Origin: Gemmatimonadota bacterium
GTDB lineage: Bacteria > Latescibacterota > UBA2968 > UBA8231
Direction: 5' to 3'
DNA: 64,000 nucleotides
NCBI GenBank assembly: GCA_038153405.1
Contig: JAYOYH010000003.1
Location: 107,258-171,257 of the forward strand
In this document: positions 1 through 64,000 of the stretch, in pieces
How the letters are laid out: each line of letters starts with the position of its first letter
How positions within the stretch are numbered: the first letter of the stretch is position 1
The notes under the pieces: model-generated
The model's database searches: none
What the model saw: the letters and a program-made list of their open reading frames with translations, nothing else
Told to the model about the DNA's origin: nothing
Made by a program: the position numbers and the translations under genes

Positions 1-1402
1 AACCAGGTTCGGCGCTGCCGAACTGCGCCTTAATTTCGTATACGAAGTCGGTCATCTCGCCCAAATTGACCTCGGCTACGCCGCGGACCGGACTGGGTTC
101 ATCAAGGCGAGCCACCTCACCGACCACGCGGGTGGCCAGGATGGGCGACGTCTCAATCCACAGCGAGTCTAGCCGGGCAAACTCGTCAAAGCGCTCGCTG
201 TGCAAGACGACTTTTAGCTGTAGGTGGGAGCCTCGGTTGAGGCTGAGTAAATTGCCCGACTCGGTCGTCGGAAAGGACCAGAACGTCCAGTTTTCCGTGT
301 CGGACTCTACGCCGGCGCGAATACCGGGCTTGGGACGCACGGACAGCGTCACCGATCCGCCGAGGCCATCCGAGTTCGTAATATTGTTCGTCTGGTTTTT
401 CAAAACGTTCTGATAGCGTTCCTGCGTAACGACGACGCGGGTCCCCATATCGGTATATTCGTAATAAATATCGGGCACCGGATCGACCCCCGTGCGCGCC
501 TCGACTTCGGCCCACACGTTGGCTGTAGGGGCCTCGACCGCGACCCCATCAACCATGCGCATCGGCGTGATATGCCAATACAGGCGCCCAAAGTTGACGA
601 CGTCGTCCAACTCTAAAATCGTCGTCTTATAGTTGGCGCGCTTGGGCATGCCCTCACCGTACAGTGAAAATTCGCCCACCGTGCCTTTTCGCGCCGTGCC
701 CCCCGTATTATCTGAAATGGCGTTGATATCGAGGATGGAATCTAGCCGCTTGTAGCGCACGTAGCGCACATACTGCTTGGGAAAGTTGGCAAAGATAATG
801 GGGCGCGTATTTTCACGAGCTTCGGTTATAATTTCCCCAATGGGGCTCGAAGTATTCAGCACATCGTTGTTGGTATCGGGTGCAATAGATACTTCGAAAG
901 CGGGTATGGCGTCCTGATCCAACGGCGTGCCGTCCGAGCGAAAAAAACCGGCATCTGGCGTGCGCAATGCAAAGCGGAACAGTGGAATGGGGACGCCCAA
1001 GTCGATGGTGTAATACTCGCTGGCAATGCTGTTACTCGTAGTGGGGTTATAGGTCAGGCCCGTTCCGTCGATTAGATTCAAAGCGTTATCTACCGTCGAA
1101 CTGGTCCCACAGCACCCCTTCCACGCGCGCGGTCGCTCGCCGTCGACAAAGCCCAATTCATCCGGATTTTTCTTTGGCGACCAATCCTCGAGAAATATAA
1201 AAACAGTCGAGTCGGACGTTACGAGTTTGGGCTGTATGGACGTGCGCGCCGCTTCGAAGTCAATCATAACCTGCGCTGAATCATTGCCAGCCCAGGGCAA
1301 ACCGCTGCCACCCATCTTCCACAAAGTAACTTCGGCATTACCCATCGAAGCACCCGCGACAAGCGTTATAAGCGCCAACCAACGCTTTGCAATTGACCTC
1401 AT
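1..1402 (-). CDS. secreted discoidin-like surface protein, C-terminus cut by window edge; paralog of 12151..14121
   Basis: Minus-strand frame is open from ATG 1402 (AGGAG 8 nt upstream) to position 1. It is absent from the ORF track because there is no stop in the window. Signal peptide MRSIAKRWLALITLVAGASMG. Segments GEFSLYGEG, TENWTFWSFP and DSLWIETSPILATRVVGE align with AEFELYGNG, TENWSAWSLP and DSLVIEHSIPPAAAVVGE of ORF 12151..14121. Confidence 0.6.
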   Translation of the reverse strand, partial: MRSIAKRWLALITLVAGASMGNAEVTLWKMGGSGLPWAGNDSAQVMIDFEAARTSIQPKLVTSDSTVFIFLEDWSPKKNPDELGFVDGERPRAWKGCCGTSSTVDNALNLIDGTGLTYNPTTSNSIASEYYTIDLGVPIPLFRFALRTPDAGFFRSDGTPLDQDAIPAFEVSIAPDTNNDVLNTSSPIGEIITEARENTRPIIFANFPKQYVRYVRYKRLDSILDINAISDNTGGTARKGTVGEFSLYGEGMPKRANYKTTILELDDVVNFGRLYWHITPMRMVDGVAVEAPTANVWAEVEARTGVDPVPDIYYEYTDMGTRVVVTQERYQNVLKNQTNNITNSDGLGGSVTLSVRPKPGIRAGVESDTENWTFWSFPTTESGNLLSLNRGSHLQLKVVLHSERFDEFARLDSLWIETSPILATRVVGEVARLDEPSPVRGVAEVNLGEMTDFVYEIKAQFGSAEPG

Positions 1403-1548
1403 GTTTCTACTCCTCTTATTGGGATCCTGCCACAACTGTGACAACAAGCCAAAGAGATCGCCACCGATTGCCGTTTTCCTAGTTGGAAAAGTCAAACTTT
1501 TCCTTTAAAAGTAAGGCTATGAACGCCCCTAAGCAATATATTGCCCCC

Positions 1549-3327
1549 TTACGGGGAAGACGCGGATTGGGCGTAACTGGCCAATTTCTCCGCGTTAATG
1601 CCCCAGTCACCTGCATACTGGCTGCGCAACTGGGATGTCAGCGATTCGACGCGCTGCTGCTGTTTGGCCTGACGGGCATAAAAGTCTGCCTTTTCTCTGC
1701 TCGCCTCAAAGGTCTGCACTCTCTCCGGCAAGCGCTCTAACACCATAAAAATGGAGTAGGCCGTTTTCAACGTGCGCGGCTCCCGCAGCGACGAGGGAAT
1801 GGGCTCTTTTAACTCAATGGGCCCCAATAGCTCGTTTAGCGGGGCATTTACAGCCGCATCCATCAGCTCTTTGTAGACTATCCGCTCAAATGCGCGCATG
1901 GCAAAGAGCCCGCCATTCTCATCGGCGTAGCGGCGGATGCTATGGCGGGTGGCCAAATCGGCCATATCCGCTCCCTGGCGAATTTGCTGCAACAGCTCTT
2001 CGGCCTGCGCCCGTTGGGCAACCATGATTTCTTGGAAGACGATTTCCTCGGGAATTTTATAGCGTTCGGGGTGGGCATCGTAGTGGGCACGGGCATCCGC
2101 TTCGTCAACTTCAATGGCCCTTTCCATTTCTTCTTTCCACCACTTCTCCAGTAGTTTTCGCTCGCGCTGGCTCTGGACGGTGCTCCGCACGGCGGGATGT
2201 TCGGCAAAGCCTTCCCGGCGTGCGATCTCGACCAGCATCAGGTCGGGGGCCGCCTTCGTGCGCATGCGCTCATCGACCTGCGCGCTGTCTACAGTGGCGG
2301 AACCCAAGCGCGTATTGATCAGCACGTACATGGCCTGCTCTAAGGTTATTTGGCCACCGTCGAATACATACAGCGGTGCGGCAAAGAGCTCTGGCGTCAA
2401 ATCGGGACTGCCCGGCGATGCGTTCCACGCGTTCAGGAAGCGATGCAAATTCTCTGTATTGACGCGCAGGTGTAAGCGATGCTGCAGGCTGTCGATATGC
2501 GCCCGTTTGAGCCGGTTGAACTTGTCCATCATTGTAGAGCGCTGGATCACGGTTCGGTACTTCTCGTAGGGCAACAGCTTCTTGTCTACGACTTTGGCCA
2601 ACTCCCAACCCTGCGCCGTGCGGAAGGGTTCGCTGACGTGCCCAATGTCCATCGAAAACACTTGTCGATAGACTTGGTCGGAAACGCGATCGAAAGCGTA
2701 GTACGTATCAAAAGCACCGCCATTATCCGCCGTGCTGTCATCGAGCGAATAGGCCTGCGCCAATTCCTCAAACGAGCGCTGTCCCGAAGTAATCAGGGCG
2801 TACAGCGAATCCGCTAGGGTTCGCGAGGCCACTAGGATGTGCGCACCGCGCACGGCAAAGCGCGCGGGATGAGAGGCAAAGCTCGCGCGCAGTTCGTCTT
2901 CGGTTATCAGGATATTCTGCCCTACCGTCTGATGCAGGTAGGTTTCGACCATCGTCTTTTGCTCGATCAAGCGCAGCGATTCCTTTAAAGCAGGATCGTC
3001 ACCCAGACCGCTGCGCTCCGCTTCGCGTATGATTAGCTTTTCGTCAATAAGGCTCAGCAGATGGTCTCGGTGGCGCTGGACGCCTTCAGCCGCCGACTTG
3101 TGCACGGGCTGAATTTGCGCCTCGTACTCGCGCAGCTGGTGCGCTTCAATGGGCCCGTCGCCAACGACGGCCAGCGCATCATCCGGCACAATTTTACGGC
3201 CTGCAACCGGTGCTGCCTGCTGCGCCGATTCCCGCCCTTGCTCTGCGCAGCCGGCATACAGCAGGCCGACCAGCACAAACCCCGCCGCAAGCACCGCTCG
3301 GTGTACTTTACCCACTCTGAACATCAT
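1549..3327 (-). CDS. PpiC/parvulin-type peptidyl-prolyl isomerase lipoprotein (SurA/PrsA-like periplasmic chaperone)
   Basis: 592 aa. Lipobox LLYAGC after an N-terminal hydrophobic segment. Parvulin-like block VRGAHILVAS. ATGA overlap with the upstream TPR gene. Confidence 0.55.
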   Translation of the reverse strand: MMFRVGKVHRAVLAAGFVLVGLLYAGCAEQGRESAQQAAPVAGRKIVPDDALAVVGDGPIEAHQLREYEAQIQPVHKSAAEGVQRHRDHLLSLIDEKLIIREAERSGLGDDPALKESLRLIEQKTMVETYLHQTVGQNILITEDELRASFASHPARFAVRGAHILVASRTLADSLYALITSGQRSFEELAQAYSLDDSTADNGGAFDTYYAFDRVSDQVYRQVFSMDIGHVSEPFRTAQGWELAKVVDKKLLPYEKYRTVIQRSTMMDKFNRLKRAHIDSLQHRLHLRVNTENLHRFLNAWNASPGSPDLTPELFAAPLYVFDGGQITLEQAMYVLINTRLGSATVDSAQVDERMRTKAAPDLMLVEIARREGFAEHPAVRSTVQSQRERKLLEKWWKEEMERAIEVDEADARAHYDAHPERYKIPEEIVFQEIMVAQRAQAEELLQQIRQGADMADLATRHSIRRYADENGGLFAMRAFERIVYKELMDAAVNAPLNELLGPIELKEPIPSSLREPRTLKTAYSIFMVLERLPERVQTFEASREKADFYARQAKQQQRVESLTSQLRSQYAGDWGINAEKLASYAQSASSP

Positions 3328-4742
3328 TGATTTTCCCCTTTCAACTGGCGCGCTTTATTTCTGTGCTGCTCGCTGAGCGCGACTTCTCCTATCTGTTTGT
3401 ACGCTTCGGCCAATCCGAGGTGGGCCGGTGCCCAGGTTTGATCGAGAGAGATCGCCCTTTGGAGCGCGGCAACGGCCTCATCGGTGCGCTGCTGACTGAG
3501 ATAGACCTGGGCCAGCAGCGTCATGGCCGGCACGTGTTGGGCATCGGTCTTCAGTATTTGCTCATAGGCGGCAGCGGCCTGGTCCAAATGGCCGGTGCGG
3601 AAATAGATATTGCCCATGTTGTTGAGCGCCTGCAGGTTGTCTGGGTTCACCGTTACGGCGCGCACGTAGTGGGGCAGCGCCACGCCGGTAAAACCTAGAC
3701 GTCCGTAAATATAACCCAGATTGTAATGCGCTTCGCCGTCGTCTGGGTCGCTGCGCACGCGTTCCTGAAAGTATTCGATCTCCTTTTCAAAGCTCTTTAT
3801 TTTTTCGTACGCCTCCAGCGACTTTTGCCCGGCACTTTCGCGGCCTTGCCGCAGGTAAATCTGCCCCAGCATGCGAAAGGATTCTGCGATGCCGGGTTCG
3901 ATAAGTATGGTTCTCCGCAGGCGTTCGGCAGCAGCGGCCAGGTCGTTATGACGCATATCGAGCCGAGCGATTTGCACGTGGGCCTGCGCATAGGTGGTGT
4001 CGATGGCCAGCGTCTTTTCGAATTGGGCGCGCGCCGCCGCATCGTCACCACTATTTAGCAGCGCTTCACCCAGCGCATAGAGGGCGCGAGCGTGCTGTGG
4101 ATTGCCTGCGATAACTTGTTGCAAGTGCGACTTAGCTTGGTCATACTGACCTAGGTGTACGTTTACTAACCCAAGATTAAAGCGCGTATTTTCGTCGTCC
4201 GGTGCCAGTTCCAGCGCACGTCCATATTCGCGCGCCGAATCGGCCAAGCGGCCCTGCTTACTGTATACGGCAGCCAAATTGCGACGGGCGGCGACGTAGG
4301 TCGAGTCGAGGTTTAAGGCAGCGCGAAAAGCGGATTCGGCTTCGTCAAAGCGGTTGAACTTCAGATGAAAAATACCCAGCCCAACCTGCAGAGATGGGTT
4401 GTGCGGTTCGAGCGCAACGGCCATGGCATAGAGTTCACCCGCTTTGTCAACATCGCCCAGCGCCAAATGAGTGCGCCCCAAACCAATCAACACCTCGCCC
4501 GACTGTGGGTTTTGCCGGCGCGCTTCTTCAAACGCGGCAAGCGCATCGCGGTACTTACTCTGAGCAAGCAGGGCACGCGCGCGCAGGCGCGGATCGCGCA
4601 TGGCCGTCTCGACATCGGCCTGCGGCCGTTTTAGCTGCTGAATATCGCGCTCTTCCAGTGCAACAGTCGGCTCTCGCTGCTCGACATCGCTCTGGCCGCA
4701 CGCCATGAACAATGCGGCACTACACAGTATCCAATGCTTCAC
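3324..4742 (-). CDS. TPR-repeat lipoprotein
   Basis: 472 aa. Lipobox LFMACGQ. Repeated 34-residue A/L/Y/G-rich TPR units throughout. ATGA overlaps at both ends. Confidence 0.7.
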   Translation of the reverse strand: MKHWILCSAALFMACGQSDVEQREPTVALEERDIQQLKRPQADVETAMRDPRLRARALLAQSKYRDALAAFEEARRQNPQSGEVLIGLGRTHLALGDVDKAGELYAMAVALEPHNPSLQVGLGIFHLKFNRFDEAESAFRAALNLDSTYVAARRNLAAVYSKQGRLADSAREYGRALELAPDDENTRFNLGLVNVHLGQYDQAKSHLQQVIAGNPQHARALYALGEALLNSGDDAAARAQFEKTLAIDTTYAQAHVQIARLDMRHNDLAAAAERLRRTILIEPGIAESFRMLGQIYLRQGRESAGQKSLEAYEKIKSFEKEIEYFQERVRSDPDDGEAHYNLGYIYGRLGFTGVALPHYVRAVTVNPDNLQALNNMGNIYFRTGHLDQAAAAYEQILKTDAQHVPAMTLLAQVYLSQQRTDEAVAALQRAISLDQTWAPAHLGLAEAYKQIGEVALSEQHRNKARQLKGENQ

Positions 4743-6379
4743 GGGACGTCACTCTCCTCGATTGTCACGTACTGATTTGCCGTTATATCGTCGAGCGATT
4801 GCCGCTGTCCCGAAGGCCAGCGTACCTCAACGCGCTCTGCGCCAATCGCATCGCCCAATCCAAAGAGCAGGCGAGCATCGTGAGACGATAGATAGCTTCC
4901 ACCCGCTCGCCGCTCGCGCAGCTGTCTCTTGCCCCCGACCCAGACCTCCACAACGGCGCCAACGGCATCGCGATTGCTTCCTCGCCCTACCAGTTGAATG
5001 CCCAGCCAGCCCTGCGCATGGCCCCCGTCGTTGCGCAGCAGCGCAGCCGGACCAGCCGAGTTATTGATGGCAATATCGGCATCGCCGTCGTTGTCTATAT
5101 CGCCAAACGCCGCTCCGCGACTCACCTGTAGCAGCTCAAAGCCGGGACCGGCTGCCGCATTCTCCACAAAGCGTCCCTGCCCGTCGTTGTCCAACAATTG
5201 GTTGCGCTGAGGGTAGGTGCTGGCGTGATCGATTTTTTCGACGTTGTCGTAGACGTGCCCATTGGCCACGAATATATCCAGATCGCCGTCGCCATCGTAG
5301 TCGAGAAAACCAGTGCCAAAGCCCAAATACGCCATGCTCGCCTTCTGCACGCCGCTGGCTACGGTAGCATCAATAAAAAAGCCGCTGCCGGCGTTGCGGT
5401 AGAGCGTATTGCTCTCCCACTGAAAATTCGTTACAAAAAAATCCTGCAAGCCATCGCCGTCTACATCGCCCAAGTCGACGCCCATGCCCGCTTCGACGCC
5501 GCCCTCGTCGTTGAGACTAGTGCCGCTGGCAAGGCCGCGTTCGACAAAGTGTGAACCGTCGTTGCGATAGAGCATATTGGGCGTCATATCGTTGGCTAAG
5601 TAGAGGTCGACATCGCCGTCGCCATCGGAGTCGCCCAGGATAACGCCGAGCTCTTTGCCGTCCGTGCTGTGCAAGCCCCACTCGCGCGTGCCATCGCGCC
5701 AGGTCCAATTCGCTTCGGCTCCGCCGTTGATGTAGAGGCGATCGACCTGACCGAAGAACTTGCGCGGGTCGCAGTAGAGTCGCTCATCGCTGTTGCCCAC
5801 CCAGCAGTTGACCAGATCGGCTCCGAGTGGGTACTCGACGTAGTTGCCCACAAAAAGGTCCAAGTCCCCGTCCGAGTCGACGTCGGCAAAAGCCGCGCTA
5901 GTGCCCCAACCGGCATCGTCGACGCCCTGTGATGCATCGACAAACGAACCATTGGCGCCATTTCTATAGAGGACATTGGCGCCAAAATTAGAAACGTAGA
6001 GGTCGGGATACCCATCGGCGTCGTAGTCCCCCACTACGGCTCCCATGCCGTAGCCGACGTCGTCAACCCCCGCCCGACTGGCAATCTCTACAAAGCGATT
6101 GGCGCCCTCGTTGCGGTAGAGCGCATTAGGTGCCAAGGGGGCCTGCGTCAATCCGGGGATGCGGCCGCCGTTGACCCAGTACAAGTCGAGCATGCCATCG
6201 ACATCGAAATCGATACAGGCCACACCCGAACCATAGGTTTCGGGCAGGTAGCGCATGCCTTCGGCGCCGTTCTGGTGTAGAAAAGAGACGCCGGCCTCTG
6301 CGGCTATATCGACGAATTGCACCTGTCCAAATGCACTGCCAACAAACAGGCAAAGCCACGCTAAAGAGCGCGCCATCAT
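4739..6379 (-). CDS. FG-GAP/VCBS-repeat protein with C-terminal ASPIC/UnbV domain (CRTAC1 family), secreted
   Basis: 546 aa. Signal peptide MMARSLAWLCLFVGSAFGQ. Many DxDGDGxxD Ca-binding beta-propeller repeats. C-terminal GSNRDAVGAVVEVWVGGKRQ...VRWPSGQRQ matches the ASPIC/UnbV signature. Confidence 0.75.
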   Translation of the reverse strand: MMARSLAWLCLFVGSAFGQVQFVDIAAEAGVSFLHQNGAEGMRYLPETYGSGVACIDFDVDGMLDLYWVNGGRIPGLTQAPLAPNALYRNEGANRFVEIASRAGVDDVGYGMGAVVGDYDADGYPDLYVSNFGANVLYRNGANGSFVDASQGVDDAGWGTSAAFADVDSDGDLDLFVGNYVEYPLGADLVNCWVGNSDERLYCDPRKFFGQVDRLYINGGAEANWTWRDGTREWGLHSTDGKELGVILGDSDGDGDVDLYLANDMTPNMLYRNDGSHFVERGLASGTSLNDEGGVEAGMGVDLGDVDGDGLQDFFVTNFQWESNTLYRNAGSGFFIDATVASGVQKASMAYLGFGTGFLDYDGDGDLDIFVANGHVYDNVEKIDHASTYPQRNQLLDNDGQGRFVENAAAGPGFELLQVSRGAAFGDIDNDGDADIAINNSAGPAALLRNDGGHAQGWLGIQLVGRGSNRDAVGAVVEVWVGGKRQLRERRAGGSYLSSHDARLLFGLGDAIGAERVEVRWPSGQRQSLDDITANQYVTIEESDVP

Positions 6380-8097
6380 GGCCCATCACCGGCGGCTGGT
6401 TCGACGCCGCCGCGGCCGGGCTCAATAGAGAGGATCTGGTTGGCCTGCACGTCGCGCAATACCTCGCGCCGACCGTCGGGCCAGCGCACCGTCAGTCGAT
6501 CGACGCGCTCGGCCTTGCCCAAGCCAAAGTGCAGCCGCATATCGTCCTGCGATATATAGCCCGTTCCCGAACGCACCTCGCGCAGTTGCGTGCGCCCCCC
6601 CACTTCAGCCACGACGCGCGCTCCCACCGCCTGCCTATTGTCGCCGTCGCCAAGCAAGCGCACCATGAGCCAATTGTTGTCGTTGCCGCCGTCGTTGCGC
6701 AGGACGGTAGGCTCATCGTCGATATTGACGACGACGATGTCGAGATCGCCGTCGTTGTCCAAATCGCCAACGGCGTGACCCCGGCTCGATTTTTCCACGG
6801 CAAACCCCGGTCCCCGTCCCTTCCCGACCTCAGTAAAGGCCCCCGCCCGGTTTTCAAAGAGCTGGTTGCGCTGGGCGTAGGCCGTGCCGATATCGTGGCG
6901 ATCGACGGCCGGATAGACGTGGCCGTTTGCTACGAATAAATCGTCGTCGCCGTCGTTATCGTAATCGAAAAAACCGGTCCCCCAGCCCAGATAGGTAATG
7001 CTTTCTTTGCCCAGAGACGTCGTAAAGCTGGCATCGGTAAAAAAACCGCGGCCGTTGTTTTGATAGAGCGTATTGTTATCGTGGGAAAAGTTGGTAACAA
7101 AGAGATCGAGATCGCCGTCGCCGTCGTAGTCGCCGCTGGCCAACCCCATGCCCCCCTGCTCTCTGCCGTCCTCGCTGTAAGCGGACGCCGTTATCAGCGC
7201 GACATCGCTAAAGCGACCGCCGTCGTTGCGATAGAGCGAATTGGGCGTCGAATCGTTGGCGATGTATATATCCAGATCGCCGTCGTTGTCGTAATCGCCG
7301 GCCAGCGCGGCAAAGCCGTAGTAGTCGTGCGGCTCTAACCCAAATTCTTCACTGGCATCGACAAAGTGCCAACCGCTTTCCCGCCCGTCGTTGCGATAGA
7401 GTCGATCGGGCTCGCCCGGCATACCGCGCGGACCGTAAAAGACATTTATCCCGCGCCAATTGCAGAAGCTCATGTCGGCAGGCACGTACTCTGGATCGAA
7501 ATCTATGTAGTTGGTCAGATAGAAATCGAGGTCGCCATCGCCGTCGTAATCGCCAAAGGTCGCCGCTGAACTCCAGCCGGGAAAGTCTACTCCCACTTGG
7601 GCGGCGACGTCGCGAAACGTGCCGTCGCCCATATTTTGGTAGAGCGCGTTGGGGCCGTAATTAGACAGATACACATCGCTGTGGCCATCGGCGTTAAAGT
7701 CGACGACGGTGACGCCCATGCCCCAACCGATATGGGCAATGCCCGCCTTTTCTGCAACGTCGACAAAGCGCCAGTCTCCCTCGTTGCGAAACAGCGCCGC
7801 GCGCGGTTCCCGGCCAGCGGGATAGCCCTGCAAGCGCGAACCATTGACCATAAAAAGGTCCAGATCGCCGTCGCCGTCGTAATCAAAAAGGGCGGTGCCA
7901 CCCGTATTGCACTCGACGATATGTTCTTTTTCCGGCGTGCCAGAAACCATTCTGTGAACGATGCCCACTTCGACTGCCACGTCGTAAAACTGCGGACCGG
8001 TTCCTATTTCCGTTCCCGAATCGGTCTTCTCTTCAGCACATCCGATTGCCAACAACAATAGCGCCACACCGCCAATCCGCGCATTCCATCGCATCAC
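6376..8097 (-). CDS. FG-GAP/VCBS-repeat lipoprotein with ASPIC/UnbV domain (CRTAC1 family), paralog of 4739..6379
   Basis: 573 aa. Lipobox LLLAIGCAEE. Same DGDGDLD repeat pattern as its neighbour. C-terminal DNRQAVGARVVAEVGGRTQ...VRWPDGRRE. Confidence 0.75.
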   Translation of the reverse strand: MMRWNARIGGVALLLLAIGCAEEKTDSGTEIGTGPQFYDVAVEVGIVHRMVSGTPEKEHIVECNTGGTALFDYDGDGDLDLFMVNGSRLQGYPAGREPRAALFRNEGDWRFVDVAEKAGIAHIGWGMGVTVVDFNADGHSDVYLSNYGPNALYQNMGDGTFRDVAAQVGVDFPGWSSAATFGDYDGDGDLDFYLTNYIDFDPEYVPADMSFCNWRGINVFYGPRGMPGEPDRLYRNDGRESGWHFVDASEEFGLEPHDYYGFAALAGDYDNDGDLDIYIANDSTPNSLYRNDGGRFSDVALITASAYSEDGREQGGMGLASGDYDGDGDLDLFVTNFSHDNNTLYQNNGRGFFTDASFTTSLGKESITYLGWGTGFFDYDNDGDDDLFVANGHVYPAVDRHDIGTAYAQRNQLFENRAGAFTEVGKGRGPGFAVEKSSRGHAVGDLDNDGDLDIVVVNIDDEPTVLRNDGGNDNNWLMVRLLGDGDNRQAVGARVVAEVGGRTQLREVRSGTGYISQDDMRLHFGLGKAERVDRLTVRWPDGRREVLRDVQANQILSIEPGRGGVEPAAGDGP

Positions 8098-9353
8098 TGA
8101 ATTCCCTTCCCTGCAATCTCCACTGCGCGCTGACGCGCCGACCTACCCGCTTCAATTTGTCCCTGCTGTATGAGTGCCGTGCCCAACCCGTGCAGCGCTT
8201 CGGCCAGAGTATCATCCGTGACCAATGCACTTCGAAATGCGGCTTCGGCCAGAGCGTATTCTCCCCGCACCAGATAGCTATTTCCCCTGTTTTTATGCGC
8301 AAGGCCGTAGTCGGGTTTGAGGGCAACCGCTTTGTTAAAATGGTTTAGGGCTTCTTCGTGCTGACCCTTTAGCGAAAAGACAACGCCGAGATTGTGCTGG
8401 GCTTCTGCATACGTCGAATCGGCCGTTACTGCCGCACCAAACTGCGCCAGTGCCCCATCCCACTGTTCTCGCCTTAGGTAGACCAACCCCAGATTGAAGT
8501 GGCCCGCCGCTCGCTCCGCTTCCGCTAGCGGTCGACTTCCGCGATAGAGCAGTCGCCGATAGTGATCCTCGTCCATATCAGAGCTGCTCAACCGCTGGAA
8601 TAGTTCGATCATCTGCTGCCCCTCGTCAACGCGACCGGTGCGCGCATAGAGCGTCCCCAGACTATAATAGGCTTCGGTGTAGGATGGATCGGCCTCGATC
8701 GTTTGTTCCATAGCGGCAATCGCCTTGGTATCGTTCTGGCGCCGCAGATAGATCAGCGCCAAATAATAGTGGGCATGGGCGCTGCTCGGATCGAGATCAA
8801 TCGATTGTTTCAACGCCGTTTCTGCGCGATCGTTTTCCCCACGAGAACAGAGAATAAACCCCTCGACAAAATGTCCGTAGGCATTGCCTGGGGCTAACGC
8901 CAAACCGCGCTCGGCAGCCTGCAGCGCTTCGTCGAATCCGTCGCCGCGCTCGTTGTAGAGCAGAGCCAACGCCCAGTGGGCATCTGCCAAGCCGGGTGCC
9001 AGTTGGAGAGCTCGCTTAAAAGAGGCGATGGCCTCCGTCTTCAGGTGTTCCTTTGCCTGGGCCACTCCCAGGTAAAAATGGGCATCGGGATCTTCGGGCA
9101 ACCGTTCGACCAAACGCGCAAACACCTCGCGTGCCGCGCGGGTACGACCCTCTTGGAGATAGAGCCAACCCAATTCATACTGGGACGGCGACGGACCGGA
9201 CGAACGGCTTTTTTCGTACTCCTCCAGCGCCGCCGTTGGCCTGATCGGCCTCAGTTCATAAGGCGCTTCCGCCGAGCAGCCAATGATCCAACAGGTCGCT
9301 AATCCAACCAGCAGATAGGCATAGGTATAGAGCGATAAATTGCGTTTTCTCAT
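8094..9353 (-). CDS. TPR-repeat lipoprotein
   Basis: Internal ATG at 9353 gives MRKRNLSLYTYAYLLVGLATCWIIGCSAE, a lipoprotein signal. The longer track ORF reaches 9434. TPR units throughout. Confidence 0.65.
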   Translation of the reverse strand: MRKRNLSLYTYAYLLVGLATCWIIGCSAEAPYELRPIRPTAALEEYEKSRSSGPSPSQYELGWLYLQEGRTRAAREVFARLVERLPEDPDAHFYLGVAQAKEHLKTEAIASFKRALQLAPGLADAHWALALLYNERGDGFDEALQAAERGLALAPGNAYGHFVEGFILCSRGENDRAETALKQSIDLDPSSAHAHYYLALIYLRRQNDTKAIAAMEQTIEADPSYTEAYYSLGTLYARTGRVDEGQQMIELFQRLSSSDMDEDHYRRLLYRGSRPLAEAERAAGHFNLGLVYLRREQWDGALAQFGAAVTADSTYAEAQHNLGVVFSLKGQHEEALNHFNKAVALKPDYGLAHKNRGNSYLVRGEYALAEAAFRSALVTDDTLAEALHGLGTALIQQGQIEAGRSARQRAVEIAGKGIQ

Positions 9354-9391
9354 CAAGTAGAAAATACTCGCTATTGGCCGACAGACAACAA

Positions 9392-9429
9392 CAAGCGTCC
9401 GACCTCCCCGAGAGGAGGCCGGACGCTTG
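9392..9429 (-). other. strong stem-loop (10-bp arms CAAGCGTCCG / CGGACGCTTG, nested palindromic loop) between the outer-membrane-like gene and the TPR gene
   Basis: Read directly. Possible intra-operon attenuator or RNA processing site. Confidence 0.45.
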
Positions 9430-9467
9430 CGCAAGGTATGGCTAATGGGTGAAGATTAGCGGAAGGT

Positions 9468-12098
9468 CTACTGCTGCAAACCGGCGAAGACGCGGATGAA
9501 AACAATCGAGTTCGTCTCCGTTGCTTCTGCAAAAGCGCGCCGCTCCCAACGGAAACCGGTATTCATTGTCAGCGAGTAGCCTAAGTATGCCGACTGATTC
9601 GACAATTGGAACGCCAACACAGTACCGGTAAAATCGTCGACGTAGCCCGGAGGCAGGATCTCGGGACGCTCTTCCAGGTTGCGGAAAAGGTTCCATTCGA
9701 CACCGTATTCCAAGAAGGTCGTCGGCAGGATATAGTACTTGGAGGTCAGCATGTAAAACTGCGACCACTCCGAAATATCCAATTCCGTGCTGAAGGTCGG
9801 ATTGATTTTGCGGTAGATGCTCTTCCAACGCGGCCAGAACGAAAGATTGTCGGTAATCGGCAAGGGATAGTCGACCTTGTTGATTACGCCGAGAAAAAGG
9901 CGATCGCTTTTCGCCTCGGCTTCGTCACCGCGCTGCTTAAAGAAGTCGTATTTGACCTTGTTGTATACGTTGAGATTCTTCAGGCGCAAATAATCCAAGG
10001 TCAAATAGCCGGTATAAACAAAGGTGTCCTGCGTAATAAGGGGATCGACCACTTCGGTAAATCCATCCGGATCGACCCACTGAATCACATCGTCGGCAAT
10101 ATCGTCCTGGACGGAACGCACATATTGGAAAACGCGGGCGTCGATACCGGGCCAATTCCATCGCCCGGTGGCGATGGCGTAATTCATAGCGGCCGTGCGC
10201 TTGCTGCTGATCTCGTCCATGGCCGAACGGCCGACGGTCAGCTTGACGTGTTCGTTGAGAAATGCGCCGCCGTAGACGTTGTACCCATCGCGATCCTGTC
10301 GGTAGGGATAGTCAGCATAAACGTCGTTTTCAAAGCGGTCGATGACGTTGTTGTTGTTCATATCAACGCCAAAGAGGAACTCGGGTGGATCGACGTTATA
10401 GCGCAGAAACGGCTCGGCAAAATCGGGCAGGCCGTTAGAGTTCTGGTTAAAGTCAGAAATAAAGTCCGAGTTCTCATCGTATCCGGGAAAGACCTGAGGA
10501 TCGGCTTGTCCACCGATGCCAAAGGGCGATTCACCGAAGGCAAAGTCGCCATTCTGCCACAGGCGCTTCCAGTCGGGAAAGCGATCCTGGTCATCGTTAT
10601 CGTCGACCGCTTCAAACGTGTAGCGATCCGGCTGCTCGTAGTCGACAAAGCCGCGGGCATCCGTTATAAAGGCATTGGTTCGATATTCGGGCTCCATGCG
10701 GTAGAGTTCGCCGTAGGCAAACCAAGGATAAGCATCCTGTGAAGCGGTCAGGTAGTAGGCCATGCCCTCGTCTTCAGCCAGTTCGTGCTCCTGAAAGTTC
10801 TGGTTTGGAAAGCGGCGATAGTCGCGGCTCATCGCCACTTCCGAGCGCAGATTAAACCCTTTTACATCGTCAATATCGAAACTGAGACCGATGATGTCCT
10901 TGCCGGTAGGCAAGCCGTACTCAAAGCGGATAAAGCGCTGGTTCGAGCCGTCGCTGACGTTGCCGTGAGCGCGTTCGACCATCAGGAAAACCGGTTCGCC
11001 CTGACTGTTGACCTGCAAGTTGGAGGTAATATCGATGCGGTAGTCGTTGGCAATAACCAGTTCGAATTCGATTTTCTGAATTTCCTGGAACGTGGTTATC
11101 TGATCATCGGGCTGCTGGCGGAAGTCGCGCGAAATATTGTACGTGAGTTCAAGCGTCTCGGCGCCGTCTGCTTCAATAACCCCGGCACGGCGGACCCCGC
11201 CGCGCGGCGAAGGAACGATTTCGGGGTGATCAACGCCGTTGATAATAATGCGCTCGGCAAAAAGCTGGGCACCGCCGTCGCCGTCCTCAGGAGAGTCGTC
11301 GGAAAGGCGCAAGACGATGGTCTCTACGTTACCGCCGTTCTGCGCCTCGGTCAGCACGCCCTTCAGCGAGTTGTCCCCCAATTTACGCCCCGTTGCAAAG
11401 TTCGATACGTTGAGGTAGGTCAGGCCAAGGTTAGAGAAATCGCCCAACTGAACTTTGGAATGGATGCCGAAGAGGTTGGTCATATCGCCGAGAATTTGCC
11501 CCGTTGAATTCTCAAACTGAATCCGCGTGCCCGGCGATGCAAGCCGCGAGGCGATGATCGTCGTCTGGTATTTGTCTGAGGCGAAATCCCACTGCAAGCC
11601 GTTAAAGGCCGGCTTGGAAAAGGTCAGCGGAGTAAGGGTCGAGCGAATGGCTTCGCCAATGGTCATCGACGAGTAGAACTGTCCTTTGGACATCGAGGAA
11701 ACGACCATATTGCTAAACCAAGAGGAGTACTTGGGCCCCTTGCGCACAATACTGCCCGACGTCGTCGGACTATCGATCGTCCAGTCAAAAATCTCAAAGC
11801 CACGCGTTATATAGTTGCCGTACATGTCGTAGGTGCGAAAGCCTTCCAGTTCGGTCGACACGTAGCGCTCGTAATTTTCGCGGGCGTAGTTGCTGTATTC
11901 TTCACCGGTCCAGCGATAGAAGTTGTACAGGCTCTGGGGATATTGCCACTTTCTCACCGACGGCGTCATCGCCATATCGTAGACATCCACACCATGTGGC
12001 TCTCGCCCTGTGACGAAGCCGAGGCGCTGTGCGTATACGCTGTCGCCCAACAGGACGACACCGATAACGGCAACGTAAAAAGCGCGTAACAAACACCT
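9468..12098 (-). CDS. large uncharacterised outer-membrane-like (beta-rich) protein
   Basis: About 877 aa from GTG 12098 (GGGAGGG RBS). Signal-like VRCLLRAFYVAVIGVVLLGDSVYAQ. Rich in Y/F/W/N/G with alternating hydrophobic patterns. No recognisable enzymatic motif. The track start at 12185 would overlap the upstream gene. Confidence 0.4.
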   Translation of the reverse strand, partial: RCLLRAFYVAVIGVVLLGDSVYAQRLGFVTGREPHGVDVYDMAMTPSVRKWQYPQSLYNFYRWTGEEYSNYARENYERYVSTELEGFRTYDMYGNYITRGFEIFDWTIDSPTTSGSIVRKGPKYSSWFSNMVVSSMSKGQFYSSMTIGEAIRSTLTPLTFSKPAFNGLQWDFASDKYQTTIIASRLASPGTRIQFENSTGQILGDMTNLFGIHSKVQLGDFSNLGLTYLNVSNFATGRKLGDNSLKGVLTEAQNGGNVETIVLRLSDDSPEDGDGGAQLFAERIIINGVDHPEIVPSPRGGVRRAGVIEADGAETLELTYNISRDFRQQPDDQITTFQEIQKIEFELVIANDYRIDITSNLQVNSQGEPVFLMVERAHGNVSDGSNQRFIRFEYGLPTGKDIIGLSFDIDDVKGFNLRSEVAMSRDYRRFPNQNFQEHELAEDEGMAYYLTASQDAYPWFAYGELYRMEPEYRTNAFITDARGFVDYEQPDRYTFEAVDDNDDQDRFPDWKRLWQNGDFAFGESPFGIGGQADPQVFPGYDENSDFISDFNQNSNGLPDFAEPFLRYNVDPPEFLFGVDMNNNNVIDRFENDVYADYPYRQDRDGYNVYGGAFLNEHVKLTVGRSAMDEISSKRTAAMNYAIATGRWNWPGIDARVFQYVRSVQDDIADDVIQWVDPDGFTEVVDPLITQDTFVYTGYLTLDYLRLKNLNVYNKVKYDFFKQRGDEAEAKSDRLFLGVINKVDYPLPITDNLSFWPRWKSIYRKINPTFSTELDISEWSQFYMLTSKYYILPTTFLEYGVEWNLFRNLEERPEILPPGYVDDFTGTVLAFQLSNQSAYLGYSLTMNTGFRWERRAFAEATETNSIVFIRVFAGLQQ

Positions 12099-12150
12099 CA
12101 CGATGGGACCCTCCCTCTTTATGGATCGTTTATCTTTCAAGAGCACTTCA

Positions 12151-14121
12151 TCAGTAAGCCACGGCGATGGTGCCCATGCGCACAAAATCGCCTATGCCGC
12201 TCTGAACCTCCAACACGACCAGATAATTGCCCGGGGGAACCGCTTCGCCCGCTCCATTTTTCCCATCCCAGGACTCCGTATAGATTCCGCCTACCTGATC
12301 GCGATCAACTAATGTGCGAATGAGCCTGCCCGCCAAGTCGTATATGGCCACTTTGATCGGCTTGGGCTCCGAGATCTGGATCACCGTGTACTCGATATCG
12401 ATTGCATCGTTTACGCCGTCGCCATTGGGCGTAAATACAGGCGGATCAAACGCAACGCCGCGCACAATCTCGCCCACCGATTCTTGGGTAAGCGCCACGC
12501 GCAGAGAGTTCGTAGATACGTCGAAATTGGCATCGCCTTCGAGCACGGGCTGGCCGAGAATATCCGATTGGGTATCCCATACCGTGCCGGTGAAAATGGT
12601 GCCAAATACCACGGCAGACCCGCGGAACAGCACGCGCAGGGGCACGTTGTTGTCGAAGTCTATGCGATTTTGCGTAAAAATCACTTCGAGACCGTCTTCT
12701 GCAGCGGTAACCCGATCCGGCTGTACTGTCTGCAAGGGGCTGCCCATTTGTAACTCGACGAATTCAGCCGGGGTGGGCGTATCGATGCGCAGTGCATCAA
12801 AGCCATTTTCCGATGGATCTAGTATCGTTGCGCGTATGTCGTAGGCGAACAACACCTCTTCTCCACCGTCTATACTCGGCAACACCACGGCATCGTCTTT
12901 ATCGATAACGCCAATATTAACCGGGGGATTCGGATCATCGGCTAGGGAAATCTCGCCGACGACAGCGGCGGCGGGCGGAATCGAATGCTCTATTACGAGC
13001 GAGTCGATGCGCGCAGTTTGTGCCACCGATTCACTTTCCATCACGATTTGCAGTTGGAAATACGGACGCGGACTGGGCAGCGGGATGCGCTGCCCCGACG
13101 TCAGCGGCAGCGACCAGGCGCTCCAATTTTCCGTATCCTCTTCAATGCTGCCCTTCTCGCCCGAAGGCAGCGAATTGTAGTCCGACTCGCTTACGACGAC
13201 CTGACTCACCGCGCGCGTATTCTCGTCAATAACGCGCTTGTAGTGGATGAGCGGACTGTCATCGAGACCCGTTTTCATGCGGATGGCGACCGACGTAGCA
13301 CCGCCATCGGCGACCTCGATCAGCTGGCCGTCGATCAGTTCAAGGGTGCGCGTTGCCCACGAAATGGCTCCGTAGTTTGATACGCTGCCCAAATTGACGA
13401 CGTTGCTGACGTAGGTCGCACGCGGGACGAATCCGTTGCCGTAGAGCTCGAATTCGGCCAGTTCAAATGGGTTGCGCGACCCCACGCGCAGGCGGATAAA
13501 GCGTATGAACTGCTGGGGGAACTTCATAGCGAAGACGCTGTTGGGATTGACCGGAATATCGCGCAGCAGCGAAAAGAGCGGCTGTTCGTTAACGTAGGAC
13601 ACTCCGTCGCTGACGAAGACCGTATGCTTGCGCACGAAATCCTCGGCATAGGGACGCCCGTTGGCCGTCGTCCCCTCCTGGCGAGGATAGAAGCGCAAAC
13701 TGTCGGCCGGCACGCGCGAGCCCAAATCAAAGACAAATGCGCGACCGTCTTGGTCAACGCCGGCGCGCTTAAAAAGATCCTCGGTAGACGTCAACCCATC
13801 GCCGTCGACAATGCGCAGCGCGTCGGAGCTTTGAAAGGCGGTATTATCCCACAGCGCCGCATCGCCTTCGCTCACGACGTCGTTGGGCTTTCCATAGCTC
13901 CATTTGAGCGTCGCGATGATGTTTTCATCGGGAGTAAAACCGCGAATCTGGATCGAACCGGGATTCGACCGATCGTCAACTTGCGCCCGCACCTGAACGA
14001 TATCGCCCCACCGGATGCCGCTACTACCCCCCAATATCCACTGGTCTGCCCGCGCCGATGCCGTTACCAGCATCGCACCCAACCCCGCCAGAAGCGCCAA
14101 GCGATAGGTTGAAAAGCCCAT
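12151..14121 (-). CDS. secreted discoidin-like surface protein with T9SS-type (FlgD-Ig-like) C-terminal sorting domain
   Basis: 656 aa. Signal peptide MGFSTYRLALLAGLGAMLVTASARA. C-terminal tail KVAIYDLAGRLIRTL...WDGKNGAGEAVPPGNYLVVLEV. Paralogous to the partial ORF 1..1402. Confidence 0.65.
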   Translation of the reverse strand: MGFSTYRLALLAGLGAMLVTASARADQWILGGSSGIRWGDIVQVRAQVDDRSNPGSIQIRGFTPDENIIATLKWSYGKPNDVVSEGDAALWDNTAFQSSDALRIVDGDGLTSTEDLFKRAGVDQDGRAFVFDLGSRVPADSLRFYPRQEGTTANGRPYAEDFVRKHTVFVSDGVSYVNEQPLFSLLRDIPVNPNSVFAMKFPQQFIRFIRLRVGSRNPFELAEFELYGNGFVPRATYVSNVVNLGSVSNYGAISWATRTLELIDGQLIEVADGGATSVAIRMKTGLDDSPLIHYKRVIDENTRAVSQVVVSESDYNSLPSGEKGSIEEDTENWSAWSLPLTSGQRIPLPSPRPYFQLQIVMESESVAQTARIDSLVIEHSIPPAAAVVGEISLADDPNPPVNIGVIDKDDAVVLPSIDGGEEVLFAYDIRATILDPSENGFDALRIDTPTPAEFVELQMGSPLQTVQPDRVTAAEDGLEVIFTQNRIDFDNNVPLRVLFRGSAVVFGTIFTGTVWDTQSDILGQPVLEGDANFDVSTNSLRVALTQESVGEIVRGVAFDPPVFTPNGDGVNDAIDIEYTVIQISEPKPIKVAIYDLAGRLIRTLVDRDQVGGIYTESWDGKNGAGEAVPPGNYLVVLEVQSGIGDFVRMGTIAVAY

Positions 14122-14870
14122 TACTGAACCGCCTCGCGCGGTTGCAGCGCCATATATATCTCGCGGTCAAATTTGTATTCGAGATCGATTGTTTCGACGG
14201 GCTCACCCTTATAGTCAAAGCGAATCGCCACGTCGGATACCCGCACGGAAAAGGCCCCAACGTCGTTGTGCAGTGTGGGAAAGACGATGTAGCCGGACGT
14301 CTCTTGACCGCTAAACACCATGTCGGGCGGATAGACGGTGCGCATTAATTGGTCGGTAATCGCCTCGTAGGCGCGGCGCTGCGTCCCTGCATAGGCACGC
14401 AAATAGGGGCTGAAATAATCTTCGAGTAGGCCTTGGTCCAGCACTTCGTATACGCGATCATTGGCCGAGGTAATTACGAGCGCATCGGGATCCAAGAAAA
14501 CCTTGGGATACTCGTAGTTCTTGACTTTCAGGAGCACGACGGTAAAGCGCTGCGGGGTCCAATCCTGCCCCCACGGCTTCCAATCGCCATAAGTATAGGG
14601 ATTGGTCGACTCTGCCCCGCGGTTCGAAGCCGATGCAAATTGGCGATTGAGAAAGTCGTCCCGGAGCACCTGTAGAGAAATTTCCAATCGATCTTTGGTG
14701 TAGACGATGGTTCCATCGTCGAGCACCGCCATACCTTCGTTTTGCGTCGATGCAGGCTCAGGCGCTGTCGCAAAGCGGCGCTGGCCAACCTGAGACACAC
14801 ACCCCGTCAACGCGGCAGCCCAAGCGGCGATCAAGACCATATTGCAAACGATTTTCCGCACGTTCATGGA
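14121..14870 (-). CDS. hypothetical lipoprotein
   Basis: ATG at 14870 gives MNVRKIVCNMVLIAAWAAALTGCVSQ (lipobox). Its TAA stop overlaps the ATG of the downstream gene (TAATG). Confidence 0.5.
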   Translation of the reverse strand, partial: SMNVRKIVCNMVLIAAWAAALTGCVSQVGQRRFATAPEPASTQNEGMAVLDDGTIVYTKDRLEISLQVLRDDFLNRQFASASNRGAESTNPYTYGDWKPWGQDWTPQRFTVVLLKVKNYEYPKVFLDPDALVITSANDRVYEVLDQGLLEDYFSPYLRAYAGTQRRAYEAITDQLMRTVYPPDMVFSGQETSGYIVFPTLHNDVGAFSVRVSDVAIRFDYKGEPVETIDLEYKFDREIYMALQPREAVQ

Positions 14871-14971
14871 AAAAAGCCTTCCTTTTAGTCCCAAGCCCCA
14901 CCGTTGCGCTCGGAGCATCTGGAAATTTCTCAGTCTGAATACAGTGGAGATAAACAGCAGCGATAGATAAA

Positions 14972-15004
14972 GAGAGATGAGGTCGCCCCCATCTCTCTTT
15001 ATCC
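14972..15004 (-). terminator. hairpin AAAGAGAGATG-N11-CATCTCTCTTT downstream of 15062..15964
   Basis: 11-bp perfect arms, followed on the minus strand by a T-containing stretch (ATCTATCG). A weak terminator or attenuator ahead of the long surface operon. Confidence 0.35.
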
Positions 15005-15061
15005 ACACCCAAAGAGCCTATAGTGACATTGCTCTCAATACAGGCTTCAAGGTCTCAGACC

Positions 15062-15964
15062 TTAGTTGGCCATGCGAGCCTTGAGACGACCCCAGCTGTC
15101 GGCTTCGACAGCGGTGGAACCGCCGCCCGAACCGCCCGTAGCGCCTTCGGTCGGAACCGTAATGAAGTCGGATCCGTTGGAGTTGTCTTGGAACGCGCCG
15201 TTAACCGGCGTGGTACCCGGCTGCTTCTCGCGACCGGCTTCCGGATTCTCCGTCTCGTCAAACTGGAAGGTCAGACCAAAGATCTGATCCGGACCAAAGT
15301 TGTGGCGCTGGCTACCGGCAGGACCCGTTTTGTCGTGGAAAGTCCACGCGGCCTGCTTAACCTCGTAGGTATAGGTAACCGTGCTACCAGCCGGCTGGGT
15401 CAGCGGACGGGCATCCGGCGGATCCAGAGTCCAGCTGTAGATGAACCAGGGCTCCTCGGTCGACCACAGGATGCTCTCCTGCGGGACGTTGAAGATCCAG
15501 GTATCCTTCTGACCGGCAGCCGGCAGAATGCGAACGCCATACTGCTGACCAGAGGTCATCTCGGTCTCGTTGAAGTTTTCGCTCGAGTGATCCGGGTCGA
15601 CGATGATTTCCAGCGAGTCATCGTTCCAGTACTCCTGCGGGTTCTCGACGAAGAGACCCAGCGAGTCGTCCGTCACGCGGGCGAAATAGTACAGCGAGTT
15701 GTCCGGAGCAGAGCTCCAAGCGACGTACAGGACGCAGTCCCAGTCGTCTTTGGCCGGCGGCCATTCGCTACCCAGAATCTCGAACATCGTGTCCGGGGTA
15801 ATCGCAAAAGCCGGGTCGATCCAACCCCAGTCATCGTCGTTGCCGTCGATAACCATGGCATCGGGATTGGGAACCTGCGGCATGAAGTAAGAAGCCTGGT
15901 GAGCAAAAGCCACCGAAGTCGTCAACATCGCGCCCATGGCGAGAGCGATACCGAGTTTCTTCAT
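15062..15964 (-). CDS. secreted protein, possibly CBM9/DOMON-like carbohydrate-binding domain
   Basis: ATG 15964 with GGAGGT RBS. Signal peptide MKKLGIALAMGAMLTTSVAFA. Motif VIDGNDDDWGW...LYYFARVTDD resembles CBM9-type modules; the family call is tentative. Confidence 0.4.
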   Translation of the reverse strand: MKKLGIALAMGAMLTTSVAFAHQASYFMPQVPNPDAMVIDGNDDDWGWIDPAFAITPDTMFEILGSEWPPAKDDWDCVLYVAWSSAPDNSLYYFARVTDDSLGLFVENPQEYWNDDSLEIIVDPDHSSENFNETEMTSGQQYGVRILPAAGQKDTWIFNVPQESILWSTEEPWFIYSWTLDPPDARPLTQPAGSTVTYTYEVKQAAWTFHDKTGPAGSQRHNFGPDQIFGLTFQFDETENPEAGREKQPGTTPVNGAFQDNSNGSDFITVPTEGATGGSGGGSTAVEADSWGRLKARMAN

Positions 15965-16084
15965 CGCAAAACCTCCAATAGCTCGGAAATGGTTGAAAGC
16001 CCGGACGAACGGTCCGGGAGGGATTAGCATCGGGGAAAATCAATTCAAGAGCGTTTAGGTGAGCTACCTCCTTTTGTCTAAAAA

Positions 16085-16195
16085 CGGCTGGAGAATAAAG
16101 ACTCAACTCTGTTAGGCTGGAAAAATACCACGCGTTATAGGGTTAGTCAAGGCAATTGTAAAAAATTATTTAATTGAAATTTAACTCCTTTACGG
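16085..16195. promoter_or_regulatory. AT-rich divergent promoter region
   Basis: The sequence tgtaaaaaattatttaattgaaatttaac sits in GC-rich context between the divergent genes 15062..15964(-) and 16334..18277(+). A TTGACA hexamer lies at 16259. Confidence 0.4.
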
Positions 16196-16333
16196 GGCTT
16201 TTCTGCCGGTCTAATTCAGTCCCCTGCCTGCGATTTAGTCGACGGGACAGACGAGACATTGACAACGGACTCGTTGGAACCATTGATTAGGGCAGAGAAA
16301 ACCCTGCCCCCATCACGGGCACCTGCCTAAGGA

Positions 16334-18277
16334 ATGCGTTTGCCTGGCGCCCCCCACAAAAAACCCGGCGTTTCGTCCCGGGCACTGCTGATGGGTTCGG
16401 CCTGCTCCCTCATTATTGCAGCAGGCGAGCCGTATGGCGTTTTGGTGCTGAGCGGATCGCCAATGGCGGCCGACTTTTCCGCCGGGGCCGCTCTATTCCT
16501 GTTTTTCATTCTCGCCCTGTGTGTAAATCCGTTGGCTCAAGTACTGACAGGTAAGGCCCTCCGGCGAGGCGAATTGGCCACCATATACATTATGATGATT
16601 GTCGCCGCAGCCATTCCCTCCTGGGGGTTCACGATGAATCTGGTTCCCCTGTTGGGCGGATATTTCTACTACGCCACCCCGGAAAACGAGTGGGCCGCTA
16701 TCATTCAGCCTCACATACCCACCTGGCTGGTGCCCGACGACCATCACGCCATCTGGAAGTTGTTCGAAGGGGCGCGGCAGGGGGAAAGCATCCCATGGCA
16801 AACGTGGTTTGGCCCCCTCATGGCTTGGGGCCTATTCGCGGTGACTATCTATTTCGTAACGCTCTGCCTGCTGGTCGTTCTCCGCAAACAGTGGGTCGAA
16901 CGCGAACGACTCCTCTTCCCCTTGGCCACGCTGCCCCTTGAAATGTGCCAAACGGAAGAGGGCAAAAGGCTGGCGCCCTTCTTTCGCAGCCACCTCATGT
17001 GGATTGGCTTTGCCATTCCCGCCCTCATCAATTCACTTAACGCGCTGCACGCCTTTTACAGCTTCGTGCCCCGCATTGATCTGACCAATAACATTCTCAT
17101 CATGCGCAACTCGGTTAACCTGCTCTGCACGCCGCGCTTTGAGGTGATTGGGCTGTCGTACCTGCTCAGTCTCGACGTCTCGCTCGGCGTGTGGTTCTTT
17201 GCCTTTATCGCCCTGCTGCAAACGGGTATGCAGCGCATGTTGGGATGGAGCATTGGTCCAACCCAGCCCTTTTCTGACCCGGCTCCTCCCAGCGTCGCCC
17301 ACATGGCTTTGGGCGCCCTTTTCTTTCTGGTCGCATCGAGTTTTTGGCACAGTCGCTCGCATCTTAGAGACGTGGTGCGCAAGGCGTTCAAGGGGGACGA
17401 TGCCATCGACGACAGCGAAGAGTTGCTATCCTACCGAGCCGCCATTTGGGGCATTATAGTGGGCATCGGCCTCTGTATGGCATGGCTTTTGGCCGCCGGG
17501 ATGAACGCGCACTCGGCCTTCGTCTTTCTATTCAGCGCGCTTATCATCTTCGTCGGCCTAGCTCGCATCGTGTCGCAGACGGGGTTGGCCTACGGGCGCG
17601 CTACCGTAGCCGCGCCCATCTTCACGGTAAATGCATTGGGCACCGGCGCCATTGGACCGGCTGGACTGACCACGCTGGGCCTGAGCTTTGCGTGGGCTGC
17701 CGACATACGCACCTTTGTTATGGCACAGGCGGCAACCGGGCTCAAGCTAGCCGAAGTGACGCGCCTCGAACACCGCCGCCTGTTTTGGGCCATTTTGCTA
17801 GCAATCGCCACCACGCTGGTCGGATCGGCTTTCGCCGTCGTGCAAATCGCCTACGCCTACGGCGGTATTAATCTGACCGGATGGCAGTTTATCGGCCTGC
17901 CCGAGTTTTCTGGCAATTGGGTCACGCGCAACATCAATAATGCACAGCCGGTCGAACTCTGGCACCTCGGATTTACGGGGTTAGGCGCCCTTATCATGTC
18001 CGGGCTGACCTACGTAAAAGCGCGCTACGTGGGCTTTCCCATCCACCCGATCGGCATGACCCTTGGTCTTACCCACCCCGTCAACCACGTGTGGTTTTCG
18101 GTTTTCTTGGCCTGGCTTTTTAAAGCGGCCATCCTCAAATACGGCGGCGCAGTGCTCTACACTCGCCTGCGCCCGCTTTTTCTCGGCCTGGTCTTAGGCA
18201 CTTTTGGCTCTGCCGGTTTTTGGCTTATCGTCAGCGCGTTGACCGGCGTTAATGGCCTGGTCTTCACCCTCGGTTAG
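16334..18277 (+). CDS. polytopic integral membrane protein of unknown function
   Basis: 647 aa. Ten or more predicted TM helices (FLFFILALCVNPLAQVL, IYIMMIVAAAIPSWGF, LMAWGLFAVTIYFVTLCLLVVL and others). Start uncertain; ATGs at 16334, 16391 and 16463. Confidence 0.45.
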   Translation: MRLPGAPHKKPGVSSRALLMGSACSLIIAAGEPYGVLVLSGSPMAADFSAGAALFLFFILALCVNPLAQVLTGKALRRGELATIYIMMIVAAAIPSWGFTMNLVPLLGGYFYYATPENEWAAIIQPHIPTWLVPDDHHAIWKLFEGARQGESIPWQTWFGPLMAWGLFAVTIYFVTLCLLVVLRKQWVERERLLFPLATLPLEMCQTEEGKRLAPFFRSHLMWIGFAIPALINSLNALHAFYSFVPRIDLTNNILIMRNSVNLLCTPRFEVIGLSYLLSLDVSLGVWFFAFIALLQTGMQRMLGWSIGPTQPFSDPAPPSVAHMALGALFFLVASSFWHSRSHLRDVVRKAFKGDDAIDDSEELLSYRAAIWGIIVGIGLCMAWLLAAGMNAHSAFVFLFSALIIFVGLARIVSQTGLAYGRATVAAPIFTVNALGTGAIGPAGLTTLGLSFAWAADIRTFVMAQAATGLKLAEVTRLEHRRLFWAILLAIATTLVGSAFAVVQIAYAYGGINLTGWQFIGLPEFSGNWVTRNINNAQPVELWHLGFTGLGALIMSGLTYVKARYVGFPIHPIGMTLGLTHPVNHVWFSVFLAWLFKAAILKYGGAVLYTRLRPLFLGLVLGTFGSAGFWLIVSALTGVNGLVFTLG

Positions 18278-18320
18278 CCCAGCCAAGGCCTCATCGCCAC
18301 TGCTCTGCTGACGGATCTTA

Positions 18321-19148
18321 TCACCATTCGTCCTCCGGCATATTGTCCCATCCCCGCTCGTCATCCTCTATGTCCACCACTTCGCACCGGCCCTCGGCCC
18401 TCTGACAGAGAGAAGCGTAGCTGCACCGCTTGCACACTTGCCCGTCCTCCGTCATCGGGAACGCAGACTCTTCGCGCGGCAGCTGGCCAATTTCTGCCAA
18501 CGTTCCCTCGATCTTGGCCCTCGCCTCGTCGTGCTCCCTCGCCGAATACGAAATCGGTTCCAGCGCCGCAGGCGCGTTGGCGTGCCAGTATACCAGCACG
18601 ACGTCCTCCGGCCGCACGGCGCGTCCCCCATTGAGCATTGCCCCCGCTTCCACCGCCACAAAGCGATACACCCACGTCTGCCAGCTGGCAGCCAGATCGG
18701 TCGCGTCTGGCACGCGCTGACCCGTCTTCCAATCGCCGATGTATATTCGTCCATCCGCCGCTGCGACGATGCGATCGTATTGGGCGACCAATCGCCGAGA
18801 TAGCAGCGGAACGGAGAGCTGCACTTCTGAATACACCACACCTGCAGGAAACTCGGCCGGGGTCTGAAGCCAATTTTTCCACCAGCGCACCAGCATTTCG
18901 TCTCCGCATTCCAACGCCCACGCATCGACACCGACGCCGATGCTATCCTGGTGCATCCAGTGGTGGAACTGCGCTCCGCGCTCGACGGCGCGCTCCCAAA
19001 CAGCCATCTCTTCGCTTAGCGGCGCCGGCCATTCGACGCGGCACACATAGCGCAGCCAAAAGCGTCTAGGGCACTGGGCATAGGCCGATAAACTGCTCTG
19101 GCTAAAGCGAATAGTGGCGCCGTTGCTCACTGTAACGCCCTCCCCCAA
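18321..19148 (-). CDS. RecB-family PD-(D/E)XK nuclease with Cas4/AddB-type Fe-S cysteine cluster (probably the C-terminal domain of the upstream helicase, separated by a frameshift)
   Basis: SLSAYAQCPRRFWLRY N-terminal motif. IGDWKTG (D-x-K) active-site motif. C-terminal C-x2-C-x5-C (CKRCSYASLC). TTG start in the track. Its frame stays open about 80 nt upstream into the helicase 3' end. Confidence 0.7.
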   Translation of the reverse strand: MGEGVTVSNGATIRFSQSSLSAYAQCPRRFWLRYVCRVEWPAPLSEEMAVWERAVERGAQFHHWMHQDSIGVGVDAWALECGDEMLVRWWKNWLQTPAEFPAGVVYSEVQLSVPLLSRRLVAQYDRIVAAADGRIYIGDWKTGQRVPDATDLAASWQTWVYRFVAVEAGAMLNGGRAVRPEDVVLVYWHANAPAALEPISYSAREHDEARAKIEGTLAEIGQLPREESAFPMTEDGQVCKRCSYASLCQRAEGRCEVVDIEDDERGWDNMPEDEW

Positions 19149-21331
19149 AACGCACTGAGCTTTTGACAGACGACCGCCTGCCGCGTCGGGCGCATGCGCG
19201 TAGCCAACGGAATTTCGCGACTCCAGCTAATGGCCAAGTAGCGGCGCGCCCGCGTGATGGCCACGTAGAACAGACGCAGGCGCTCGGCGATCACTTCCAC
19301 GTGTGCCATATCCGTAGCCGATAGACGCCCGGCCTGCCATTCGCCAATCAGGCCGAGCAGTTCGGCGCGCGCCTCTTCGCCGGGATCGCCGCCTAAAAAT
19401 TCGTATTCGCCGCGAAAGTGGTCTTCCAGATCGTAGGGAAACCAATCCCGGTCGGCGCCGACGATATAGACCAAATCCCACTCTAGGCCCTTGGCCTTGT
19501 GCATGGTTGTCAGCGAGATGCGACCGGGACGCGGGGCGAAGAGGTCGTCGTCATCCAGCGCCGCGGCGCGTCCGCGCGCGGCTAGCCCCAATTCGCGAGC
19601 GAGCTCTGGCAGGCGCCACTCCGGATTGGCATCGGTGCGGGCGCGCAAGAATGTGGCCAGCTTTTGCGCCCTCGCCATATCGGCAGCGCGAAATAGGTCC
19701 TGGGCAATGCTCATTACTAACTGGTCGACCGGCAGCGCGGCAGCGCGCAGCCAGCGGCGCATATAACGGCAAAAGACGGCGATGGCGCGCAGGTCGAGCG
19801 GATCTATTTCGCCAACCGGAGGCAAGGCATCGCGCGGATCGCTACCCTCCCGCGGAAAGAGCAGCGCCTCCGGTCGGTAGCAACTGCGCAGCAGCGTGGC
19901 CACCTCCTCCTCGCTGCCGGGCCCGCGCTCGTCGGGCCAGTAGGTGCGCAGCGCGCGATAGGCTCGCTCCATATGCCCGCGCTTAAGCGGTTCGGCCAAA
20001 TAGGACAGAACGTGCGATAGCACGTCGCCGACCTGTCGCGCCGAGTGGGCACTTTGCAGGACTTCGTCAAAATCTACCCCCACCTCGCGCAGCACGTCGG
20101 CCATGGCGTAACCCAAGCGGTTGGTGGGAACGAGGATGGCCAATGTAAGGTGGGGACTGCGCCGGCAAAAAGCACCGGCCCGACGCGCCACGTCGCGCAT
20201 CTCGTCGCCGCGATTGTTGTATTCGCGAAAAGCGATATCGCTCTCGTTATCAAGCGGGTTTTGCTGTGGATCTTCCCCATCCGTTGGGCGAATGTGCTGT
20301 GAACGGAATGCCCGCTCGCGCACCTCATCAAGCGCGTGTTCGCAGCAGGTCCAATCGACCAAATAATTGGCCAGTCGGATGATCTTAGGCGCACAGCGTC
20401 CCGAAATCGACATCTCCAGCGTCTGGACGTCTTCGCGCGCCAAAAATCGGCGCAAATAGCGCGGGTCAGCCGCGGTAAATGTGCTCATTATCGCTTGGTT
20501 GGGATCGCCGACGCGGATCCAGTTTCCCTCGTCCTGCCCCAACAGGGCCAGTAGGGCTTCCTGCAGCGGCACGCTGTCCTGCGCCTCGTCCTCCAACACG
20601 ATGGGCCAGCGCCTTGCCAAACGCGCGCGCAAATCGGCGTGATCTTCCAGCAAATCGACGGCACATCGCACCAAATCGGTGAAGTCGAGTCCGCCCATTG
20701 TGTCCACTTGTTGCTGATATAATTGGTATAGCTCCGCCCCAATGCGCAAAAAGAGGTTCAGCTCGTCGCCGCCCCCCGAAGCGATTCGGGCCAATAGATC
20801 GTCCGGCGACAGACGGCGGTTTTTGGCCGCGGTGATAACCGTCCATCCCACCGTCCGCGCAATAGAGCGCCATTCGCGCTCCCAGCGCTCGTCGTAATAA
20901 TCGCCCGGGGCGAGCCCACCCCACGTGCGCTCGTTGCGCCCGTTCCAAATGCGCACGGCCTTGTCGAGCAGATCCGAGCTCGCGCGGTCGTCCAATACGC
21001 TGAACTCGCTGGCGACACCGGCCAGCCCCGCATTGGCCTGCACGATGCCGTAGGAGAGGCTATGCAGCGTGCGCACGTCGTAGCCGACCTGCACGTGTCC
21101 CATCCGCTCTAGCGCCTGGCGAATGCGCGTGCGCACATTGTCGACGGCCGCCGTCTGGTAGGTGACGATCAGCACTTGCCCTGCCGCCGTCTGCCGCTGT
21201 TCGATCAAACGCGTTGCCAGGGCGACAATGGTCGCCGTCTTCCCGCTGCCCGGCACCGCTGAAACGCCCATCAAACCGCGTTCGTATTCGAGTAGTTGGC
21301 GCTGACCTTCGCGCGGCTCAAATGCGTTCAT
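19127..21331 (-). CDS. UvrD/AddA-type superfamily-1 DNA helicase
   Basis: 734 aa. Motif I AVPGSGKT, II LEDEAQD, III GDPNQAI, V MHKAKGLEWD, VI VAITRARRYL. ATGA overlap with the upstream ORF. Confidence 0.85.
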   Translation of the reverse strand: MNAFEPREGQRQLLEYERGLMGVSAVPGSGKTATIVALATRLIEQRQTAAGQVLIVTYQTAAVDNVRTRIRQALERMGHVQVGYDVRTLHSLSYGIVQANAGLAGVASEFSVLDDRASSDLLDKAVRIWNGRNERTWGGLAPGDYYDERWEREWRSIARTVGWTVITAAKNRRLSPDDLLARIASGGGDELNLFLRIGAELYQLYQQQVDTMGGLDFTDLVRCAVDLLEDHADLRARLARRWPIVLEDEAQDSVPLQEALLALLGQDEGNWIRVGDPNQAIMSTFTAADPRYLRRFLAREDVQTLEMSISGRCAPKIIRLANYLVDWTCCEHALDEVRERAFRSQHIRPTDGEDPQQNPLDNESDIAFREYNNRGDEMRDVARRAGAFCRRSPHLTLAILVPTNRLGYAMADVLREVGVDFDEVLQSAHSARQVGDVLSHVLSYLAEPLKRGHMERAYRALRTYWPDERGPGSEEEVATLLRSCYRPEALLFPREGSDPRDALPPVGEIDPLDLRAIAVFCRYMRRWLRAAALPVDQLVMSIAQDLFRAADMARAQKLATFLRARTDANPEWRLPELARELGLAARGRAAALDDDDLFAPRPGRISLTTMHKAKGLEWDLVYIVGADRDWFPYDLEDHFRGEYEFLGGDPGEEARAELLGLIGEWQAGRLSATDMAHVEVIAERLRLFYVAITRARRYLAISWSREIPLATRMRPTRQAVVCQKLSAFWGRALQ

Positions 21332-23400
21332 CGCTCGCCCTGCAGCACCTGTTGAACGGCCATCAGCAGCGGACTATCCTGCGCTTCACCCCGCCCCTCG
21401 CGCTCACTGGAACACAGGTAGATTCCATCGCGGCAGCGCAGGGCCAGGCCGCGCACGAGTCGGTGCAGACTTCGATTGCGCAGCGAAAAGTCAACCGCGT
21501 CAGTCCAGCGCTCTTGTCGATCCCAGCGCCGGGTCAGTACGTGGTGGTTGGTCAGCGGTTGGTGCAGCGCATCCCACCAAGCCAGCGAACCAACGTCGAG
21601 CCAGAAATGGTAGCGGGCAACGTGGCCGCTGAGCAAGTAGGTATACACCGGCGCGACCAGCGCAATGGAATCCGGAGCCGTAGCCACATCGGCGTCGGTC
21701 AAATGCTGGGCGGCAACTACCCCCGACATGACCATTTCTGCATAGCGCAGCCCGACCTCGGCGGCGGCAAGTCCCAGCGCGGGGGCCACGCGGCGAAAGG
21801 CCGAGGCCGAGGCGATGAGTTTGCTGTAGACTGCAGCGCCGTCAGGCTCGATATGCGGCCCGGCCAGCACTTCGCCAAAGAGCCGACGAAGAAAATGGTC
21901 GAAGGGCGCCACGGCCCCCGTTCGGTAGGTCTCTAACCAGGTTTGTAGCGCGCCGTAGCGCGCCAGCGCAGCGGAACCCAAGCGTTCGACCTGCACGCCC
22001 TCTACTCCGTGCAGTGGACTCAGCGCACCCGCCGATTCGTCGTAAAACCACTGGACCAACAGTGCGGCCCGCAGCGGATCCAACGGCGCGAGGGCCAGCG
22101 TCAGGGCCTCGCACACATCAAAGGCCGTAGGCGAGGGGGACCATTGGGGATGGGCTAGGCCCGCCAGCGTCAAACAGGAACGCACGATGGGCTCTTCGCG
22201 CAGCGACTCGTAGCGTCGCACGATGGCAAAGGGGATATCGGCACCGACAAAAGCCTCGGCCAGCAAGAAGCGCAGCACGCCGTCAGCATGGGGTGCCACG
22301 ACGGCGATATCGCCGGGGGCCACACCCTTCGCAACTAAATCGACCACCCGCTGGACCACGACTTCGATCATCTGCGTGCGATAGGGCATGCGGAGCAGAT
22401 CGACGACGGCCCGGCGACTGCGCCCCGCAGAAAAGCCGGCCGGCCCCTGTCCGAGTTGCTCGCCGATGCGCCCCGCAAAATGCACTAGATCGGGCGAGGC
22501 GCATTCCTCCTCGCGCGCGGCAATGCGCTCTCGGCACTGGGCGGCCAATTCGGCACATCCGGCGGCATCGGCACCGAGGAACGAGCGGAACCCGCCGCGA
22601 TCGTCGCCTGCGAGCAGGGCCGATTCGCATCGAGGCAGCAAGCGCGCAATTAAATCGTGGGCAATCGGCACCATCTCGTCTACCGAATCGACGATGAGAT
22701 GGCGATAGCGCTCGGTGAAATAGCGCCAGAACGCCTCGCGCGAAACGAGGTGACTGGTAAAGAGTTCAAATACCAATGAGGCGTCGAGCAGGCCGTGCTG
22801 CAGGCAGTGCCCTCGGAACAGTTCGATGCAGTGCTGCACCTGCTCGTAGTAGCGCAGTCGCCCGTCTTCGCCAACCCAGGCCTCGCGCAGACGCGGCCCT
22901 ACCTCCCCCAGCGGAAAGCCGCTGACAGCGGCTTTATTCAGGTCGTCCAAGAGCTGCGAGAGCACCCGCTGAGGCCGCATGGTCAGCCCCTCGAAATAGC
23001 CCTGGGCAAGGAGCGGCTGTACGAGAGTAGCGAGCGCGTACTGCGCCGACTCGTAATTGAGAAAGACGGGCGCTTTTTCCGGCGCAGCAAAGCCCGCATC
23101 GGCGGCGACCAATGGCCAGAAGAGGCGAATGAGCCGCATGGCCAAGCCGTAATACGTCTGCAGTTCGACTTCGCTGTTGGGCCCCCATTCGAGCTGCCCC
23201 ATCTGTTCGCGGAATAGGCGAACCGTGGCGCGGTCGGGGTGCAATACCAACAGCGAGTAGCCCGAAACGCCCGACTCGAGCAAGAAGCGCAGGCGCTCTA
23301 ACTGGACCTGGCGCTGGCCGGCCACCAGCGGCCCGCCCAGAAAACAGGTGTGATTCCCCGCTATAGGCCCGCGAATTGCCTGGGCAAATTGGGGTACCAT
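21328..23400 (-). CDS. AddB/RecC-like inactivated helicase-fold protein (no nuclease domain)
   Basis: UvrD-like layout, but Walker A is replaced by GGPLVAGQRQV and DExx by DSVDEM. ATG at 23400 with GAGGTG RBS. The track's GTG at 23445 is a possible alternative start. Confidence 0.5.
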   Translation of the reverse strand: MVPQFAQAIRGPIAGNHTCFLGGPLVAGQRQVQLERLRFLLESGVSGYSLLVLHPDRATVRLFREQMGQLEWGPNSEVELQTYYGLAMRLIRLFWPLVAADAGFAAPEKAPVFLNYESAQYALATLVQPLLAQGYFEGLTMRPQRVLSQLLDDLNKAAVSGFPLGEVGPRLREAWVGEDGRLRYYEQVQHCIELFRGHCLQHGLLDASLVFELFTSHLVSREAFWRYFTERYRHLIVDSVDEMVPIAHDLIARLLPRCESALLAGDDRGGFRSFLGADAAGCAELAAQCRERIAAREEECASPDLVHFAGRIGEQLGQGPAGFSAGRSRRAVVDLLRMPYRTQMIEVVVQRVVDLVAKGVAPGDIAVVAPHADGVLRFLLAEAFVGADIPFAIVRRYESLREEPIVRSCLTLAGLAHPQWSPSPTAFDVCEALTLALAPLDPLRAALLVQWFYDESAGALSPLHGVEGVQVERLGSAALARYGALQTWLETYRTGAVAPFDHFLRRLFGEVLAGPHIEPDGAAVYSKLIASASAFRRVAPALGLAAAEVGLRYAEMVMSGVVAAQHLTDADVATAPDSIALVAPVYTYLLSGHVARYHFWLDVGSLAWWDALHQPLTNHHVLTRRWDRQERWTDAVDFSLRNRSLHRLVRGLALRCRDGIYLCSSEREGRGEAQDSPLLMAVQQVLQGER

Positions 23401-23470
23401 AAGCACCTCAAAATAAAATGGGACGGGCAAACACCCCCATCCCACTCAAATTAAAACGCATTAGAAACAG

Positions 23471-23938
23471 CTATTTATGATTGCTTTTATGTTCTGTAAA
23501 GACATCGAGAACTTCGGTGGCATCGCTCGCTTCAATTAGGCGCGAGCGCACCTCTTCGTCCTGCAGCAAACGCGAGAGCGAAGCCAGCAGCTCCATATGC
23601 TGCTTTTGATGCTTTTTCGGCGTGGCGAGCAAGGCCACGATGTGGACCGGATTGCCATCAATGGAGTCGAAATCGATGCCGTCGCGCGATATGCCTACTG
23701 CCAAGAGCTGGCGAGCAATGCCGTCGTCGTGCGCATGGGGAACGGCCACGCCTTTACCAATGCCGGTGGAGGCCTGGCGCTCTCTGCGGATTATATCGGC
23801 GATAAAGTGCTTGCAGTCGGCTACATCGCTGTCGTTTTCAAACAGCGAGGCCAGTTCGCGAATGGCGTCCAGATTGCGCTGTGCGCGCAGTCCGACAATC
23901 ACATTTTCCGGCTTAAGTATACGCGCCCATTTATCCAT
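23471..23938 (-). CDS. ptsN: PTS EIIA(Ntr)-type nitrogen regulatory protein
   Basis: 155 aa. PTS_EIIA type-2 fold with phospho-His context GKGVAVPHAH. Confidence 0.75.
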   Translation of the reverse strand: MDKWARILKPENVIVGLRAQRNLDAIRELASLFENDSDVADCKHFIADIIRRERQASTGIGKGVAVPHAHDDGIARQLLAVGISRDGIDFDSIDGNPVHIVALLATPKKHQKQHMELLASLSRLLQDEEVRSRLIEASDATEVLDVFTEHKSNHK

Positions 23939-24000
23939 AGAATAGCTCCGCCAACGCGCAAAAAGTAATCATCGCACGGGCAAAGTCAATACGTCCCGCC

Positions 24001-24034
24001 GCATGATAACTGCTCTTTTGGGCAGTTATCATGC
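24001..24034. promoter_or_regulatory. perfect 13-bp inverted repeat GCATGATAACTGC-N8-GCAGTTATCATGC
   Basis: Read directly. Lies 7 nt past the stop of 24041..25837 and about 65 nt upstream of ptsN. No T-run follows on the minus strand, so an operator is more likely than an intrinsic terminator. Confidence 0.5.
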
Positions 24035-24040
24035 ATTCTC

Positions 24041-25837
24041 TTACCGCCCCTCTACCTGCCGTATCCTGGCCATGAGCTGATGGCCGTATGGCTGAAAAGG
24101 GTCGATCTCGATGGCTTTTTCGGCGTGAAATGCAGCGCGCTTTACATCGCCCAGGCGCAGCGCCATGAGCCCTGTATTAAACTGGACCGTGCGAGAGTCA
24201 TACGCCACGTCAGCCGCTCGGGCGTAGGCGGCTTTGGCCGACTCATAGTCGCCCCTCTCCCGCGCCTGTTCCCCCAGCATAAACCAGTAATTGCTCTGAA
24301 TCTTGCGCACCCAAGGATCCAAATTATCGGCGCTCAACTCGGCGTTGGCCATTTCGATGGGTCGAGCCAGCGCCGCGCCGCGCCGCACATCGCCCTCAGG
24401 CATGAGTTGGTATACCAGTCCCGAAGGGACAAAGGCGTAATTGGGCAGCGGTGACCTCCTGCGCACGAGATAGAACAGCGGTGCGGCGCCCTGCGCCAGA
24501 GCCGCTTCGCGCTGCTGCTGCAGGGCGCGCTGCCGCCCCGGCGCAGCCCTGCGCTCGGCTGCGCTGAGCATATCCATGCCGCGGCCGACGCGGTTGTAAA
24601 GGGTCAGGTCGGGGCGCGCCTTTTCCACGCGCAGCAAATAGTCGAGAACAAAGGCCACATCGTCCCCCTCTGTCACGAGTACTGCACCGGCCGGCAGGTC
24701 GTCCAAAATATCGAGGCCGTAGCGCTCGGCAATGCGATTATTGCTGAGGTCGACTTGGTTGTACTGCCAGAAAAAGGCGGCGGCGGCAACGACCACCCCC
24801 ACGTAGCGGCCGCCCAGTTGGGGAACGCGGCGCGCCATATCGTCGAGCCCGACGCCCAGCCAAAGCGCCAAGCAGACATAGCTCACCAAAAAGAATACGC
24901 CGATGCCGTTGGGATCGCGGTGGTAATTTAGCGCGACGATTAAATTGGCCAACAGTCCACCGCTCGTCAGCACAAATAGACTGCGATCGCGCCGCCAGGC
25001 AACGAATGCGCCCCACAGCGCAATGGGCAGTACCAGCACGTGCCATTCGTGCGCAACATGGTTTGCCCAGCGCTGCGCATTGAGCACCATACCCTCTACG
25101 GGCAAAGAAAAGAAAGAACTGCGGTAGGTCGCCCCTGTCAGATGGTCCCACAGCGCGTGTGCCGTCCCCAGGTCGCCCCAGTGAAAACCGGGGCCTATGC
25201 CATTGCGCAACGGCAAATACAGAACGAGGCTATAGGCCGCCGCCGCGCTCGCCATCCCTCCTAATAGATAGCGACCGCGCACAAGGAGCCCCGGCCAGCG
25301 CCACGCCAGGAAGACGAGCAAACCGGGCATCAACAGGATCTGGTTTAAATGCGCGGTCAAACCCAACCCCATGCACCAGCACGCCATCAGCAGCGCCCGC
25401 AGCGAATGCTGCTCGCCGGCGCGCAGCCCCCAGCCCAAAGCGAGGATCCACAGGGCCATCGAAAGGCCGTACACTTCGGCGATAATGGCCTGACTCCAAT
25501 AGGTGTGGGAAAAGGCCAAGCACAGCGCCGCGGCCCCAGCGACCAGCGGCTGAATACCCCGGCTGCACAGCAGCCAAGCCAGCGCCGCACAGCCGGAGGC
25601 GCCAAAGAGTGCGGATGCGAAGTTGATTTGTAGCGCAGGACTGCCCCACGGCAGCAGCGAAGCGATCATACGCGCGCCCAGAACAAAGAGCGGATAGCCC
25701 GTAGGATGGGGCGTGCCTAAGTAGTAGGCAGCGCCAATCAGTTCGCCGCTGCCCTCGACGTATACGGTCGGGCACAGGGTGGCAATATAGGCAGCCAACG
25801 ATAGGATGCCGCATCCGAACATAACCCAGCCCTTCAT
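24041..25837 (-). CDS. DUF2723-type (PMT/ArnT-like GT-C fold) membrane glycosyltransferase with C-terminal TPR repeats
   Basis: From ATG 25837: MKGWVMFGCGILSLAAYIATLCPTVYVEGSGELIGAAYYLGTPHPTGYPLF is a typical DUF2723 N-terminus. Multiple TM helices. C-terminal TPR units (GDYESAKAAYARAADVAYD...). Confidence 0.6.
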   Translation of the reverse strand: MKGWVMFGCGILSLAAYIATLCPTVYVEGSGELIGAAYYLGTPHPTGYPLFVLGARMIASLLPWGSPALQINFASALFGASGCAALAWLLCSRGIQPLVAGAAALCLAFSHTYWSQAIIAEVYGLSMALWILALGWGLRAGEQHSLRALLMACWCMGLGLTAHLNQILLMPGLLVFLAWRWPGLLVRGRYLLGGMASAAAAYSLVLYLPLRNGIGPGFHWGDLGTAHALWDHLTGATYRSSFFSLPVEGMVLNAQRWANHVAHEWHVLVLPIALWGAFVAWRRDRSLFVLTSGGLLANLIVALNYHRDPNGIGVFFLVSYVCLALWLGVGLDDMARRVPQLGGRYVGVVVAAAAFFWQYNQVDLSNNRIAERYGLDILDDLPAGAVLVTEGDDVAFVLDYLLRVEKARPDLTLYNRVGRGMDMLSAAERRAAPGRQRALQQQREAALAQGAAPLFYLVRRRSPLPNYAFVPSGLVYQLMPEGDVRRGAALARPIEMANAELSADNLDPWVRKIQSNYWFMLGEQARERGDYESAKAAYARAADVAYDSRTVQFNTGLMALRLGDVKRAAFHAEKAIEIDPFQPYGHQLMARIRQVEGR

Positions 25838-25839
25838 AC

Positions 25840-28272
25840 TCAGCCCCCCCATCCGAGCAGCACGCGCGAGCGCTCTACCGCCGCGGCCCACAGCGGCCAC
25901 TGCGTGCACGCCCCGTAGAGCAGAGCGACCAACACGCCTTGGGCACAGGCTACGGCAAGCGAACGCGCCGTGCCCAGCGGGCGCAGCGCATGCAAAGGCG
26001 AAGCCTGCGGCGTGCGGCGCCCCATCAGGACAAGAGCAAGGCACCAAGCGGCCCAGCCCACACCACTAACCCACAGCCCCATTCGAAAACTACTCGATTC
26101 AAAGCGAAAGACGACTTGGCGCGCGCCCGGCTCGACCCGCACGGCGCGAAAGACGTGGTTGGCCCTTAAAATCGGTCGTTCGATGCCGTCGACAAAGGCG
26201 CGCCAACCCGGATAGTAAGTATCGCTCAGCACCAGCATACCGCCGCCATTATCGCGCAGATCTACCACGACCTCCTCGTTGGCATAGCGCGTAATCTCGG
26301 CGTGCCCACCCCCCGCAGGTACGCGACCGGGAACGGGCTGTTCTTCCAGCAATACGCGCTCGACGCTAGCGGCTCCGCGCTGCAGTTGGCGCAGCCTCTC
26401 CCCGTCGTCTGTGACTACTGCGTAGTCGGCGGCAATATAGGCGCGTGGCGCGCTGTCCACGACTCGATACACCCGTATCTGGCCGTCGCTGATCGAGCGC
26501 AGACCCGATTCGTTCATCGCCCCGTAGCTAATGGCATACTCTACTCCGGCTACGCGTGCGACCTGCGGATAGGCTCTGGCAAAATCCCAGTGGCGACTCA
26601 GATGCAGCGGACTCCACCCCGGCATGGCATTGCCCAAGCCATAAAGTCCCCCGCTATAGGGACGCAGCGTCTCGGTATACCGCCGATATGAGGAGCGGTC
26701 TACGGCCCAACCTGCGTGCCAGTCAAAGGGAGCATTTTGCTCGTTGACCAAGCTTATTACGCGGGCCGGCGCAATGCCCTGATGATCATCGGCAATGGCT
26801 TGGGCCGTCGGAGGAACCCGTTTGTATACTTCGGGCTCGACCACGGCGTTAAAATCACCGCCGAAAGTGTAGAGTTCCAGCAGCAGGATGCAGGGTACAA
26901 ATAGCACGGCCCCACGCCGAACCCACCCGGACAGCAGTACGTATCCAAACACCAGCACGAGGAACAATCGCAGTGCATCAAAGCGCAGATGTTCGGCATA
27001 GCGAACCAGATCCGATCCTCCGCGAGCGGCGAGCCACTCGCCATCGGAGACTAATACCTCTGCGTTGAGCCATAAAGCACTTGCTCCCAAAACCGCAAGA
27101 AAGACTACAAAGCCCCGGCCGCGCACTCGCCGTCTCTCTGCATCGAGCAGCGCGCTGCAGCCCAGTCCGGCCAAAGCACTTATCGCAAAGGTAAAAAAGA
27201 GCAGGAAACGCGTGGGTATGCGAAAAAAACTCAGGCCGGGTATGCCGTAGAGTAGCTCGAAAAAACCCGTGTACTCACCCAGTGCAAGCACCAGCCCTAG
27301 CCCAGCCAATAGCGCGAGAAAACCGACGGGTTCGCGGCGGTCGGCGCGCAGGGCAACCCACGCCAGCACCAGGGTCAGCACGCCGACAAAGGGGCATAGC
27401 TGAATAAAGAAACCGGCCGAGCGACCCCAGTAGGTGCTCTGCGCGGAATTGCCGTGCAGGTTGGGCAGCAGCAGTTCCAATAGGCGTTCGGGCGGCAGCG
27501 ACATATTGACAAACTGCTGCCAGGAAACTCCCTCGCTGCGCACGGAAAGCTGCGTCAGTTCATATGTCGGTAGCAGCTGCACGGCGGCCAGCGCCACGCC
27601 AATCATCGGCACCGCGGCCAGCGCGGCGTAATACGACCAAGATCTCCGCCCCACCAACCCCATATAAAGCCCATAGGCCATGCCGACGAGCAGGCCGTAT
27701 CCTGCCGCCTGCGGATGGCCGGCCAGCAACTGCAGCGCCACAACCGCGCCCGCTCCTAGCAGATAGGCCCCGTTTCCGCGCTCGACAAAGCGTCCTACAA
27801 AGATCAGCAAGACCGGCAGCCATGCACAGGCGTCTACGAAGTTGGGCGACATGGCGCGAACGACCATATAGCCGGAAAGGGCATAGGCCAACCCACCCGT
27901 TAGGGCGGCAACGGCTTGGGCGCGCCAGAGGCGCAGCAGCCCGTACATGCCCGCCGCCGCCAACCAGAGGTGAAAGGCGAGATTGAGGCTGATTCCCCAG
28001 TGGGTGGGCAGCGCGCTGGTAAGCCAGTTAAACGGGTAGAGCGGACCGGCCTGTCCCTCGGCCAGCAGGGGAAACCCGCAGTTAATCGCCGGGTCCCACA
28101 GGGGCAATTGGCCACCGCGCAGGTGGCGCGCAAAAAAGTCGCGGAACGGGTAGTTTTGCACCATGACGTCCTGGACAAAGAAGGCGCCACCCGCTAAGGT
28201 CGCCTGCCAGAAAAAACCCACCACCACCGCGGCTAGTAGGCCCAAATAGGCGCATTCTCGCCGCCAATTCAC
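25840..28272 (-). CDS. YfhO-family polytopic membrane protein (glycan/lipid-linked glycosyltransferase family)
   Basis: C-terminal signature DTYYPGWRAFVDGIERPILRANHVFRAVRV. Many TM helices. GTG start at 28272 forms a GTGA overlap with the upstream stop. The track ORF to 28515 would overlap the upstream gene by 246 nt. Confidence 0.65.
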   Translation of the reverse strand: MNWRRECAYLGLLAAVVVGFFWQATLAGGAFFVQDVMVQNYPFRDFFARHLRGGQLPLWDPAINCGFPLLAEGQAGPLYPFNWLTSALPTHWGISLNLAFHLWLAAAGMYGLLRLWRAQAVAALTGGLAYALSGYMVVRAMSPNFVDACAWLPVLLIFVGRFVERGNGAYLLGAGAVVALQLLAGHPQAAGYGLLVGMAYGLYMGLVGRRSWSYYAALAAVPMIGVALAAVQLLPTYELTQLSVRSEGVSWQQFVNMSLPPERLLELLLPNLHGNSAQSTYWGRSAGFFIQLCPFVGVLTLVLAWVALRADRREPVGFLALLAGLGLVLALGEYTGFFELLYGIPGLSFFRIPTRFLLFFTFAISALAGLGCSALLDAERRRVRGRGFVVFLAVLGASALWLNAEVLVSDGEWLAARGGSDLVRYAEHLRFDALRLFLVLVFGYVLLSGWVRRGAVLFVPCILLLELYTFGGDFNAVVEPEVYKRVPPTAQAIADDHQGIAPARVISLVNEQNAPFDWHAGWAVDRSSYRRYTETLRPYSGGLYGLGNAMPGWSPLHLSRHWDFARAYPQVARVAGVEYAISYGAMNESGLRSISDGQIRVYRVVDSAPRAYIAADYAVVTDDGERLRQLQRGAASVERVLLEEQPVPGRVPAGGGHAEITRYANEEVVVDLRDNGGGMLVLSDTYYPGWRAFVDGIERPILRANHVFRAVRVEPGARQVVFRFESSSFRMGLWVSGVGWAAWCLALVLMGRRTPQASPLHALRPLGTARSLAVACAQGVLVALLYGACTQWPLWAAAVERSRVLLGWGG

Positions 28273-29414
28273 CGAGCACCTTCTCCCTCGCCGCGGACGT
28301 GTTCGCACAGCGCAGCGGCGGCCAGCGCGTGCCCGCTGGCATTCCAATGGCTGTCGCGCAAATAGAGCGCGCGCTGCTGGGCGGCCGATGCAAAGCGAGG
28401 ATATAAATCGAGTAAATCGATCCCGTAGCGGGAGGTGAGATCGGCCAAGTAGCGATTGGGTTTGTGCAGATCGTAGTCGGCGTCCAATCCGTGCAGCGCG
28501 CGCTTTTCCTGCCAATTGCGCTCTTCTATCTGCACGATCGACGGCGCATAGACGACGAGGAATTCGGCACCGGATTGGCGCACGGCCCTATTGAAGTCGC
28601 GCAATAGCATGCCGGTCAGTTCCCATACGGGCTGCCACTGGCCCTCGGCGTCCAGCCCGTATAGCCCGTCGTAAAACTGCGAATGCTGGGCAACAGCTCC
28701 CTCCGTCCGCAGCGCCTTTTCGACTAGGGCAAACACGTGCCAGTGCGAGCGCAAGTAGCGCTCGGCGCGCTGGCTGAGTGAACCCCCTTCATAACGATCC
28801 GCATCCCAGTAGCGCGTTTTGCGCACCGGAACGCCCAGCAATTCGAGTCGGCCATCGCGCGCGGGGCGAAAATAGGGCTTGTAGCCCTGCTCGGCTCCAA
28901 TGCCCCGCGACGAGGCATTGTTCCACAGATCGTTGCCGTAAAACAGCAATACGACAAGGTCGGGCTGGTAGACTTTCCCCAATTTCTCAAAGAGGAGATA
29001 CGCCTGGTCCGTGCCGTAGCCTGCCACGCCAAAATTCAGCACTTCGACCGCTTCTCCCCTATCGCGCAGGCATGCCTGCAGACGCGTGCTGAGCATCTGG
29101 CCGCTTTCCACCCCCCAGCCTTCGGCAAAGGAATCGCCGAACACCAGCACCCGGCGAACCCCCTCTCCCTTTTGCCGCTGATGGGCCGGCGAGCGCAGGC
29201 CGTCCTCGTTGATTTCTATGTCAATATCGAACTCGGGCGTGACAAGGCGCCCCCGCCCGCCCGCCACGTGCGACCAGCCCAACTCGGCGTCAAACTGCCA
29301 TATATTGGGCGGACGGCGATGGACTTGTGGATGCCATACCGACAGCACGCCCTCGCACAGCAGCAATCCGGCAGCGAGGGCAAAGGCAGCCAAAAGCCAG
29401 GGCGTTCCCCTCAT
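28269..29414 (-). CDS. SGNH/GDSL-family hydrolase (AlgX/AlgJ-like esterase or acyltransferase fold), membrane-anchored
   Basis: VLVFGDSFAEGWG (GDS block). C-terminal DSHWNASGH (D-x-x-H). N-terminal hydrophobic anchor. Confidence 0.6.
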   Translation of the reverse strand: MRGTPWLLAAFALAAGLLLCEGVLSVWHPQVHRRPPNIWQFDAELGWSHVAGGRGRLVTPEFDIDIEINEDGLRSPAHQRQKGEGVRRVLVFGDSFAEGWGVESGQMLSTRLQACLRDRGEAVEVLNFGVAGYGTDQAYLLFEKLGKVYQPDLVVLLFYGNDLWNNASSRGIGAEQGYKPYFRPARDGRLELLGVPVRKTRYWDADRYEGGSLSQRAERYLRSHWHVFALVEKALRTEGAVAQHSQFYDGLYGLDAEGQWQPVWELTGMLLRDFNRAVRQSGAEFLVVYAPSIVQIEERNWQEKRALHGLDADYDLHKPNRYLADLTSRYGIDLLDLYPRFASAAQQRALYLRDSHWNASGHALAAAALCEHVRGEGEGAR

Positions 29415-29451
29415 TCTTCAACTCTTCGTTGCATGCGTTTAGAATGCTCCA

Positions 29452-29474
29452 TGGACCAGCAAAATACTGGTCCA
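29452..29474. promoter_or_regulatory. 8-bp perfect inverted repeat TGGACCAG-N7-CTGGTCCA in a divergent promoter region
   Basis: Read directly. 38 nt upstream of the SGNH gene start and about 125 nt upstream of the epimerase gene. Confidence 0.4.
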
Positions 29475-29599
29475 CCTCCCCCATGTCAACGAGGCGCATT
29501 TGCTCACCAATAATATCCTATCTATATTCTTTTGCTGGATGTTGCACAGATAAAACACGGCTCTTCACCGGAGCCTAAACACAGCTGAATCACCACCGC

Positions 29600-30715
29600 A
29601 TGAATCGCATTCTCGTCACCGGGGGCGCCGGATTTATCGGCTCCCATACCGTCGACCTACTGGTCCAAAAAGGCTATCGCGTTCGCATTATGGATGCGCT
29701 ACAAGAGCGCGTTCACCCTCACGGCTGGCCCAGTTACATACCCAATGGCGTCGAGCGCCTGCAGGGCGACGTGCGCCAGCGCGCCGATTGGGACAAGGCT
29801 CTCGAGGGCGTTGACGGCGTCATCCACCTGGCCGCCTACCAAGACTACATGACGGACTTCTCCACCTTCCACCACGTCAATACCGTCGGCGCGACGCTGC
29901 TCTATGAGCGCATCGTCGCCGATAAATTGCCGGTGCAAAAAGTAGTCCTCGCTTCTTCGCAGGCCACTTATGGAGAGGGCAAATATCGCTGTGGCGAACA
30001 CGGCATCCAGTATCCCGATTCGCGCCCCGATACCCAGTTGGCCCAAGGCGATTGGGAGGTCCACTGCCCGCTCTGCCAGCGACCCATGACGCACGAGCAA
30101 ATAACCGAGGATCGGGTCCAACCCCATACGACCTACGGCATTTCGAAATACGCAGCCGAGTTGACTTCGTTCAGTTTAGGGCGCAAATACGATATTCCAA
30201 CGGTCAATATGCGCTATTCCATTGTGCAGGGGCCGCGCAATTCCTTTTTCAACGCCTATTCGGGCATCTGCCGCATCTTCACGCTGCGCTTGCTCAACGA
30301 CCAGCCCCCCATCTGTTACGAAGACGGCCAATCCCTGCGCGACTACGTCTACGTCGGCGATGTGGCCCGCGCCAACGTGCTCTGCCTCGAGGACGAGCGG
30401 GCCAATTTCCGCGCCTTTAACGTCGGCGGCCAGTGCGGAACGACCGTCCTCGACTACGCCCGCCTGGTCGCCCGTGTCACCGGCAGAGACATCGAGCCCC
30501 TGGTCAGCGGCGACTATCGCTTTGGCGACACGCGCCACACCGTATCCTCGTGGTCGGCGCTTGGGGCGCTTGACTGGCGACCGGAAACGGCGCTTGAAGA
30601 TATCGTAGCACACTATGTAGAATGGGTGAAGCAGCAGCCCGACTTGCGCGACTTCTATGCCGAGAGTGAGCGGAAAATGCGCGCAGCCAACGTCATCCGC
30701 ACCGCAGCCACGTGA
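29600..30715 (+). CDS. NAD-dependent epimerase/dehydratase (extended SDR) with Cys/His-rich insert
   Basis: VTGGAGFIGSH Rossmann motif. YGISKYAAE (YxxxK). Insert CGEH...HCPLC between the catalytic Ser and Tyr. Confidence 0.75.
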   Translation: MNRILVTGGAGFIGSHTVDLLVQKGYRVRIMDALQERVHPHGWPSYIPNGVERLQGDVRQRADWDKALEGVDGVIHLAAYQDYMTDFSTFHHVNTVGATLLYERIVADKLPVQKVVLASSQATYGEGKYRCGEHGIQYPDSRPDTQLAQGDWEVHCPLCQRPMTHEQITEDRVQPHTTYGISKYAAELTSFSLGRKYDIPTVNMRYSIVQGPRNSFFNAYSGICRIFTLRLLNDQPPICYEDGQSLRDYVYVGDVARANVLCLEDERANFRAFNVGGQCGTTVLDYARLVARVTGRDIEPLVSGDYRFGDTRHTVSSWSALGALDWRPETALEDIVAHYVEWVKQQPDLRDFYAESERKMRAANVIRTAAT

Positions 30716-31434
30716 AGGCGATGATCCTAGCCGCCGGCCGCGGAACGCGCCTGCGCCCCCTAACCGATACCGTGCCCAAGCCGATGATTCCCTTTGCCGG
30801 CACGCCGCTGCTCGAACACATAATCAACCTGCTGGCCCAACACGGATTCTCGGAACTATTCATCAACCTGCACCACCTACCCGACGTCATCTGCAACTAC
30901 TTCGGCGATGGAACGCAGTGGGGCGTTCACATAACCTATTCCATCGAGCGCGAGCTGCTCGGCACGGCCGGCGCCGTGCGCGCCCTAGCGCACCATTTTG
31001 ACGAGCCCTTCCTCGTTTACTACGGCGATAATTTGACCAACTTCGATCTGGGTGATCTGCACCTAGCGCATGCGCGTGAAGGCGAAATAGCCAGCATTGG
31101 ACTGCTGTGGATGGACGATCCGACGACCCGCGGCATCATCGGCTTGGATGCGCGTGGACGCATCGATCGCTTTGTGGAAAAACCGCGCATGGATCAGGTA
31201 TTTGACGACTACCTGATTAACGCCGGAACCTACGTGCTGAATCCGGACATCATCGACTACATTCCCACCGAGCAGCCGAGCGACTTTAGCCACGATATCT
31301 TCCCCGCACTGCGCCGAGCGGGCGTGCCGCTGTACGGGCACCGCATGCGCGGTCAACTCCTTTCTACCGATACTTCCGACCGCTATCAACACGCCTGTCA
31401 ATGCGTAGCGTCGGGCGCCTTTTCCCTTCCTTGA
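30712..31434 (+). CDS. sugar-1-phosphate nucleotidyltransferase
   Basis: MILAAGRGTRLRPLTDTVPKPMIPFAG signature. GTG 30712 (GTGA overlap with epimerase stop) or ATG 30721. Confidence 0.75.
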   Translation: MKAMILAAGRGTRLRPLTDTVPKPMIPFAGTPLLEHIINLLAQHGFSELFINLHHLPDVICNYFGDGTQWGVHITYSIERELLGTAGAVRALAHHFDEPFLVYYGDNLTNFDLGDLHLAHAREGEIASIGLLWMDDPTTRGIIGLDARGRIDRFVEKPRMDQVFDDYLINAGTYVLNPDIIDYIPTEQPSDFSHDIFPALRRAGVPLYGHRMRGQLLSTDTSDRYQHACQCVASGAFSLP

Positions 31435-31444
31435 GAGGTCCCAT

Positions 31445-32434
31445 TTGATCACGACGAGAGCGCCACTGCGCATACCTCTGGGCGGCGGTGGAACCGATCT
31501 GCCCTCATACTACATGGACCATGGCGGCTTTGTCCTGAGCGTCGGCATCGATAAATACGTCTACATCCACTTGAACGCGCTGAAGGTAGAAAATTTTATT
31601 CGCGTCAAATACTCCGAAACGGAGCGCGTCGACCATCCCAGCGCCATCACCCACCCTCTGCTGCGCGAGGCCCTATTACACACGCACGTCAACGGCGGCC
31701 TGGAGATTAGCGCCATGGCCGATATTCCTGGGCGCACCGGCATGGGGTCCTCCGGCTCCTTTACCGTCGCTCTGCTGGCTGCCATTCACGCCTACAAGCG
31801 CGAGCAGGTACCCATTCAGGAACTGGCCGAAGAGGCGCATTACGTAGAAGCTGGACGCGCCGCTCAGCCCGCCGGCAAGCACGACCACTACCTCGGTGCC
31901 TTTGGCGGAGTTACCTGCCTCGACATCGATCACTCTGGCAAGGTCGACGTCTCGTCGCTGAAGCTGTCCGAGCACGTTGAAGAGGAACTGCCCAACAGCC
32001 TGGTAGTATTCTTTACCGGCATCCAGCGCGAGAGCTTTGATATTCTATCCCAACAGAATAGAGACACGCAGGCCGGCGACAGCGCCGTCATCGACAGCCT
32101 GCACGAGACCAAACGCATAGGCTTCGAAGTGCGCGATGCACTGGTCGAGGGCGACTTAGATCGCTTCGGACAATTGCTGCACGAACACTGGCTCAACAAA
32201 AAGAAGCGCTCGGTGCAGATGTCCAATTCGCAGATCGACCGCTGGTACCAAATTGGCATTGAAGCCGGTGCGCTGGGCGGCAAAATTCTCGGCGCCGGCG
32301 GCGGCGGATTCCTCATGTTTTACTGCCCCGCCGAGCACCGCTGGAACCTGCGCGAACGCATGGCCCAAGAGAACTTACACGAGATGCACTTTCGCTTTGA
32401 TATGGAAGGTGTCAAAGTGCTGATGAACGTCTGA
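31445..32434 (+). CDS. GHMP-family sugar kinase (HddA-like heptose-7-phosphate kinase type)
   Basis: APLRIPLGGGGTDLPSYY N-terminus. GMGSSGS GHMP motif. TTG start with GAGAGG RBS. Confidence 0.65.
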   Translation: MITTRAPLRIPLGGGGTDLPSYYMDHGGFVLSVGIDKYVYIHLNALKVENFIRVKYSETERVDHPSAITHPLLREALLHTHVNGGLEISAMADIPGRTGMGSSGSFTVALLAAIHAYKREQVPIQELAEEAHYVEAGRAAQPAGKHDHYLGAFGGVTCLDIDHSGKVDVSSLKLSEHVEEELPNSLVVFFTGIQRESFDILSQQNRDTQAGDSAVIDSLHETKRIGFEVRDALVEGDLDRFGQLLHEHWLNKKKRSVQMSNSQIDRWYQIGIEAGALGGKILGAGGGGFLMFYCPAEHRWNLRERMAQENLHEMHFRFDMEGVKVLMNV

Positions 32435-33273
32435 TGCAATCGCTGCAGCTAGGCCGGGTGAATGTCTCGCATATACAAGGAGGCTTCTTCCGCTTGGACG
32501 GCGGCACGATGTTTGGCGTGGTCCCCAAGGCACTGTGGGAACAGCGGGCAGCGGCCGATGCACAAAACCGCGTTCGCCTTGCTTGCAACTGCCTGCTGGT
32601 CCGCACTCCCGACGTCCTAGCCGTGGTCGACAGCGGATTTGGCACCCGCCTAGATGCCCGCGCCAGAGCGCTCTACGGCATCGAAGAGCATCCCACCCTA
32701 CTCGACTCACTTGCCGCCGCCGGCGCAGGACCGGAAGACGTGGATTTGGTCGTTCTCACCCACCTGCACTTCGACCATTTGGCCGGCCTACTCATCGGGG
32801 AAGGCGCCGACCTCAAGGCGACATTTCCCCGCGCGACCCACTGCGTTCAGCGCGGTGAATGGCGCGATGCCATGGACGGTCGCAGCACGATGAAAAGCAG
32901 CTACCGGCCCGAAGATTTACACGTGCTCGAATCCCAGGTTGCGCTCAATCTACTCTACGGCGACAGCGAGCTTACTCCACACTTGTCGACCTTTATAACG
33001 GGCGGCCATACGGAGTGGCATCAGGGCGTAGCCGTGACAGGCGACGGTCAGCGCTTGGTATACCCCGGCGATTTAATACCTACGCGCGCCCACTTGCGCA
33101 CCTATTGGAACATGGCCTATGATATGTTCCCCCTGCAAACCATCGAGCGCAAAAACCAGCTCATCGCCGACGCAGTGCGCCACCAATGGGTAGTAGCCTG
33201 GGACCACGATCCCGGCACGCCTTGGAGCCGCTTGGAAAAGCGCGATGATCACATCTCAGCGGTCACTCCCTGA
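32434..33273 (+). CDS. MBL-fold metallo-hydrolase
   Basis: LTHLHFDHLAGL metal-binding motif. TGATG overlap with the upstream stop. Confidence 0.7.
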   Translation: MQSLQLGRVNVSHIQGGFFRLDGGTMFGVVPKALWEQRAAADAQNRVRLACNCLLVRTPDVLAVVDSGFGTRLDARARALYGIEEHPTLLDSLAAAGAGPEDVDLVVLTHLHFDHLAGLLIGEGADLKATFPRATHCVQRGEWRDAMDGRSTMKSSYRPEDLHVLESQVALNLLYGDSELTPHLSTFITGGHTEWHQGVAVTGDGQRLVYPGDLIPTRAHLRTYWNMAYDMFPLQTIERKNQLIADAVRHQWVVAWDHDPGTPWSRLEKRDDHISAVTP

Positions 33274-33282
33274 AAGCCGTCC

Positions 33283-34149
33283 ATGAACAACACCCCAGTT
33301 CATCTTCTCGACATGCCCTCCTATGAACCGCTGTCCGCCATTTTATGCTGCGATCAGTTCGATCGCGGACTCAATGGTTGGACCGGACTCATCGGCAATT
33401 ACGAGGACAGTCTCGACGCCATCCTGCCGGCCTATAGCGACCTGCGCCCTCCCATGCTCAGCAACGCCAGCACTTGGGACACCGGCACGGGCGGCGCCCT
33501 CTCGGGCACCTATGCAATGAAACTGGCGACGCGCCCGCAGCGCTCTTCATTGGCCGTCGCCGTCAAGCGCCTGACCTTTCGCCGCGCGACCCGCATCCGC
33601 CTGGAGACCTACTTCGCCTTTAAGCCTGAAGCGAGTGAACTGCGCCTGTCGGAAACGGATGTGCACTCGGTCGGCGTGCTCTTCGACCTGCAGGACGAGC
33701 GCGAGCGCGTCATGCCGCATCTGCAGTATTTGAATGCCGTGGACGGCCAGCACCAGGCGCGCTGGCAGTACAAGCGCCAATCCCCCACCTTTCACGCCAT
33801 CGGCGGAACGGGCAAAACCGTTTCGCACTTTCACTTGGCCGAAGAAGGCTGGGAAGACGTGCCCAGTGGAGGACAATTGCTATGCTACAACGAAATCGCC
33901 ACCAAAAAAAACTGGCACTACCTGCGCGTCGGCGTCGATCTGGCGACGATGTCCTTTTGCGAATTTCAGTGCAACGATCGCCACTTCGATACGGACGCCA
34001 TAGCCCCTATGAAAATGCCGGCCATGGCCAATCTTTGGTGCATGCTCAACGTCGTGCTCTTCGCCCGTGCCGGCAGCAGCAAGCGCGCGTTTCTCTATCT
34101 CGACTCCGCGCTGCTATCTGCCGACATTATCCCAGATGAGGTTTCGTGA
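33283..34149 (+). CDS. hypothetical protein
   Basis: 288 aa. No recognisable motif. ATGA overlap with the next ORF. Confidence 0.4.
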   Translation: MNNTPVHLLDMPSYEPLSAILCCDQFDRGLNGWTGLIGNYEDSLDAILPAYSDLRPPMLSNASTWDTGTGGALSGTYAMKLATRPQRSSLAVAVKRLTFRRATRIRLETYFAFKPEASELRLSETDVHSVGVLFDLQDERERVMPHLQYLNAVDGQHQARWQYKRQSPTFHAIGGTGKTVSHFHLAEEGWEDVPSGGQLLCYNEIATKKNWHYLRVGVDLATMSFCEFQCNDRHFDTDAIAPMKMPAMANLWCMLNVVLFARAGSSKRAFLYLDSALLSADIIPDEVS

Positions 34150-34478
34150 TGCGCGAAAGCCACTTGGCCGTCATCGAGCGCAACGTCGAATGGAGCGATT
34201 CCATTGTCACCGAACCCTATGAGGTGGCCTGGGCAAGCGAAGCCATCTTTTTCGTGCGGATTCTCGACGCCCAGTGCACGTTGCCCACCGAACTCAGAGT
34301 CCAACTATCGCCTGACGGCATGCATTGGTGCGACGAGGGCAGCCTGCTCCACATAGATTGGAAGAGCGAGATCTACTTCGTTCGCGTTTCCCATTTTGGC
34401 GGATGGCTACGCCTGACCGGCCAGATGACTCCGAACCAGCGCGCGCGCATCATCGCCTATTTACAGCTCAAGGAATAA
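34146..34478 (+). CDS. hypothetical protein
   Basis: 110 aa. Translationally coupled to 33283..34149. Confidence 0.35.
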   Translation: MMRESHLAVIERNVEWSDSIVTEPYEVAWASEAIFFVRILDAQCTLPTELRVQLSPDGMHWCDEGSLLHIDWKSEIYFVRVSHFGGWLRLTGQMTPNQRARIIAYLQLKE

Positions 34479-34506
34479 CCTCGCACACAGCCGCACACAG
34501 CGGCCG

Positions 34507-34785
34507 ATGCGTTCACCGATTGTGAGAATTATGGCACTCGAAGTAATCGAAATAACGCCCAAGCATAAAGAGCTGCTCACCCGCCTGAGCGAACTCATAC
34601 CCGATCTCGACCCCAATGGATCGACGAGCATGCAGCGCATCTTCGGCCTGGGCCTCATTGCGTTGACTATGCAGGTGACCAACCGCGCCCGCCAACAGCG
34701 CCAAGACGCGCTCGTTGAAGAGTTGGGCGCCCTCGCGCGCGAAATGGTCGAAGCCGAAGGCTGGGACCCCGCGCAGGAAGAATAG
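34507..34785 (+). CDS. hypothetical small protein
   Basis: 92 aa (or from ATG 34531). Between the unknown pair and the SDR gene. Confidence 0.3.
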   Translation: MRSPIVRIMALEVIEITPKHKELLTRLSELIPDLDPNGSTSMQRIFGLGLIALTMQVTNRARQQRQDALVEELGALAREMVEAEGWDPAQEE

Positions 34786-34792
34786 GAATACC

Positions 34793-35575
34793 ATGGAGAT
34801 TCCCACAGATTCGACTACCCTATTTCGACTAGATGACCAGGTGGCCTTTGTCACCGGGGGCAGCAAGGGCCTTGGCGAAGCCATGGCGACAGCGCTTTCG
34901 GGGGCCGGTGCCCGCGTTGCCATTAGCAGTCGCCATCTCGAAGAGGCACGGGACGTAGCGCAGCGCATAAGCAGCAAAACCGGCGGCCAGGTCCTATCCG
35001 TGCGCGCAGACGTCAGCCAGCGCCAGCAGGTCGAAGACTCCGTGCAGCAAGTATCCGACGCACTGGGTCCCATCGACGTTTTGGTCAACAACGCCGGCAT
35101 TAATATCCGCTCGCCGATCGTCGATTTGCGCGACGAAGACTGGGAAGCGGTCATCGCCACCAACCTGAGCGGCCCTATGTATTACTGCCGCGCCGTCGGG
35201 CGCCACATGCTCGAACGTCGCTACGGCCGCATTATCAATCTCGGCTCGACGCTCTCGCATATCTCGATCGTCGATCGCACGCCCTATGCCTCCAGTAAGG
35301 GAGGCCTAGTCCAACTCACGCGCACGCTGGCCCTGGAATGGGCCGAATCTGGGATTACGGTCAATGCCATCTGCCCCGGGCCTTTTGCCACGCCGATCAA
35401 CCAAGTGCTCCTAGAGGACCCGCGCAAAGCCGAGGAAATGCAGTCAAAGGTGCCGATGCGGCGCTGGGGCGATCCGGCCGAACTGGCTACGACGGTGCTC
35501 TATTTTGCCTCGCGCGCCTCGAGCTTTACGACGGGGGCCGTGCTCTTAGTAGACGGCGGCTATACCAGCCAATAA
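34793..35575 (+). CDS. SDR-family oxidoreductase (FabG-like)
   Basis: VTGGSKGLGEA Rossmann motif. NNAG. YASSKGG (YxxxK). ATG 34793. Confidence 0.8.
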   Translation: MEIPTDSTTLFRLDDQVAFVTGGSKGLGEAMATALSGAGARVAISSRHLEEARDVAQRISSKTGGQVLSVRADVSQRQQVEDSVQQVSDALGPIDVLVNNAGINIRSPIVDLRDEDWEAVIATNLSGPMYYCRAVGRHMLERRYGRIINLGSTLSHISIVDRTPYASSKGGLVQLTRTLALEWAESGITVNAICPGPFATPINQVLLEDPRKAEEMQSKVPMRRWGDPAELATTVLYFASRASSFTTGAVLLVDGGYTSQ

Positions 35576-35606
35576 AAAAGCGGACCGCACTTACGCGCCG
35601 TCCGCA
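35571..35606 (-). terminator. intrinsic terminator for 35677..37482 (hairpin GCGGACCGC...GCGCCGTCCGC followed by a T-run on the minus strand)
   Basis: Read directly. The stem-loop is followed by TTTTTTATT on the minus strand and overlaps the stop of the convergent SDR gene. Confidence 0.5.
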
Positions 35607-35676
35607 CTATACAACCACCAACTGTCCACCAGGTAGACCGCGTTGATACAGCGGCACCAGCAGCCTGCCGTCGATA

Positions 35677-37482
35677 CTACCCCGTGGAAACTTCCCAAAC
35701 TCCCTGTTTGTTTTTCTCGACGTAGCGCTTCTTGCCCCCGCGCATCATCGGCACGAGGCGGTTGAGTTCCTTGTCCTGCTTGGCCAGCACGAACTGACCC
35801 TCTTTTTCTGGGTCGGGCATGATCTTGTAGGGCACCATGCGATCGCCAGCACCCGTGTGAATAATCACTCGGCCAAACTGCACTCCCATTTCGCGCTCCT
35901 CGGCGGTCAGGCGCGAATCGACCGTGCCCGCTTCGGCCTTTTCTACGGCCGCCTTGGCTTTGCGCGCAGCCTCCCGTTCGGCAGTGACCTTCTTTTCCGA
36001 AGCGGCGATAATTTCTTCGCTGCGCTCTTGGATTTCCGCCGTTTCCTCGGCCGTGATATCCGGATAGAGTTTCTCGAGGCGCGAGCGCAGAAACGTTTGC
36101 GCCTTTTCTCTCGCCTCGTCCACGTCCTCCGTCGAGCGAAAGAATTCGTCGACAATGAGATTGATCCGCAGCATGCGCATCTGCTTGCGGAACGGCGTCG
36201 CCTTGAAAACCGACGTTACCAGACCGATCAGGCTGAGCATAGCCGCCGCCAGTCGCACCCGCTCCTCGCGCTCGGGCGCATTGAGCCGAGCCATGACCTG
36301 TGCCTTGCTAAACTCGCGCAGTTCGGCGATAAAATTCTCCTCCACCAGCAGCTTCTCCACCCGGTCCTGGCCGCGTCGCACGATGTAGCTATAGGGCGGC
36401 AAGCGCACCGCGATCATGCGCACTTCGGCATCGCGCCGATCCATCATTTCAATAATTCGGTGCATGGTGTCGTATTCGCCAATCAATTCGTCTAGCATTT
36501 CGCGCCAGACAATTTGGCCGCCATCCGGCGCGTTGACCAATTCCTTGTGGCGAATGAGAAAGCCCAGAGCCAAATCGTAGCGCGGGTCAATGCGCTTCAG
36601 CGCTTCGAACACCTGCGCGTAAATCGCCACATAGTCCACTTCTTCGCGGATCTTTTTTTCGAGGCGATCGCGCGCCTGGCCGCTCAAGATGCTGTTGCGT
36701 ATTTTGCCGGCTTTTTCGCGCTCGATCTTGCCGCTGCGCACGCCGATATCGACCTGGTGCAGTTTGCGCAGGCGCTCGGCATCTTCGGCGCTGATATGCC
36801 CCTGCTCAATATGCGCATCCAGGTTCTTTACCAGTATTTGCATTTGCTGCGCACGCTGCGCGGCCAACCCCTTGCTCTGTTCGTCTTCGCGCTGATTTAT
36901 CTCCTGCTCGTCGGGCTCGGCAGCCGGCCCTTCCAGCAGGCGATCCAAGCCAACTTCCTCCTTGGCCACCACCGACTTTTTTTGCGCGCTGATTTGAGCG
37001 AGTCGAGCAGCCGCGCGTTTTTTCTGCGGATCTTCCTTGCCCATTAAGGTGTTGGAGACCGCGCGCAGACAGTTTTTCTGATTTATCTCCTGAGGCGTCA
37101 AACCGACGTTGGCCAGCACCGCGCGGACCTGATCCTGGCGGAGCAAATCGCGCAGTTCGCCCGAAGCGTGTTCCTGCACCTGACTTATATTCCAGCCCCG
37201 CTTGCGTATCATGCTCAACAGCGAGCGAATAACCCAATTCTCCACGCCGGGAACGGCAAAAGCCTGGGGGTTTTCCGCCAGCATCACTCGGGCCACCCGC
37301 TCCAAGTCGTCTATCGCTTCTTGCGTCGGCCCACTCCCCATCAGCGACTGATAGCCCTCAACCATTGCCTTGTGAAAATGAGCGAGGGAAATAAGCGGCT
37401 CCCCGGCCGTTAGACGGTCTGCAACAAACAGCGCGAGTTGGCTGCGCAACTCGGGGGTAAGCGAATCTGTATTCCGCTCCAT
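35677..37482 (-). CDS. hypothetical highly charged (K/E/R-rich) soluble protein
   Basis: 601 aa. No TM segment, no signal peptide, no recognisable motif. Long predicted helical and coiled-coil stretches. Confidence 0.45.
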   Translation of the reverse strand: MERNTDSLTPELRSQLALFVADRLTAGEPLISLAHFHKAMVEGYQSLMGSGPTQEAIDDLERVARVMLAENPQAFAVPGVENWVIRSLLSMIRKRGWNISQVQEHASGELRDLLRQDQVRAVLANVGLTPQEINQKNCLRAVSNTLMGKEDPQKKRAAARLAQISAQKKSVVAKEEVGLDRLLEGPAAEPDEQEINQREDEQSKGLAAQRAQQMQILVKNLDAHIEQGHISAEDAERLRKLHQVDIGVRSGKIEREKAGKIRNSILSGQARDRLEKKIREEVDYVAIYAQVFEALKRIDPRYDLALGFLIRHKELVNAPDGGQIVWREMLDELIGEYDTMHRIIEMMDRRDAEVRMIAVRLPPYSYIVRRGQDRVEKLLVEENFIAELREFSKAQVMARLNAPEREERVRLAAAMLSLIGLVTSVFKATPFRKQMRMLRINLIVDEFFRSTEDVDEAREKAQTFLRSRLEKLYPDITAEETAEIQERSEEIIAASEKKVTAEREAARKAKAAVEKAEAGTVDSRLTAEEREMGVQFGRVIIHTGAGDRMVPYKIMPDPEKEGQFVLAKQDKELNRLVPMMRGGKKRYVEKNKQGVWEVSTG

Positions 37483-37734
37483 AGCTAAGGCTGAACCATT
37501 GTTATCGCTCCAATAACTTTCGCGAATTCGATTGCATGTACCTCATAGAATTGCACACGTTGCGCATGCAACAAAGCGCCCAAGAACGCCCCCCGAATTG
37601 ACCCCAATGGCCCATTTATTGTCCATATTTAAGATATGCAATACGCAGGCGAGCGCAAAGACGAATAAATGCGAATACGCTCCCTCGCCCCTCTCGTTCG
37701 CTGTGCATCTCACATTGCAATAGGTTCCTATCCG

Positions 37735-37935
37735 GCTTTTTTCTCATTATGAGAGTTTTTGCTTTTTATTTTCAAAAAGAGAAAATATATAATTCATTTA
37801 AAAACATTGTTTTATATTATTTTACCATGTCTCCTTGGATTGAATTTCTCATTTTTAGAATAAATACCCCCTGTGTCCGCTTCGAAAAATGCCCCATTAA
37901 AATTATAACGTTTTTATTAACAGGTATTTAGCCAC
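37735..37935. promoter_or_regulatory. about 200-bp AT-rich island (about 25% GC) upstream of groES
   Basis: Read directly. Strong compositional contrast with the roughly 65% GC background. Contains A/T-tracts. Confidence 0.6.
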
Positions 37936-37943
37936 CTACCTTA

Positions 37944-37970
37944 CCCTATGGCACGAACCTTGCCATAGGG
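37944..37970 (+). promoter_or_regulatory. perfect 10-bp inverted repeat CCCTATGGCA-N7-TGCCATAGGG overlapping a sigma-54-type -24/-12 match
   Basis: Read directly. The -24/-12 match is TGGCACGaaccTTGC at 37949..37963 against the consensus TGGCACG-N4-TTGCW. It lies 45 nt upstream of the groES ATG; the GGAGGT RBS is at 38001. Confidence 0.5.
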
Positions 37971-38014
37971 ACACTTATACCTTTTCACTCAACCTTCTTT
38001 GGAGGTAGTTAAAA

Positions 38015-38311
38015 ATGGCTAAAATCAAAATCCGCCCTCTAGCCGACCGCGTCCTCGTCAAGCGCTTGGACGATGCCGAAGAGCAGAAAGTCGGTGGCAT
38101 CATCATTCCCGACACGGCTAAGGAAAAGCCGCAGGAAGCCGAAGTCGTCGCCATTGGCCCGGGTCGTCTCGAAGACGGCAATCGCGTCGCGCCCGAAGTG
38201 AAAGAAGGCGACAAAGTTCTCATTGGCAAGTATTCGGGCACCGAGGTCAAGGTAGACGGCGAAGACTACTTGATCATGCGCGAAGACGACATTCTCGCCG
38301 TCGTTGGCTAA
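38015..38311 (+). CDS. groES: co-chaperonin GroES
   Basis: 98 aa. [18 protein letters not shown]...[13 protein letters not shown]. Confidence 0.95.
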
Positions 38312-38342
38312 TCGCTTAAAACAGATCAAGGAGATCCTATAA

Positions 38343-39965
<1,623 letters not shown>

Positions 39966-39986
39966 GTCTTCACTTCAGCAGGCCCT

Positions 39987-40030
39987 ACGACGAGGGCGGT
40001 CGGGTAGACCCCGGCCGCCCTCGTTTTTTA
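39987..40030 (+). terminator. rho-independent terminator of groESL
   Basis: GC stem CGAGGGCGGTCGGG / CCCGGCCGCCCTCG, then TTTTTT. Confidence 0.75.
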
Positions 40031-40042
40031 TGCTGGTGCAGC

Positions 40043-40336
40043 CTAGATAATTTCCAGCAGCTGCACGCCGTAGCTATCGCCGACCACGACCAGCTTGCCG
40101 CGGGCAAAGAGCTTGCCGTTGACCAGCACGTTGACCGGGTCGGGCGCCGACTTGTCGGTGTGCAGCATGGATTGCTCGGCGAGTTCGGCCGCTTGCTCCA
40201 CCGTTATTTCTGCACGCCCCCACTCGACCGTAATCCGCACTTCGACATCCCCCAGCCCGGAGAGCGATTTCAGAGCGGCTGAATCAGCCGCTGCATCGCT
40301 CTTTACAATCGGTAAATCACCCCGTCTTTTATCCAT
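40043..40336 (-). CDS. FliN/SpoA-domain (flagellar motor switch / T3SS sorting-platform type) small protein, orphan
   Basis: C-terminal region ITVEWGRAEITVEQAAELAEQSMLHTD...VNVLVNGKLFARGKLVVVGDSYGVQLLEI matches the FliN/YscQ SpoA fold pattern. ATG 40336; the track's GTG 40381 is an alternative. Confidence 0.45.
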   Translation of the reverse strand: MDKRRGDLPIVKSDAAADSAALKSLSGLGDVEVRITVEWGRAEITVEQAAELAEQSMLHTDKSAPDPVNVLVNGKLFARGKLVVVGDSYGVQLLEII

Positions 40337-40409
40337 ATAACCACCCTTGTCGGCGTATGTAGCAAAGCCTATTTTGTCCACAGTTCAAAACTAATTGCAG
40401 GAGAAAAGC

Positions 40410-41519
40410 ATGGCAACGCTATACGAAAGACTCGGACTGCGCACCTTTATCAACGCCCGCGGCACCATTACGACGCTCGGGGGATCCATTATGCCTCCCG
40501 CCGTCGTCGAAGCCATGGCCGAAGCGTCTCGCCACTTTGTCCACCTCAACGAACTGCACGAGAAGGCCGGTGCGCGCATTGCCGAACTCACCGGTGCCGA
40601 AGGTGCTTTTATATGCGCGGGCGCCGCCAGTGGCCTACTCTTGGCCGGCGCCGCCTGTCTAGCTGGAGAGGACGTCGAGGCGATCCAAAAGCTACCTGAC
40701 ACGGGCGACCGTCCCAACGAGTTTGTCATTAGCCTCGTCGATAGTCACTACTATGTTCACCAGGGCTTTGTCGTGTGCGGTGGGCAGCTGGTCAAGGTCG
40801 GCACGCGCCAGGCCGTCACGCCTCAGGACTACGCCAACGCCCTGGGCAAGCGCACGGCTGCCGTAGTATTTTTCCTAGGCAGCCAGCCCCTCGAACAGCT
40901 GCCTGAAATCATCGCCCTTGCCCACGCGCAACAGGTGCCGGTCATCGTCGATGCCGCCGCCCAACTACCGCCCCGTTCCAACCTGACCGACTTGGCGGCG
41001 ATGGGCGCCGACCTCGTCGTCTTTAGCGGCGGTAAGGGCCTCTTTGGACCGCAGTCGTCGGGCCTGATCTTGGGCCGAGCTGACCTGGTGCGCGCCTGCC
41101 ATCTCAACAGCAATCCCCACTCGGCCGTCGGCCGCGGTATGAAGGTGGGTAAAGAGGAAATCGCCGGACTATTAACGGCGGTCGAGCTCTTTTTTGAAAT
41201 GGACGAAGCGGCCGTCGTGCAGGAGTGGGATCGGCGCTGCCGGCGCATAGCCGAAGCGCTAGCAGGCGTTGGCGGCCTATCGTCGAGCTTCACGCCGGCC
41301 TACCAGAACACGTTTCCACCCGCATCGCCCCTCCTACATCTGCACTTTGACAAAACGGCGGCAAAAACGGCCGCGCAGGTGCGCATCGAGTTGGAGGAAG
41401 GAACGCCCTCGATCTTAGCCAGCGGCGGCGATGATAGCATCACCATTGGACCGCAGACGCTGCAAGAAGGCGAAGCCGAAATCATCGCCGAGCGCCTGCG
41501 CTATATACTCGCGGCTTGA
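40410..41519 (+). CDS. SelA/DgaE-like PLP-dependent enzyme
   Basis: ATG 40410 with AGGAGA RBS. SGGKGLFGP with the presumed PLP lysine. Fold-type I layout. Confidence 0.55.
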   Translation: MATLYERLGLRTFINARGTITTLGGSIMPPAVVEAMAEASRHFVHLNELHEKAGARIAELTGAEGAFICAGAASGLLLAGAACLAGEDVEAIQKLPDTGDRPNEFVISLVDSHYYVHQGFVVCGGQLVKVGTRQAVTPQDYANALGKRTAAVVFFLGSQPLEQLPEIIALAHAQQVPVIVDAAAQLPPRSNLTDLAAMGADLVVFSGGKGLFGPQSSGLILGRADLVRACHLNSNPHSAVGRGMKVGKEEIAGLLTAVELFFEMDEAAVVQEWDRRCRRIAEALAGVGGLSSSFTPAYQNTFPPASPLLHLHFDKTAAKTAAQVRIELEEGTPSILASGGDDSITIGPQTLQEGEAEIIAERLRYILAA

Positions 41520-41564
41520 CGCAATAGGCTGCGCCGATACATTCCCCCTCAAAAGGAGGGCGTT

Positions 41565-41870
41565 ATGATCGAGGACAAAACAAAGCTAACGGCTGAAGAA
41601 GTCGATGCCGAACTCGCATCTCTGGTGGGCTGGCAGCGCGAAGGCACGGTGATATCGCGCGCCTTTACCATGACCAACTTCAAAGACATCACGGCTTTTC
41701 TAAACCATCTGGTGCGCACGATCACCGAGCAGAACCACCATCCCGACTTTTCGCTCGACACTGGCACGCGCACCGTTGCCGTTCACGTTACCACCCACAG
41801 CGAGGGCGCCGTCACGCGCGCCGACCTACTCTTCGCGCGCACGCTCAACGAGTGGCAGCCGGCCTCTTGA
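41565..41870 (+). CDS. phhB: pterin-4a-carbinolamine dehydratase (PCD/DCoH)
   Basis: 101 aa. EQNHHPDFSL...VAVHVTTHS PCD signature. AAGGAGGG RBS. Confidence 0.75.
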   Translation: MIEDKTKLTAEEVDAELASLVGWQREGTVISRAFTMTNFKDITAFLNHLVRTITEQNHHPDFSLDTGTRTVAVHVTTHSEGAVTRADLLFARTLNEWQPAS

Positions 41871-41913
41871 AACCAGCGCCGACCGCATGAGCAGCGGCAC
41901 CGAGAGCGAACGG

Positions 41914-42924
41914 TCAAATGGCGACGCGCCGCTGCCCCTTGGCCGACTGGATTTCCTTCAGGCACAGAGCGAGCGAATTGCGCGCGCTCTGACCGCCTAG
42001 CGTAGTAGACGGCTTGCCGGCCTTTACGGAATCGACCATCTCCTGCAGCTCACCGACAAAGCCGTCCTTGCGCGATAGGCGCGGTTGGCGCACCTTGCCG
42101 TCGGCCGTCAGCAGCTGGGGCGGCTTGCCCCACGAGGAATTAAACTTGAGCGCGGCCTTTTCAAAATAAATATCGTAGCCGTGCTCAAACGGACAGCCCT
42201 GCTGCGATAGCCATCCCCCCTCGGCGCTGATCGCCATATTGCCCGAGTATCCATAGTGAGTGTGGATGTACTCAACGGTTTCTCCCTTGCCGATATAGGC
42301 CTGCGATACGACGGACTTCGGCATGCCGAACAGGTACTGGACAAAATCCGCATCGTGAATGTGCAGGTCGATGGCCGGCCCCCCAGTGCGTTTTAAATCG
42401 TTGGCATTCCACCAGGCAGGCCGAGCAATAGCGCGCTTAAAGTGAGCGGCGTGGACCTTGCCGTACTCACCGCTTTCGACAATGTCCTTGGCCAAGCGAA
42501 ATTCGGGGAAGTAGCGCAGCACGTGCGCCACCATAAACTGCCGCCGCTGCTTTTTGGCTGTGGCGATCAACCGATCGGCATCGGGCAGCGACAGCGCGAT
42601 GGGTTTTTCTAAAAAAACGTGCTTGCCCGCCTGCAGGGAGCGCAGCGCCGTATCTACGTGCAGCGACGTGGGCAGGCAGATATCGACGACGTCAATCTGC
42701 GGATCGCCCAGCAGTTCATCTAACGTCCCGTAGGTCTTTACCCGGCTCAGATCCTGAACGCCGCCGCGCCCGCCAAAGTTGCCCTGAATGGCGCTCCAAT
42801 TACCGCGCCGTTTTTTTTCGTCGCGCGTGACAATGGCCGATACGCGCCCGCCGCGCACCTGCTGCAACGCCTTAAAATGCGTTACGCCCATAAATCCAAT
42901 GCCGACAATACCCACGTTGACCAT
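41914..42924 (-). CDS. Gfo/Idh/MocA-family NAD(P)-dependent oxidoreductase
   Basis: ATG 42924 with perfect AGGAGG RBS. MVNVGIVGIGFMGVTHFKAL N-terminal Rossmann motif. Confidence 0.75.
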   Translation of the reverse strand: MVNVGIVGIGFMGVTHFKALQQVRGGRVSAIVTRDEKKRRGNWSAIQGNFGGRGGVQDLSRVKTYGTLDELLGDPQIDVVDICLPTSLHVDTALRSLQAGKHVFLEKPIALSLPDADRLIATAKKQRRQFMVAHVLRYFPEFRLAKDIVESGEYGKVHAAHFKRAIARPAWWNANDLKRTGGPAIDLHIHDADFVQYLFGMPKSVVSQAYIGKGETVEYIHTHYGYSGNMAISAEGGWLSQQGCPFEHGYDIYFEKAALKFNSSWGKPPQLLTADGKVRQPRLSRKDGFVGELQEMVDSVKAGKPSTTLGGQSARNSLALCLKEIQSAKGQRRVAI

Positions 42925-42984
42925 AGTGTCCTCCTTGGTGTATAGACCTACAATAGACGGCGGCCAAACGGACGTCAAGCGATC

Positions 42985-45900
42985 TCAGCGCACCAGCGCT
43001 AGTGAACCGACTTTGCTCTGTCCCCCGGCTATTATGCGATAGTAGTACACGCCCGAAGCCAGCGGAGTGCCCGCTTCGTTGGCCCCGTCCCACAGCAGAC
43101 CGCCGTCGCCGTCGCGCTCCTCCAACCGGCGCAGCACTTGGCCTTGCGCATCGTAGATGGCGACGGTAGACTGCGGCGGCAGAAAGCCAAATACCAGCGA
43201 GCCGCGACGGGCGATATACGGATTGGGAAAAGGGCCCGCGCGACGCAGGTCGGCAGCGGCAAACAGAAAGCGCGATTCGCCGTGCACCGACAAACCATCT
43301 TCGTCCAATAGCCCGTCGACGACCGCCCGGTAGGCGCGCCCGAGCGGTTGCAGGGCATCTTCTTCAGCCAGGGTTAATATTACCCGAGTACCGTCGACGC
43401 GAACGGCCTCTATAACAATTCCATCGCCCAGCGAGAACGGGCTGACATCCTCGGTCGGCCGTATCGCTTTATCAAAGTCCAGCACGACGCGGTGTGCATC
43501 CAGCGCCTCGGCCCCTAGCAGGCGGGCGCTGCGCGCCTGGGCAACGAGGACAAAGTGGGTAGATGTTTCTGCGAGCAGACCCCCGCCCTCGGCGCGCAGG
43601 CCGTTGGCAATCAATTCGAACGCGCCGGAGTCGGGCAGAACCGATGCAAAGGCCAACACCGCGCGCATTCCCCCCCGGTCAAATACAGCCGATGAAGGGA
43701 TGCCTATATGGGGTTCAACCCGAAACCGAAAAGGCTCGTCATCGGCACGCCGCATCGCCTGGCTAAAGGCGACGGCAAGATGCCGCGGCGACAGGCGCGC
43801 TATCCGCTCAATGCGCGGCTGCGGCTGCGGCACGACGAGAAGCTCGGCGGAAGGCAACCCTAAGGCACCATCGGCTGCAACGGCCCGCACAAGGTAGCGC
43901 AGCGGCGTCTGACCATCGCCCTCTAACACGTCCACATAAGCGGTCTGTCCGCTCTCGCCTACTGCAACCCCGTCGCGATACACTCGGTAGCCGACCGCGC
44001 CCTCTACGGCCTGCCATTCGATCTGCACGCGGTCGCTGGCCAGGGGGAACGCATCGACATTGGCCGGAGGAAAGAGCTCATCGCCCTTCCCTCCATACTG
44101 AGCAACGACGACTCCATCTTCGCCATTGAATCCCAGTTCGGAACGTCCATCGCCGTCGAGATCTCCGAAAAAGGGCCGCTGAGTAGCCACTGCTCGCCCG
44201 CGCCATACCGGCTCGTAGGTATCGGTAGCCGGACTGAAAAAGACGTAGACGTCGGGCACCGCCACCAGCGCCCATTCAATTTGCCCGTCGCCGTTGAGAT
44301 CGCCGCAGTGAATGCCGCTGCCGGCAAATGACGTTCCCAGAATGCGCCCCTGCCATTCGAGGGCGTATTGATCGTTGCCCACAGCACCGTATACCTCGAC
44401 CTGCCAACCGCGTGCATCGACATTAAACGGGTCGTCGTAAAATCGCCCGACCACGAATTCCATTTGGCCATCGGCATCCAAGTCGACCCCACCGCCCACC
44501 GTGCGCGCGTCGCCGTCGCCGTCGTGTTCCCAGGTCGTGCGATACGTGCCGTTGGCCACGGCCTCAAATACAAATAGATCGCCGTCGCCATCGCCGCCAA
44601 TCAGTTCACCGCGCCCGTCGCCGTCCAAGTCGCCAACCACTTGTCGCTGGCCGAGTTCATTGGATCCGTCGCTGGTGCGATTGAGCACTGCCACTTCGAC
44701 GTAATCGTTATCGCTCTGCGCTTCAAAGACCTGAACGTAGGAACCCTTTGCCGAGCGCAGCAAGAACTCGTCGCGCCCATCGCCGTCCAAATCGGCGACC
44801 TCTCCCCCCCATACGCCGCGCTGTTCCCAGGCCAACTGACGCGGGAAAGCACCTGGCGATGGGGCCTCAAATAGCCGCACGCGCTGCGCGTCGACGCCCA
44901 GCACTTCCAGCAGGCCGTCGCCGTCGCCATCGCCTGCGTGCCAGGGAATATACAGCTGCAGCGAAGTAAAGATGCGCGATAGCGCCGAGCCATCTATCTG
45001 ATAGTAGTCAACCGCATTATACTGCAAGCCGCCGCCGTAGCCCATCTGCACCAGTTCCATTTGCCCGTCGCCGTTGGCATCCACCGCGCTCGGCAGGACA
45101 TAGCCTGCAGGCAACTCAAACCCGGGGCGCAGCGGCCAGCGTACTATGCTCTCGTTGCGCAGCTCAACGCCCTCAAGGCGCTCCCAAACTCCCCGTTGGC
45201 CGGCGGCCGATTCGGCGCGCGCGGAAATGGTATACACCCCCGTTGGCAGATCGGTCGGTAGGACTACGCGCTGACTGAGCGCGCTGGCTACCTGTGCCTC
45301 GTACACCACTTGTCCAGCGCGTTCAACAATCAGCCGCCCCGCGCTCTCCCCGGCCGTTTCCCACTCGACGATCTGACGCCAGGCCCCAGCCAGCAGCGCA
45401 GGCGCAGTGCGCAAGCGCAAGATCGGCTCGGCAGACTGCGTCACCCAAACCCGCACGCGGTCCTCCACCCACCGCTGGCCCCAACGAGCGCGCAGCCGCA
45501 GCTGGTACGGTCCTGGCGATAGGCCCTCGGTGAACCAACTCAACCCACCGCGTTCTTCCGCACCCATTGCGCCCGCGGCAATTGCATACCACGCCGGTGG
45601 CTCGCTGCCTGCTCCCCATTCCACCCGCCATTCGTCGACGTCTTCAACGCCCAGTTCGATAGGCACTTCGCCATTGCCAACACCGCCATCTTGGACGGGT
45701 TCGACAATGCGCGCCAGCGGTACGCGGTCCTCTTCGAGTGCAGCAAAGTGCGCCAAACCGGCCCCCGAGTAGCCATCCCACCCCGGCGCCAGCACGTCGA
45801 CAGCCGACGCCCGCAGCGCGGCGCGAACCTGCTCGTCGAGCCATTGCGGCTGCCGTCCCAGCAGCAGCGCAGCCAAGCCGGCCACGTGCGGGGCGGCCAT

Positions 45901-47031
45901 TGACGTGCCAGAGCGCTGGACATATCCGCCCCCCGGCAGCAGACCGGCGACGATGTACCCCGGCGCAACGAGATCTATACTCGGTCCGAAGTTGGAAAAA
46001 GCCAGCACCTCGCCACTCGGCGCCGATGCGCCCACCGCAATGGTCTCCGACAGACGAGCGGGAAAGAACACGGCATCTTCGCCCTCGTTGCCCGCGGCTG
46101 CGACAAGGACGAGACCGGCATCGTGCGCATAGCGCACGGCATCGCGAATGAGGGGGCCGGGACTGGGATCTCCCCAGCTCATATTGATGACGCGCGCGCC
46201 GTTATCAACTGCGTATAGGATGGCCGCGGCAATATCGTCGTCTTCTAAGTACCCCCCTCCCGGCAAATTAAACCCGGCGCGCAGCACCATGATGCGCGCA
46301 TTCGACGCCACTCCCGCAACGCCGATGCCATTGTCGGCAACGGCGGCAATAATGCCTGCCACGTGCGTGCCGTGTCCGGATTCGTCGCGCGGATCGCTAT
46401 CGCGCTGGAGAAAGTCACCTACCCCCGGCAGTCCAGGCGCATCGCTGAAATCCCAGCCGACTATATCGTCGACATAGCCGTTGCCATCATCGTCGACACC
46501 CGTTACTCCGTCCGCCTCGGCGCGGTTATGCCAAATCTGCCCTTGCAAGTCGGGGTGTTCAATGTCGACACCGGAGTCGATAACCGCTACGATTACTGGG
46601 CCAGCTTCTACATCGGAGCGCCAGCCGATTGCATCCAGTGCCCACTGTTCACCCCGCAGCGAATCGACGCGGGTCGATGCGGGGCGGCGCAACACGTTGG
46701 CCTGTGCCTGTTCCACGCCGTGCCATTGAGCAGCGCGCTGAGCCCAGGCAATGGGGTCGGCCTGTGGGTCAATGGAAACTCGGTACCAGCGCTCCAAGAC
46801 GTCTATCGTCGCGCGCTTGGCACGGGGGCGAGCAGCGTGGCTAAAGAGGGGTTCGGGCACCGTCCGCGCGCCCATCGACTGTAGAACGGCCGCCGCATCG
46901 CCTGCCGATTTTGCCGCACCGGCGCGCAGGCGCAGCAGCACTTCTCCCGGCACCACGCCACCGACCTGTGCGTCTACTGCACGGGCCATAATCAGCCCGT
47001 AGATGAGCAAAACAGTCCATTTCATATGCAT
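42985..47031 (-). CDS. secreted subtilisin-like S8 serine peptidase with FG-GAP/VCBS repeats and T9SS-type C-terminal sorting domain
   Basis: 1348 aa. Signal peptide. Catalytic triad contexts VAVIDSGVD, HGTHVAGI and GTSMAAPHVAG. DLDGDG repeats. C-terminal AIYDAQGQVLRRL...WDGANEAGTPLASGVYYYRI. Confidence 0.8.
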   Translation of the reverse strand: MHMKWTVLLIYGLIMARAVDAQVGGVVPGEVLLRLRAGAAKSAGDAAAVLQSMGARTVPEPLFSHAARPRAKRATIDVLERWYRVSIDPQADPIAWAQRAAQWHGVEQAQANVLRRPASTRVDSLRGEQWALDAIGWRSDVEAGPVIVAVIDSGVDIEHPDLQGQIWHNRAEADGVTGVDDDGNGYVDDIVGWDFSDAPGLPGVGDFLQRDSDPRDESGHGTHVAGIIAAVADNGIGVAGVASNARIMVLRAGFNLPGGGYLEDDDIAAAILYAVDNGARVINMSWGDPSPGPLIRDAVRYAHDAGLVLVAAAGNEGEDAVFFPARLSETIAVGASAPSGEVLAFSNFGPSIDLVAPGYIVAGLLPGGGYVQRSGTSMAAPHVAGLAALLLGRQPQWLDEQVRAALRASAVDVLAPGWDGYSGAGLAHFAALEEDRVPLARIVEPVQDGGVGNGEVPIELGVEDVDEWRVEWGAGSEPPAWYAIAAGAMGAEERGGLSWFTEGLSPGPYQLRLRARWGQRWVEDRVRVWVTQSAEPILRLRTAPALLAGAWRQIVEWETAGESAGRLIVERAGQVVYEAQVASALSQRVVLPTDLPTGVYTISARAESAAGQRGVWERLEGVELRNESIVRWPLRPGFELPAGYVLPSAVDANGDGQMELVQMGYGGGLQYNAVDYYQIDGSALSRIFTSLQLYIPWHAGDGDGDGLLEVLGVDAQRVRLFEAPSPGAFPRQLAWEQRGVWGGEVADLDGDGRDEFLLRSAKGSYVQVFEAQSDNDYVEVAVLNRTSDGSNELGQRQVVGDLDGDGRGELIGGDGDGDLFVFEAVANGTYRTTWEHDGDGDARTVGGGVDLDADGQMEFVVGRFYDDPFNVDARGWQVEVYGAVGNDQYALEWQGRILGTSFAGSGIHCGDLNGDGQIEWALVAVPDVYVFFSPATDTYEPVWRGRAVATQRPFFGDLDGDGRSELGFNGEDGVVVAQYGGKGDELFPPANVDAFPLASDRVQIEWQAVEGAVGYRVYRDGVAVGESGQTAYVDVLEGDGQTPLRYLVRAVAADGALGLPSAELLVVPQPQPRIERIARLSPRHLAVAFSQAMRRADDEPFRFRVEPHIGIPSSAVFDRGGMRAVLAFASVLPDSGAFELIANGLRAEGGGLLAETSTHFVLVAQARSARLLGAEALDAHRVVLDFDKAIRPTEDVSPFSLGDGIVIEAVRVDGTRVILTLAEEDALQPLGRAYRAVVDGLLDEDGLSVHGESRFLFAAADLRRAGPFPNPYIARRGSLVFGFLPPQSTVAIYDAQGQVLRRLEERDGDGGLLWDGANEAGTPLASGVYYYRIIAGGQSKVGSLALVR

Positions 47032-47202
47032 TGGAAGATAACTACAGCGATCGCTGGAAGGGCAGCAAGCCCTGTAGAAGCAATGGAACCGTTCCCCTTA
47101 TATCTCTGCGCTGCAGCATCGAGCATTGATAACGCAACGCAACGGGTTCGGGACAGGGCCCGTGCAGGGGTGTGCTGCGGCAAGTGGGCGTCTGCCGTGC
47201 CG

Positions 47203-50200
47203 CTACGTTAGGTCGCGCAGGCGCTGCGCTACCTCTTTGCACACGCGTTCGGCAGCGCGCTCTTTGACCGCTTCGTAGCCGCGAATTTCATCTGCCATAT
47301 CGGCTATCTGCACGCAGGCGCCGTAGTTTTCTTCGCATATATGCGCCAGCGCCGCCTGCACCACTTCTCGATACCAGCCGATGAGTTCGCGCTCGAGTCG
47401 TCGCCCAGATGCCCTGCCAAAGGGGTCGAACGGTCCCCCGCGCAGCACCTTGCCCCTTCGCAGTAAATTCAACACCCCGTGAAACCACCCCCCCAGGGCA
47501 ACCTTCTTACTAAATAGCCAGCGCAGCGAGGGAGGGTGTAGGCGATAGGTCAATTCGACGGGGCCGGCAAAGAGCCCTTTTAGCCTTTCGACATTGCTGT
47601 CCTTAGTCGCCAAACGCGCCACTTCGTATTCATCCTTATAGGCCATCAGACGGTAGAACTGCTTACTCACGGCCTGTGCAAACTCGCCACTCAGCCCCAT
47701 TTCCCGCTCTCGATTATACACCGACTCGACAAATTCGACGTAGACGGCGGCGTAGGCGGCATCCTGGTAGGCGCACAATTCGGCGATGCGCACGGCTAGG
47801 GCGGGCTTGCCAGCCTCTGGCCAAGCCCCGTTTAGCACTCCTTCGAGCAGCGCGCTTCCCCGCGCGTTGCCCGCCAGCGCGCGGCGCGCGGCGGCAATGC
47901 GCTGCTGATCGGAGACGACCGACGAGCCCAGAGCCGCCTCGACGCGACCGGGATCGGCCACGGCTAGGCGCCCCCAGCGAAAGGCGCGGATATTATTTTC
48001 TATCGCTTTGCCGTTGAGCCGTATGGCCTGTTCGATAGAATCGGCCCCAACGGGTATGCAGCCAGACTGGTAGGCCGCACCCAGCAGCAGCATATTGGCG
48101 TAGAGGATGTCGGCAAAGAGCGCTTCGGCTAGCCAATAGGTATCCATGTAGACGCTCTCCCCCTTGCGCACGTGGCGTTCGATCTGCGAGGTGAGCGCAT
48201 CGACGGCAGGAAAGAGCACCTGGCGCGGATTGCGGTTCATTTCTGCCGTCGGCACCTGCGCCGTGCTAACGACGGCGCGCGACACACCGGGAGCGACGTT
48301 GCGCAAATTGCTCTCTTCGGCGGCGCGCAGCAGGTCGAATCCCAAATACAGGTCGACCTGTCCGGGAAATAGGTGGTTAAATACGGGCTGCTCCCCTTCT
48401 GCAATGACGATGGGGGCCTCGACCGGGCCGCCCTTTTGCGCCAGACCCGTGTTGTTCGACAAGTATACGCGCTTGCCCTCCAACATGGCCGCATAGGCCA
48501 ATAGGTGCGAAAGCGTCACCACGCCGGTGCCACCGCGACCAACGGCGAGAATAGAATACCCCGATCCAAGCGGACAGGGAGGCGGTTCGGGCAGATCATC
48601 AACCGTTTCGGGCGAGCGGCGACGCAGGCCCATGCCCCCCGTATCGCGGACGACGACAAAGGCCGGACACTCGCCGTCGATGCAGAGTTCATCCTGCGCA
48701 CAGTTGGCCTGGCGCACTTGGGTCTTTACACCCCACTCGGTTTCGACACTGTGCAGGGCAGCGCAACCTTCCGACTGTCCGTAGCAGTCTCCGCATCCCT
48801 CACACACTTCGTCGTTGATCAGCACGTAGCGATCGGGCTTGATGCCCTGGCGTCGGTTGCGCCGTCCCCGCTCGGTCGCACACTCCTTGTCCAATAGCAG
48901 CACGGTAGTCCCAGCAGTGGCCTTGAACTGATCCTGTGCCGCTGCCTGCTCGTCCAGTGTGTAAATCTGCACGCACTCGCTCTTGGGCAAATCGAATTCG
49001 GCACCCCGCGCCGTGATGACCCCCACCCGCGCCACGCCCAACCCCAACAGTTCCTGCACGACCTCGGGAATGCTGCGCACACCGCCGGGATTCTGCCCCC
49101 CCGTCAGCGCCACAACTCCATTAAAGAGCAGTAAAAAGGTGATGTTTACATCGCTCTGAACGCAGCTTTGAATCGCCCCGCGACCGCTGTGAAAGTAGGA
49201 CCCGTCGCCCAAGTATTGGAAAATATGGCGATTGCCGTTAAAGGCGGCCCATCCGCTGTATATCGACCCGCCCGCTCCCATCGTCGGGATGTAAAGCACG
49301 CCGTTGTCGTAGGCGGGAATCGCGCGAATCGATGAGCAGCCAATGGCTCCACCCGGCTTTTCTTTTAGCGTGCGAAAGCTGTTGTAAGGGCACCCTCCGC
49401 ACGACATGGGCGTCACGGTGGGGGTGCCCGAATAGATGCGCCCTTCCAACGCTTGGAGTCGCTCCAACGCCGGCCCGCCGACGCCCAGCCGCCCGGCCAG
49501 CAAGCGCGCTAGTCGTTCCGGGGTGACTTCGCCGTGCGAGGGCACAAACGGAGCGCCTCCCTCATCCCACTGGCCTAGGAACTGCTCCACCTGACTGCCC
49601 CACAGCGCGGCGCGGACAGCGTCTTCGACAAAGGGTCCCGGCTCTTCGACCAGATAGATAGAGCGGAGCCCTCGGGCAAATCGGCGCACGATCTGTGCAT
49701 CGAGCGGATAGGGTGCGCGCAGGTGTAAGATGGGCAGGCGAACGCCGAGATAGTTCAGTGCCTGACGCACATCGGCGTAGCTCTTTCCCGTCGCAATGAT
49801 GCCGATTGTGCCACCGGCTTCGGCGTCGACGATGCGGTTGATATCGTTTTGGCGAATGTATTCCTCGGCTAGCGGCAGACGCTCTTCGACCAGCTGCTGC
49901 TGCATGGGCAGGGCGCGCGTAGCCATGACAATGCGGTTAAAAACCTTCTCGTACGAGCGCTCAGGCAGGGCAATATCCGGCCGCACCTGCTGCAAGTCTA
50001 CCGTGCTTGCCGCATCGCATACCGGCGTGACCAATTTGAGCGCCGTTACGACACCGGCGTGGCGCGACAGCGCCACGGCATGCAGCCCCAGTTCAATGAT
50101 TTCGCCAACGCTAGACGGATAGAAGATGGGCACCATGCAGCTGCGCAGTACGCCGTCGCTGGCCCCAGGTGATACCGAGCTCTTTGACTGGTGGTCTTCA

Positions 50201-50625
50201 CCGCTGAGCAGGACCATTGAACCGCGCGCGCTGGTGCCGCTCAGATTGGCCAACCACACCTCGTCGGGCACCCACATCGTACCGTGTGCTTTGCCATACC
50301 AAAAAGCGTCGACGTCGCCGCTTTCGGCAAACTGCGTGCCCAACATGGCCGAGGCCGCCGTTTTTTCGTTGATGCCAAATTGGTGCAGCGTGCGACCGCG
50401 CTCGTTGAGAACACTCATCTGTTCGACCAATTTTAGGTCGAGACCGCCCAGCGGCGACCCCTCGTAGCCGCTCACGTAGGTTTGATTGACTTGGCCCAAT
50501 TGCGCATCGCGCCGCTGCTTCTCTACGATCAGGCGCACGATGGCTTCCATCCCGGTCAAAAAGACGGTGCCTTCATCCTTCTCGTACTTGTCGTCCAGTC
50601 TTAGTTCCACATGCGCTCGATCCAC
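47203..50625 (-). CDS. indolepyruvate:ferredoxin oxidoreductase, fused alpha/beta type
   Basis: 1140 aa. TPP-dependent 2-oxoacid:ferredoxin oxidoreductase layout. Cys-rich ferredoxin motifs (CEGCGDC, CPAF). Confidence 0.75.
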   Translation of the reverse strand: MDRAHVELRLDDKYEKDEGTVFLTGMEAIVRLIVEKQRRDAQLGQVNQTYVSGYEGSPLGGLDLKLVEQMSVLNERGRTLHQFGINEKTAASAMLGTQFAESGDVDAFWYGKAHGTMWVPDEVWLANLSGTSARGSMVLLSGEDHQSKSSVSPGASDGVLRSCMVPIFYPSSVGEIIELGLHAVALSRHAGVVTALKLVTPVCDAASTVDLQQVRPDIALPERSYEKVFNRIVMATRALPMQQQLVEERLPLAEEYIRQNDINRIVDAEAGGTIGIIATGKSYADVRQALNYLGVRLPILHLRAPYPLDAQIVRRFARGLRSIYLVEEPGPFVEDAVRAALWGSQVEQFLGQWDEGGAPFVPSHGEVTPERLARLLAGRLGVGGPALERLQALEGRIYSGTPTVTPMSCGGCPYNSFRTLKEKPGGAIGCSSIRAIPAYDNGVLYIPTMGAGGSIYSGWAAFNGNRHIFQYLGDGSYFHSGRGAIQSCVQSDVNITFLLLFNGVVALTGGQNPGGVRSIPEVVQELLGLGVARVGVITARGAEFDLPKSECVQIYTLDEQAAAQDQFKATAGTTVLLLDKECATERGRRNRRQGIKPDRYVLINDEVCEGCGDCYGQSEGCAALHSVETEWGVKTQVRQANCAQDELCIDGECPAFVVVRDTGGMGLRRRSPETVDDLPEPPPCPLGSGYSILAVGRGGTGVVTLSHLLAYAAMLEGKRVYLSNNTGLAQKGGPVEAPIVIAEGEQPVFNHLFPGQVDLYLGFDLLRAAEESNLRNVAPGVSRAVVSTAQVPTAEMNRNPRQVLFPAVDALTSQIERHVRKGESVYMDTYWLAEALFADILYANMLLLGAAYQSGCIPVGADSIEQAIRLNGKAIENNIRAFRWGRLAVADPGRVEAALGSSVVSDQQRIAAARRALAGNARGSALLEGVLNGAWPEAGKPALAVRIAELCAYQDAAYAAVYVEFVESVYNREREMGLSGEFAQAVSKQFYRLMAYKDEYEVARLATKDSNVERLKGLFAGPVELTYRLHPPSLRWLFSKKVALGGWFHGVLNLLRRGKVLRGGPFDPFGRASGRRLERELIGWYREVVQAALAHICEENYGACVQIADMADEIRGYEAVKERAAERVCKEVAQRLRDLT

Positions 50626-50807
50626 ACAGCGTGCACTCCACTTTCTTCCGGCTGATTATACGCAGGCCACTCAGGGCGAGCAAGCCACCCAAACAGCGGT
50701 CCGGAGCAAAGGGCGATTTGCCCATCGGCGATACATCGCACTATATTTCTATATTATAATAGACGAGCATATTCAACTACCGCACAACCGCCAACATCAG
50801 GTGAAAC

Positions 50808-51098
50808 ATGGCTGAGAATATTGACGAACTTACGATCCACTACGAAGAAGACGGGCGCGTGCTGCGCAAAGAACTGGCCAAGGAAGCGTTGAGCAAAGGC
50901 TCTTGGGCGACGATTATGTACCTGTATCAGGACTTGGATCGCAAGACGGATGAGTACGGCCCGCAGAAGATTTCCATTCGCCGCTATCAAAAGCGCGAAG
51001 GCACCTTTATTCAGCGCAGCAAATTCGAAATTTCCAGCGCCAACCAAGCGCGCGCCATCTGCGCCAAAATCGAGGATTGGTTTCCCCAAGAAGACTGA
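50808..51098 (+). CDS. hypothetical small protein
   Basis: 96 aa. AGGTGA RBS. TATAAT-like hexamer at 50755 in the AT-rich upstream stretch. Confidence 0.4.
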   Translation: MAENIDELTIHYEEDGRVLRKELAKEALSKGSWATIMYLYQDLDRKTDEYGPQKISIRRYQKREGTFIQRSKFEISSANQARAICAKIEDWFPQED

Positions 51099-51178
51099 TC
51101 GTTCGCTCCTGAACCATCCGCCGAGTGTCCCCGCCGGAGCGTTTCCGCTCTCGCAGGGGCTTTTCTGAAGACGCTGCC

Positions 51179-52222
51179 ATGCAATCGCACCGCGCGGCGA
51201 TCGTCGGTCTGACCGGCATTGGCGCAGCGCGCCCGGCCGAGCACCCGCTCGTAGCGGCCCCGCGCTCCCACGCGGCCGCCTACCATCGCCATCCACACAC
51301 CGAGCTAGTCGCCGTTTGCGACAAGAATCCCGCTGCCCTTGCGCAGTTTCGCCAGACTTGGCAAGACGTCTGGCCGCAGCTGCGCTATTACGAAGACCAT
51401 CGGGAGATGCTCAGTGACGCACGCCCAGAGCTCCTCAGCGTAGTCACCTCCGACCACGCCCATGCCGACATTGTGGTGGACGGAGCGCTCGGCTCGCCGC
51501 GCGCCATACTGTGCGAAAAACCCATCGCCACGACGTTGGCCGATGCCGACCGCATGATCGCCGCCTGCGAAGAGCACGACACCCTGCTTTCGATAGAGCA
51601 TACCCGGCGCTGGAACCCGGCGTTTGTGCGCGCACGCCAATTGATTTGCTCCGGTGAGTTGGGCCCCCTGCGCACCATGGTCGCCGAAATGTTTAGCCCG
51701 CGCGCCATGTTGATGCGCAACGGCATTCACCTCATCGATCTGTTCACCTTCTTTGCCGACGGCCACGTGCAGTGGGTCGTCGGCGAGTTGGAAGAGGGCT
51801 TTGAGGACTACGGTAGCTACCGAGGCGACGGTGGCCGCGACCCGGGAATAGAACCCTTTGCCTCGAGCTATGTGCGCTTTCGCTCGGGGGTGCGAGCCTT
51901 TTTCAACTCCTACAAAACCACCATGCCGGGATGGCAAATGCAGCTTACGTGCGATGGTGGCCGCCTGGAACTTTCCGACCGCAGCGCCCGGCTCATACGC
52001 CCGACATCGCACTACGAATGGAACGAAAGCGAACTGCACGTCGGCGACTATATGCACACCAACCAACTGGGCGCCGTGCACGAATTGGTCGAGATTCTGG
52101 CAGGGCGCGGCGAACTGGCCTGTCCGCCGCGCGAGGCGCGCAAGGCCCTGGAGATCACGCTGGCCATCCTGCAGTCGCACGTGCGCGGAAACGTGCCGAT
52201 CGCCCTGCCGCTGCCCAGCTAA
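51179..52222 (+). CDS. Gfo/Idh/MocA-family oxidoreductase
   Basis: ATG 51179. [12 protein letters not shown]-terminal motif. EKP motif. Confidence 0.7.
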
Positions 52223-52278
52223 GACCCGTACCCCCAGAGCGAGATCACCCACAGGAAAAGGCGAGACACAGACCGTCC

Positions 52279-53412
52279 ATGACACCGATTGAACGCAACC
52301 CTACCCGCAGTGTGCGCATTGGCCGTACGCACATCGGCTCACAGCACCCCATCGCCGTGCAGAGCATGGCCGCCACGCGCACCCAAGACATGGCCGCGAC
52401 CCTGCGCCAAGTCGAACTCATCGGCCAAGCCGGTGCCGACATTATCCGCATTGCCGTCGACAACCGCAAGGACGTCGAGGCCCTAGCTGAAATAGCTCAG
52501 CACACCGACGTGCCGCTTAGCGTCGATCTGCAGGAAAATTACCGGTTGGTCCAGCACGTAGCGCCCCACGTGCAGAAAGTGCGCTACAATCCGGGCCACC
52601 TCTACCACCACGAAAAGGACAAGAGCATAGCCGACAAGGTCGCCTTTATTGCAGATGAGGCGGCTAAAAATGACTGCGCCCTGCGCGTGGGCGTTAACTG
52701 CGGCTCCGTCGACCCCGACAAGGTAGGCCTTTTTCCGGTCGGCGATTCCATTTCGCCCATGCTCGCCTCAGCCCTAGAGCACTGCCAGATACTCGACGAC
52801 CTCGGATTTACCCGCTACTGCGTCTCTCTAAAGGATTCCGACCCGCAAAACGTAATTGACGCCAACAGCCGCTTTGCCGCCGAACGACCCGACGTGCCTC
52901 TGCACCTGGGCGTGACGGAAGCGGGCATGCCACCCGAGGGGATTATCAAGACGCGCATCGCCTTTGAACAGCTTATCACCGCGGGCATTGGCGATACGAT
53001 CCGCGTTTCGCTGACGCTGCCCTTTGACGATAAGGGCGAGGAAATACGCGTCGGTCGCCAAATCCTCGATGACATCTATTCTGGGCGCTTCCGCTCCGTG
53101 CCCAAACTGCTCGATACCGGCCTGAATATTATTTCCTGCCCTTCGTGCTCGCGGGTAGAGAACGAGGCCTTTATCGAGTTAGCCCACAAGGTGCGCGAAG
53201 TGACCGAATACGCCAAGGAGCACGCCATTACCATTGCCGTGATGGGATGTCGGGTCAACGGACCGGGTGAAACAGACGACGCCGACCTCGGCCTGTGGTG
53301 CGCCCCCAACTTCGTCAACCTCAAGCGCGGCCCCGAACCCATCGGCCAATTTGGCTACGACGAGGTGCTGGACAAGTTGCGCCAGGAAGTCGATCGCATC
53401 ATCGCGTCTTAA
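52279..53412 (+). CDS. ispG: 4-hydroxy-3-methylbut-2-enyl diphosphate synthase (MEP pathway)
   Basis: ATG 52279. The track ORF from 51931 is an upstream extension overlapping the previous gene. Full-length IspG: TIM-barrel half, then Cys-ligand half (CPSCSR...GCRVNGPGE). Confidence 0.85.
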
Positions 53413-53575
53413 CCCCGATGGGCCTCGCTCACTCCATTCTTTTTTGCCACCGCTCCTGCAGACGCACCGCTGTCCCCCGTTTCTCCAGCGCCACAGCGCG
53501 GCCAGACGCGCTTTCCAGCCCTCGGGCAAAAGCCCTATATTAGCCCCTCAGAACCGCTTCCGCGAAAGGAACCCC

Positions 53576-54316
53576 ATGCACAACCCCATTAGAGAAGCGC
53601 TGGCTGCCGGCCGGCCTTCGATTGGCAGCTGGCTCAACCTCGGCTCACCGCTGGCCGCCGAAGTTATGGCCGCCGCCGGCTTTAGCTGGCTGTGCGTCGA
53701 CGCCGAGCACACCGCCTACGATATGGAGTCCATCGCCCACACCTTTCGCGCCATTGAGGCCCGCGGTGCCATACCGCTCGTGCGCGCCTGGGACCACGAT
53801 CCGACCACCGCCGCCCGCCTGCTCGACGCGGGCGCCTACGGCATTGTATTTCCCCACGTCAGCACCCCACAGCAGGCCGAAGGGCTAGCTCGGGCCATGC
53901 GCTTTCCGCCCCGCGGCATTCGCTCGGCCGGCACCGGGCGCTGCGCCACGCTGGCCCCCGACTACCGCAAGGTCTTCGACGATATCGTTCTCTGCATTCC
54001 CCAAATCGAAGATATGGAAGGCGTCGAAAACGCCGAGGCCATCGCCCGAGTCGACGGCGTCGATATCGGCTTTCTCGGCCCGGGTGATCTGGCCATGTCG
54101 ATGGGCGTCGAACCGGGGCACCCCGATCACGAAGCGGCCCTGCTGCGCTTTTTAGCGGGGTGTCAGCGCGCCGGCACCAGCTGCGGCATTCCCACCAAGG
54201 ACGCGGCCAGCACGCGCCGGCGCCTCGAGCAGGGATTCCGCTTTATCGATATCAATAACGACCTGCGTTTTCTCGAGGCCGCCGCCGCGCAGATTCTCTC
54301 AGAAATAGAATCTTAA
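53576..54316 (+). CDS. HpcH/HpaI-family 2-keto-3-deoxy-acid aldolase (copy 1)
   Basis: ATG 53576. 246 aa. (beta/alpha)8 class II aldolase with DxE metal ligands (CVDAEH, QIEDME). Confidence 0.75.
   Translation: MHNPIREALAAGRPSIGSWLNLGSPLAAEVMAAAGFSWLCVDAEHTAYDMESIAHTFRAIEARGAIPLVRAWDHDPTTAARLLDAGAYGIVFPHVSTPQQAEGLARAMRFPPRGIRSAGTGRCATLAPDYRKVFDDIVLCIPQIEDMEGVENAEAIARVDGVDIGFLGPGDLAMSMGVEPGHPDHEAALLRFLAGCQRAGTSCGIPTKDAASTRRRLEQGFRFIDINNDLRFLEAAAAQILSEIES
53601..54143 (+). repeat. direct repeat unit 1 (about 543 bp, 772-bp period) inside aldolase copy 1
   Basis: Out-of-frame ORFs 53622..53888(+) and 53645..53857(-) translate identically to 54394..54660(+) and 54417..54629(-). One divergent patch of about 20 bp at 54080..54100. 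Confidence 0.85.
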
Positions 54317-54347
54317 ATACTGCATCACAATACTTTATAACGATTAT

Positions 54348-55094
54348 ATGAATAATTCCATACGGCAAATATTGGCTGCCGGCCGACCTTCGATTGGCAG
54401 CTGGCTCAACCTCGGCTCACCGCTGGCCGCCGAAGTTATGGCCGCCGCCGGCTTTAGCTGGCTGTGCGTCGACGCCGAGCACACCGCCTACGATATGGAG
54501 TCCATCGCCCACACCTTTCGCGCCATTGAGGCCCGCGGTGCCATACCGCTCGTGCGCGCCTGGGACCACGATCCGACCACCGCCGCCCGCCTGCTCGACG
54601 CGGGCGCCTACGGCATTGTATTTCCCCACGTCAGCACCCCACAGCAGGCCGAAGGGCTAGCTCGGGCCATGCGCTTTCCGCCCCGCGGCATTCGCTCGGC
54701 CGGCACCGGGCGCTGCGCCACGCTGGCCCCCGACTACCGCAAGGTCTTCGACGATATCGTTCTCTGCATTCCCCAAATCGAAGATATGGAAGGCGTCGAA
54801 AACGCCGAGGCCATCGCCCGAGTCGACGGCGTCGATATCGGCTTTCTCGGCCCCAACGATCTGTCTCTATCGATGGGCGTCGAACCGGGGCACCCCGATC
54901 ACGAAGCGGCCCTGCAAGCCGTTTTGCAGGCCTTTACCCGCGCCCAAAAGCCCTGCGGACTGTCCGTGCGCGGCGCGGCCAACGTGCGCCAACGCCTGCA
55001 GCAGGGTTTTCGCTTTGTCGATGCGGCCAGCGATCTGCGCAGCCTAGAGGGATGGGCCATCGCCCAATTGCGCGCAGTCAACTCGCATGCGTAG
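54348..55094 (+). CDS. HpcH/HpaI-family aldolase (copy 2)
   Basis: 248 aa. Residues about 10..190 are near-identical to copy 1. N- and C-termini are divergent. Confidence 0.75.
   Translation: MNNSIRQILAAGRPSIGSWLNLGSPLAAEVMAAAGFSWLCVDAEHTAYDMESIAHTFRAIEARGAIPLVRAWDHDPTTAARLLDAGAYGIVFPHVSTPQQAEGLARAMRFPPRGIRSAGTGRCATLAPDYRKVFDDIVLCIPQIEDMEGVENAEAIARVDGVDIGFLGPNDLSLSMGVEPGHPDHEAALQAVLQAFTRAQKPCGLSVRGAANVRQRLQQGFRFVDAASDLRSLEGWAIAQLRAVNSHA
54373..54915 (+). repeat. direct repeat unit 2 inside aldolase copy 2
   Basis: Offset of exactly 772 bp from unit 1. Confidence 0.85.
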
Positions 55095-55106
55095 TTCCCA
55101 GCCGCG

Positions 55107-55991
55107 ATGAACATACTCAATTTCGGCTCGCTCAACATCGATCTGGTCTACCAGGTCCCGCACATCGCGCGGCCAGGGGAAACCATTTCGAGCACGCAGC
55201 ACAGCGTCTTTGCCGGGGGCAAGGGAGCCAATCAGTCGGCCGCCTTAGCCTTGGCGGGAGCCGATGTGTACCACGCCGGACAAGTGGGACAAGACGGCGC
55301 CTGGCTGGTGGAAAAGCTGAAAGCGATGGGCGTCGATATGCAGTGGACGCGCGTGGTGGCTGAGCGCACCGGACACGCCCTGATCCAGGTGGCCGAAAGC
55401 GGCGAAAACAGCATCGTGCTCTTTCCCGGCGCCAACGCCACCCTGCAGCGGCCCCATATAGACCGCGTCATTAGCCGTTTCGAAAAAGGCGATATACTGC
55501 TCTTGCAGAATGAGATAAACGATATTTCGTATATTTTGACGCAGGCGGCCAAACGCGGCATGCGCATCGCCTTTAATCCCGCTCCTTTCCATGCCGACAT
55601 CCTCACCTACGGCCTCGAACACGTCGAATGGCTTCTGCTCAACGAGACGGAAGCGGCCGGATTGCTAGCGGAGTCGCTGGAGCCGGATGCGGCATTGGCC
55701 GCTCTCGCTCGGCGCTATCCGCAGGCGCACGTAGTCCTCACCCTGGGAACAGCCGGCGTCCGCTTTCGCTCCCCCCAGGCGACCTATGCCGTGCCGGCGC
55801 GCGCCGTGCACAGCGTCGATACCACGGGTGCCGGTGACACATTTATTGGCTATTTCCTCGCCGCCCTGAGCGGAGGCCACGATGCGCTAACCGCGCTCCA
55901 GCACGGCGTTAGCGCCGCCGCGCTCTGCGTGACCAAACCGGGTGCAATGGATTCTATACCAAGCTCAGAAGAAGTTCGTAACTTATTGTAG
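55107..55991 (+). CDS. PfkB-family carbohydrate kinase (ribokinase / 2-keto-3-deoxy-sugar-acid kinase type)
   Basis: NIDLVY...GGKGANQS N-terminal motif. C-terminal DTTGAGDTF. Confidence 0.75.
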   Translation: MNILNFGSLNIDLVYQVPHIARPGETISSTQHSVFAGGKGANQSAALALAGADVYHAGQVGQDGAWLVEKLKAMGVDMQWTRVVAERTGHALIQVAESGENSIVLFPGANATLQRPHIDRVISRFEKGDILLLQNEINDISYILTQAAKRGMRIAFNPAPFHADILTYGLEHVEWLLLNETEAAGLLAESLEPDAALAALARRYPQAHVVLTLGTAGVRFRSPQATYAVPARAVHSVDTTGAGDTFIGYFLAALSGGHDALTALQHGVSAAALCVTKPGAMDSIPSSEEVRNLL

Positions 55992-56006
55992 AAGAAAGGG
56001 ATCACC

Positions 56007-56996
56007 ATGTCTAAAAAAATTCTTATCACCGCCCAATTCCACAACGACGAATTCGCCTCGAGCGAACGGCAGCAGGGCATGGAACGCCTCGCCCAATACG
56101 GCGAACTCGTCCGGGAGAAGGAGGTGCTCAATGCCGAAGATGCCGAGGGCGTCATCGCCTCCGTAGCCAGTTCATCGCTCTATACGGACGAATTCTACGA
56201 AGCGGCCAGCGACCTGCGGATCATCGCGCGCTGGGGAGTGGGCTTTGACAAGGTCAACGTCGCCGCTGCCACGCGCCACGGCGTGCTCATCACGGTGACG
56301 CCCGTGCACATGGATACCGTGGCCGAATACACCATCGCCCAGTGGATGGCCACGCTCAAACGCGTTTACACGCTCAACCGCCTCTCGCACGGAGGGGACT
56401 TCTCCATTATTCGCACCTACGAGGCACAGGGCTCGACCCTGGGACTCTACGGCTGTGGGCGCATCGGGCAAGAAGTAGCCCAGCGCGCCCGCCCCCTGCT
56501 CGGCGATAGGGGCCGCCTGCTGATCTACGACTCGCGCCCCGATATCGGTGAGATTGCCGCGCGCTTCGGCGCCGAAGCCGTCGATTCGCCCCGCGCCCTA
56601 TTTGAACAGTGCAATACCGTCAGTCTGCACGTATCGGGCGACGAAACCATTGTCGATTACGATCTCCTCTCGGCCATGCAGCCGCACGCCTCGCTGATCA
56701 ACCCCTCGCGCGGCAACTTAGTGGACGACGCGGCGATCCACCGCGCCATAGGCGAAGACAAGCTCTACTATTACGTAGTCGACGACCCGGTAAATGGCCC
56801 GCGCGCCATCCACAAAGATCACCCGCGCATTATCTGCACCAACCACAACGCCGGCATTTCCGTCGAATCGACCATCCGCCTCGACCAGAAGACGATTGAG
56901 CAGGTGACCGATACGCTCGAGCACCGCCGCCCCGATTTTATTCTCAACGAGGAGGTCCTCGAACACCCTCGGGTCAAAGAGTGGCTAAACGCATGA
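56007..56996 (+). CDS. D-isomer-specific 2-hydroxyacid dehydrogenase family protein
   Basis: LGLYGCGRIGQEVAQRA NAD-binding motif. ATGA overlap with the next gene. Confidence 0.7.
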   Translation: MSKKILITAQFHNDEFASSERQQGMERLAQYGELVREKEVLNAEDAEGVIASVASSSLYTDEFYEAASDLRIIARWGVGFDKVNVAAATRHGVLITVTPVHMDTVAEYTIAQWMATLKRVYTLNRLSHGGDFSIIRTYEAQGSTLGLYGCGRIGQEVAQRARPLLGDRGRLLIYDSRPDIGEIAARFGAEAVDSPRALFEQCNTVSLHVSGDETIVDYDLLSAMQPHASLINPSRGNLVDDAAIHRAIGEDKLYYYVVDDPVNGPRAIHKDHPRIICTNHNAGISVESTIRLDQKTIEQVTDTLEHRRPDFILNEEVLEHPRVKEWLNA

Positions 56997-58126
56997 AAAT
57001 AATTCGCTTAGAGAGCATACCACTCAGCAATCGGGGCATGCTCCTACGCGTCGAGACCGACGAGGGGCTCGTCGGTCTGGGTTCGCCGATGAACTACGAG
57101 CACGGACGCACCGTGGCGCGGGCCATCGAGGATATGGGCGAGTATTTAATCGGCCGCGATCCGCTGCAAATCGAAGACCACTGGCAGACCCTCTTTCGCT
57201 CCTCCTATGCGCGCCAGATGCCCATCCTGCTATCGGCGCTCAGCGGCATTGAAATGGCCTGCTGGGACCTGCTGGGAAAAAGCGTTGGACTCCCGGTATG
57301 GAAACTGTTGGGAGGGTCCGTTCGCGACGCCATCCGCGTCTATGGAGGAGCCGGTGGCGCCACCCCCGAACAGGCCGCCGCTAGCGCTCGCCGCAGTGTC
57401 GAAGCCGGATTCACCGCCGTGAAGACCACGCCCTTTCCCGAGGCCGTCCGGCCCATCGAAACGCCGGCCGGCATCGATCGCGTCGTCACCCATATCGCCG
57501 CCATACGCGAGGCCATTGGCCAATCGGTCGATTTGGCCATCGACTTTCATCGCGCCACGAGTCCGCCCTTTGCCAAAATGCTGCTGCGCGAGTTGGAGCC
57601 CTTTCGCCCACTCTTCGTCGAAGAGCCCACCAAAGCCATGCCCGACAACATCGGCCCGCTGCGCGAGCTCGCCCAATCGACCTGTATCCCCATCGCAACG
57701 GGCGAGCGCTGCGCTACGCGCTGGGGCTTTCGCGAGATTTGCGAGACCAAGGCCGCCGCCATCATCCAACCGGATATTCGCCACTGCGGCGGCATTCGCG
57801 AAATGCGCCATATCGCCGCGCTGGCCGAAGTGCACGAAATACTCGTAGCTCCGCACAGTGCCGCCGACCCGCTCGGAATTGTCGCCGCCGTGCACGCGAT
57901 GGCGCCGACGCCGAATTTCTTACTCATGGAGTTTGGCGGGGGTGGAGGAGAAGACTTTTTCGTCGAACCGCTGCACATGATAGACGGCTTTGTACAACTA
58001 CCTCAGGGGCCTGGTTTGGGCGTGGAAATTGATCCCGACGGCCTCGAACGGATGCGGCAACGCGGCCCGTGGCGACAGCGCACGATGCGCCGCCACCGCG
58101 AAGACGGCAACTTCTCCGACTTTTAG
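56993..58126 (+). CDS. enolase-superfamily sugar-acid dehydratase (mandelate racemase/muconate-lactonizing-enzyme family)
   Basis: ATG 56993. MKIIRLESIPL...GLVGLGSP N-terminal capping domain. KxK/D/E/D metal-ligand pattern in the barrel domain. Confidence 0.7.
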   Translation: MKIIRLESIPLSNRGMLLRVETDEGLVGLGSPMNYEHGRTVARAIEDMGEYLIGRDPLQIEDHWQTLFRSSYARQMPILLSALSGIEMACWDLLGKSVGLPVWKLLGGSVRDAIRVYGGAGGATPEQAAASARRSVEAGFTAVKTTPFPEAVRPIETPAGIDRVVTHIAAIREAIGQSVDLAIDFHRATSPPFAKMLLRELEPFRPLFVEEPTKAMPDNIGPLRELAQSTCIPIATGERCATRWGFREICETKAAAIIQPDIRHCGGIREMRHIAALAEVHEILVAPHSAADPLGIVAAVHAMAPTPNFLLMEFGGGGGEDFFVEPLHMIDGFVQLPQGPGLGVEIDPDGLERMRQRGPWRQRTMRRHREDGNFSDF

Positions 58127-60777
58127 CCAGGCGGCAATGCCCTTTCGACCACGCTCCTGAACTCGTCGACGGTATAGGGCTTGGTGAGACAAGCGACAAA
58201 TCCCAGAGCATGAACGTTAGCCATATCTAACTTCTTCGAATAGCCGGAGGACAGCACAATCCGCGCCTGCGGGTTGATCTGCTGAATTTCTTTGGCCATT
58301 GCAATGCCCCCCCTCCCTCCTGGAATCGTCAAATCGAGGATCACCACGTCAAAAGGATTCCTATCGCACCAAGCGCTGCGATAGCGCATAAGCGCCTCCT
58401 CCTCAAACGGAGTAGCCAGCAGGTCGTAGCCCAGGTCCTCGCTCAAACGCATAACCGCTTCACATAGCTGGTCGTCGTCGTCGAGCAGCAACACGCGTCC
58501 GCCCATCGCCGAATGGGAGACCGATTCAATCTGCGTTTCGGATACACGCGCTCCCCTAGGCAGGTAAAAACGGAACTCCGAGCCTTCCCCCACTGCCGAA
58601 TCGGCCGTCAGCATGCCGCCATGTCGATTTATAATGGCGTAGCTCGAGGCAAGCCCCAACCCGGCCCCATCTTTCTTGGTCGTAAAGTAGGGATCGAAGA
58701 CGCGCTGTAAGTCATCCGCACGAATGCCCATCCCCTCGTCGCGGACCGAGCACAGGACGTAGGATCCTCTTTGCAGCAAATGGGACTGGCCATCTTCGCA
58801 TTCGAAATTGCGCATTTCCACGCGCACCGTTCCTCCGCCGGGCATGGCCTGCTGGGCATTTAATATCAGGTTGTGTACAACGCTTCTTATCTGCGATGCA
58901 TCGATATCGACAGGCCAGAGATCGTCCTTCTCCTCAATTTCTAATTTGGCGTTGGAACCGCGCAGGGCAAAAGTAGCCGAGTTGCGCACGATATCCTGCA
59001 ACGAGGCCCTCTTACGCACCAACTCCTCGTTGTGCATAAACCCCATGAGCTGACGCGTCAGGTCGCGCGCCGCATACAGGGCTTTATCGATATCATCGAC
59101 GATTTCCCCGCGCTTTTTATCGTCCGTTACCATCTTGAGTAACGACGTGTTAATCGTAGCAGATGAAAGCATGTTGTTGAAATCGTGGGCAATGCCGTCG
59201 GCCAATTGGCCGAGTGACTCAATGCGCTCTATGCGCAGCCGTTCCATTTCGCGTGCCCGTTCAGCCGTGATGTCCTGCGCGACAAAAACTCCTCCATCAA
59301 CCCAGCCTTCATCCCCGCCGATAGGGGTGCCGTATATACGCACAGCGCTAGGTGTGCCCCCCCCTCCCAGAAGGGTAATTTCTATCGATTCGCGACGGCC
59401 GACGGCAAGCACGCTGTCGATTAGCTGGTCGACGAGTCCCTGGCCGCCCTCGTCCACCGATAGCACTGCGCCCAGATACCGTCCCACCACCCCATCGGCA
59501 GTGGCTCCAAACAACGCGCTGAACGGCGTATTACTCATGGTGATGTATCCCGCTCTATCCGTGGTCACCACGCCGTTCCCTATACTCTCTTGGACAATTT
59601 CAAGCCGTTGACTCTGTTCGGACAGATTCTGGTACAGCGTAGCATGCACCAGCGCCAGTGCGAGCATATCAAACAGGGGGTTTAGTGCTTTTAAACGTTC
59701 GAGCACCTCCTCTTTTTCCGCCATAGGACTTCCCGTTGCCAACACGGCCACGGTGACATCTCCCTTTTTGATAGGTATGAAATAGGCCGTGCGCCCGTGG
59801 CGGTCAGCAGGCGAATCAACGCGCTTGTCGAAGCGCGGATCCCACTCGTCGAGCACGGCCATTGTCCCGTTCCGCGCCACTTCTGCGGTTATATTTGTAT
59901 CGTCGAGGTCGTAGCTAACTACTGACTTTGACGCGTTGTACACACTGGATTGCCCATCTTCAAATCGGCATACAACTCTGCGTACGACATCGACTCGGTG
60001 CGCATCTCGATCGACCAGTGCCACAGACAAACTCTCGAAAATACCGGCACTCGCGATTTCTTGCACTAGGCGGTCGAGTATCTCATCGCGGTTCAATGAA
60101 GACAGTAGCGAACGTTCAACTTTTTGCAGAGCTGATACCAGGCGATCGCGCTGTTCCAACGCGCGAAGTCGATGTTCCAACGCACGGTGTATACGCGCGT
60201 GCTCGAGAGCTAACGCCACCTGTTTGAACAGGGGCTGCATGATCTGTATGCGCCGGACTATTTCATCCTGGTCATCGGGTTGACTCCCCGTCGACAGCAC
60301 GGCAGCAACGCGCCCTCCGCAGCGCAGAGGAATGAAATACGCCATTTTCACATAGCGACTATCAGCAATATGTTCAACGAATCCCTGCACCAAGACGTTG
60401 CCCCTAAGCGCCGCTATGACAGTTAAGTCATCGCTCTGATCAAGGGAGATCCTGCGCCCCGCCAAACGACCGACAAACGGTTCTCTTTTGTCCGATTCGT
60501 CGACGTAGACAAGTTCGTCCGCGCCGCTGAGATTGGGGTTGATTTTCCCCTGTCTATCAACGGCTAAATAATTGCCAACAATCTCCACGTATCCATCTTC
60601 CCAGTTGACCAACGTGATGGTCAGACTGCGAAAGATACCCGCCTGCAGCACCTCGTCGGCCAGCACCGAAATCAGCACATTCCAGTCGAGCGATGCTATG
60701 AGCACGTCCTCAATTCGCGCGACTGCCTCCTTCAACCGCTCCTCAGAAAGATGAGGTGCTTTCAGCGTATCATGCAT
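58123..60777 (-). CDS. hybrid sensor histidine kinase (GAF/PAS sensors, HisKA, HATPase_c, C-terminal receiver)
   Basis: 884 aa. H-box LADGIAHDFNNML. G-box GAGLGL. C-terminal receiver VLLLDDDD...VVILDLTIPG. Confidence 0.8.
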   Translation of the reverse strand: MHDTLKAPHLSEERLKEAVARIEDVLIASLDWNVLISVLADEVLQAGIFRSLTITLVNWEDGYVEIVGNYLAVDRQGKINPNLSGADELVYVDESDKREPFVGRLAGRRISLDQSDDLTVIAALRGNVLVQGFVEHIADSRYVKMAYFIPLRCGGRVAAVLSTGSQPDDQDEIVRRIQIMQPLFKQVALALEHARIHRALEHRLRALEQRDRLVSALQKVERSLLSSLNRDEILDRLVQEIASAGIFESLSVALVDRDAHRVDVVRRVVCRFEDGQSSVYNASKSVVSYDLDDTNITAEVARNGTMAVLDEWDPRFDKRVDSPADRHGRTAYFIPIKKGDVTVAVLATGSPMAEKEEVLERLKALNPLFDMLALALVHATLYQNLSEQSQRLEIVQESIGNGVVTTDRAGYITMSNTPFSALFGATADGVVGRYLGAVLSVDEGGQGLVDQLIDSVLAVGRRESIEITLLGGGGTPSAVRIYGTPIGGDEGWVDGGVFVAQDITAERAREMERLRIERIESLGQLADGIAHDFNNMLSSATINTSLLKMVTDDKKRGEIVDDIDKALYAARDLTRQLMGFMHNEELVRKRASLQDIVRNSATFALRGSNAKLEIEEKDDLWPVDIDASQIRSVVHNLILNAQQAMPGGGTVRVEMRNFECEDGQSHLLQRGSYVLCSVRDEGMGIRADDLQRVFDPYFTTKKDGAGLGLASSYAIINRHGGMLTADSAVGEGSEFRFYLPRGARVSETQIESVSHSAMGGRVLLLDDDDQLCEAVMRLSEDLGYDLLATPFEEEALMRYRSAWCDRNPFDVVILDLTIPGGRGGIAMAKEIQQINPQARIVLSSGYSKKLDMANVHALGFVACLTKPYTVDEFRSVVERALPPG

Positions 60778-61918
60778 CTACAATATCCCCGAACGGTAGG
60801 TCTGTTTTGATACGGGCTATTCTGCGTTCCAACCACATGCGCTCTACCCAATTGCGCAATTCGCGCACGTTGCCCCACCAAGGGCAATCACCCGGCAGCA
60901 GGCGCACTAATTCTTCGATATCGCCGAGGGAATCGTGCGCGAATAGATTCGATGCAAACGATCGAGAAAGGGGCTCGACATCCTCGCTACGTTCGCGCAG
61001 GGGGGGAATAAAAAAGCTGTTAGTACCTAAACGCTGCAGCAGTTCGGGCAGCATGGCACCGCCGTCGGCCTGAGGGGCAAGACGCGCCGTGCTCGTGGCC
61101 ATAATACGCACGTCAACCCTTCTGCTGACTCCGCGCCGGGCGATGCGCCGATGGTCGGCAAAATCGAGCAGTGCGCGCTGAAACTCCAAGTCAAGGCAGC
61201 CAATCTCTTCAAATACAATCGATCCACCATCGGCCATTTCGCACCGGCCGATTTTCTCGCTTTGGCCATCGCCAAAGACATCGGCTATCGCCAATCCCTC
61301 TGCCACTTGGCAGCAGTCAACGGAGATCAATGGACGGGAATGTGGCTGCACCTGTCGGTGAATATAGTCGACCAAAGCCGTCTTACCGCTGCCGAATTCA
61401 CCACTGATCAGCACACAGGCCGCTCGATCTCTTCCAAGCGGTTCCGCTCTGGCGGCGATCGTCTGCATGACCTGGCTGGCATAGACAAAATCATCAATAC
61501 CGACTCCCCAGGCCTGCACCGAGCGCAGTGCCGAAACTTCTTTGCGCAGCGAACTGACCTCATCCACTCGGTCAATCACCGAGGAAATTTGGCCCATATC
61601 AAAGGGTTTCTGAACAAATTCCCTCGCCCCTATCTTCATCGCATCAACGGCGCTGTCGACGGTTCCGTACCCCGACATGACAACGACCGGTAGTTCGGGA
61701 TATATTTTGCGTATGCGTTCAAGTAACTCTAAGCCGTTGAAGAATTCGTCGCGCAGCACTAGATCGAGCAAGACCATATCCGGTTGATATGCCACCAACT
61801 CCTCCAAACCCTCTACTCCGGTTGCCACGGCCACAGTATGGTGGCCGAGCAGATCCAACCCACGGCGCAGGGTTTCGCGCATTAGCGCTTCGTCTTCTAC
61901 AATTAGAATCGTTGCCAT
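60770..61918 (-). CDS. NtrC-like response regulator (receiver plus AAA+ domain) with degenerate GAFTGA and no obvious C-terminal HTH
   Basis: ATG 61918 (MATILIVEDE). Receiver Asp context VLLDL. Walker A GEFGSGKT. The canonical ESELFGHEKGAFTGA is replaced by ADVFGDGQSEKIGRC. 8-nt overlap with the kinase gene. Confidence 0.65.
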   Translation of the reverse strand: MATILIVEDEALMRETLRRGLDLLGHHTVAVATGVEGLEELVAYQPDMVLLDLVLRDEFFNGLELLERIRKIYPELPVVVMSGYGTVDSAVDAMKIGAREFVQKPFDMGQISSVIDRVDEVSSLRKEVSALRSVQAWGVGIDDFVYASQVMQTIAARAEPLGRDRAACVLISGEFGSGKTALVDYIHRQVQPHSRPLISVDCCQVAEGLAIADVFGDGQSEKIGRCEMADGGSIVFEEIGCLDLEFQRALLDFADHRRIARRGVSRRVDVRIMATSTARLAPQADGGAMLPELLQRLGTNSFFIPPLRERSEDVEPLSRSFASNLFAHDSLGDIEELVRLLPGDCPWWGNVRELRNWVERMWLERRIARIKTDLPFGDIVDA

Positions 61919-62026
61919 GCGCGTACTATACGAAATTGCAGAGCGGACGACAAACCGTGCCACAGATTGACGTACAGCGCCGTCATTCTTATCTAAGACG
62001 CAACTTCAAACGAGGCCAGCGCTCAT

Positions 62027-63142
62027 ATGGATAACGACAGACTTCGCGAGGCCCTACCCTTCCTTCGACCGCGCACGGAAGACCCAAGCGCCATCGTGCT
62101 GTTCCTATTTGCCCTTATGTGCGCGGCCATTTTCGGCGCCATCGCCCTCCACCTATTGCGGCGATACCGCCTGCGCCAGGCTCGCGAGAATGTTCTCAGA
62201 GAAATGGGCGCGGCAAAGGGACTGAAAAAGAGCGATCTCGACCTGCTGTGCACGCTGGCGGCCTCTCTCGAACGACCCGCCCAGCTGGCCGAGTCAGCCT
62301 ATATATTCAACCGAACTGTCGGCGTATACGTCGACAAACTCATCGAGCGCGATTGGCATCATCCGCACTTTCAGCCTATTGCCAACATACGTCAAAAACT
62401 GGGATTTGATAGCACAGCCAGCGACAGACCGCTGCGATCAACGCGCGAATTGCCCGCAGGCATCACGCTGATGGTGTGGAATGCAGAAGGGGGACAAGAG
62501 GCGTTCTATCCGTGGATGCTCGTCGAACGCGACGAGCGCGCCCTGTCCATCGTGCCGCTGTTAAGGGACGATTTTCACCGCTACGAACAGCTGGCCAAAG
62601 GGGGCCAACTTGCGCTTCGCTTTTGGCGCAGCCACGACGCGGAGTACCGCGTCAGTCTGCTGATCCATTCTGTCGACTACGAGCAAAACGCCGTACTACT
62701 GCATCATTCGGACCAAGTCGAACGCCTACAACAGCGCGATTTCCACCGCATCAGCGTTCACTTTCCCATACGACTTCTCGTCGCACAACCAACTCCAGCA
62801 GAAGGAGAAAACGCCTCGGAAAGCACTTCGCCAACGGCAGAGGGAGTAGGTCACAGTGGGCGCTCGGTGCAAGCCTATGTTCTCGACTTGAGCGCCGGTG
62901 GGCTGAGCATTGAGGCCGATGTGCAAGAGCCATTGGCAGGAGATATCGTGGTGGATCCACAGTTCAAGGGGCCATTCCCACTGGCCGGGCTGGCCTGTGA
63001 GATCGTCCACCAAGCGCACATCGGCGGTGCCTGGCGCCTACAGCTGCACTTTTCCGATATGGCCGAAGTACAGCGCTCGGAGCTAGTGCGCTTGGTGTAC
63101 GACTACCAATTGCGCACCGCCGATGGCGGCCCTACTTCTTAA
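62027..63142 (+). CDS. PilZ-domain (c-di-GMP-binding) protein with N-terminal TM segment
   Basis: QQRDFHRISV (RxxxR) and DLSAGGLSI (DxSxGG). N-terminal TM helix IVLFLFALMCAAIFGAIALHLL. Confidence 0.55.
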   Translation: MDNDRLREALPFLRPRTEDPSAIVLFLFALMCAAIFGAIALHLLRRYRLRQARENVLREMGAAKGLKKSDLDLLCTLAASLERPAQLAESAYIFNRTVGVYVDKLIERDWHHPHFQPIANIRQKLGFDSTASDRPLRSTRELPAGITLMVWNAEGGQEAFYPWMLVERDERALSIVPLLRDDFHRYEQLAKGGQLALRFWRSHDAEYRVSLLIHSVDYEQNAVLLHHSDQVERLQQRDFHRISVHFPIRLLVAQPTPAEGENASESTSPTAEGVGHSGRSVQAYVLDLSAGGLSIEADVQEPLAGDIVVDPQFKGPFPLAGLACEIVHQAHIGGAWRLQLHFSDMAEVQRSELVRLVYDYQLRTADGGPTS

Positions 63143-63184
63143 GGAATGGGCCAACTACAGCTGCGATCGGCCGTTTTATACTCG

Positions 63185-64000
63185 TCAAATCGGCATGTAC
63201 TCCAGTTCAAAGACCCGTTCGATAAACCACCCCACGCCAAAGAGCAAAATCACCGCTGAGACTCCCCAGACTACCTGCTGTTTAAACGCCTTGCTGTTAA
63301 GCCAGAGAATGCCGGGAAAGAGCACGGCGACAATGGCGATTTGGCCCACTTCAACTCCGATATTAAAGGAAAGCAACGACGCGATTAACCCCTCGGTCGG
63401 CAAGCCCAATTCGCGCAATACATTAGCGAAACCAAAACCGTGTACTAGGCCAAATAGAAAGGTGAGAATCCAGCGGTGTTCGGTGCGCTGTAACCAGAAA
63501 TTCTCCAGGGCTACGTAGGCAATGCTCAGCGCAATACCCGCCTCAACCCACTTAGCCGGCAGCATGACCATCTCGAGTGCAGCCAAACACAGCGTTATGC
63601 TGTGCGCCAGCGTAAAAGCCGTAACGATCTTTACCAGGCTCCTTAGGCGCCCGCCCACGGCAATGAGGGCGAGTAGAAACATAATGTGGTCGTATCCCAG
63701 AAAGATGTGCTCAATGCCAAGCCATACAAAGGCAATGGCCTGTTCTACAAGAGATTTTTCGCCTTCGGCGTAAAAAGACTGTTCGGCGCTATGGGCGGCA
63801 AAGACGGCCTGTTCCAACGGCTTGCCGGGCATCAGCACTTTGGCGATACACTTGTGCTCCTCGCCAAAGGCTGCAAAAAAGTCGACGTGGACATCGAGCC
63901 GTTCGGGCACAGCCTCCAATGCAGCACCAAAATACAAGACGGCAAACATATTGCCCTTATTGTCGGGATTGATATCGGTGCCGCCCGGCGCCAGCACAAG
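63185..64000 (-). CDS. HupE/UreJ-family membrane protein, 5' end probably beyond window
   Basis: GIEHIFLGYDHIMFLLALI signature. Six or more TM helices. The first in-window start is 63997; the family usually carries a longer N-terminus. Confidence 0.55.
   Translation of the reverse strand, partial: LVLAPGGTDINPDNKGNMFAVLYFGAALEAVPERLDVHVDFFAAFGEEHKCIAKVLMPGKPLEQAVFAAHSAEQSFYAEGEKSLVEQAIAFVWLGIEHIFLGYDHIMFLLALIAVGGRLRSLVKIVTAFTLAHSITLCLAALEMVMLPAKWVEAGIALSIAYVALENFWLQRTEHRWILTFLFGLVHGFGFANVLRELGLPTEGLIASLLSFNIGVEVGQIAIVAVLFPGILWLNSKAFKQQVVWGVSAVILLFGVGWFIERVFELEYMPI

Follow-up and report, generated by a model that had tools for sequence, protein, structure and literature searches.

A multi-copy cell-envelope gene module of Latescibacterota with a predicted outer-membrane barrel and linked inner-membrane importers

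The gene row and its extent

Nine consecutive co-directional genes (g1 to g9) occupy the minus strand at positions 1-14870 of the window, the 64,000-nucleotide stretch of Latescibacterota DNA analysed here. The ORF list, Pfam, and NCBIfam bore out this row and the domains named for it in the initial annotation, and the translations agree with its statement that every product carries a signal peptide or a lipobox: lipoboxes are found in g1 (LTGC), g4 (IIGC), g5 (AIGC), g7 (FMAC), and g8 (YAGC), and type-I signal peptides in g2, g3, g6, and g9. The unit does not end at 14870, as had been proposed; it starts with a tenth co-directional gene, for a CBM9-like protein, and also includes a DUF6785 gene that is transcribed divergently. 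The features are the following:

16334-18277, plus strand: DUF6785/DUF6784 polytopic inner-membrane protein, divergent (Pfam, AF2 model)
15062-15964, minus strand: CBM9-like secreted protein (Pfam CBM9_1, family profile)
14121-14867, minus strand: g1, lipoprotein of family L, 248 aa (homologue alignment, lipobox)
12151-14121, minus strand: g2, secreted, putative surface protein of family C (Pfam/NCBIfam, family profile)
9468-12101, minus strand: g3, predicted outer-membrane beta-barrel of family B, 877 aa counted from the GTG that matches homologues (AF2 model, Foldseek)
9391-9430, minus strand: GC-rich hairpin between g3 and g4, with an 18-pair stem
8094-9353, minus strand: g4, TPR lipoprotein, 419 aa counted from the start of its homologues (Pfam/NCBIfam)
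6376-8097, minus strand: g5, CRTAC1/ASPIC-family lipoprotein, FG-GAP beta-propeller plus UnbV_ASPIC (Pfam, match to 9etn)
4739-6379, minus strand: g6, secreted CRTAC1/ASPIC-family protein (Pfam)
3324-4742, minus strand: g7, second TPR lipoprotein (Pfam/NCBIfam)
1549-3327, minus strand: g8, SurA/PrsA-like lipoprotein with two parvulin (PpiC-type) PPIase domains (Pfam/NCBIfam, structure matches)
2-1402, minus strand: g9, second family C paralogue, truncated at the window start

Neighbouring reading frames overlap by 4 nt among g4-g8 and by 1 nt at g1/g2, which is consistent with translational coupling. The 126-nt intergenic RNA between g3 and g4 folds at -49.8 kcal/mol (z = -4.7); loci of other species with the gene order of the window (type I) carry a hairpin at the same place with different stem sequences, and orphan barrel genes have U-tailed versions of it. 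We read this element as a putative internal terminator or attenuator. Its conservation downstream of the barrel gene suggests that transcription is split into two units, and its strength and position between g3 and g4 disfavour one simple transcript.

Domain and fold assignments

The initial annotation had asked whether the 877-aa g3 product is a beta-barrel, and the AF2 model indeed predicts a large barrel of ~24 strands at moderate confidence (pLDDT 64). A conserved region of ~110 aa lies at the N-terminus, a beta domain is inserted at residues ~240-395, and residues ~500-600 are rich in Asp and Asn; AF2 leaves the two best-conserved stretches of the protein, 21-133 and 500-600, without a model. 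Foldseek matches in the PDB are exclusively outer-membrane barrels (MtrB, SlpA, FimD, LptD, and TonB-dependent transporters). The best of these, MtrB of MtrCAB, LptD-LptE, the FimD usher, and Deinococcus SlpA, have 24 to 30 strands and act with lipoproteins or inserted partner proteins, whereas g3 superposes on them at TM 0.2-0.3 without sequence similarity and its locus lacks cytochromes, OstA, usher, or SLH domains. Forty family B members matched nothing in Pfam, even at E<=5, and g3 has neither an NCBIfam family nor a PDB sequence match. Judging from the model, the protein is an outer-membrane barrel of an uncharacterised family, which is represented by 967 representative clusters in public data.

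In the family C protein g2, a beta-rich stretch separates a discoidin/CBM32-like N-terminal domain from a C-terminal sorting domain of the CHU_C/FlgD_ig kind; CHU_C scores 39.5 bits in Pfam (gathering cut-off 27), FlgD_ig is matched as well, and the NCBIfam models of type A and type B sorting domains stay below their cut-offs. Its paralogue g9 (25% identity, E 4e-35) matches no Pfam or NCBIfam family; relatives of g9 are 655-684 aa long and end in an FlgD_ig tail. The earlier label "discoidin-like" for both proteins is supported by profile comparison, in which the g2/g9 family matches the CBM32 and F5_F8 type C domains found in glycosidases and in galactose oxidase (4.5e-5); Pfam F5_F8_type_C is matched by 19 of 45 family C members (best 1e-11). 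The CBM9-like protein has a signal peptide, MKKLGIALAMGAMLTTSVAFA, and matches Pfam CBM9_1 at 2.6e-6, while its family profile matches the CBM9 module of T. maritima Xyn10A (1i82) at 4e-7. Searches of Pfam, NCBIfam, and the PDB returned no relative of g1, a lipoprotein of a new family (L) in which the lipobox cysteine and many other residues are invariant across 17 diverse homologues.

Among the remaining products, g4 and g7 contain TPRs (Pfam, NCBIfam), and the nearest structures to g8 are PrsA and SurA. Both g5 and g6 share FG-GAP repeats (FG-GAP_3) and UnbV_ASPIC with the CRTAC1/ASPIC-UnbV family, g5 matching human CRTAC1 (9etn) at 4e-29. We know of no established function for bacterial members of that family. 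The DUF6785 protein matches Pfam DUF6785 at 6e-125, DUF6785 and DUF6784 being the sole Pfam families reported for it. Its AF2 model (pLDDT 87, pTM 0.89) superposes over the full length on barley Yellow Stripe 1, the best PDB fold match (E 7e-10, TM 0.62-0.67), albeit at 12-13% sequence identity. The protein thus has, according to the model, the fold of the OPT/Yellow Stripe-like transporters (TC 2.A.67), and we read it as the putative importer of the module.

Conservation, paralogy, and importer linkage

To count co-occurrence, we used 54 non-redundant loci of Latescibacterota species genomes whose 10-kb flanks are complete. Alongside the barrel, these loci encode one to three C proteins directly upstream of it (54/54), a TPR protein (51/54), an L lipoprotein (50/54), a CBM9-like protein (49/54), a PPIase (45/54), and CRTAC1/ASPIC genes (39/54). 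The core therefore consists of the CBM9-like protein, the lipoprotein, the CTD lectin protein(s), and the barrel, usually joined by the PPIase and the TPR protein. The TPR-ASPIC-ASPIC-TPR-PpiC segment, which the initial annotation had singled out, is not the conserved unit, as the ASPIC proteins occur in only 39 of the loci and are accessory to the module.

The type-I gene order itself recurs in 15 full-flank loci from different species. The barrels fall into five subfamilies that differ in gene order and represent five paralogous architectures, so that the same component set is found in four arrangements besides type I, and also in distant phyla. Because the order is shared by 15 loci and the set by four other architectures, the arrangement lies far beyond chance; fortuitous juxtaposition of unrelated envelope genes, with which the overlapping start and stop codons also disagree, is refuted by this neighbourhood analysis, and we give it a negligible probability. 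Each genome carries at least 3-5 loci; among the best 80 of at least 513 loci, at least five lie on OZ247580.1 and at least four each on OZ241889.1 and OZ244897.1. The row in the window is thus one copy of a multi-copy Latescibacterota cell-envelope module, and having several paralogues of it in one genome matches the pattern of uptake loci that are each specific to a substrate.

An inner-membrane importer is encoded within 10 kb of the barrel in 49 of the 54 loci: an MFS transporter, the OPT-fold DUF6785 protein, or an ABC system of the CUT1 or CUT2 type. In the type-I arrangement, the divergent position upstream is taken by DUF6785 in five full-flank cases, including the window, and by SBP_bac_1 with two BPD_transp_1 genes in ten; DUF6785 and the CUT1 ABC importer replace each other at one position in orthologous loci. 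Subfamily 2 carries either the ABC genes or DUF6785 in its downstream slot; an MFS transporter accompanies subfamily 3, and subfamily 4 comes with a complete CUT2 ABC system, GFO_IDH_MocA, and a xylose-isomerase-like TIM barrel. Genes for LacI, a sugar oxidoreductase, or an epimerase lie near some loci. One distant family member is found in the order GlcNAc-2-epimerase-family protein, DUF6785, CUT1 ABC, LacI, CTD lectin, PorP-like barrel, and B-like barrel; another, from an Ignavibacteria MAG, is preceded by MFS, ExbB, ExbD, and ExbD.

Functional interpretation

The initial annotation had envisaged a dedicated envelope assembly with its own PPIase and TPR lipoproteins, serving adhesion, matrix formation, or gliding. 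Conservation of the gene order in relatives upholds the assembly. The proposed role is not supported: the paralogous copies, the importers, and the LacI, oxidoreductase, and epimerase neighbours indicate that (glyco-)nutrients are captured and taken up, as do the two kinds of carbohydrate-binding module (CBM32/discoidin and CBM9). We regard a new nutrient (glycan) uptake system, not an adhesion or gliding structure, as the most likely function. We see about an even chance that the module is a Latescibacterota-specific glycan capture and import module resembling the polysaccharide utilization loci (PULs) of Bacteroidota, with proteins unrelated to SusC/SusD. Like PULs, the loci occur in multiple copies, combine a barrel with helical-repeat lipoprotein(s) and CBM-type beta-sandwich surface proteins, and are linked to inner-membrane sugar importers and regulators. 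In contrast to PULs, the barrel is not a TonB-dependent transporter (no Plug or TonB_dep_Rec), SusD_RagB proteins and core CAZymes are missing, the surface proteins have T9SS-type C-terminal domains rather than lipid anchors, and a dedicated SurA-like PPIase and CRTAC1 propellers are added. The combination had not been recognised as a described system, and we likewise found no description of it in the searchable literature.

Several observations argue against uptake. Pfam, NCBIfam, and PDB searches detected no plug, TonB box, or known transport-family signature in g3, and none of the 86 analysed loci (85 fetched plus the window) contains ExbB or ExbD genes. The conserved core includes no glycoside hydrolase or lyase, and its flanks are not CAZyme-rich. 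The substrates known for the OPT family are peptides or metal chelates and do not include sugars; the genomic context suggests oligosaccharides for DUF6785. One locus (L089) has DUF6785 together with an ABC importer, so the two are not strictly interchangeable. Finally, a close barrel paralogue (66-71% identity) is an orphan among housekeeping genes, so that the barrel may serve the envelope in a more general way.

That last observation, with the orphan's own terminator, is also accommodated if the barrel is an abundant structural or porin protein like Deinococcus SlpA and the accessory genes encode biogenesis factors and decorations. Foldseek matches to SlpA/SDBC barrels (about E 1e-8), sub-threshold Pfam SlpA_C matches in two of ten distant family members, the very high conservation (47-50% identity between paralogue groups), and the adjacent SurA-like chaperone agree with such a role. 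We consider it unlikely, as the SlpA TM-scores are ~0.2, the SlpA_C scores remain sub-threshold, g3 has no SLH or coiled-coil tether domain, and the lectin domains, the several specialised loci per genome, and the importer linkage would be left unexplained. Less probable still, and disfavoured, is export of an exopolysaccharide or matrix through a TPR scaffold and barrel as in BcsC, PgaA, or AlgK/AlgE, with DUF6785 and neighbouring GT-C-type enzymes making or modifying the polymer. TPR proteins do adjoin the barrel, and TMEM260-like, YfhO, and AlgX-like SGNH genes lie at 24041-29414 (TMEM260-like and YfhO also in locus L001). Yet the DUF6785 fold is that of a secondary transporter, not a synthase or GT-C enzyme, its alternative partners are binding-protein-dependent ABC systems, i.e. 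importers, the conserved module has no glycosyltransferase, polymerase, or Wza/Wzc genes, and NCBIfam BcsC and PgaA scores fall far below cut-offs.

A stronger contender, if clearly less probable than uptake, is surface display and adhesion, which comes close to the proposal of the initial annotation: the barrel would only anchor type-B-like CTD proteins in the outer membrane, as PorP/SprF does for SprB and PG1035, the lectin domains would mediate binding to hosts, particles, or matrix, assembly of the complex would fall to the PPIase and TPR proteins, and the importers would be only loosely related. Type-B CTD proteins bind adjacent PorP-like proteins (PMC9143113), and here, as in SprB-SprF and PG1035-PorP, a CHU_C-type gene, above the Pfam threshold in g2, immediately precedes a barrel gene, in every locus. 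Distant loci encode a small PorP/SprF-like barrel flanked by the CTD protein and the large barrel (26.3 bits in L084 against a cut-off of 22.3; 19 bits in L088), and CRTAC1/FG-GAP propellers resemble integrin-type adhesion domains. However, the 877-aa barrel is unrelated to PorP/SprF in sequence and about three times larger, window-type loci lack a PorP-like gene, and neither the importers in 49 of 54 loci nor their exchange at one position is explained. Moreover, an FlgD_ig-tailed subtilase in the same window (42985-47031) has no such barrel alongside, so the tag alone does not require one. Display is compatible with uptake as a sub-function, comparable to the surface glycan-binding proteins of Sus-like systems.

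For uptake, we infer a route in which lectin-type proteins would be exported and displayed at the surface via their CHU_C/FlgD_ig sorting domain and, with the CBM9-like protein and the small lipoprotein, would capture a glycan or oligomer. The ~24-strand barrel would serve as outer-membrane conduit or platform, with the SurA/PrsA-like PPIase and TPR lipoproteins acting as chaperones or scaffold of the complex on the periplasmic side and the CRTAC1/ASPIC propellers as optional factors in binding or processing. The substrate would then cross the inner membrane through the adjacent importer, here probably the OPT-fold DUF6785 protein. For uptake across the outer membrane, a genomic study of the phylum (PMC4454575) assumed "non-specific porins"; if the uptake reading is true, a dedicated system would fill this gap.

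Organization and conservation of the gene row

The ORF list and its translations reveal an unbroken row of minus-strand genes that extends from position 15964 to the start of the window and is headed by a gene for a CBM9-like protein, with a DUF6785 gene running divergently from it.

Features of the gene row and of the divergent gene next to it, in the row's transcription order
16334-18277, divergent from the row: DUF6785/DUF6784 membrane protein
15062-15964, minus strand: CBM9-like secreted protein, first gene in transcription order
14121-14867, minus strand: g1, 248-aa lipoprotein
12151-14121, minus strand: g2, 656-aa secreted protein
9468-12101, minus strand: g3, 877-aa protein
9391-9430, minus strand: GC-rich hairpin between g3 and g4
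8094-9353, minus strand: g4, TPR lipoprotein
6376-8097, minus strand: g5, CRTAC1/ASPIC protein
4739-6379, minus strand: g6, CRTAC1/ASPIC protein
3324-4742, minus strand: g7, TPR lipoprotein
1549-3327, minus strand: g8, PPIase lipoprotein with two parvulin domains
2-1402, minus strand: g9, g2 paralogue truncated at the start of the window

Neighboring genes from g4 to g8 overlap by 4 nt each, and g1 and g2 by 1 nt. Lipoboxes and signal peptides are visible directly in the translations, and Pfam and NCBIfam recovered all domains named in the initial annotation. Long plus-strand ORFs at 9606-10742 and 15023-16027 are antisense to real genes and represent artefacts of the GC-rich sequence. In the homologous loci, genes were assigned with family HMMs over all ORFs; length-based calling picks spurious antisense ORFs.

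The intergenic RNA between g3 and g4 folds with an energy of -49.8 kcal/mol (z = -4.7), and none of 200 shuffled sequences was as stable. A hairpin directly 3' of the barrel gene recurs in the homologous loci L008-L020, L027, and L031, where its position is kept and the stem sequences differ between species, and orphan barrel genes (L024-L026, L083) carry a U-tailed version at the gene end. This hairpin probably acts as a terminator or attenuator inside the row, dividing it into two units of expression. The single operon assumed in the initial annotation is thus probably better described, on account of the conserved hairpin, as a unit comprising the CBM9-like gene and g1 to g3, followed by a read-through or separately controlled part from g4 to g9. 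In a scan for sigma-70 promoter and terminator consensus sequences, counts did not differ from those in shuffles, and the single strong hairpin alone was retained.

When GTDB species were scanned, each represented by a single genome, at least 513 loci with relatives of g3 were obtained, of which the best 80 were analyzed with 10-kb flanks. Iterated HMMs built from the window proteins were searched against all ORFs of 86 loci, and transporter-family HMMs were added later. The closest relatives are MAGs labelled Latescibacterota, some being labelled Gemmatimonadota or Handelsmanbacteria. The barrels split into subfamilies, each of which has a distinct gene order.

Gene orders around the barrel gene (9, CBM9-like; L, small lipoprotein as g1; C, CTD lectin protein as g2 and g9; B, barrel as g3; T, TPR; A, ASPIC; P, PPIase; D, DUF6785)
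Window type (type I): 9 L C (B) T A A T P C
Subfamily 1: D C C C (B) 9 L P T; divergent form (T A P L C 9)<-(B) D C C
Subfamily 2: P 9 L C C C (B) A T
Subfamily 3: 9 L C C C (B) T
Subfamily 4: 9 L C C C (B) P T

Among the 54 non-redundant loci with full flanks, the barrel is accompanied by C in all 54, by T in 51, L in 50, 9 in 49, P in 45, and A in 39. The prospect that the gene order would be found in no relative, raised in the initial annotation as grounds for a fortuitous assembly, is decisively countered by its conservation, and chance juxtaposition of the genes is excluded. The conserved core is, however, not the TPR-ASPIC-ASPIC-TPR-PpiC series proposed there but 9-L-C-B, usually with P and T. 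Within the best 80 loci, at least five lie on the chromosome OZ247580.1 and at least four each on OZ241889.1 and OZ244897.1.

The 877-aa barrel and its partner proteins

The product of g3 has no Pfam or NCBIfam match, 40 homologues gave no relevant match even at E <= 5, and searches of the PDB with its profile and sequence found no relative. Its AlphaFold2 model, based on 40 homologues, is moderately confident (pLDDT 64, pTM 0.61) and comprises about 23-24 long antiparallel strands at residues 133-236, 397-469, and 604-875, as well as a well-modelled inserted beta domain at approximately 240-395. Residues 21-133 and the Asp/Asn-rich stretch 500-600 are poorly modelled, yet they are the most conserved in sequence and contain invariant columns. 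Since Foldseek matched the model exclusively to outer-membrane barrels in the PDB (MtrB, Deinococcus SlpA, FimD, LptD, and TonB-dependent transporters; TM 0.2-0.3), g3 is predicted to be a large barrel of the outer membrane that belongs to none of the known families.

The family profile retrieved 967 clusters from 1.84 billion representative proteins, 306 of the clusters at E <= 1e-30. Sampled distant members are 870-1057 aa long and derive from Ignavibacteria, Bacteroidota, and 'Gemmatimonadota' MAGs; each source name given is 'hypothetical protein'. One paralogue, which shares 66-71% identity with g3, occurs in isolation (L022-L030, L083, L086): it is surrounded by housekeeping and sugar-metabolism genes, has no accessory genes within 10 kb, and may represent a channel for general use.

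Neither Plug nor TonB_dep_Rec, the domains of SusC-like TonB-dependent transporters, was detected in g3 with Pfam and NCBIfam or in 40 family members at E <= 5; in structure, such transporters match the barrel only as weak generic folds. Next to the barrel gene, SusD_RagB is absent from the best 25 families of g4 and g7, which yield generic TPR matches only.

The paralogues g2 and g9 share 25% identity (E 4e-35). The profile of their family, built from 45 members, matches FlgD Ig domains in its C-terminal part (1.6e-8) and, around positions 110-250, CBM32/F5_F8 type C domains, including those of galactose oxidase, GH-associated CBM32s, and the galactose-binding domain of sialidase (from 4.5e-5). 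CHU_C and FlgD_ig occur in 41 of the 45 members and F5_F8_type_C in 19. The C-terminal domain of g2 exceeds the Pfam cut-offs for CHU_C (39.5 bits; cut-off 27) and FlgD_ig (34.2; cut-off 27) and stays below those of NCBIfam for TIGR04131 (27.2; cut-off 35) and TIGR04183 (20.2; cut-off 23). A FlgD_ig C-terminal domain is also borne, together with an FG-GAP repeat, by a 1348-aa subtilase (Peptidase_S8) encoded at 42985-47031 on the minus strand, which shows that this tail is a general sorting tag in the source organism and not specific to the module. Core T9SS machinery (SprA/Sov, PorV, GldKLMN) is absent from the 64-kb window.

The CBM9-like family matches the Thermotoga maritima CBM9 (4e-7). 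In the g1 family, the lipobox and many further residues are invariant; Pfam and PDB profile searches returned no known relative, and a comparison with the CBM9-like family revealed no relation. The g1 family does match a 521-aa Ignavibacteria MAG protein carrying Pfam DUF4159 (L088:17622-19187; E 1e-29), a sequence match that links two functionally uncharacterized families, that of g1 and DUF4159.

Both g5 (FG-GAP_3 1.7e-53, UnbV_ASPIC 2.3e-24) and g6 (7.8e-40 and 3.6e-21, respectively) display the FG-GAP/VCBS beta-propeller repeats followed by a UnbV_ASPIC domain that define CRTAC1/ASPIC proteins, and g5 matches human CRTAC1 (9etn; 4e-29). In g8, Rotamase, Rotamase_2, and Rotamase_3 match two regions, 168-250 and 407-543, as expected of a parvulin (PpiC-type) protein. 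It matches the structures of PrsA and SurA; its SurA_N_3 score is 16.2 bits against a cut-off of 27.2, and all NCBIfam equivalog scores fall far under their cut-offs.

Importer linkage and proposed function

An importer is encoded within 10 kb in 49 of the 54 full loci, and transporter genes are what recurs in the flanks from one subfamily to the next. Upstream of the CBM9-like gene, type-I loci have a divergently oriented slot, which is occupied by DUF6785 in five full-flank loci including the window, and also in L008, or alternatively by SBP_bac_1 with two BPD_transp_1 genes (L009, L011-L013, L015-L020). The slot after T in subfamily 2 contains the same ABC genes (SBP_bac_1/BPD_transp_1) or, in L049, DUF6785. 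Subfamily 3 features an MFS transporter, and subfamily 4 a CUT2-type system (Peripla_BP_1, ABC_tran, BPD_transp_2) with GFO_IDH_MocA and a xylose-isomerase-like TIM barrel. In some loci the module is also accompanied by LacI, GFO_IDH_MocA, and AGE-family genes; its conserved core includes neither a glycoside hydrolase nor a lyase.

The exchange of DUF6785 with ABC genes at one slot predicts that DUF6785 is a transporter. Its confident AlphaFold2 model (pLDDT 87, pTM 0.89) finds its sole strong PDB matches in barley Yellow Stripe 1, an OPT-family transporter, over the full length (Foldseek TM 0.62-0.67; 7wst, E 7e-10; 7wsr, E 2e-9; probability 1.0), and thereby displays the OPT fold. By sequence, Pfam OPT is absent from the window protein, in which DUF6785 and DUF6784 are the only families at E <= 0.001, and the PDB gave no match at E <= 5.

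One distant locus comprises, in order, a GlcNAc-2-epimerase-family gene, DUF6785, a CUT1 ABC system, LacI, a CTD lectin, a small PorP-like barrel, and a B-like barrel. An Ignavibacteria locus begins with MFS, ExbB, two ExbD, CTD lectin, PorP-like barrel, and B-like barrel genes and continues with a long TPR protein and two DUF4159 proteins, the second with an L-like domain. Its ExbB/ExbD genes hint at TonB-type energization, which is not supported for the module, as none of the 86 analyzed loci contains an ExbB or ExbD homologue.

The most economical reading of these data is a PUL-like capture-and-uptake module. It is suggested by the carbohydrate-binding modules on exported proteins and the large outer-membrane barrel, by the periplasmic chaperone/scaffold lipoproteins and the several specialized copies per genome, and by the systematic linkage to sugar-type importers and regulators. 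We consider uptake about as likely as not, since it is a reading of genes, sequences, and models and is weakened by a core lacking glycoside hydrolases and lyases, a barrel with neither a recognizable plug nor a TonB box, the absence of ExbB/ExbD genes from the Latescibacterota loci, and the existence of an orphan barrel paralogue. More tentatively, the 877-aa protein might found a previously unrecognized class of outer-membrane import channels and be the functional equivalent of SusC in Latescibacterota, its distant relatives occurring in Ignavibacteria and further FCB lineages. Such a channel would have no recognizable TonB-dependent plug and would cooperate with T9SS-displayed lectins, a dedicated lipoprotein, and chaperones of its own; with DUF6785 as a new importer of oligosaccharides with the OPT fold, it would make up a second 'selfish' machinery for glycan uptake that evolved independently.

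The main rival, which we regard as rather unlikely, is suggested by analogy with the type-B CTD and PorP/SprF paradigm (PMC9143113): the barrel would merely be an anchor or platform for the CTD proteins and serve adhesion, one of the roles considered in the initial annotation. The invariable adjacency of C and B speaks for it, as do the small PorP-like genes of distant loci, where an outer-membrane barrel of about 300 aa with weak PorP/SprF similarity (26.3 bits in L084) sits between the CTD lectin and big barrel genes (L084:3699-4601, L085:13581-14450, L088:9042-9974, L089:18215-19087). Such small barrels are absent, however, from window-type loci, and the big barrel is unrelated to PorP: PorP_SprF does not match the 877-aa protein or 40 family members in Pfam, and hhalign gave a profile-profile probability of 0.2% for a relation to the small barrels. 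Anchoring would also leave the importers unexplained. The anchor and uptake readings can be compatible if the CTD proteins act as surface glycan-binding proteins. A general structural role like that of Deinococcus SlpA fits less well and appears improbable: the fold TM with the window barrel is about 0.2, SlpA_C does not match it and reaches 16.8-21.7 bits (cut-off 35) in two of ten distant relatives, and the characteristic SLH or coiled-coil tether set was not found. Export of EPS is very improbable; module proteins score 37-55 bits against NCBIfam BcsC/PgaA cut-offs of 367-858, and no synthase or glycosyltransferase is present among the conserved neighbors.

As a kind, the proposed uptake module is known, being a locus-encoded outer-membrane nutrient capture system; its barrel, lipoprotein, OPT-fold importer, CTD-tagged lectins, and dedicated PPIase are not parts of any described system. 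In agreement with the initial annotation, which did not recognize the gene combination, the literature searched contained no description of it and no mention of DUF6785. Members of the Latescibacterota, almost all of them uncultivated, occur widely in sediments, oceans, soils, and sponges. A Latescibacteria genome analysis invoked non-specific porins for outer-membrane uptake (PMC4454575); a phylum-wide, multi-copy giant-barrel module would be a concrete candidate for the uptake of the polymers predicted to be degraded and would add a PUL-like system independent of SusC/SusD. It would also provide a working hypothesis for four functionally uncharacterized families (the barrel, the small lipoprotein, DUF6785, and bacterial CRTAC1/ASPIC proteins), and in metagenomes the paralogous loci could be used as genomic markers for the range of substrates.

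Surroundings in the window

The genes between DUF6785 and the glycosyltransferase genes (18321-23445, minus strand) encode a PD-(D/E)XK nuclease, a helicase of the UvrD family, and a 705-aa protein that has no Pfam family. An insertion was considered for the nuclease and helicase genes and rejected, as they are conserved neighbors in 10-14 type-I loci (e.g. L020:801-1619, L017:2-823). Further upstream of the module, at 24041-29414 on the minus strand, are genes for a TMEM260-like protein O-mannosyltransferase with TPR repeats, a YfhO-family membrane protein, and an AlgX-like SGNH hydrolase/acetyltransferase, whose products may glycosylate or modify envelope proteins; the first two keep the module neighborhood in a relative with 87% barrel identity (L001:1-3275). 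The part of the window with the lowest GC content (0.53, compared to about 0.60 in its surroundings) contains a 601-aa ORF without a Pfam family (35677-37482, minus strand).

Follow-up and report, generated by a model that had tools for sequence, protein, structure and literature searches.

Two adjacent aldolase genes, ald1 and ald2, are nearly identical over their middle part and divergent at both ends. How did such a mosaic arise, and what keeps the ends apart? A preliminary description of the window, by which we mean the whole 64,000-nt stretch of DNA analysed, took the genes for old paralogs joined by recent gene conversion. Comparison with related loci leads us to a broader answer, to which we assign a probability of roughly 85%: ald1 and ald2 are old tandem paralogs whose core was converted repeatedly from ald1 to ald2, yielding concerted evolution. 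In what follows, W is the window's genome, B its relative JAYPJE010000009.1, and C, D and E are other metagenomic lineages; the digit 1 marks ald1 (type-1) and the digit 2 marks ald2 (type-2), as in W1 and B2. All compared sequences are metagenome contigs or metagenome-assembled genomes (MAGs), most from short-read assemblers. The features of the locus are collected in Table 1.

Table 1. Features of the ald1-ald2 locus, with positions counted in the window.
Feature	Position	Strand	Description
Candidate sigma-70-like promoter (weak lead)	53512..53541	+	Upstream of ald1; TTTCCA, 18-nt spacer, TATATT; 9/12 positions
ald1	53576..54316	+	Intact ORF, 246 aa, type-1 HpcH/HpaI aldolase; PF03328 E = 1.8e-26
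Tract read as converted, ald1 copy	53601..54081	+	Codons 9-169; equal to 54373-54853 except at 53614
Unconverted patch, ald1	54082..54097	+	GPGDLAM; 8 mismatches in 16 nt
Second identical segment	54098..54143	+	46 nt equal to 54870-54915; codons 175-189; W only
Type-1 tail of ald1	54144..54316	+	About helix alpha6 to alpha8 by homology; 93% aa identity to B1 tail
ald1-ald2 spacer	54317..54347	+	31 nt, AT-rich; with the first ald2 codons (54348-54372), 5' limit of homology
ald2	54348..55094	+	Intact ORF, 248 aa, type-2 HpcH/HpaI aldolase; PF03328 E = 2e-28
Tract read as converted, ald2 copy (putative recipient)	54373..54853	+	Codons 9-52 type-1-like, against a divergent type-2 head in C2 and D2
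Unconverted patch, ald2	54854..54869	+	GPNDLSL
Type-2 tail of ald2	54916..55094	+	85-86% identical to B2 tail, 68-70% to C2 and D2 tails
PfkB-family sugar kinase	55107-55991	+	Pfam/NCBIfam match
D-2-hydroxyacid dehydrogenase	56007-56996	+	Pfam/NCBIfam match
Galactonate-dehydratase-like enolase-superfamily enzyme	about 56993-58126	+	Pfam/NCBIfam match

The description of the pair as tandem HpcH-family aldolase genes was borne out. Both genes scored well above the curated PF03328 cut-off of 25 bits (93.3 and 99.6 bits), and their PDB matches reached E values of 1e-40 to 1e-43. Residues H45, R70, E145 and D171 of both genes align with H45, R70, E149 and D175 of E. coli HpaI (alignment to 4B5S); both genes have the catalytic His and Arg as well as the pair of metal-binding carboxylates. 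The AbHpaI counterparts are Glu151, Asp177 and Arg72 (PMC8560999). Against the named equivalogs HpaI (TIGR02311), GarL (TIGR03239, NF007849) and RhmA (NF007521), the scores were 103-173 bits, with cut-offs of 369-441 (173 against 369 for the HpaI model). Because these scores are far below all NCBIfam equivalog cut-offs, the assignment stops at the family and does not reach the substrate. Judged by these matches, ald1 and ald2 are putative class II (HpcH/HpaI) pyruvate aldolases. By homology to solved structures, they would form TIM-barrel hexamers, with helix alpha8 docking against the adjacent trimer.

The two genes belong to a sugar-acid catabolic operon with the order ispG-ald1-ald2-pfkB-dehydrogenase-dehydratase. 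The tandem pair stands at the same place in lineages B, C, D and E, and the gene order of the downstream cluster (55107..58126, plus strand) is unchanged in them. The G+C content is 25-27% across the spacer and the start of ald2, and the 60-nt segment at 54300-54359 (25%) falls in the lowest 0.16% of all such segments in the 64-kb sequence. An AT-rich spacer of 31-32 nt occurs in all five lineages, and its sequence is poorly conserved. The spacer and the AT-rich first codons of ald2 are an unstructured translation-initiation region, with a minimum free energy of -2.1 kcal/mol from -30 to +30 of the ald2 start (184 of 200 shuffles fold equally well or better). Since the other operon genes also start at about 33% G+C and the ald2 initiation region is unstructured, the low G+C content pointed out earlier stands but is less odd than at first sight. 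A consensus scan of the spacer found neither a promoter nor a terminator. The sole sigma-70-like match near the pair lies upstream of ald1; shuffles of the region average 0.5 such matches, and we treat it as a weak lead.

At an offset of 772 nt, positions 53601-54143 and 54373-54915 (543 nt) differ only at 53614 and at eight bases within 54082-54097. The longest perfect run is 467 nt (53615-54081). This exceeds chance because, when the 103 mismatches were shuffled 20000 times over the 741 aligned positions, the longest run was at most 92. The in-register alignment agrees with the near-identical tract and period first reported, and also with a divergent patch inside the tract, although the patch measures 16 nt instead of 20 bp. 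Out-of-frame ORFs were correctly described as alike on both strands, in two identical pairs (53622-53888 with 54394-54660, and on the minus strand 53645-53857 with 54417-54629). Outside the tract the genes do diverge as claimed: four of the first eight residues differ, 33 differences fall in residues 190-245, and the tails (last ~60 codons) share 43-46% amino acid identity. Identity over the whole genes, which had been named as the result that would speak against conversion, was thus not seen in the pairwise comparison. The synonymous sites of the core vary freely between genomes, which excludes a nucleotide-level constraint as the cause of the identity, whether from an embedded RNA or from an overlapping gene. 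An Rfam search returned sub-threshold microRNA noise only.

The orthologous loci gave the signature expected of interlocus gene conversion, in which the copies cluster by genome in the core and by paralog at the ends. In the four-way alignment of W and B, the core (nt 25-504) has 57 genome-specific sites and one paralog-specific site, and the tail (nt 569-741) has two and 50, respectively. The core of C and D has 12 genome-specific and four paralog-specific sites. The tails gave 50-63 paralog-specific against 0-2 genome-specific sites across the comparisons. Core dS was 0.69 between W and B but 0 within each of these genomes (W1-W2 and B1-B2). The longest identical runs are 467 (+46) nt in W, 478 in B, about 352 in E, 162 in D and 62 in C. 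Because the tract ends differ by lineage, conversion appears to be recurrent and independent in the lineages. Strains B and E, about 0.8% apart in ald1, illustrate this on a short time scale. Their substitutions at nt 143, 240 and 258 are common to both copies, and over nt 378-503 B2 equals B1 while E2 retains 10 differences. These sites show that B and E already differ by what reads as one conversion event. The preliminary reading of conversion between old paralogs is therefore upheld, and its recency holds for a converted core but not for a single recent event, as the pattern recurs in at least five lineages.

ald1 is the ortholog of the single-copy gene in related genomes, with 94% identity to B1 and 63-85% to its single-copy counterparts in 30 other genomes. 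The type-2 orthologs of ald2 are B2, E2 (P0048), C2 (P0126) and D2 (P0127). ald2 is a mosaic in which the remnant of a type-2 head is followed by an ald1-like core, and the patch and tail after it are again type-2. Whereas codons 9-52 are type-1-like in W2 and B2, C2 and D2 retain a type-2 head (codons 1-52) that is about 60% identical to type 1. This divergent head implies that ald1 and ald2 once differed along their whole length, and that ald2 is an old paralog overwritten by ald1-like sequence. The distance of the cores of all copies from single-copy orthologs is that expected from the flanking genes (for C1 against locus L004, 88% in the head, 88% in the core and 87% in the tail). Read from the two lineages that keep a type-2 head, C and D, the net direction of conversion is from ald1 to ald2.

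The flanking-gene tree has the topology ((W,B),(L003,L030,L005)),((C,D),L004), which dates the pair to before this clade and requires two or more losses. A single type-1 gene is present in each of the 30 more distant genomes and 35 metagenome loci, and scans of GTDB genomes (36 loci) and JGI metagenomes (35 loci) found no further tandem pair beyond relative B. A tail-only protein search for a donor family of the type-2 tail returned five fragments and no donor. Two of these, L038/L039 and L040, are frameshifted single-copy genes, and neither is the donor, the tail of L040 being about equally far from both types. Composition likewise gives no sign of a foreign origin of ald2 by recent transfer, as the unconverted type-2 segments match the host in G+C and GC3.

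We propose that homologous recombination between the two direct repeats, probably of a RecA type, would copy ald1 into ald2 without reciprocal exchange, and that such interlocus gene conversion, repeated over time, would lead to concerted evolution of the pair's middle two-thirds. In W, the latest events would have wiped out all differences over codons 9-169 as well as over codons 175-189. The AT-rich spacer with the first eight codons, the three residues around Asp171 and the last ~57 codons were left unconverted. The tract ends may be set partly by loss of homology (in the tail and the spacer) and partly by selection against losing the type-2-specific patch residues. Through the patch and the alpha6-alpha8 region, the two enzymes may differ in substrate range or assembly.

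Is the unconverted part of ald2 of use to the cell? The patch residues 170, 173 and 174 flank the metal ligand Asp171. G170, A173 and M174 are retained in every ald1 copy, and N170, S173 and L174 in each of the five type-2 genes, which nevertheless differ from one another at synonymous sites. N, S and L are also present in some single-copy orthologs, so these residues carry functional weight as candidates only. The type-2 tails are 67-86% alike among themselves, against 41-46% identity with their type-1 counterparts in the same lineages; the ald2 tail is only 28-50% identical to any type-1 tail. The two types of tail diverge at an equal pace (70% amino acid identity for W2-C2 and 69% for W1-C1). 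The dN/dS of type-2 tails is 0.14-0.16 with saturated dS, and that of type-1 tails is 0.05-0.07. The ald2 tail is under purifying selection. This ratio and the retention of N170, S173 and L174 in all type-2 genes identify ald2 as a presumably functional gene.

These data bear on an alternative in which conversion is real but its tract limits are purely passive, with ald2 redundant and heading for erasure or loss. A tract that extends further in W and B than it does in C and D would fit, as would the repeated loss of ald2, the occurrence of N170, S173 and L174 in single-copy orthologs and a type-2 tail dN/dS about twice that of type 1. A redundant gene, however, is hard to reconcile with a tail so plainly constrained, with a W patch that survives as an eight-mismatch island flanked by perfect matches of 467 and 46 nt, or with three patch amino acids that stay constant in five lineages despite synonymous changes. 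We hold this alternative to be unlikely, with perhaps a minor chance of being right. A bolder addition to our preferred reading is that selection keeps the mosaic, the identical catalytic and oligomerisation core allowing mixed hexamers while the alpha6-alpha8 modules and the Asp171-flanking residues diversify substrates. This we find rather doubtful. If true, the mixed enzyme would have a wider or switchable substrate range, and core conversion would be favoured for keeping interfaces matched, as proposed for tuf uniformity. Equally doubtful is a secondary reading, in which the raised GC3 seen in the converted core of lineages C and D would come from GC-biased gene conversion acting on one bacterial gene pair.

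Could the tandem layout or the perfect core identity instead be an assembly artefact, produced by collapse or mis-threading of repeats or strain variants? In favour of an artefact, all sources are metagenomic. Because the 467-nt exact repeat exceeds the length of any k-mer, the assembler must have threaded one graph node twice and could have merged sparse differences in the middle of the core. In lineage C, each of the contigs L052-L054 (~2x coverage) has one chimeric gene, head 1 joined to tail 2, and the switch point differs among the three; either assemblers mis-thread here or the deletions are real. Collapse, however, gives one chimeric gene rather than two, and the junction running from tail 1 through the spacer and head 2 into the core fits one read and is found in five lineages, in at least 12 contigs from varied samples and assemblers. 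For lineage C, there are independent assemblies from at least eight samples. The genome-specific sites near the two ends of the tract (alignment positions 30-72 and 474-489) are separated from copy-specific sites by only 5-47 nt, and thus were seen in copy-specific k-mers and not in a shared node. The segment 54098-54143, between two copy-specific stretches, is identical in W1 and W2 throughout, yet B1 and B2 differ at 8 of its 46 sites. In C, D and E, assemblers preserved the sparse differences between copies. Assembly could overstate the perfect identity but cannot generate the site pattern, and we consider an artefact very improbable.

A recent tandem duplication of ald1 with very fast divergence of its ends and no conversion would suit the narrow clade to which ald2 is confined and the missing outside donor, but we give it next to no credence, given that the type-2 tails of W, B, E, C and D are orthologs of one another and saturated in dS, that dN between the tail types is 0.5-0.6, matching W1 against its Opitutales ortholog (0.58), that C2 and D2 diverge from ald1 in the head too, and that cores identical within each genome differ between genomes at 57 sites, which a single duplication cannot give.

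Recurrent conversion of old paralogs makes this locus a multi-lineage case of partial concerted evolution in metabolic enzymes of uncultured bacteria, over time scales from strain to family. A whole-gene aldolase tree would falsely imply independent recent duplications in each lineage. For MAG quality, it matters that such repeats yield chimeric single-gene contigs in low-coverage assemblies. Residues 170, 173, 174 and 190-246 are the places to seek specificity differences among HpcH aldolases.

The ald pair adds one more case of a known process and brings no new mechanism. E. coli HpaI (PDB 4B5S/2V5J), GarL (1DXE) and A. baumannii HpaI (7ET8; PMC8560999) belong to the same Pfam family and have the same conserved residues; unlike ald1 and ald2, none of the characterised HpcH/HpaI aldolases is described as part of a converted tandem pair. 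Wang & Chen 2018 (PMC6053082) catalogued tufA/tufB and other long-lasting cases of prokaryotic concerted evolution, citing Lathe & Bork 2001 and Kondrashov et al. 2007 among the sources on the subject; the main text mentions no aldolase. As in tufA/tufB (PMC6053082), the ald paralogs are closer within a genome than orthologs are between genomes, conversion is recurrent and ongoing, and copies are lost in particular lineages. The tuf copies, however, are dispersed, homogenised along their full length and redundant in function, whereas the ald genes are adjacent and homogenised only in the first two-thirds, and the pair conserves a paralog-specific divergent tail and active-site patch. The tandem mtrA-1/mtrA-2 genes of methanogens (Wang et al. 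2015, as cited in PMC6053082) likewise owe high similarity to concerted evolution in part of the gene only, the remaining parts having separate histories, but are archaeal and, by that citation, involve gene fusion and domain shuffling, whereas the ald genes have the same single-domain architecture. In the preprint on HMA4 of Arabidopsis halleri (bioRxiv 10.1101/2025.10.29.685298), the tandem duplicates differ from the ald pair in being eukaryotic, recent, under positive selection and modelled; there too, conversion homogenises most of the sequence and selection keeps divergent islands.

Both aldolase genes of the window, ald1 and ald2, are intact and lie 31 nt apart in one gene cluster (see the table below). 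Those sugar-acid routes in which a 2-keto-3-deoxy acid is cleaved to pyruvate and an aldehyde have a dehydratase and an HpcH aldolase at their core, as established for GarL, RhmA and HpaI. Membership of both proteins in the HpcH/HpaI family is certain, but no substrate can be assigned because their scores against the NCBIfam equivalogs HpaI, GarL and RhmA (103-173 bits) fall far below the cut-offs of 369-441. The bacterium is uncultured and of uncertain placement; the source names of close homologs are Candidatus Latescibacterota, Gemmatimonadota or even Planctomycetota MAGs.

Features of the aldolase cluster in the window
Feature	Coordinates	Strand	Description
GFO/IDH/MocA oxidoreductase			upstream of ald1, same cluster
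ispG			upstream of ald1, same cluster
ald1	53576-54316	+	intact ORF, 246 aa; PF03328 (HpcH/HpaI aldolase), E = 1.8e-26
ald2	54348-55094	+	intact ORF, 248 aa; PF03328, E = 2e-28
Shared tract, ald1 copy	53601-54143		equal to the ald2 copy at an offset of 772 nt, save for 53614 and the patch
Shared tract, ald2 copy	54373-54915
Patch	54082-54097		8 mismatched bases
AT-rich segment	54300-54359		60 nt, 25% G+C
PfkB-family kinase	55107-55991		downstream of ald2
D-2-hydroxyacid dehydrogenase	56007-56996		downstream of the kinase
Galactonate-dehydratase-like enolase-superfamily enzyme	~56993-58126		downstream of the dehydrogenase

Compared in register, the two copies of the shared tract differ at a single base (53614) and in the patch, which forms an island of mismatches flanked by exact runs of 467 nt and 46 nt. 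In 20000 random placements of the 103 mismatches over the 741 aligned positions, the longest run was at most 92 nt. Beyond the tract, 30-nt windows are 27-73% identical at the nucleotide level over the 3' 170 nt and 47% over 53570-53599; in the proteins, 4 of the first 8 residues differ, and identity over the last ~60 is 43-46%. The near-identical core between divergent ends claimed in the preliminary description is borne out by this comparison, and identity does not reach the whole genes. The 543-bp tract and its divergent patch also stand, although the patch measures 16 nt and not 20, and one further mismatch is present.

The window lineage (W) shares its operon and tandem pair with the closest genome, relative B (contig JAYPJE010000009.1 of GCA_038128265.1). 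Site classes were counted in a four-way nucleotide alignment of ald1 and ald2 from both genomes (W1, B1, W2, B2). The core (nt 25-504) has 57 genome-specific sites and 1 paralog-specific site; the corresponding numbers in the tail (nt 569-741) are 2 and 50. In the core, W and B are separated by a dS of 0.69, while dS between the two copies is 0 in W and 0 in B. This pattern is the textbook signature of concerted evolution, and the proposal of old paralogs carrying a gene-converted core is supported by it. Our confidence in real and repeated gene conversion as the explanation of the mosaic is about 0.85.

A search with full-length ald2, together with contig look-ups, found the tandem pair in three further lineages: C (at least 8 contigs, from separate JGI and ENA samples), D (2 of 3 contigs on record) and E, a strain with 6 differences from B1 over the 741 sites of its ald1. 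All three have the gene order ispG-ald1-ald2-pfkB-dehydrogenase-dehydratase. The longest ald1/ald2 identical run is 478 nt in B, ~352 nt in E, 162 nt in D and 62 nt in C. In the core of C and D, dS is lower between paralogs (0.10-0.19) than between orthologs (0.30-0.33), and 12 sites are genome-specific against 4 paralog-specific, so conversion has acted in these lineages too, but longer ago and along a shorter tract. Between B and E, three substitutions (nt 143, 240 and 258) are common to both copies; over nt 378-503, B2 equals B1 while E2 retains 10 differences, several of them the bases of W, C and D. The comparison shows conversion at the strain level. A minimum of four or five distinct events is needed to account for all lineages. 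The recent conversion first envisaged was not a single event: orthologous loci reveal recurrence in at least five lineages, with lineage-specific tract ends.

Two further features of these copies were observed. Codon 142 of E2 (2041-2043 of contig L051), inside the segment overwritten in B2, carries a three-base change from CCT to ATA (Pro to Ile) that no other copy has, directly before the Q-I-E metal-ligand motif. GC3 in C and D (contigs L041 and L049) is 0.71-0.79 in the converted core (codons 53-165), 0.62-0.67 in the unconverted head (codons 1-52) and 0.54-0.62 in the tail (codons 186-246), and in the single-copy sister L004 it is 0.59, 0.54 and 0.51 for the compared core, head and tail; these values hint at GC-biased gene conversion, but the sample is too small and is confounded by genome G+C differences.

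Could the tandem pattern be an artefact of assembly? All sequences compared are metagenome assemblies, and the repeat exceeds any k-mer in length. Moreover, three short lineage-C contigs of ~2x coverage from two ENA studies (L052 406-1146, L053 109-849, L054 299-1039) hold one aldolase with an ald1 head and an ald2 tail (protein P0091), switching at nt 277-338, 235-275 and 199-224, respectively, each within a shared run. Their upstream flanks are those of C1 in all three and their downstream flanks those of C2 in two; two come from a study that also gave a lineage-C contig. They are probably mis-threaded or collapsed assemblies, possibly real unequal-crossover deletions, which are reported from evolution experiments (PMC13626634). 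However, the copy-specific junction from tail 1 through the spacer and head 2 into the core fits within one read and is present in 12 or more contigs of varied samples and assemblers. At both tract ends, genome-specific core sites lie 5-47 nt from copy-specific sites, so that copy-specific k-mers contain them. The 46 nt past the patch have copy-specific sequence on both sides, yet the two copies agree there in W but differ in B, and assemblers retained the sparse inter-copy differences in C, D and E. An artefact thus seems very improbable; the most that assembly may have done is to merge a small number of real differences in mid-core of W and B. Nucleotide-level constraint as the source of core identity is ruled out, because the core varies freely between genomes.

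With gene conversion as the preferred reading, the remaining heads and tails bear on its direction and age. Over the first 52 codons, C2 and D2 share only ~60% identity with any type-1 (ald1) head, and type-1 heads are 60-88% identical to one another, even out to Opitutales and Bryobacterales orthologs; ald2 therefore formerly differed from ald1 over its whole length. In W2 and B2 the type-2 (ald2) head survives in the first 8 codons only (MNNSIRQ-). The cores of all copies lie at the distances from single-copy orthologs that flanking genes predict (C1 and L004 are 88%, 88% and 87% identical in head, core and tail), so the spreading sequence is of the ald1 type, with a net direction from ald1 to ald2. 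Type-2 tails are orthologous among lineages (67-86% identical), diverge at an equal pace to type-1 tails (W2-C2 70%, W1-C1 69%) and are under purifying selection (dN/dS 0.14-0.16). The dN between type-1 and type-2 tails, 0.5-0.6, equals that between W1 and an Opitutales ortholog.

A neighbor-joining tree of ispG, dehydrogenase and dehydratase, ((W,B),(L003,L030,L005)),((C,D),L004), shows that the tandem pair is older than this clade. The sister lineages L003, L030 and L005 are without ald2 and pfkB (ispG-ald1-dehydrogenase-dehydratase), as if the block had been removed in one deletion, and L004 is without ald2 only (ispG-ald1-pfkB-...); ald2 was thus lost at least twice. Thirty genomes at a greater distance and 35 loci from JGI metagenomes have a single type-1 gene and no second copy. 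The composition of ald2 is that of the host, and a tail-only protein search found no donor family; ald2 could have arisen by an ancient duplication, with rapid change early on, or by an old transfer. A frameshift splits the single-copy aldolase into two overlapping ORFs in three contigs, one of them assembled from long reads and 2.1 Mb in length (L038 and L039 4694-5387, L040 4627-5423), which look like sequencing or assembly indels and not truncated paralogs.

Neighboring genes also showed peculiarities. The PfkB kinase (L001 7532-8416 in B; L041 5780-6673 in C) evolves far faster than the adjoining genes: amino acid identity between W and B is 84%, against 94-97% for ispG, ald1, dehydrogenase and dehydratase, and between W and C or D it is 60-61%, against 87-89%. 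Relaxed constraint, replacement or positive selection could be responsible. In B and E, ald2 runs 5 codons past the stop of ald2 in the window (55092-55094; L001 7517-7535), with TGG for TAG and the ending ...AWTASQ, and overlaps the pfkB start by 4 nt.

Both proteins align with E. coli HpaI (PDB 4B5S), their H45, R70, E145 and D171 matching H45, R70, E149 and D175. By this alignment the patch alters residues 170, 173 and 174, directly around the metal-ligand Asp171, reading G-P-G-D-L-A-M in all ald1 and G-P-N-D-L-S-L in all ald2 copies. In the A. baumannii HpaI structures, the metal is bound by Glu151 and Asp177 (the counterpart of the patch Asp), Arg72 anchors the C4-OH, loop 110-136 of a neighboring subunit touches the aldehyde moiety, and helix alpha8 (236-253) docks on the neighboring trimer (PMC8560999). 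By homology, this loop falls in the converted core and is the same in Ald1 and Ald2, and the unconverted tail corresponds roughly to alpha6 to alpha8. Tail and spacer would be passive limits to conversion because homology ends at both. The patch would instead be kept by selection: in W it persists as an island of 8 mismatches amid identical runs, and its type-2 residues are conserved though type-2 genes differ synonymously. Such selection is not proven, since some single-copy orthologs carry the same residues.

The AT-rich segment is in the lowest 0.16% of all 60-nt segments of the window, so the anomaly noted for the spacer and ald2 start is real; however, it is not exceptional within the operon, where G+C is also 33% over the initial 30 nt of both the dehydrogenase and the dehydratase gene. 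A spacer of 31-32 nt, AT-rich but poorly conserved in sequence, occurs in all five lineages. The region from -30 to +30 of ald2 is almost without structure (minimum free energy -2.1 kcal/mol; 184 of 200 shuffled sequences fold equally well or better), and the spacer holds neither a match to an Rfam family nor a site resembling a promoter or terminator. The simplest reading is that the spacer would serve as the open translation-initiation region of an internal cistron and also mark the 5' end of homology. Elsewhere in the window, only 16121-16200 and 37736-37860 match or exceed the spacer in A+T (60-nt G+C falls to 10% somewhere in the window). Segment 37736-37860, rich in T/A runs, lies between two ORFs whose ends are at 37482 and 38039; it may be an insertion scar or an intergenic region with a promoter or terminator.

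Recurrent gene conversion of bacterial paralogs is well documented for tuf, the amo genes and the tandem mtrA pair (PMC6053082), which resemble ald1 and ald2 in having undergone repeated conversion between paralogs. A model has been published of how conversion and selection together lead to mosaic divergence between tandem paralogues (bioRxiv 10.1101/2025.10.29.685298). The process in the HpcH aldolase pair is thus not new in kind, and the pair adds a new, unusually well-resolved example of it.
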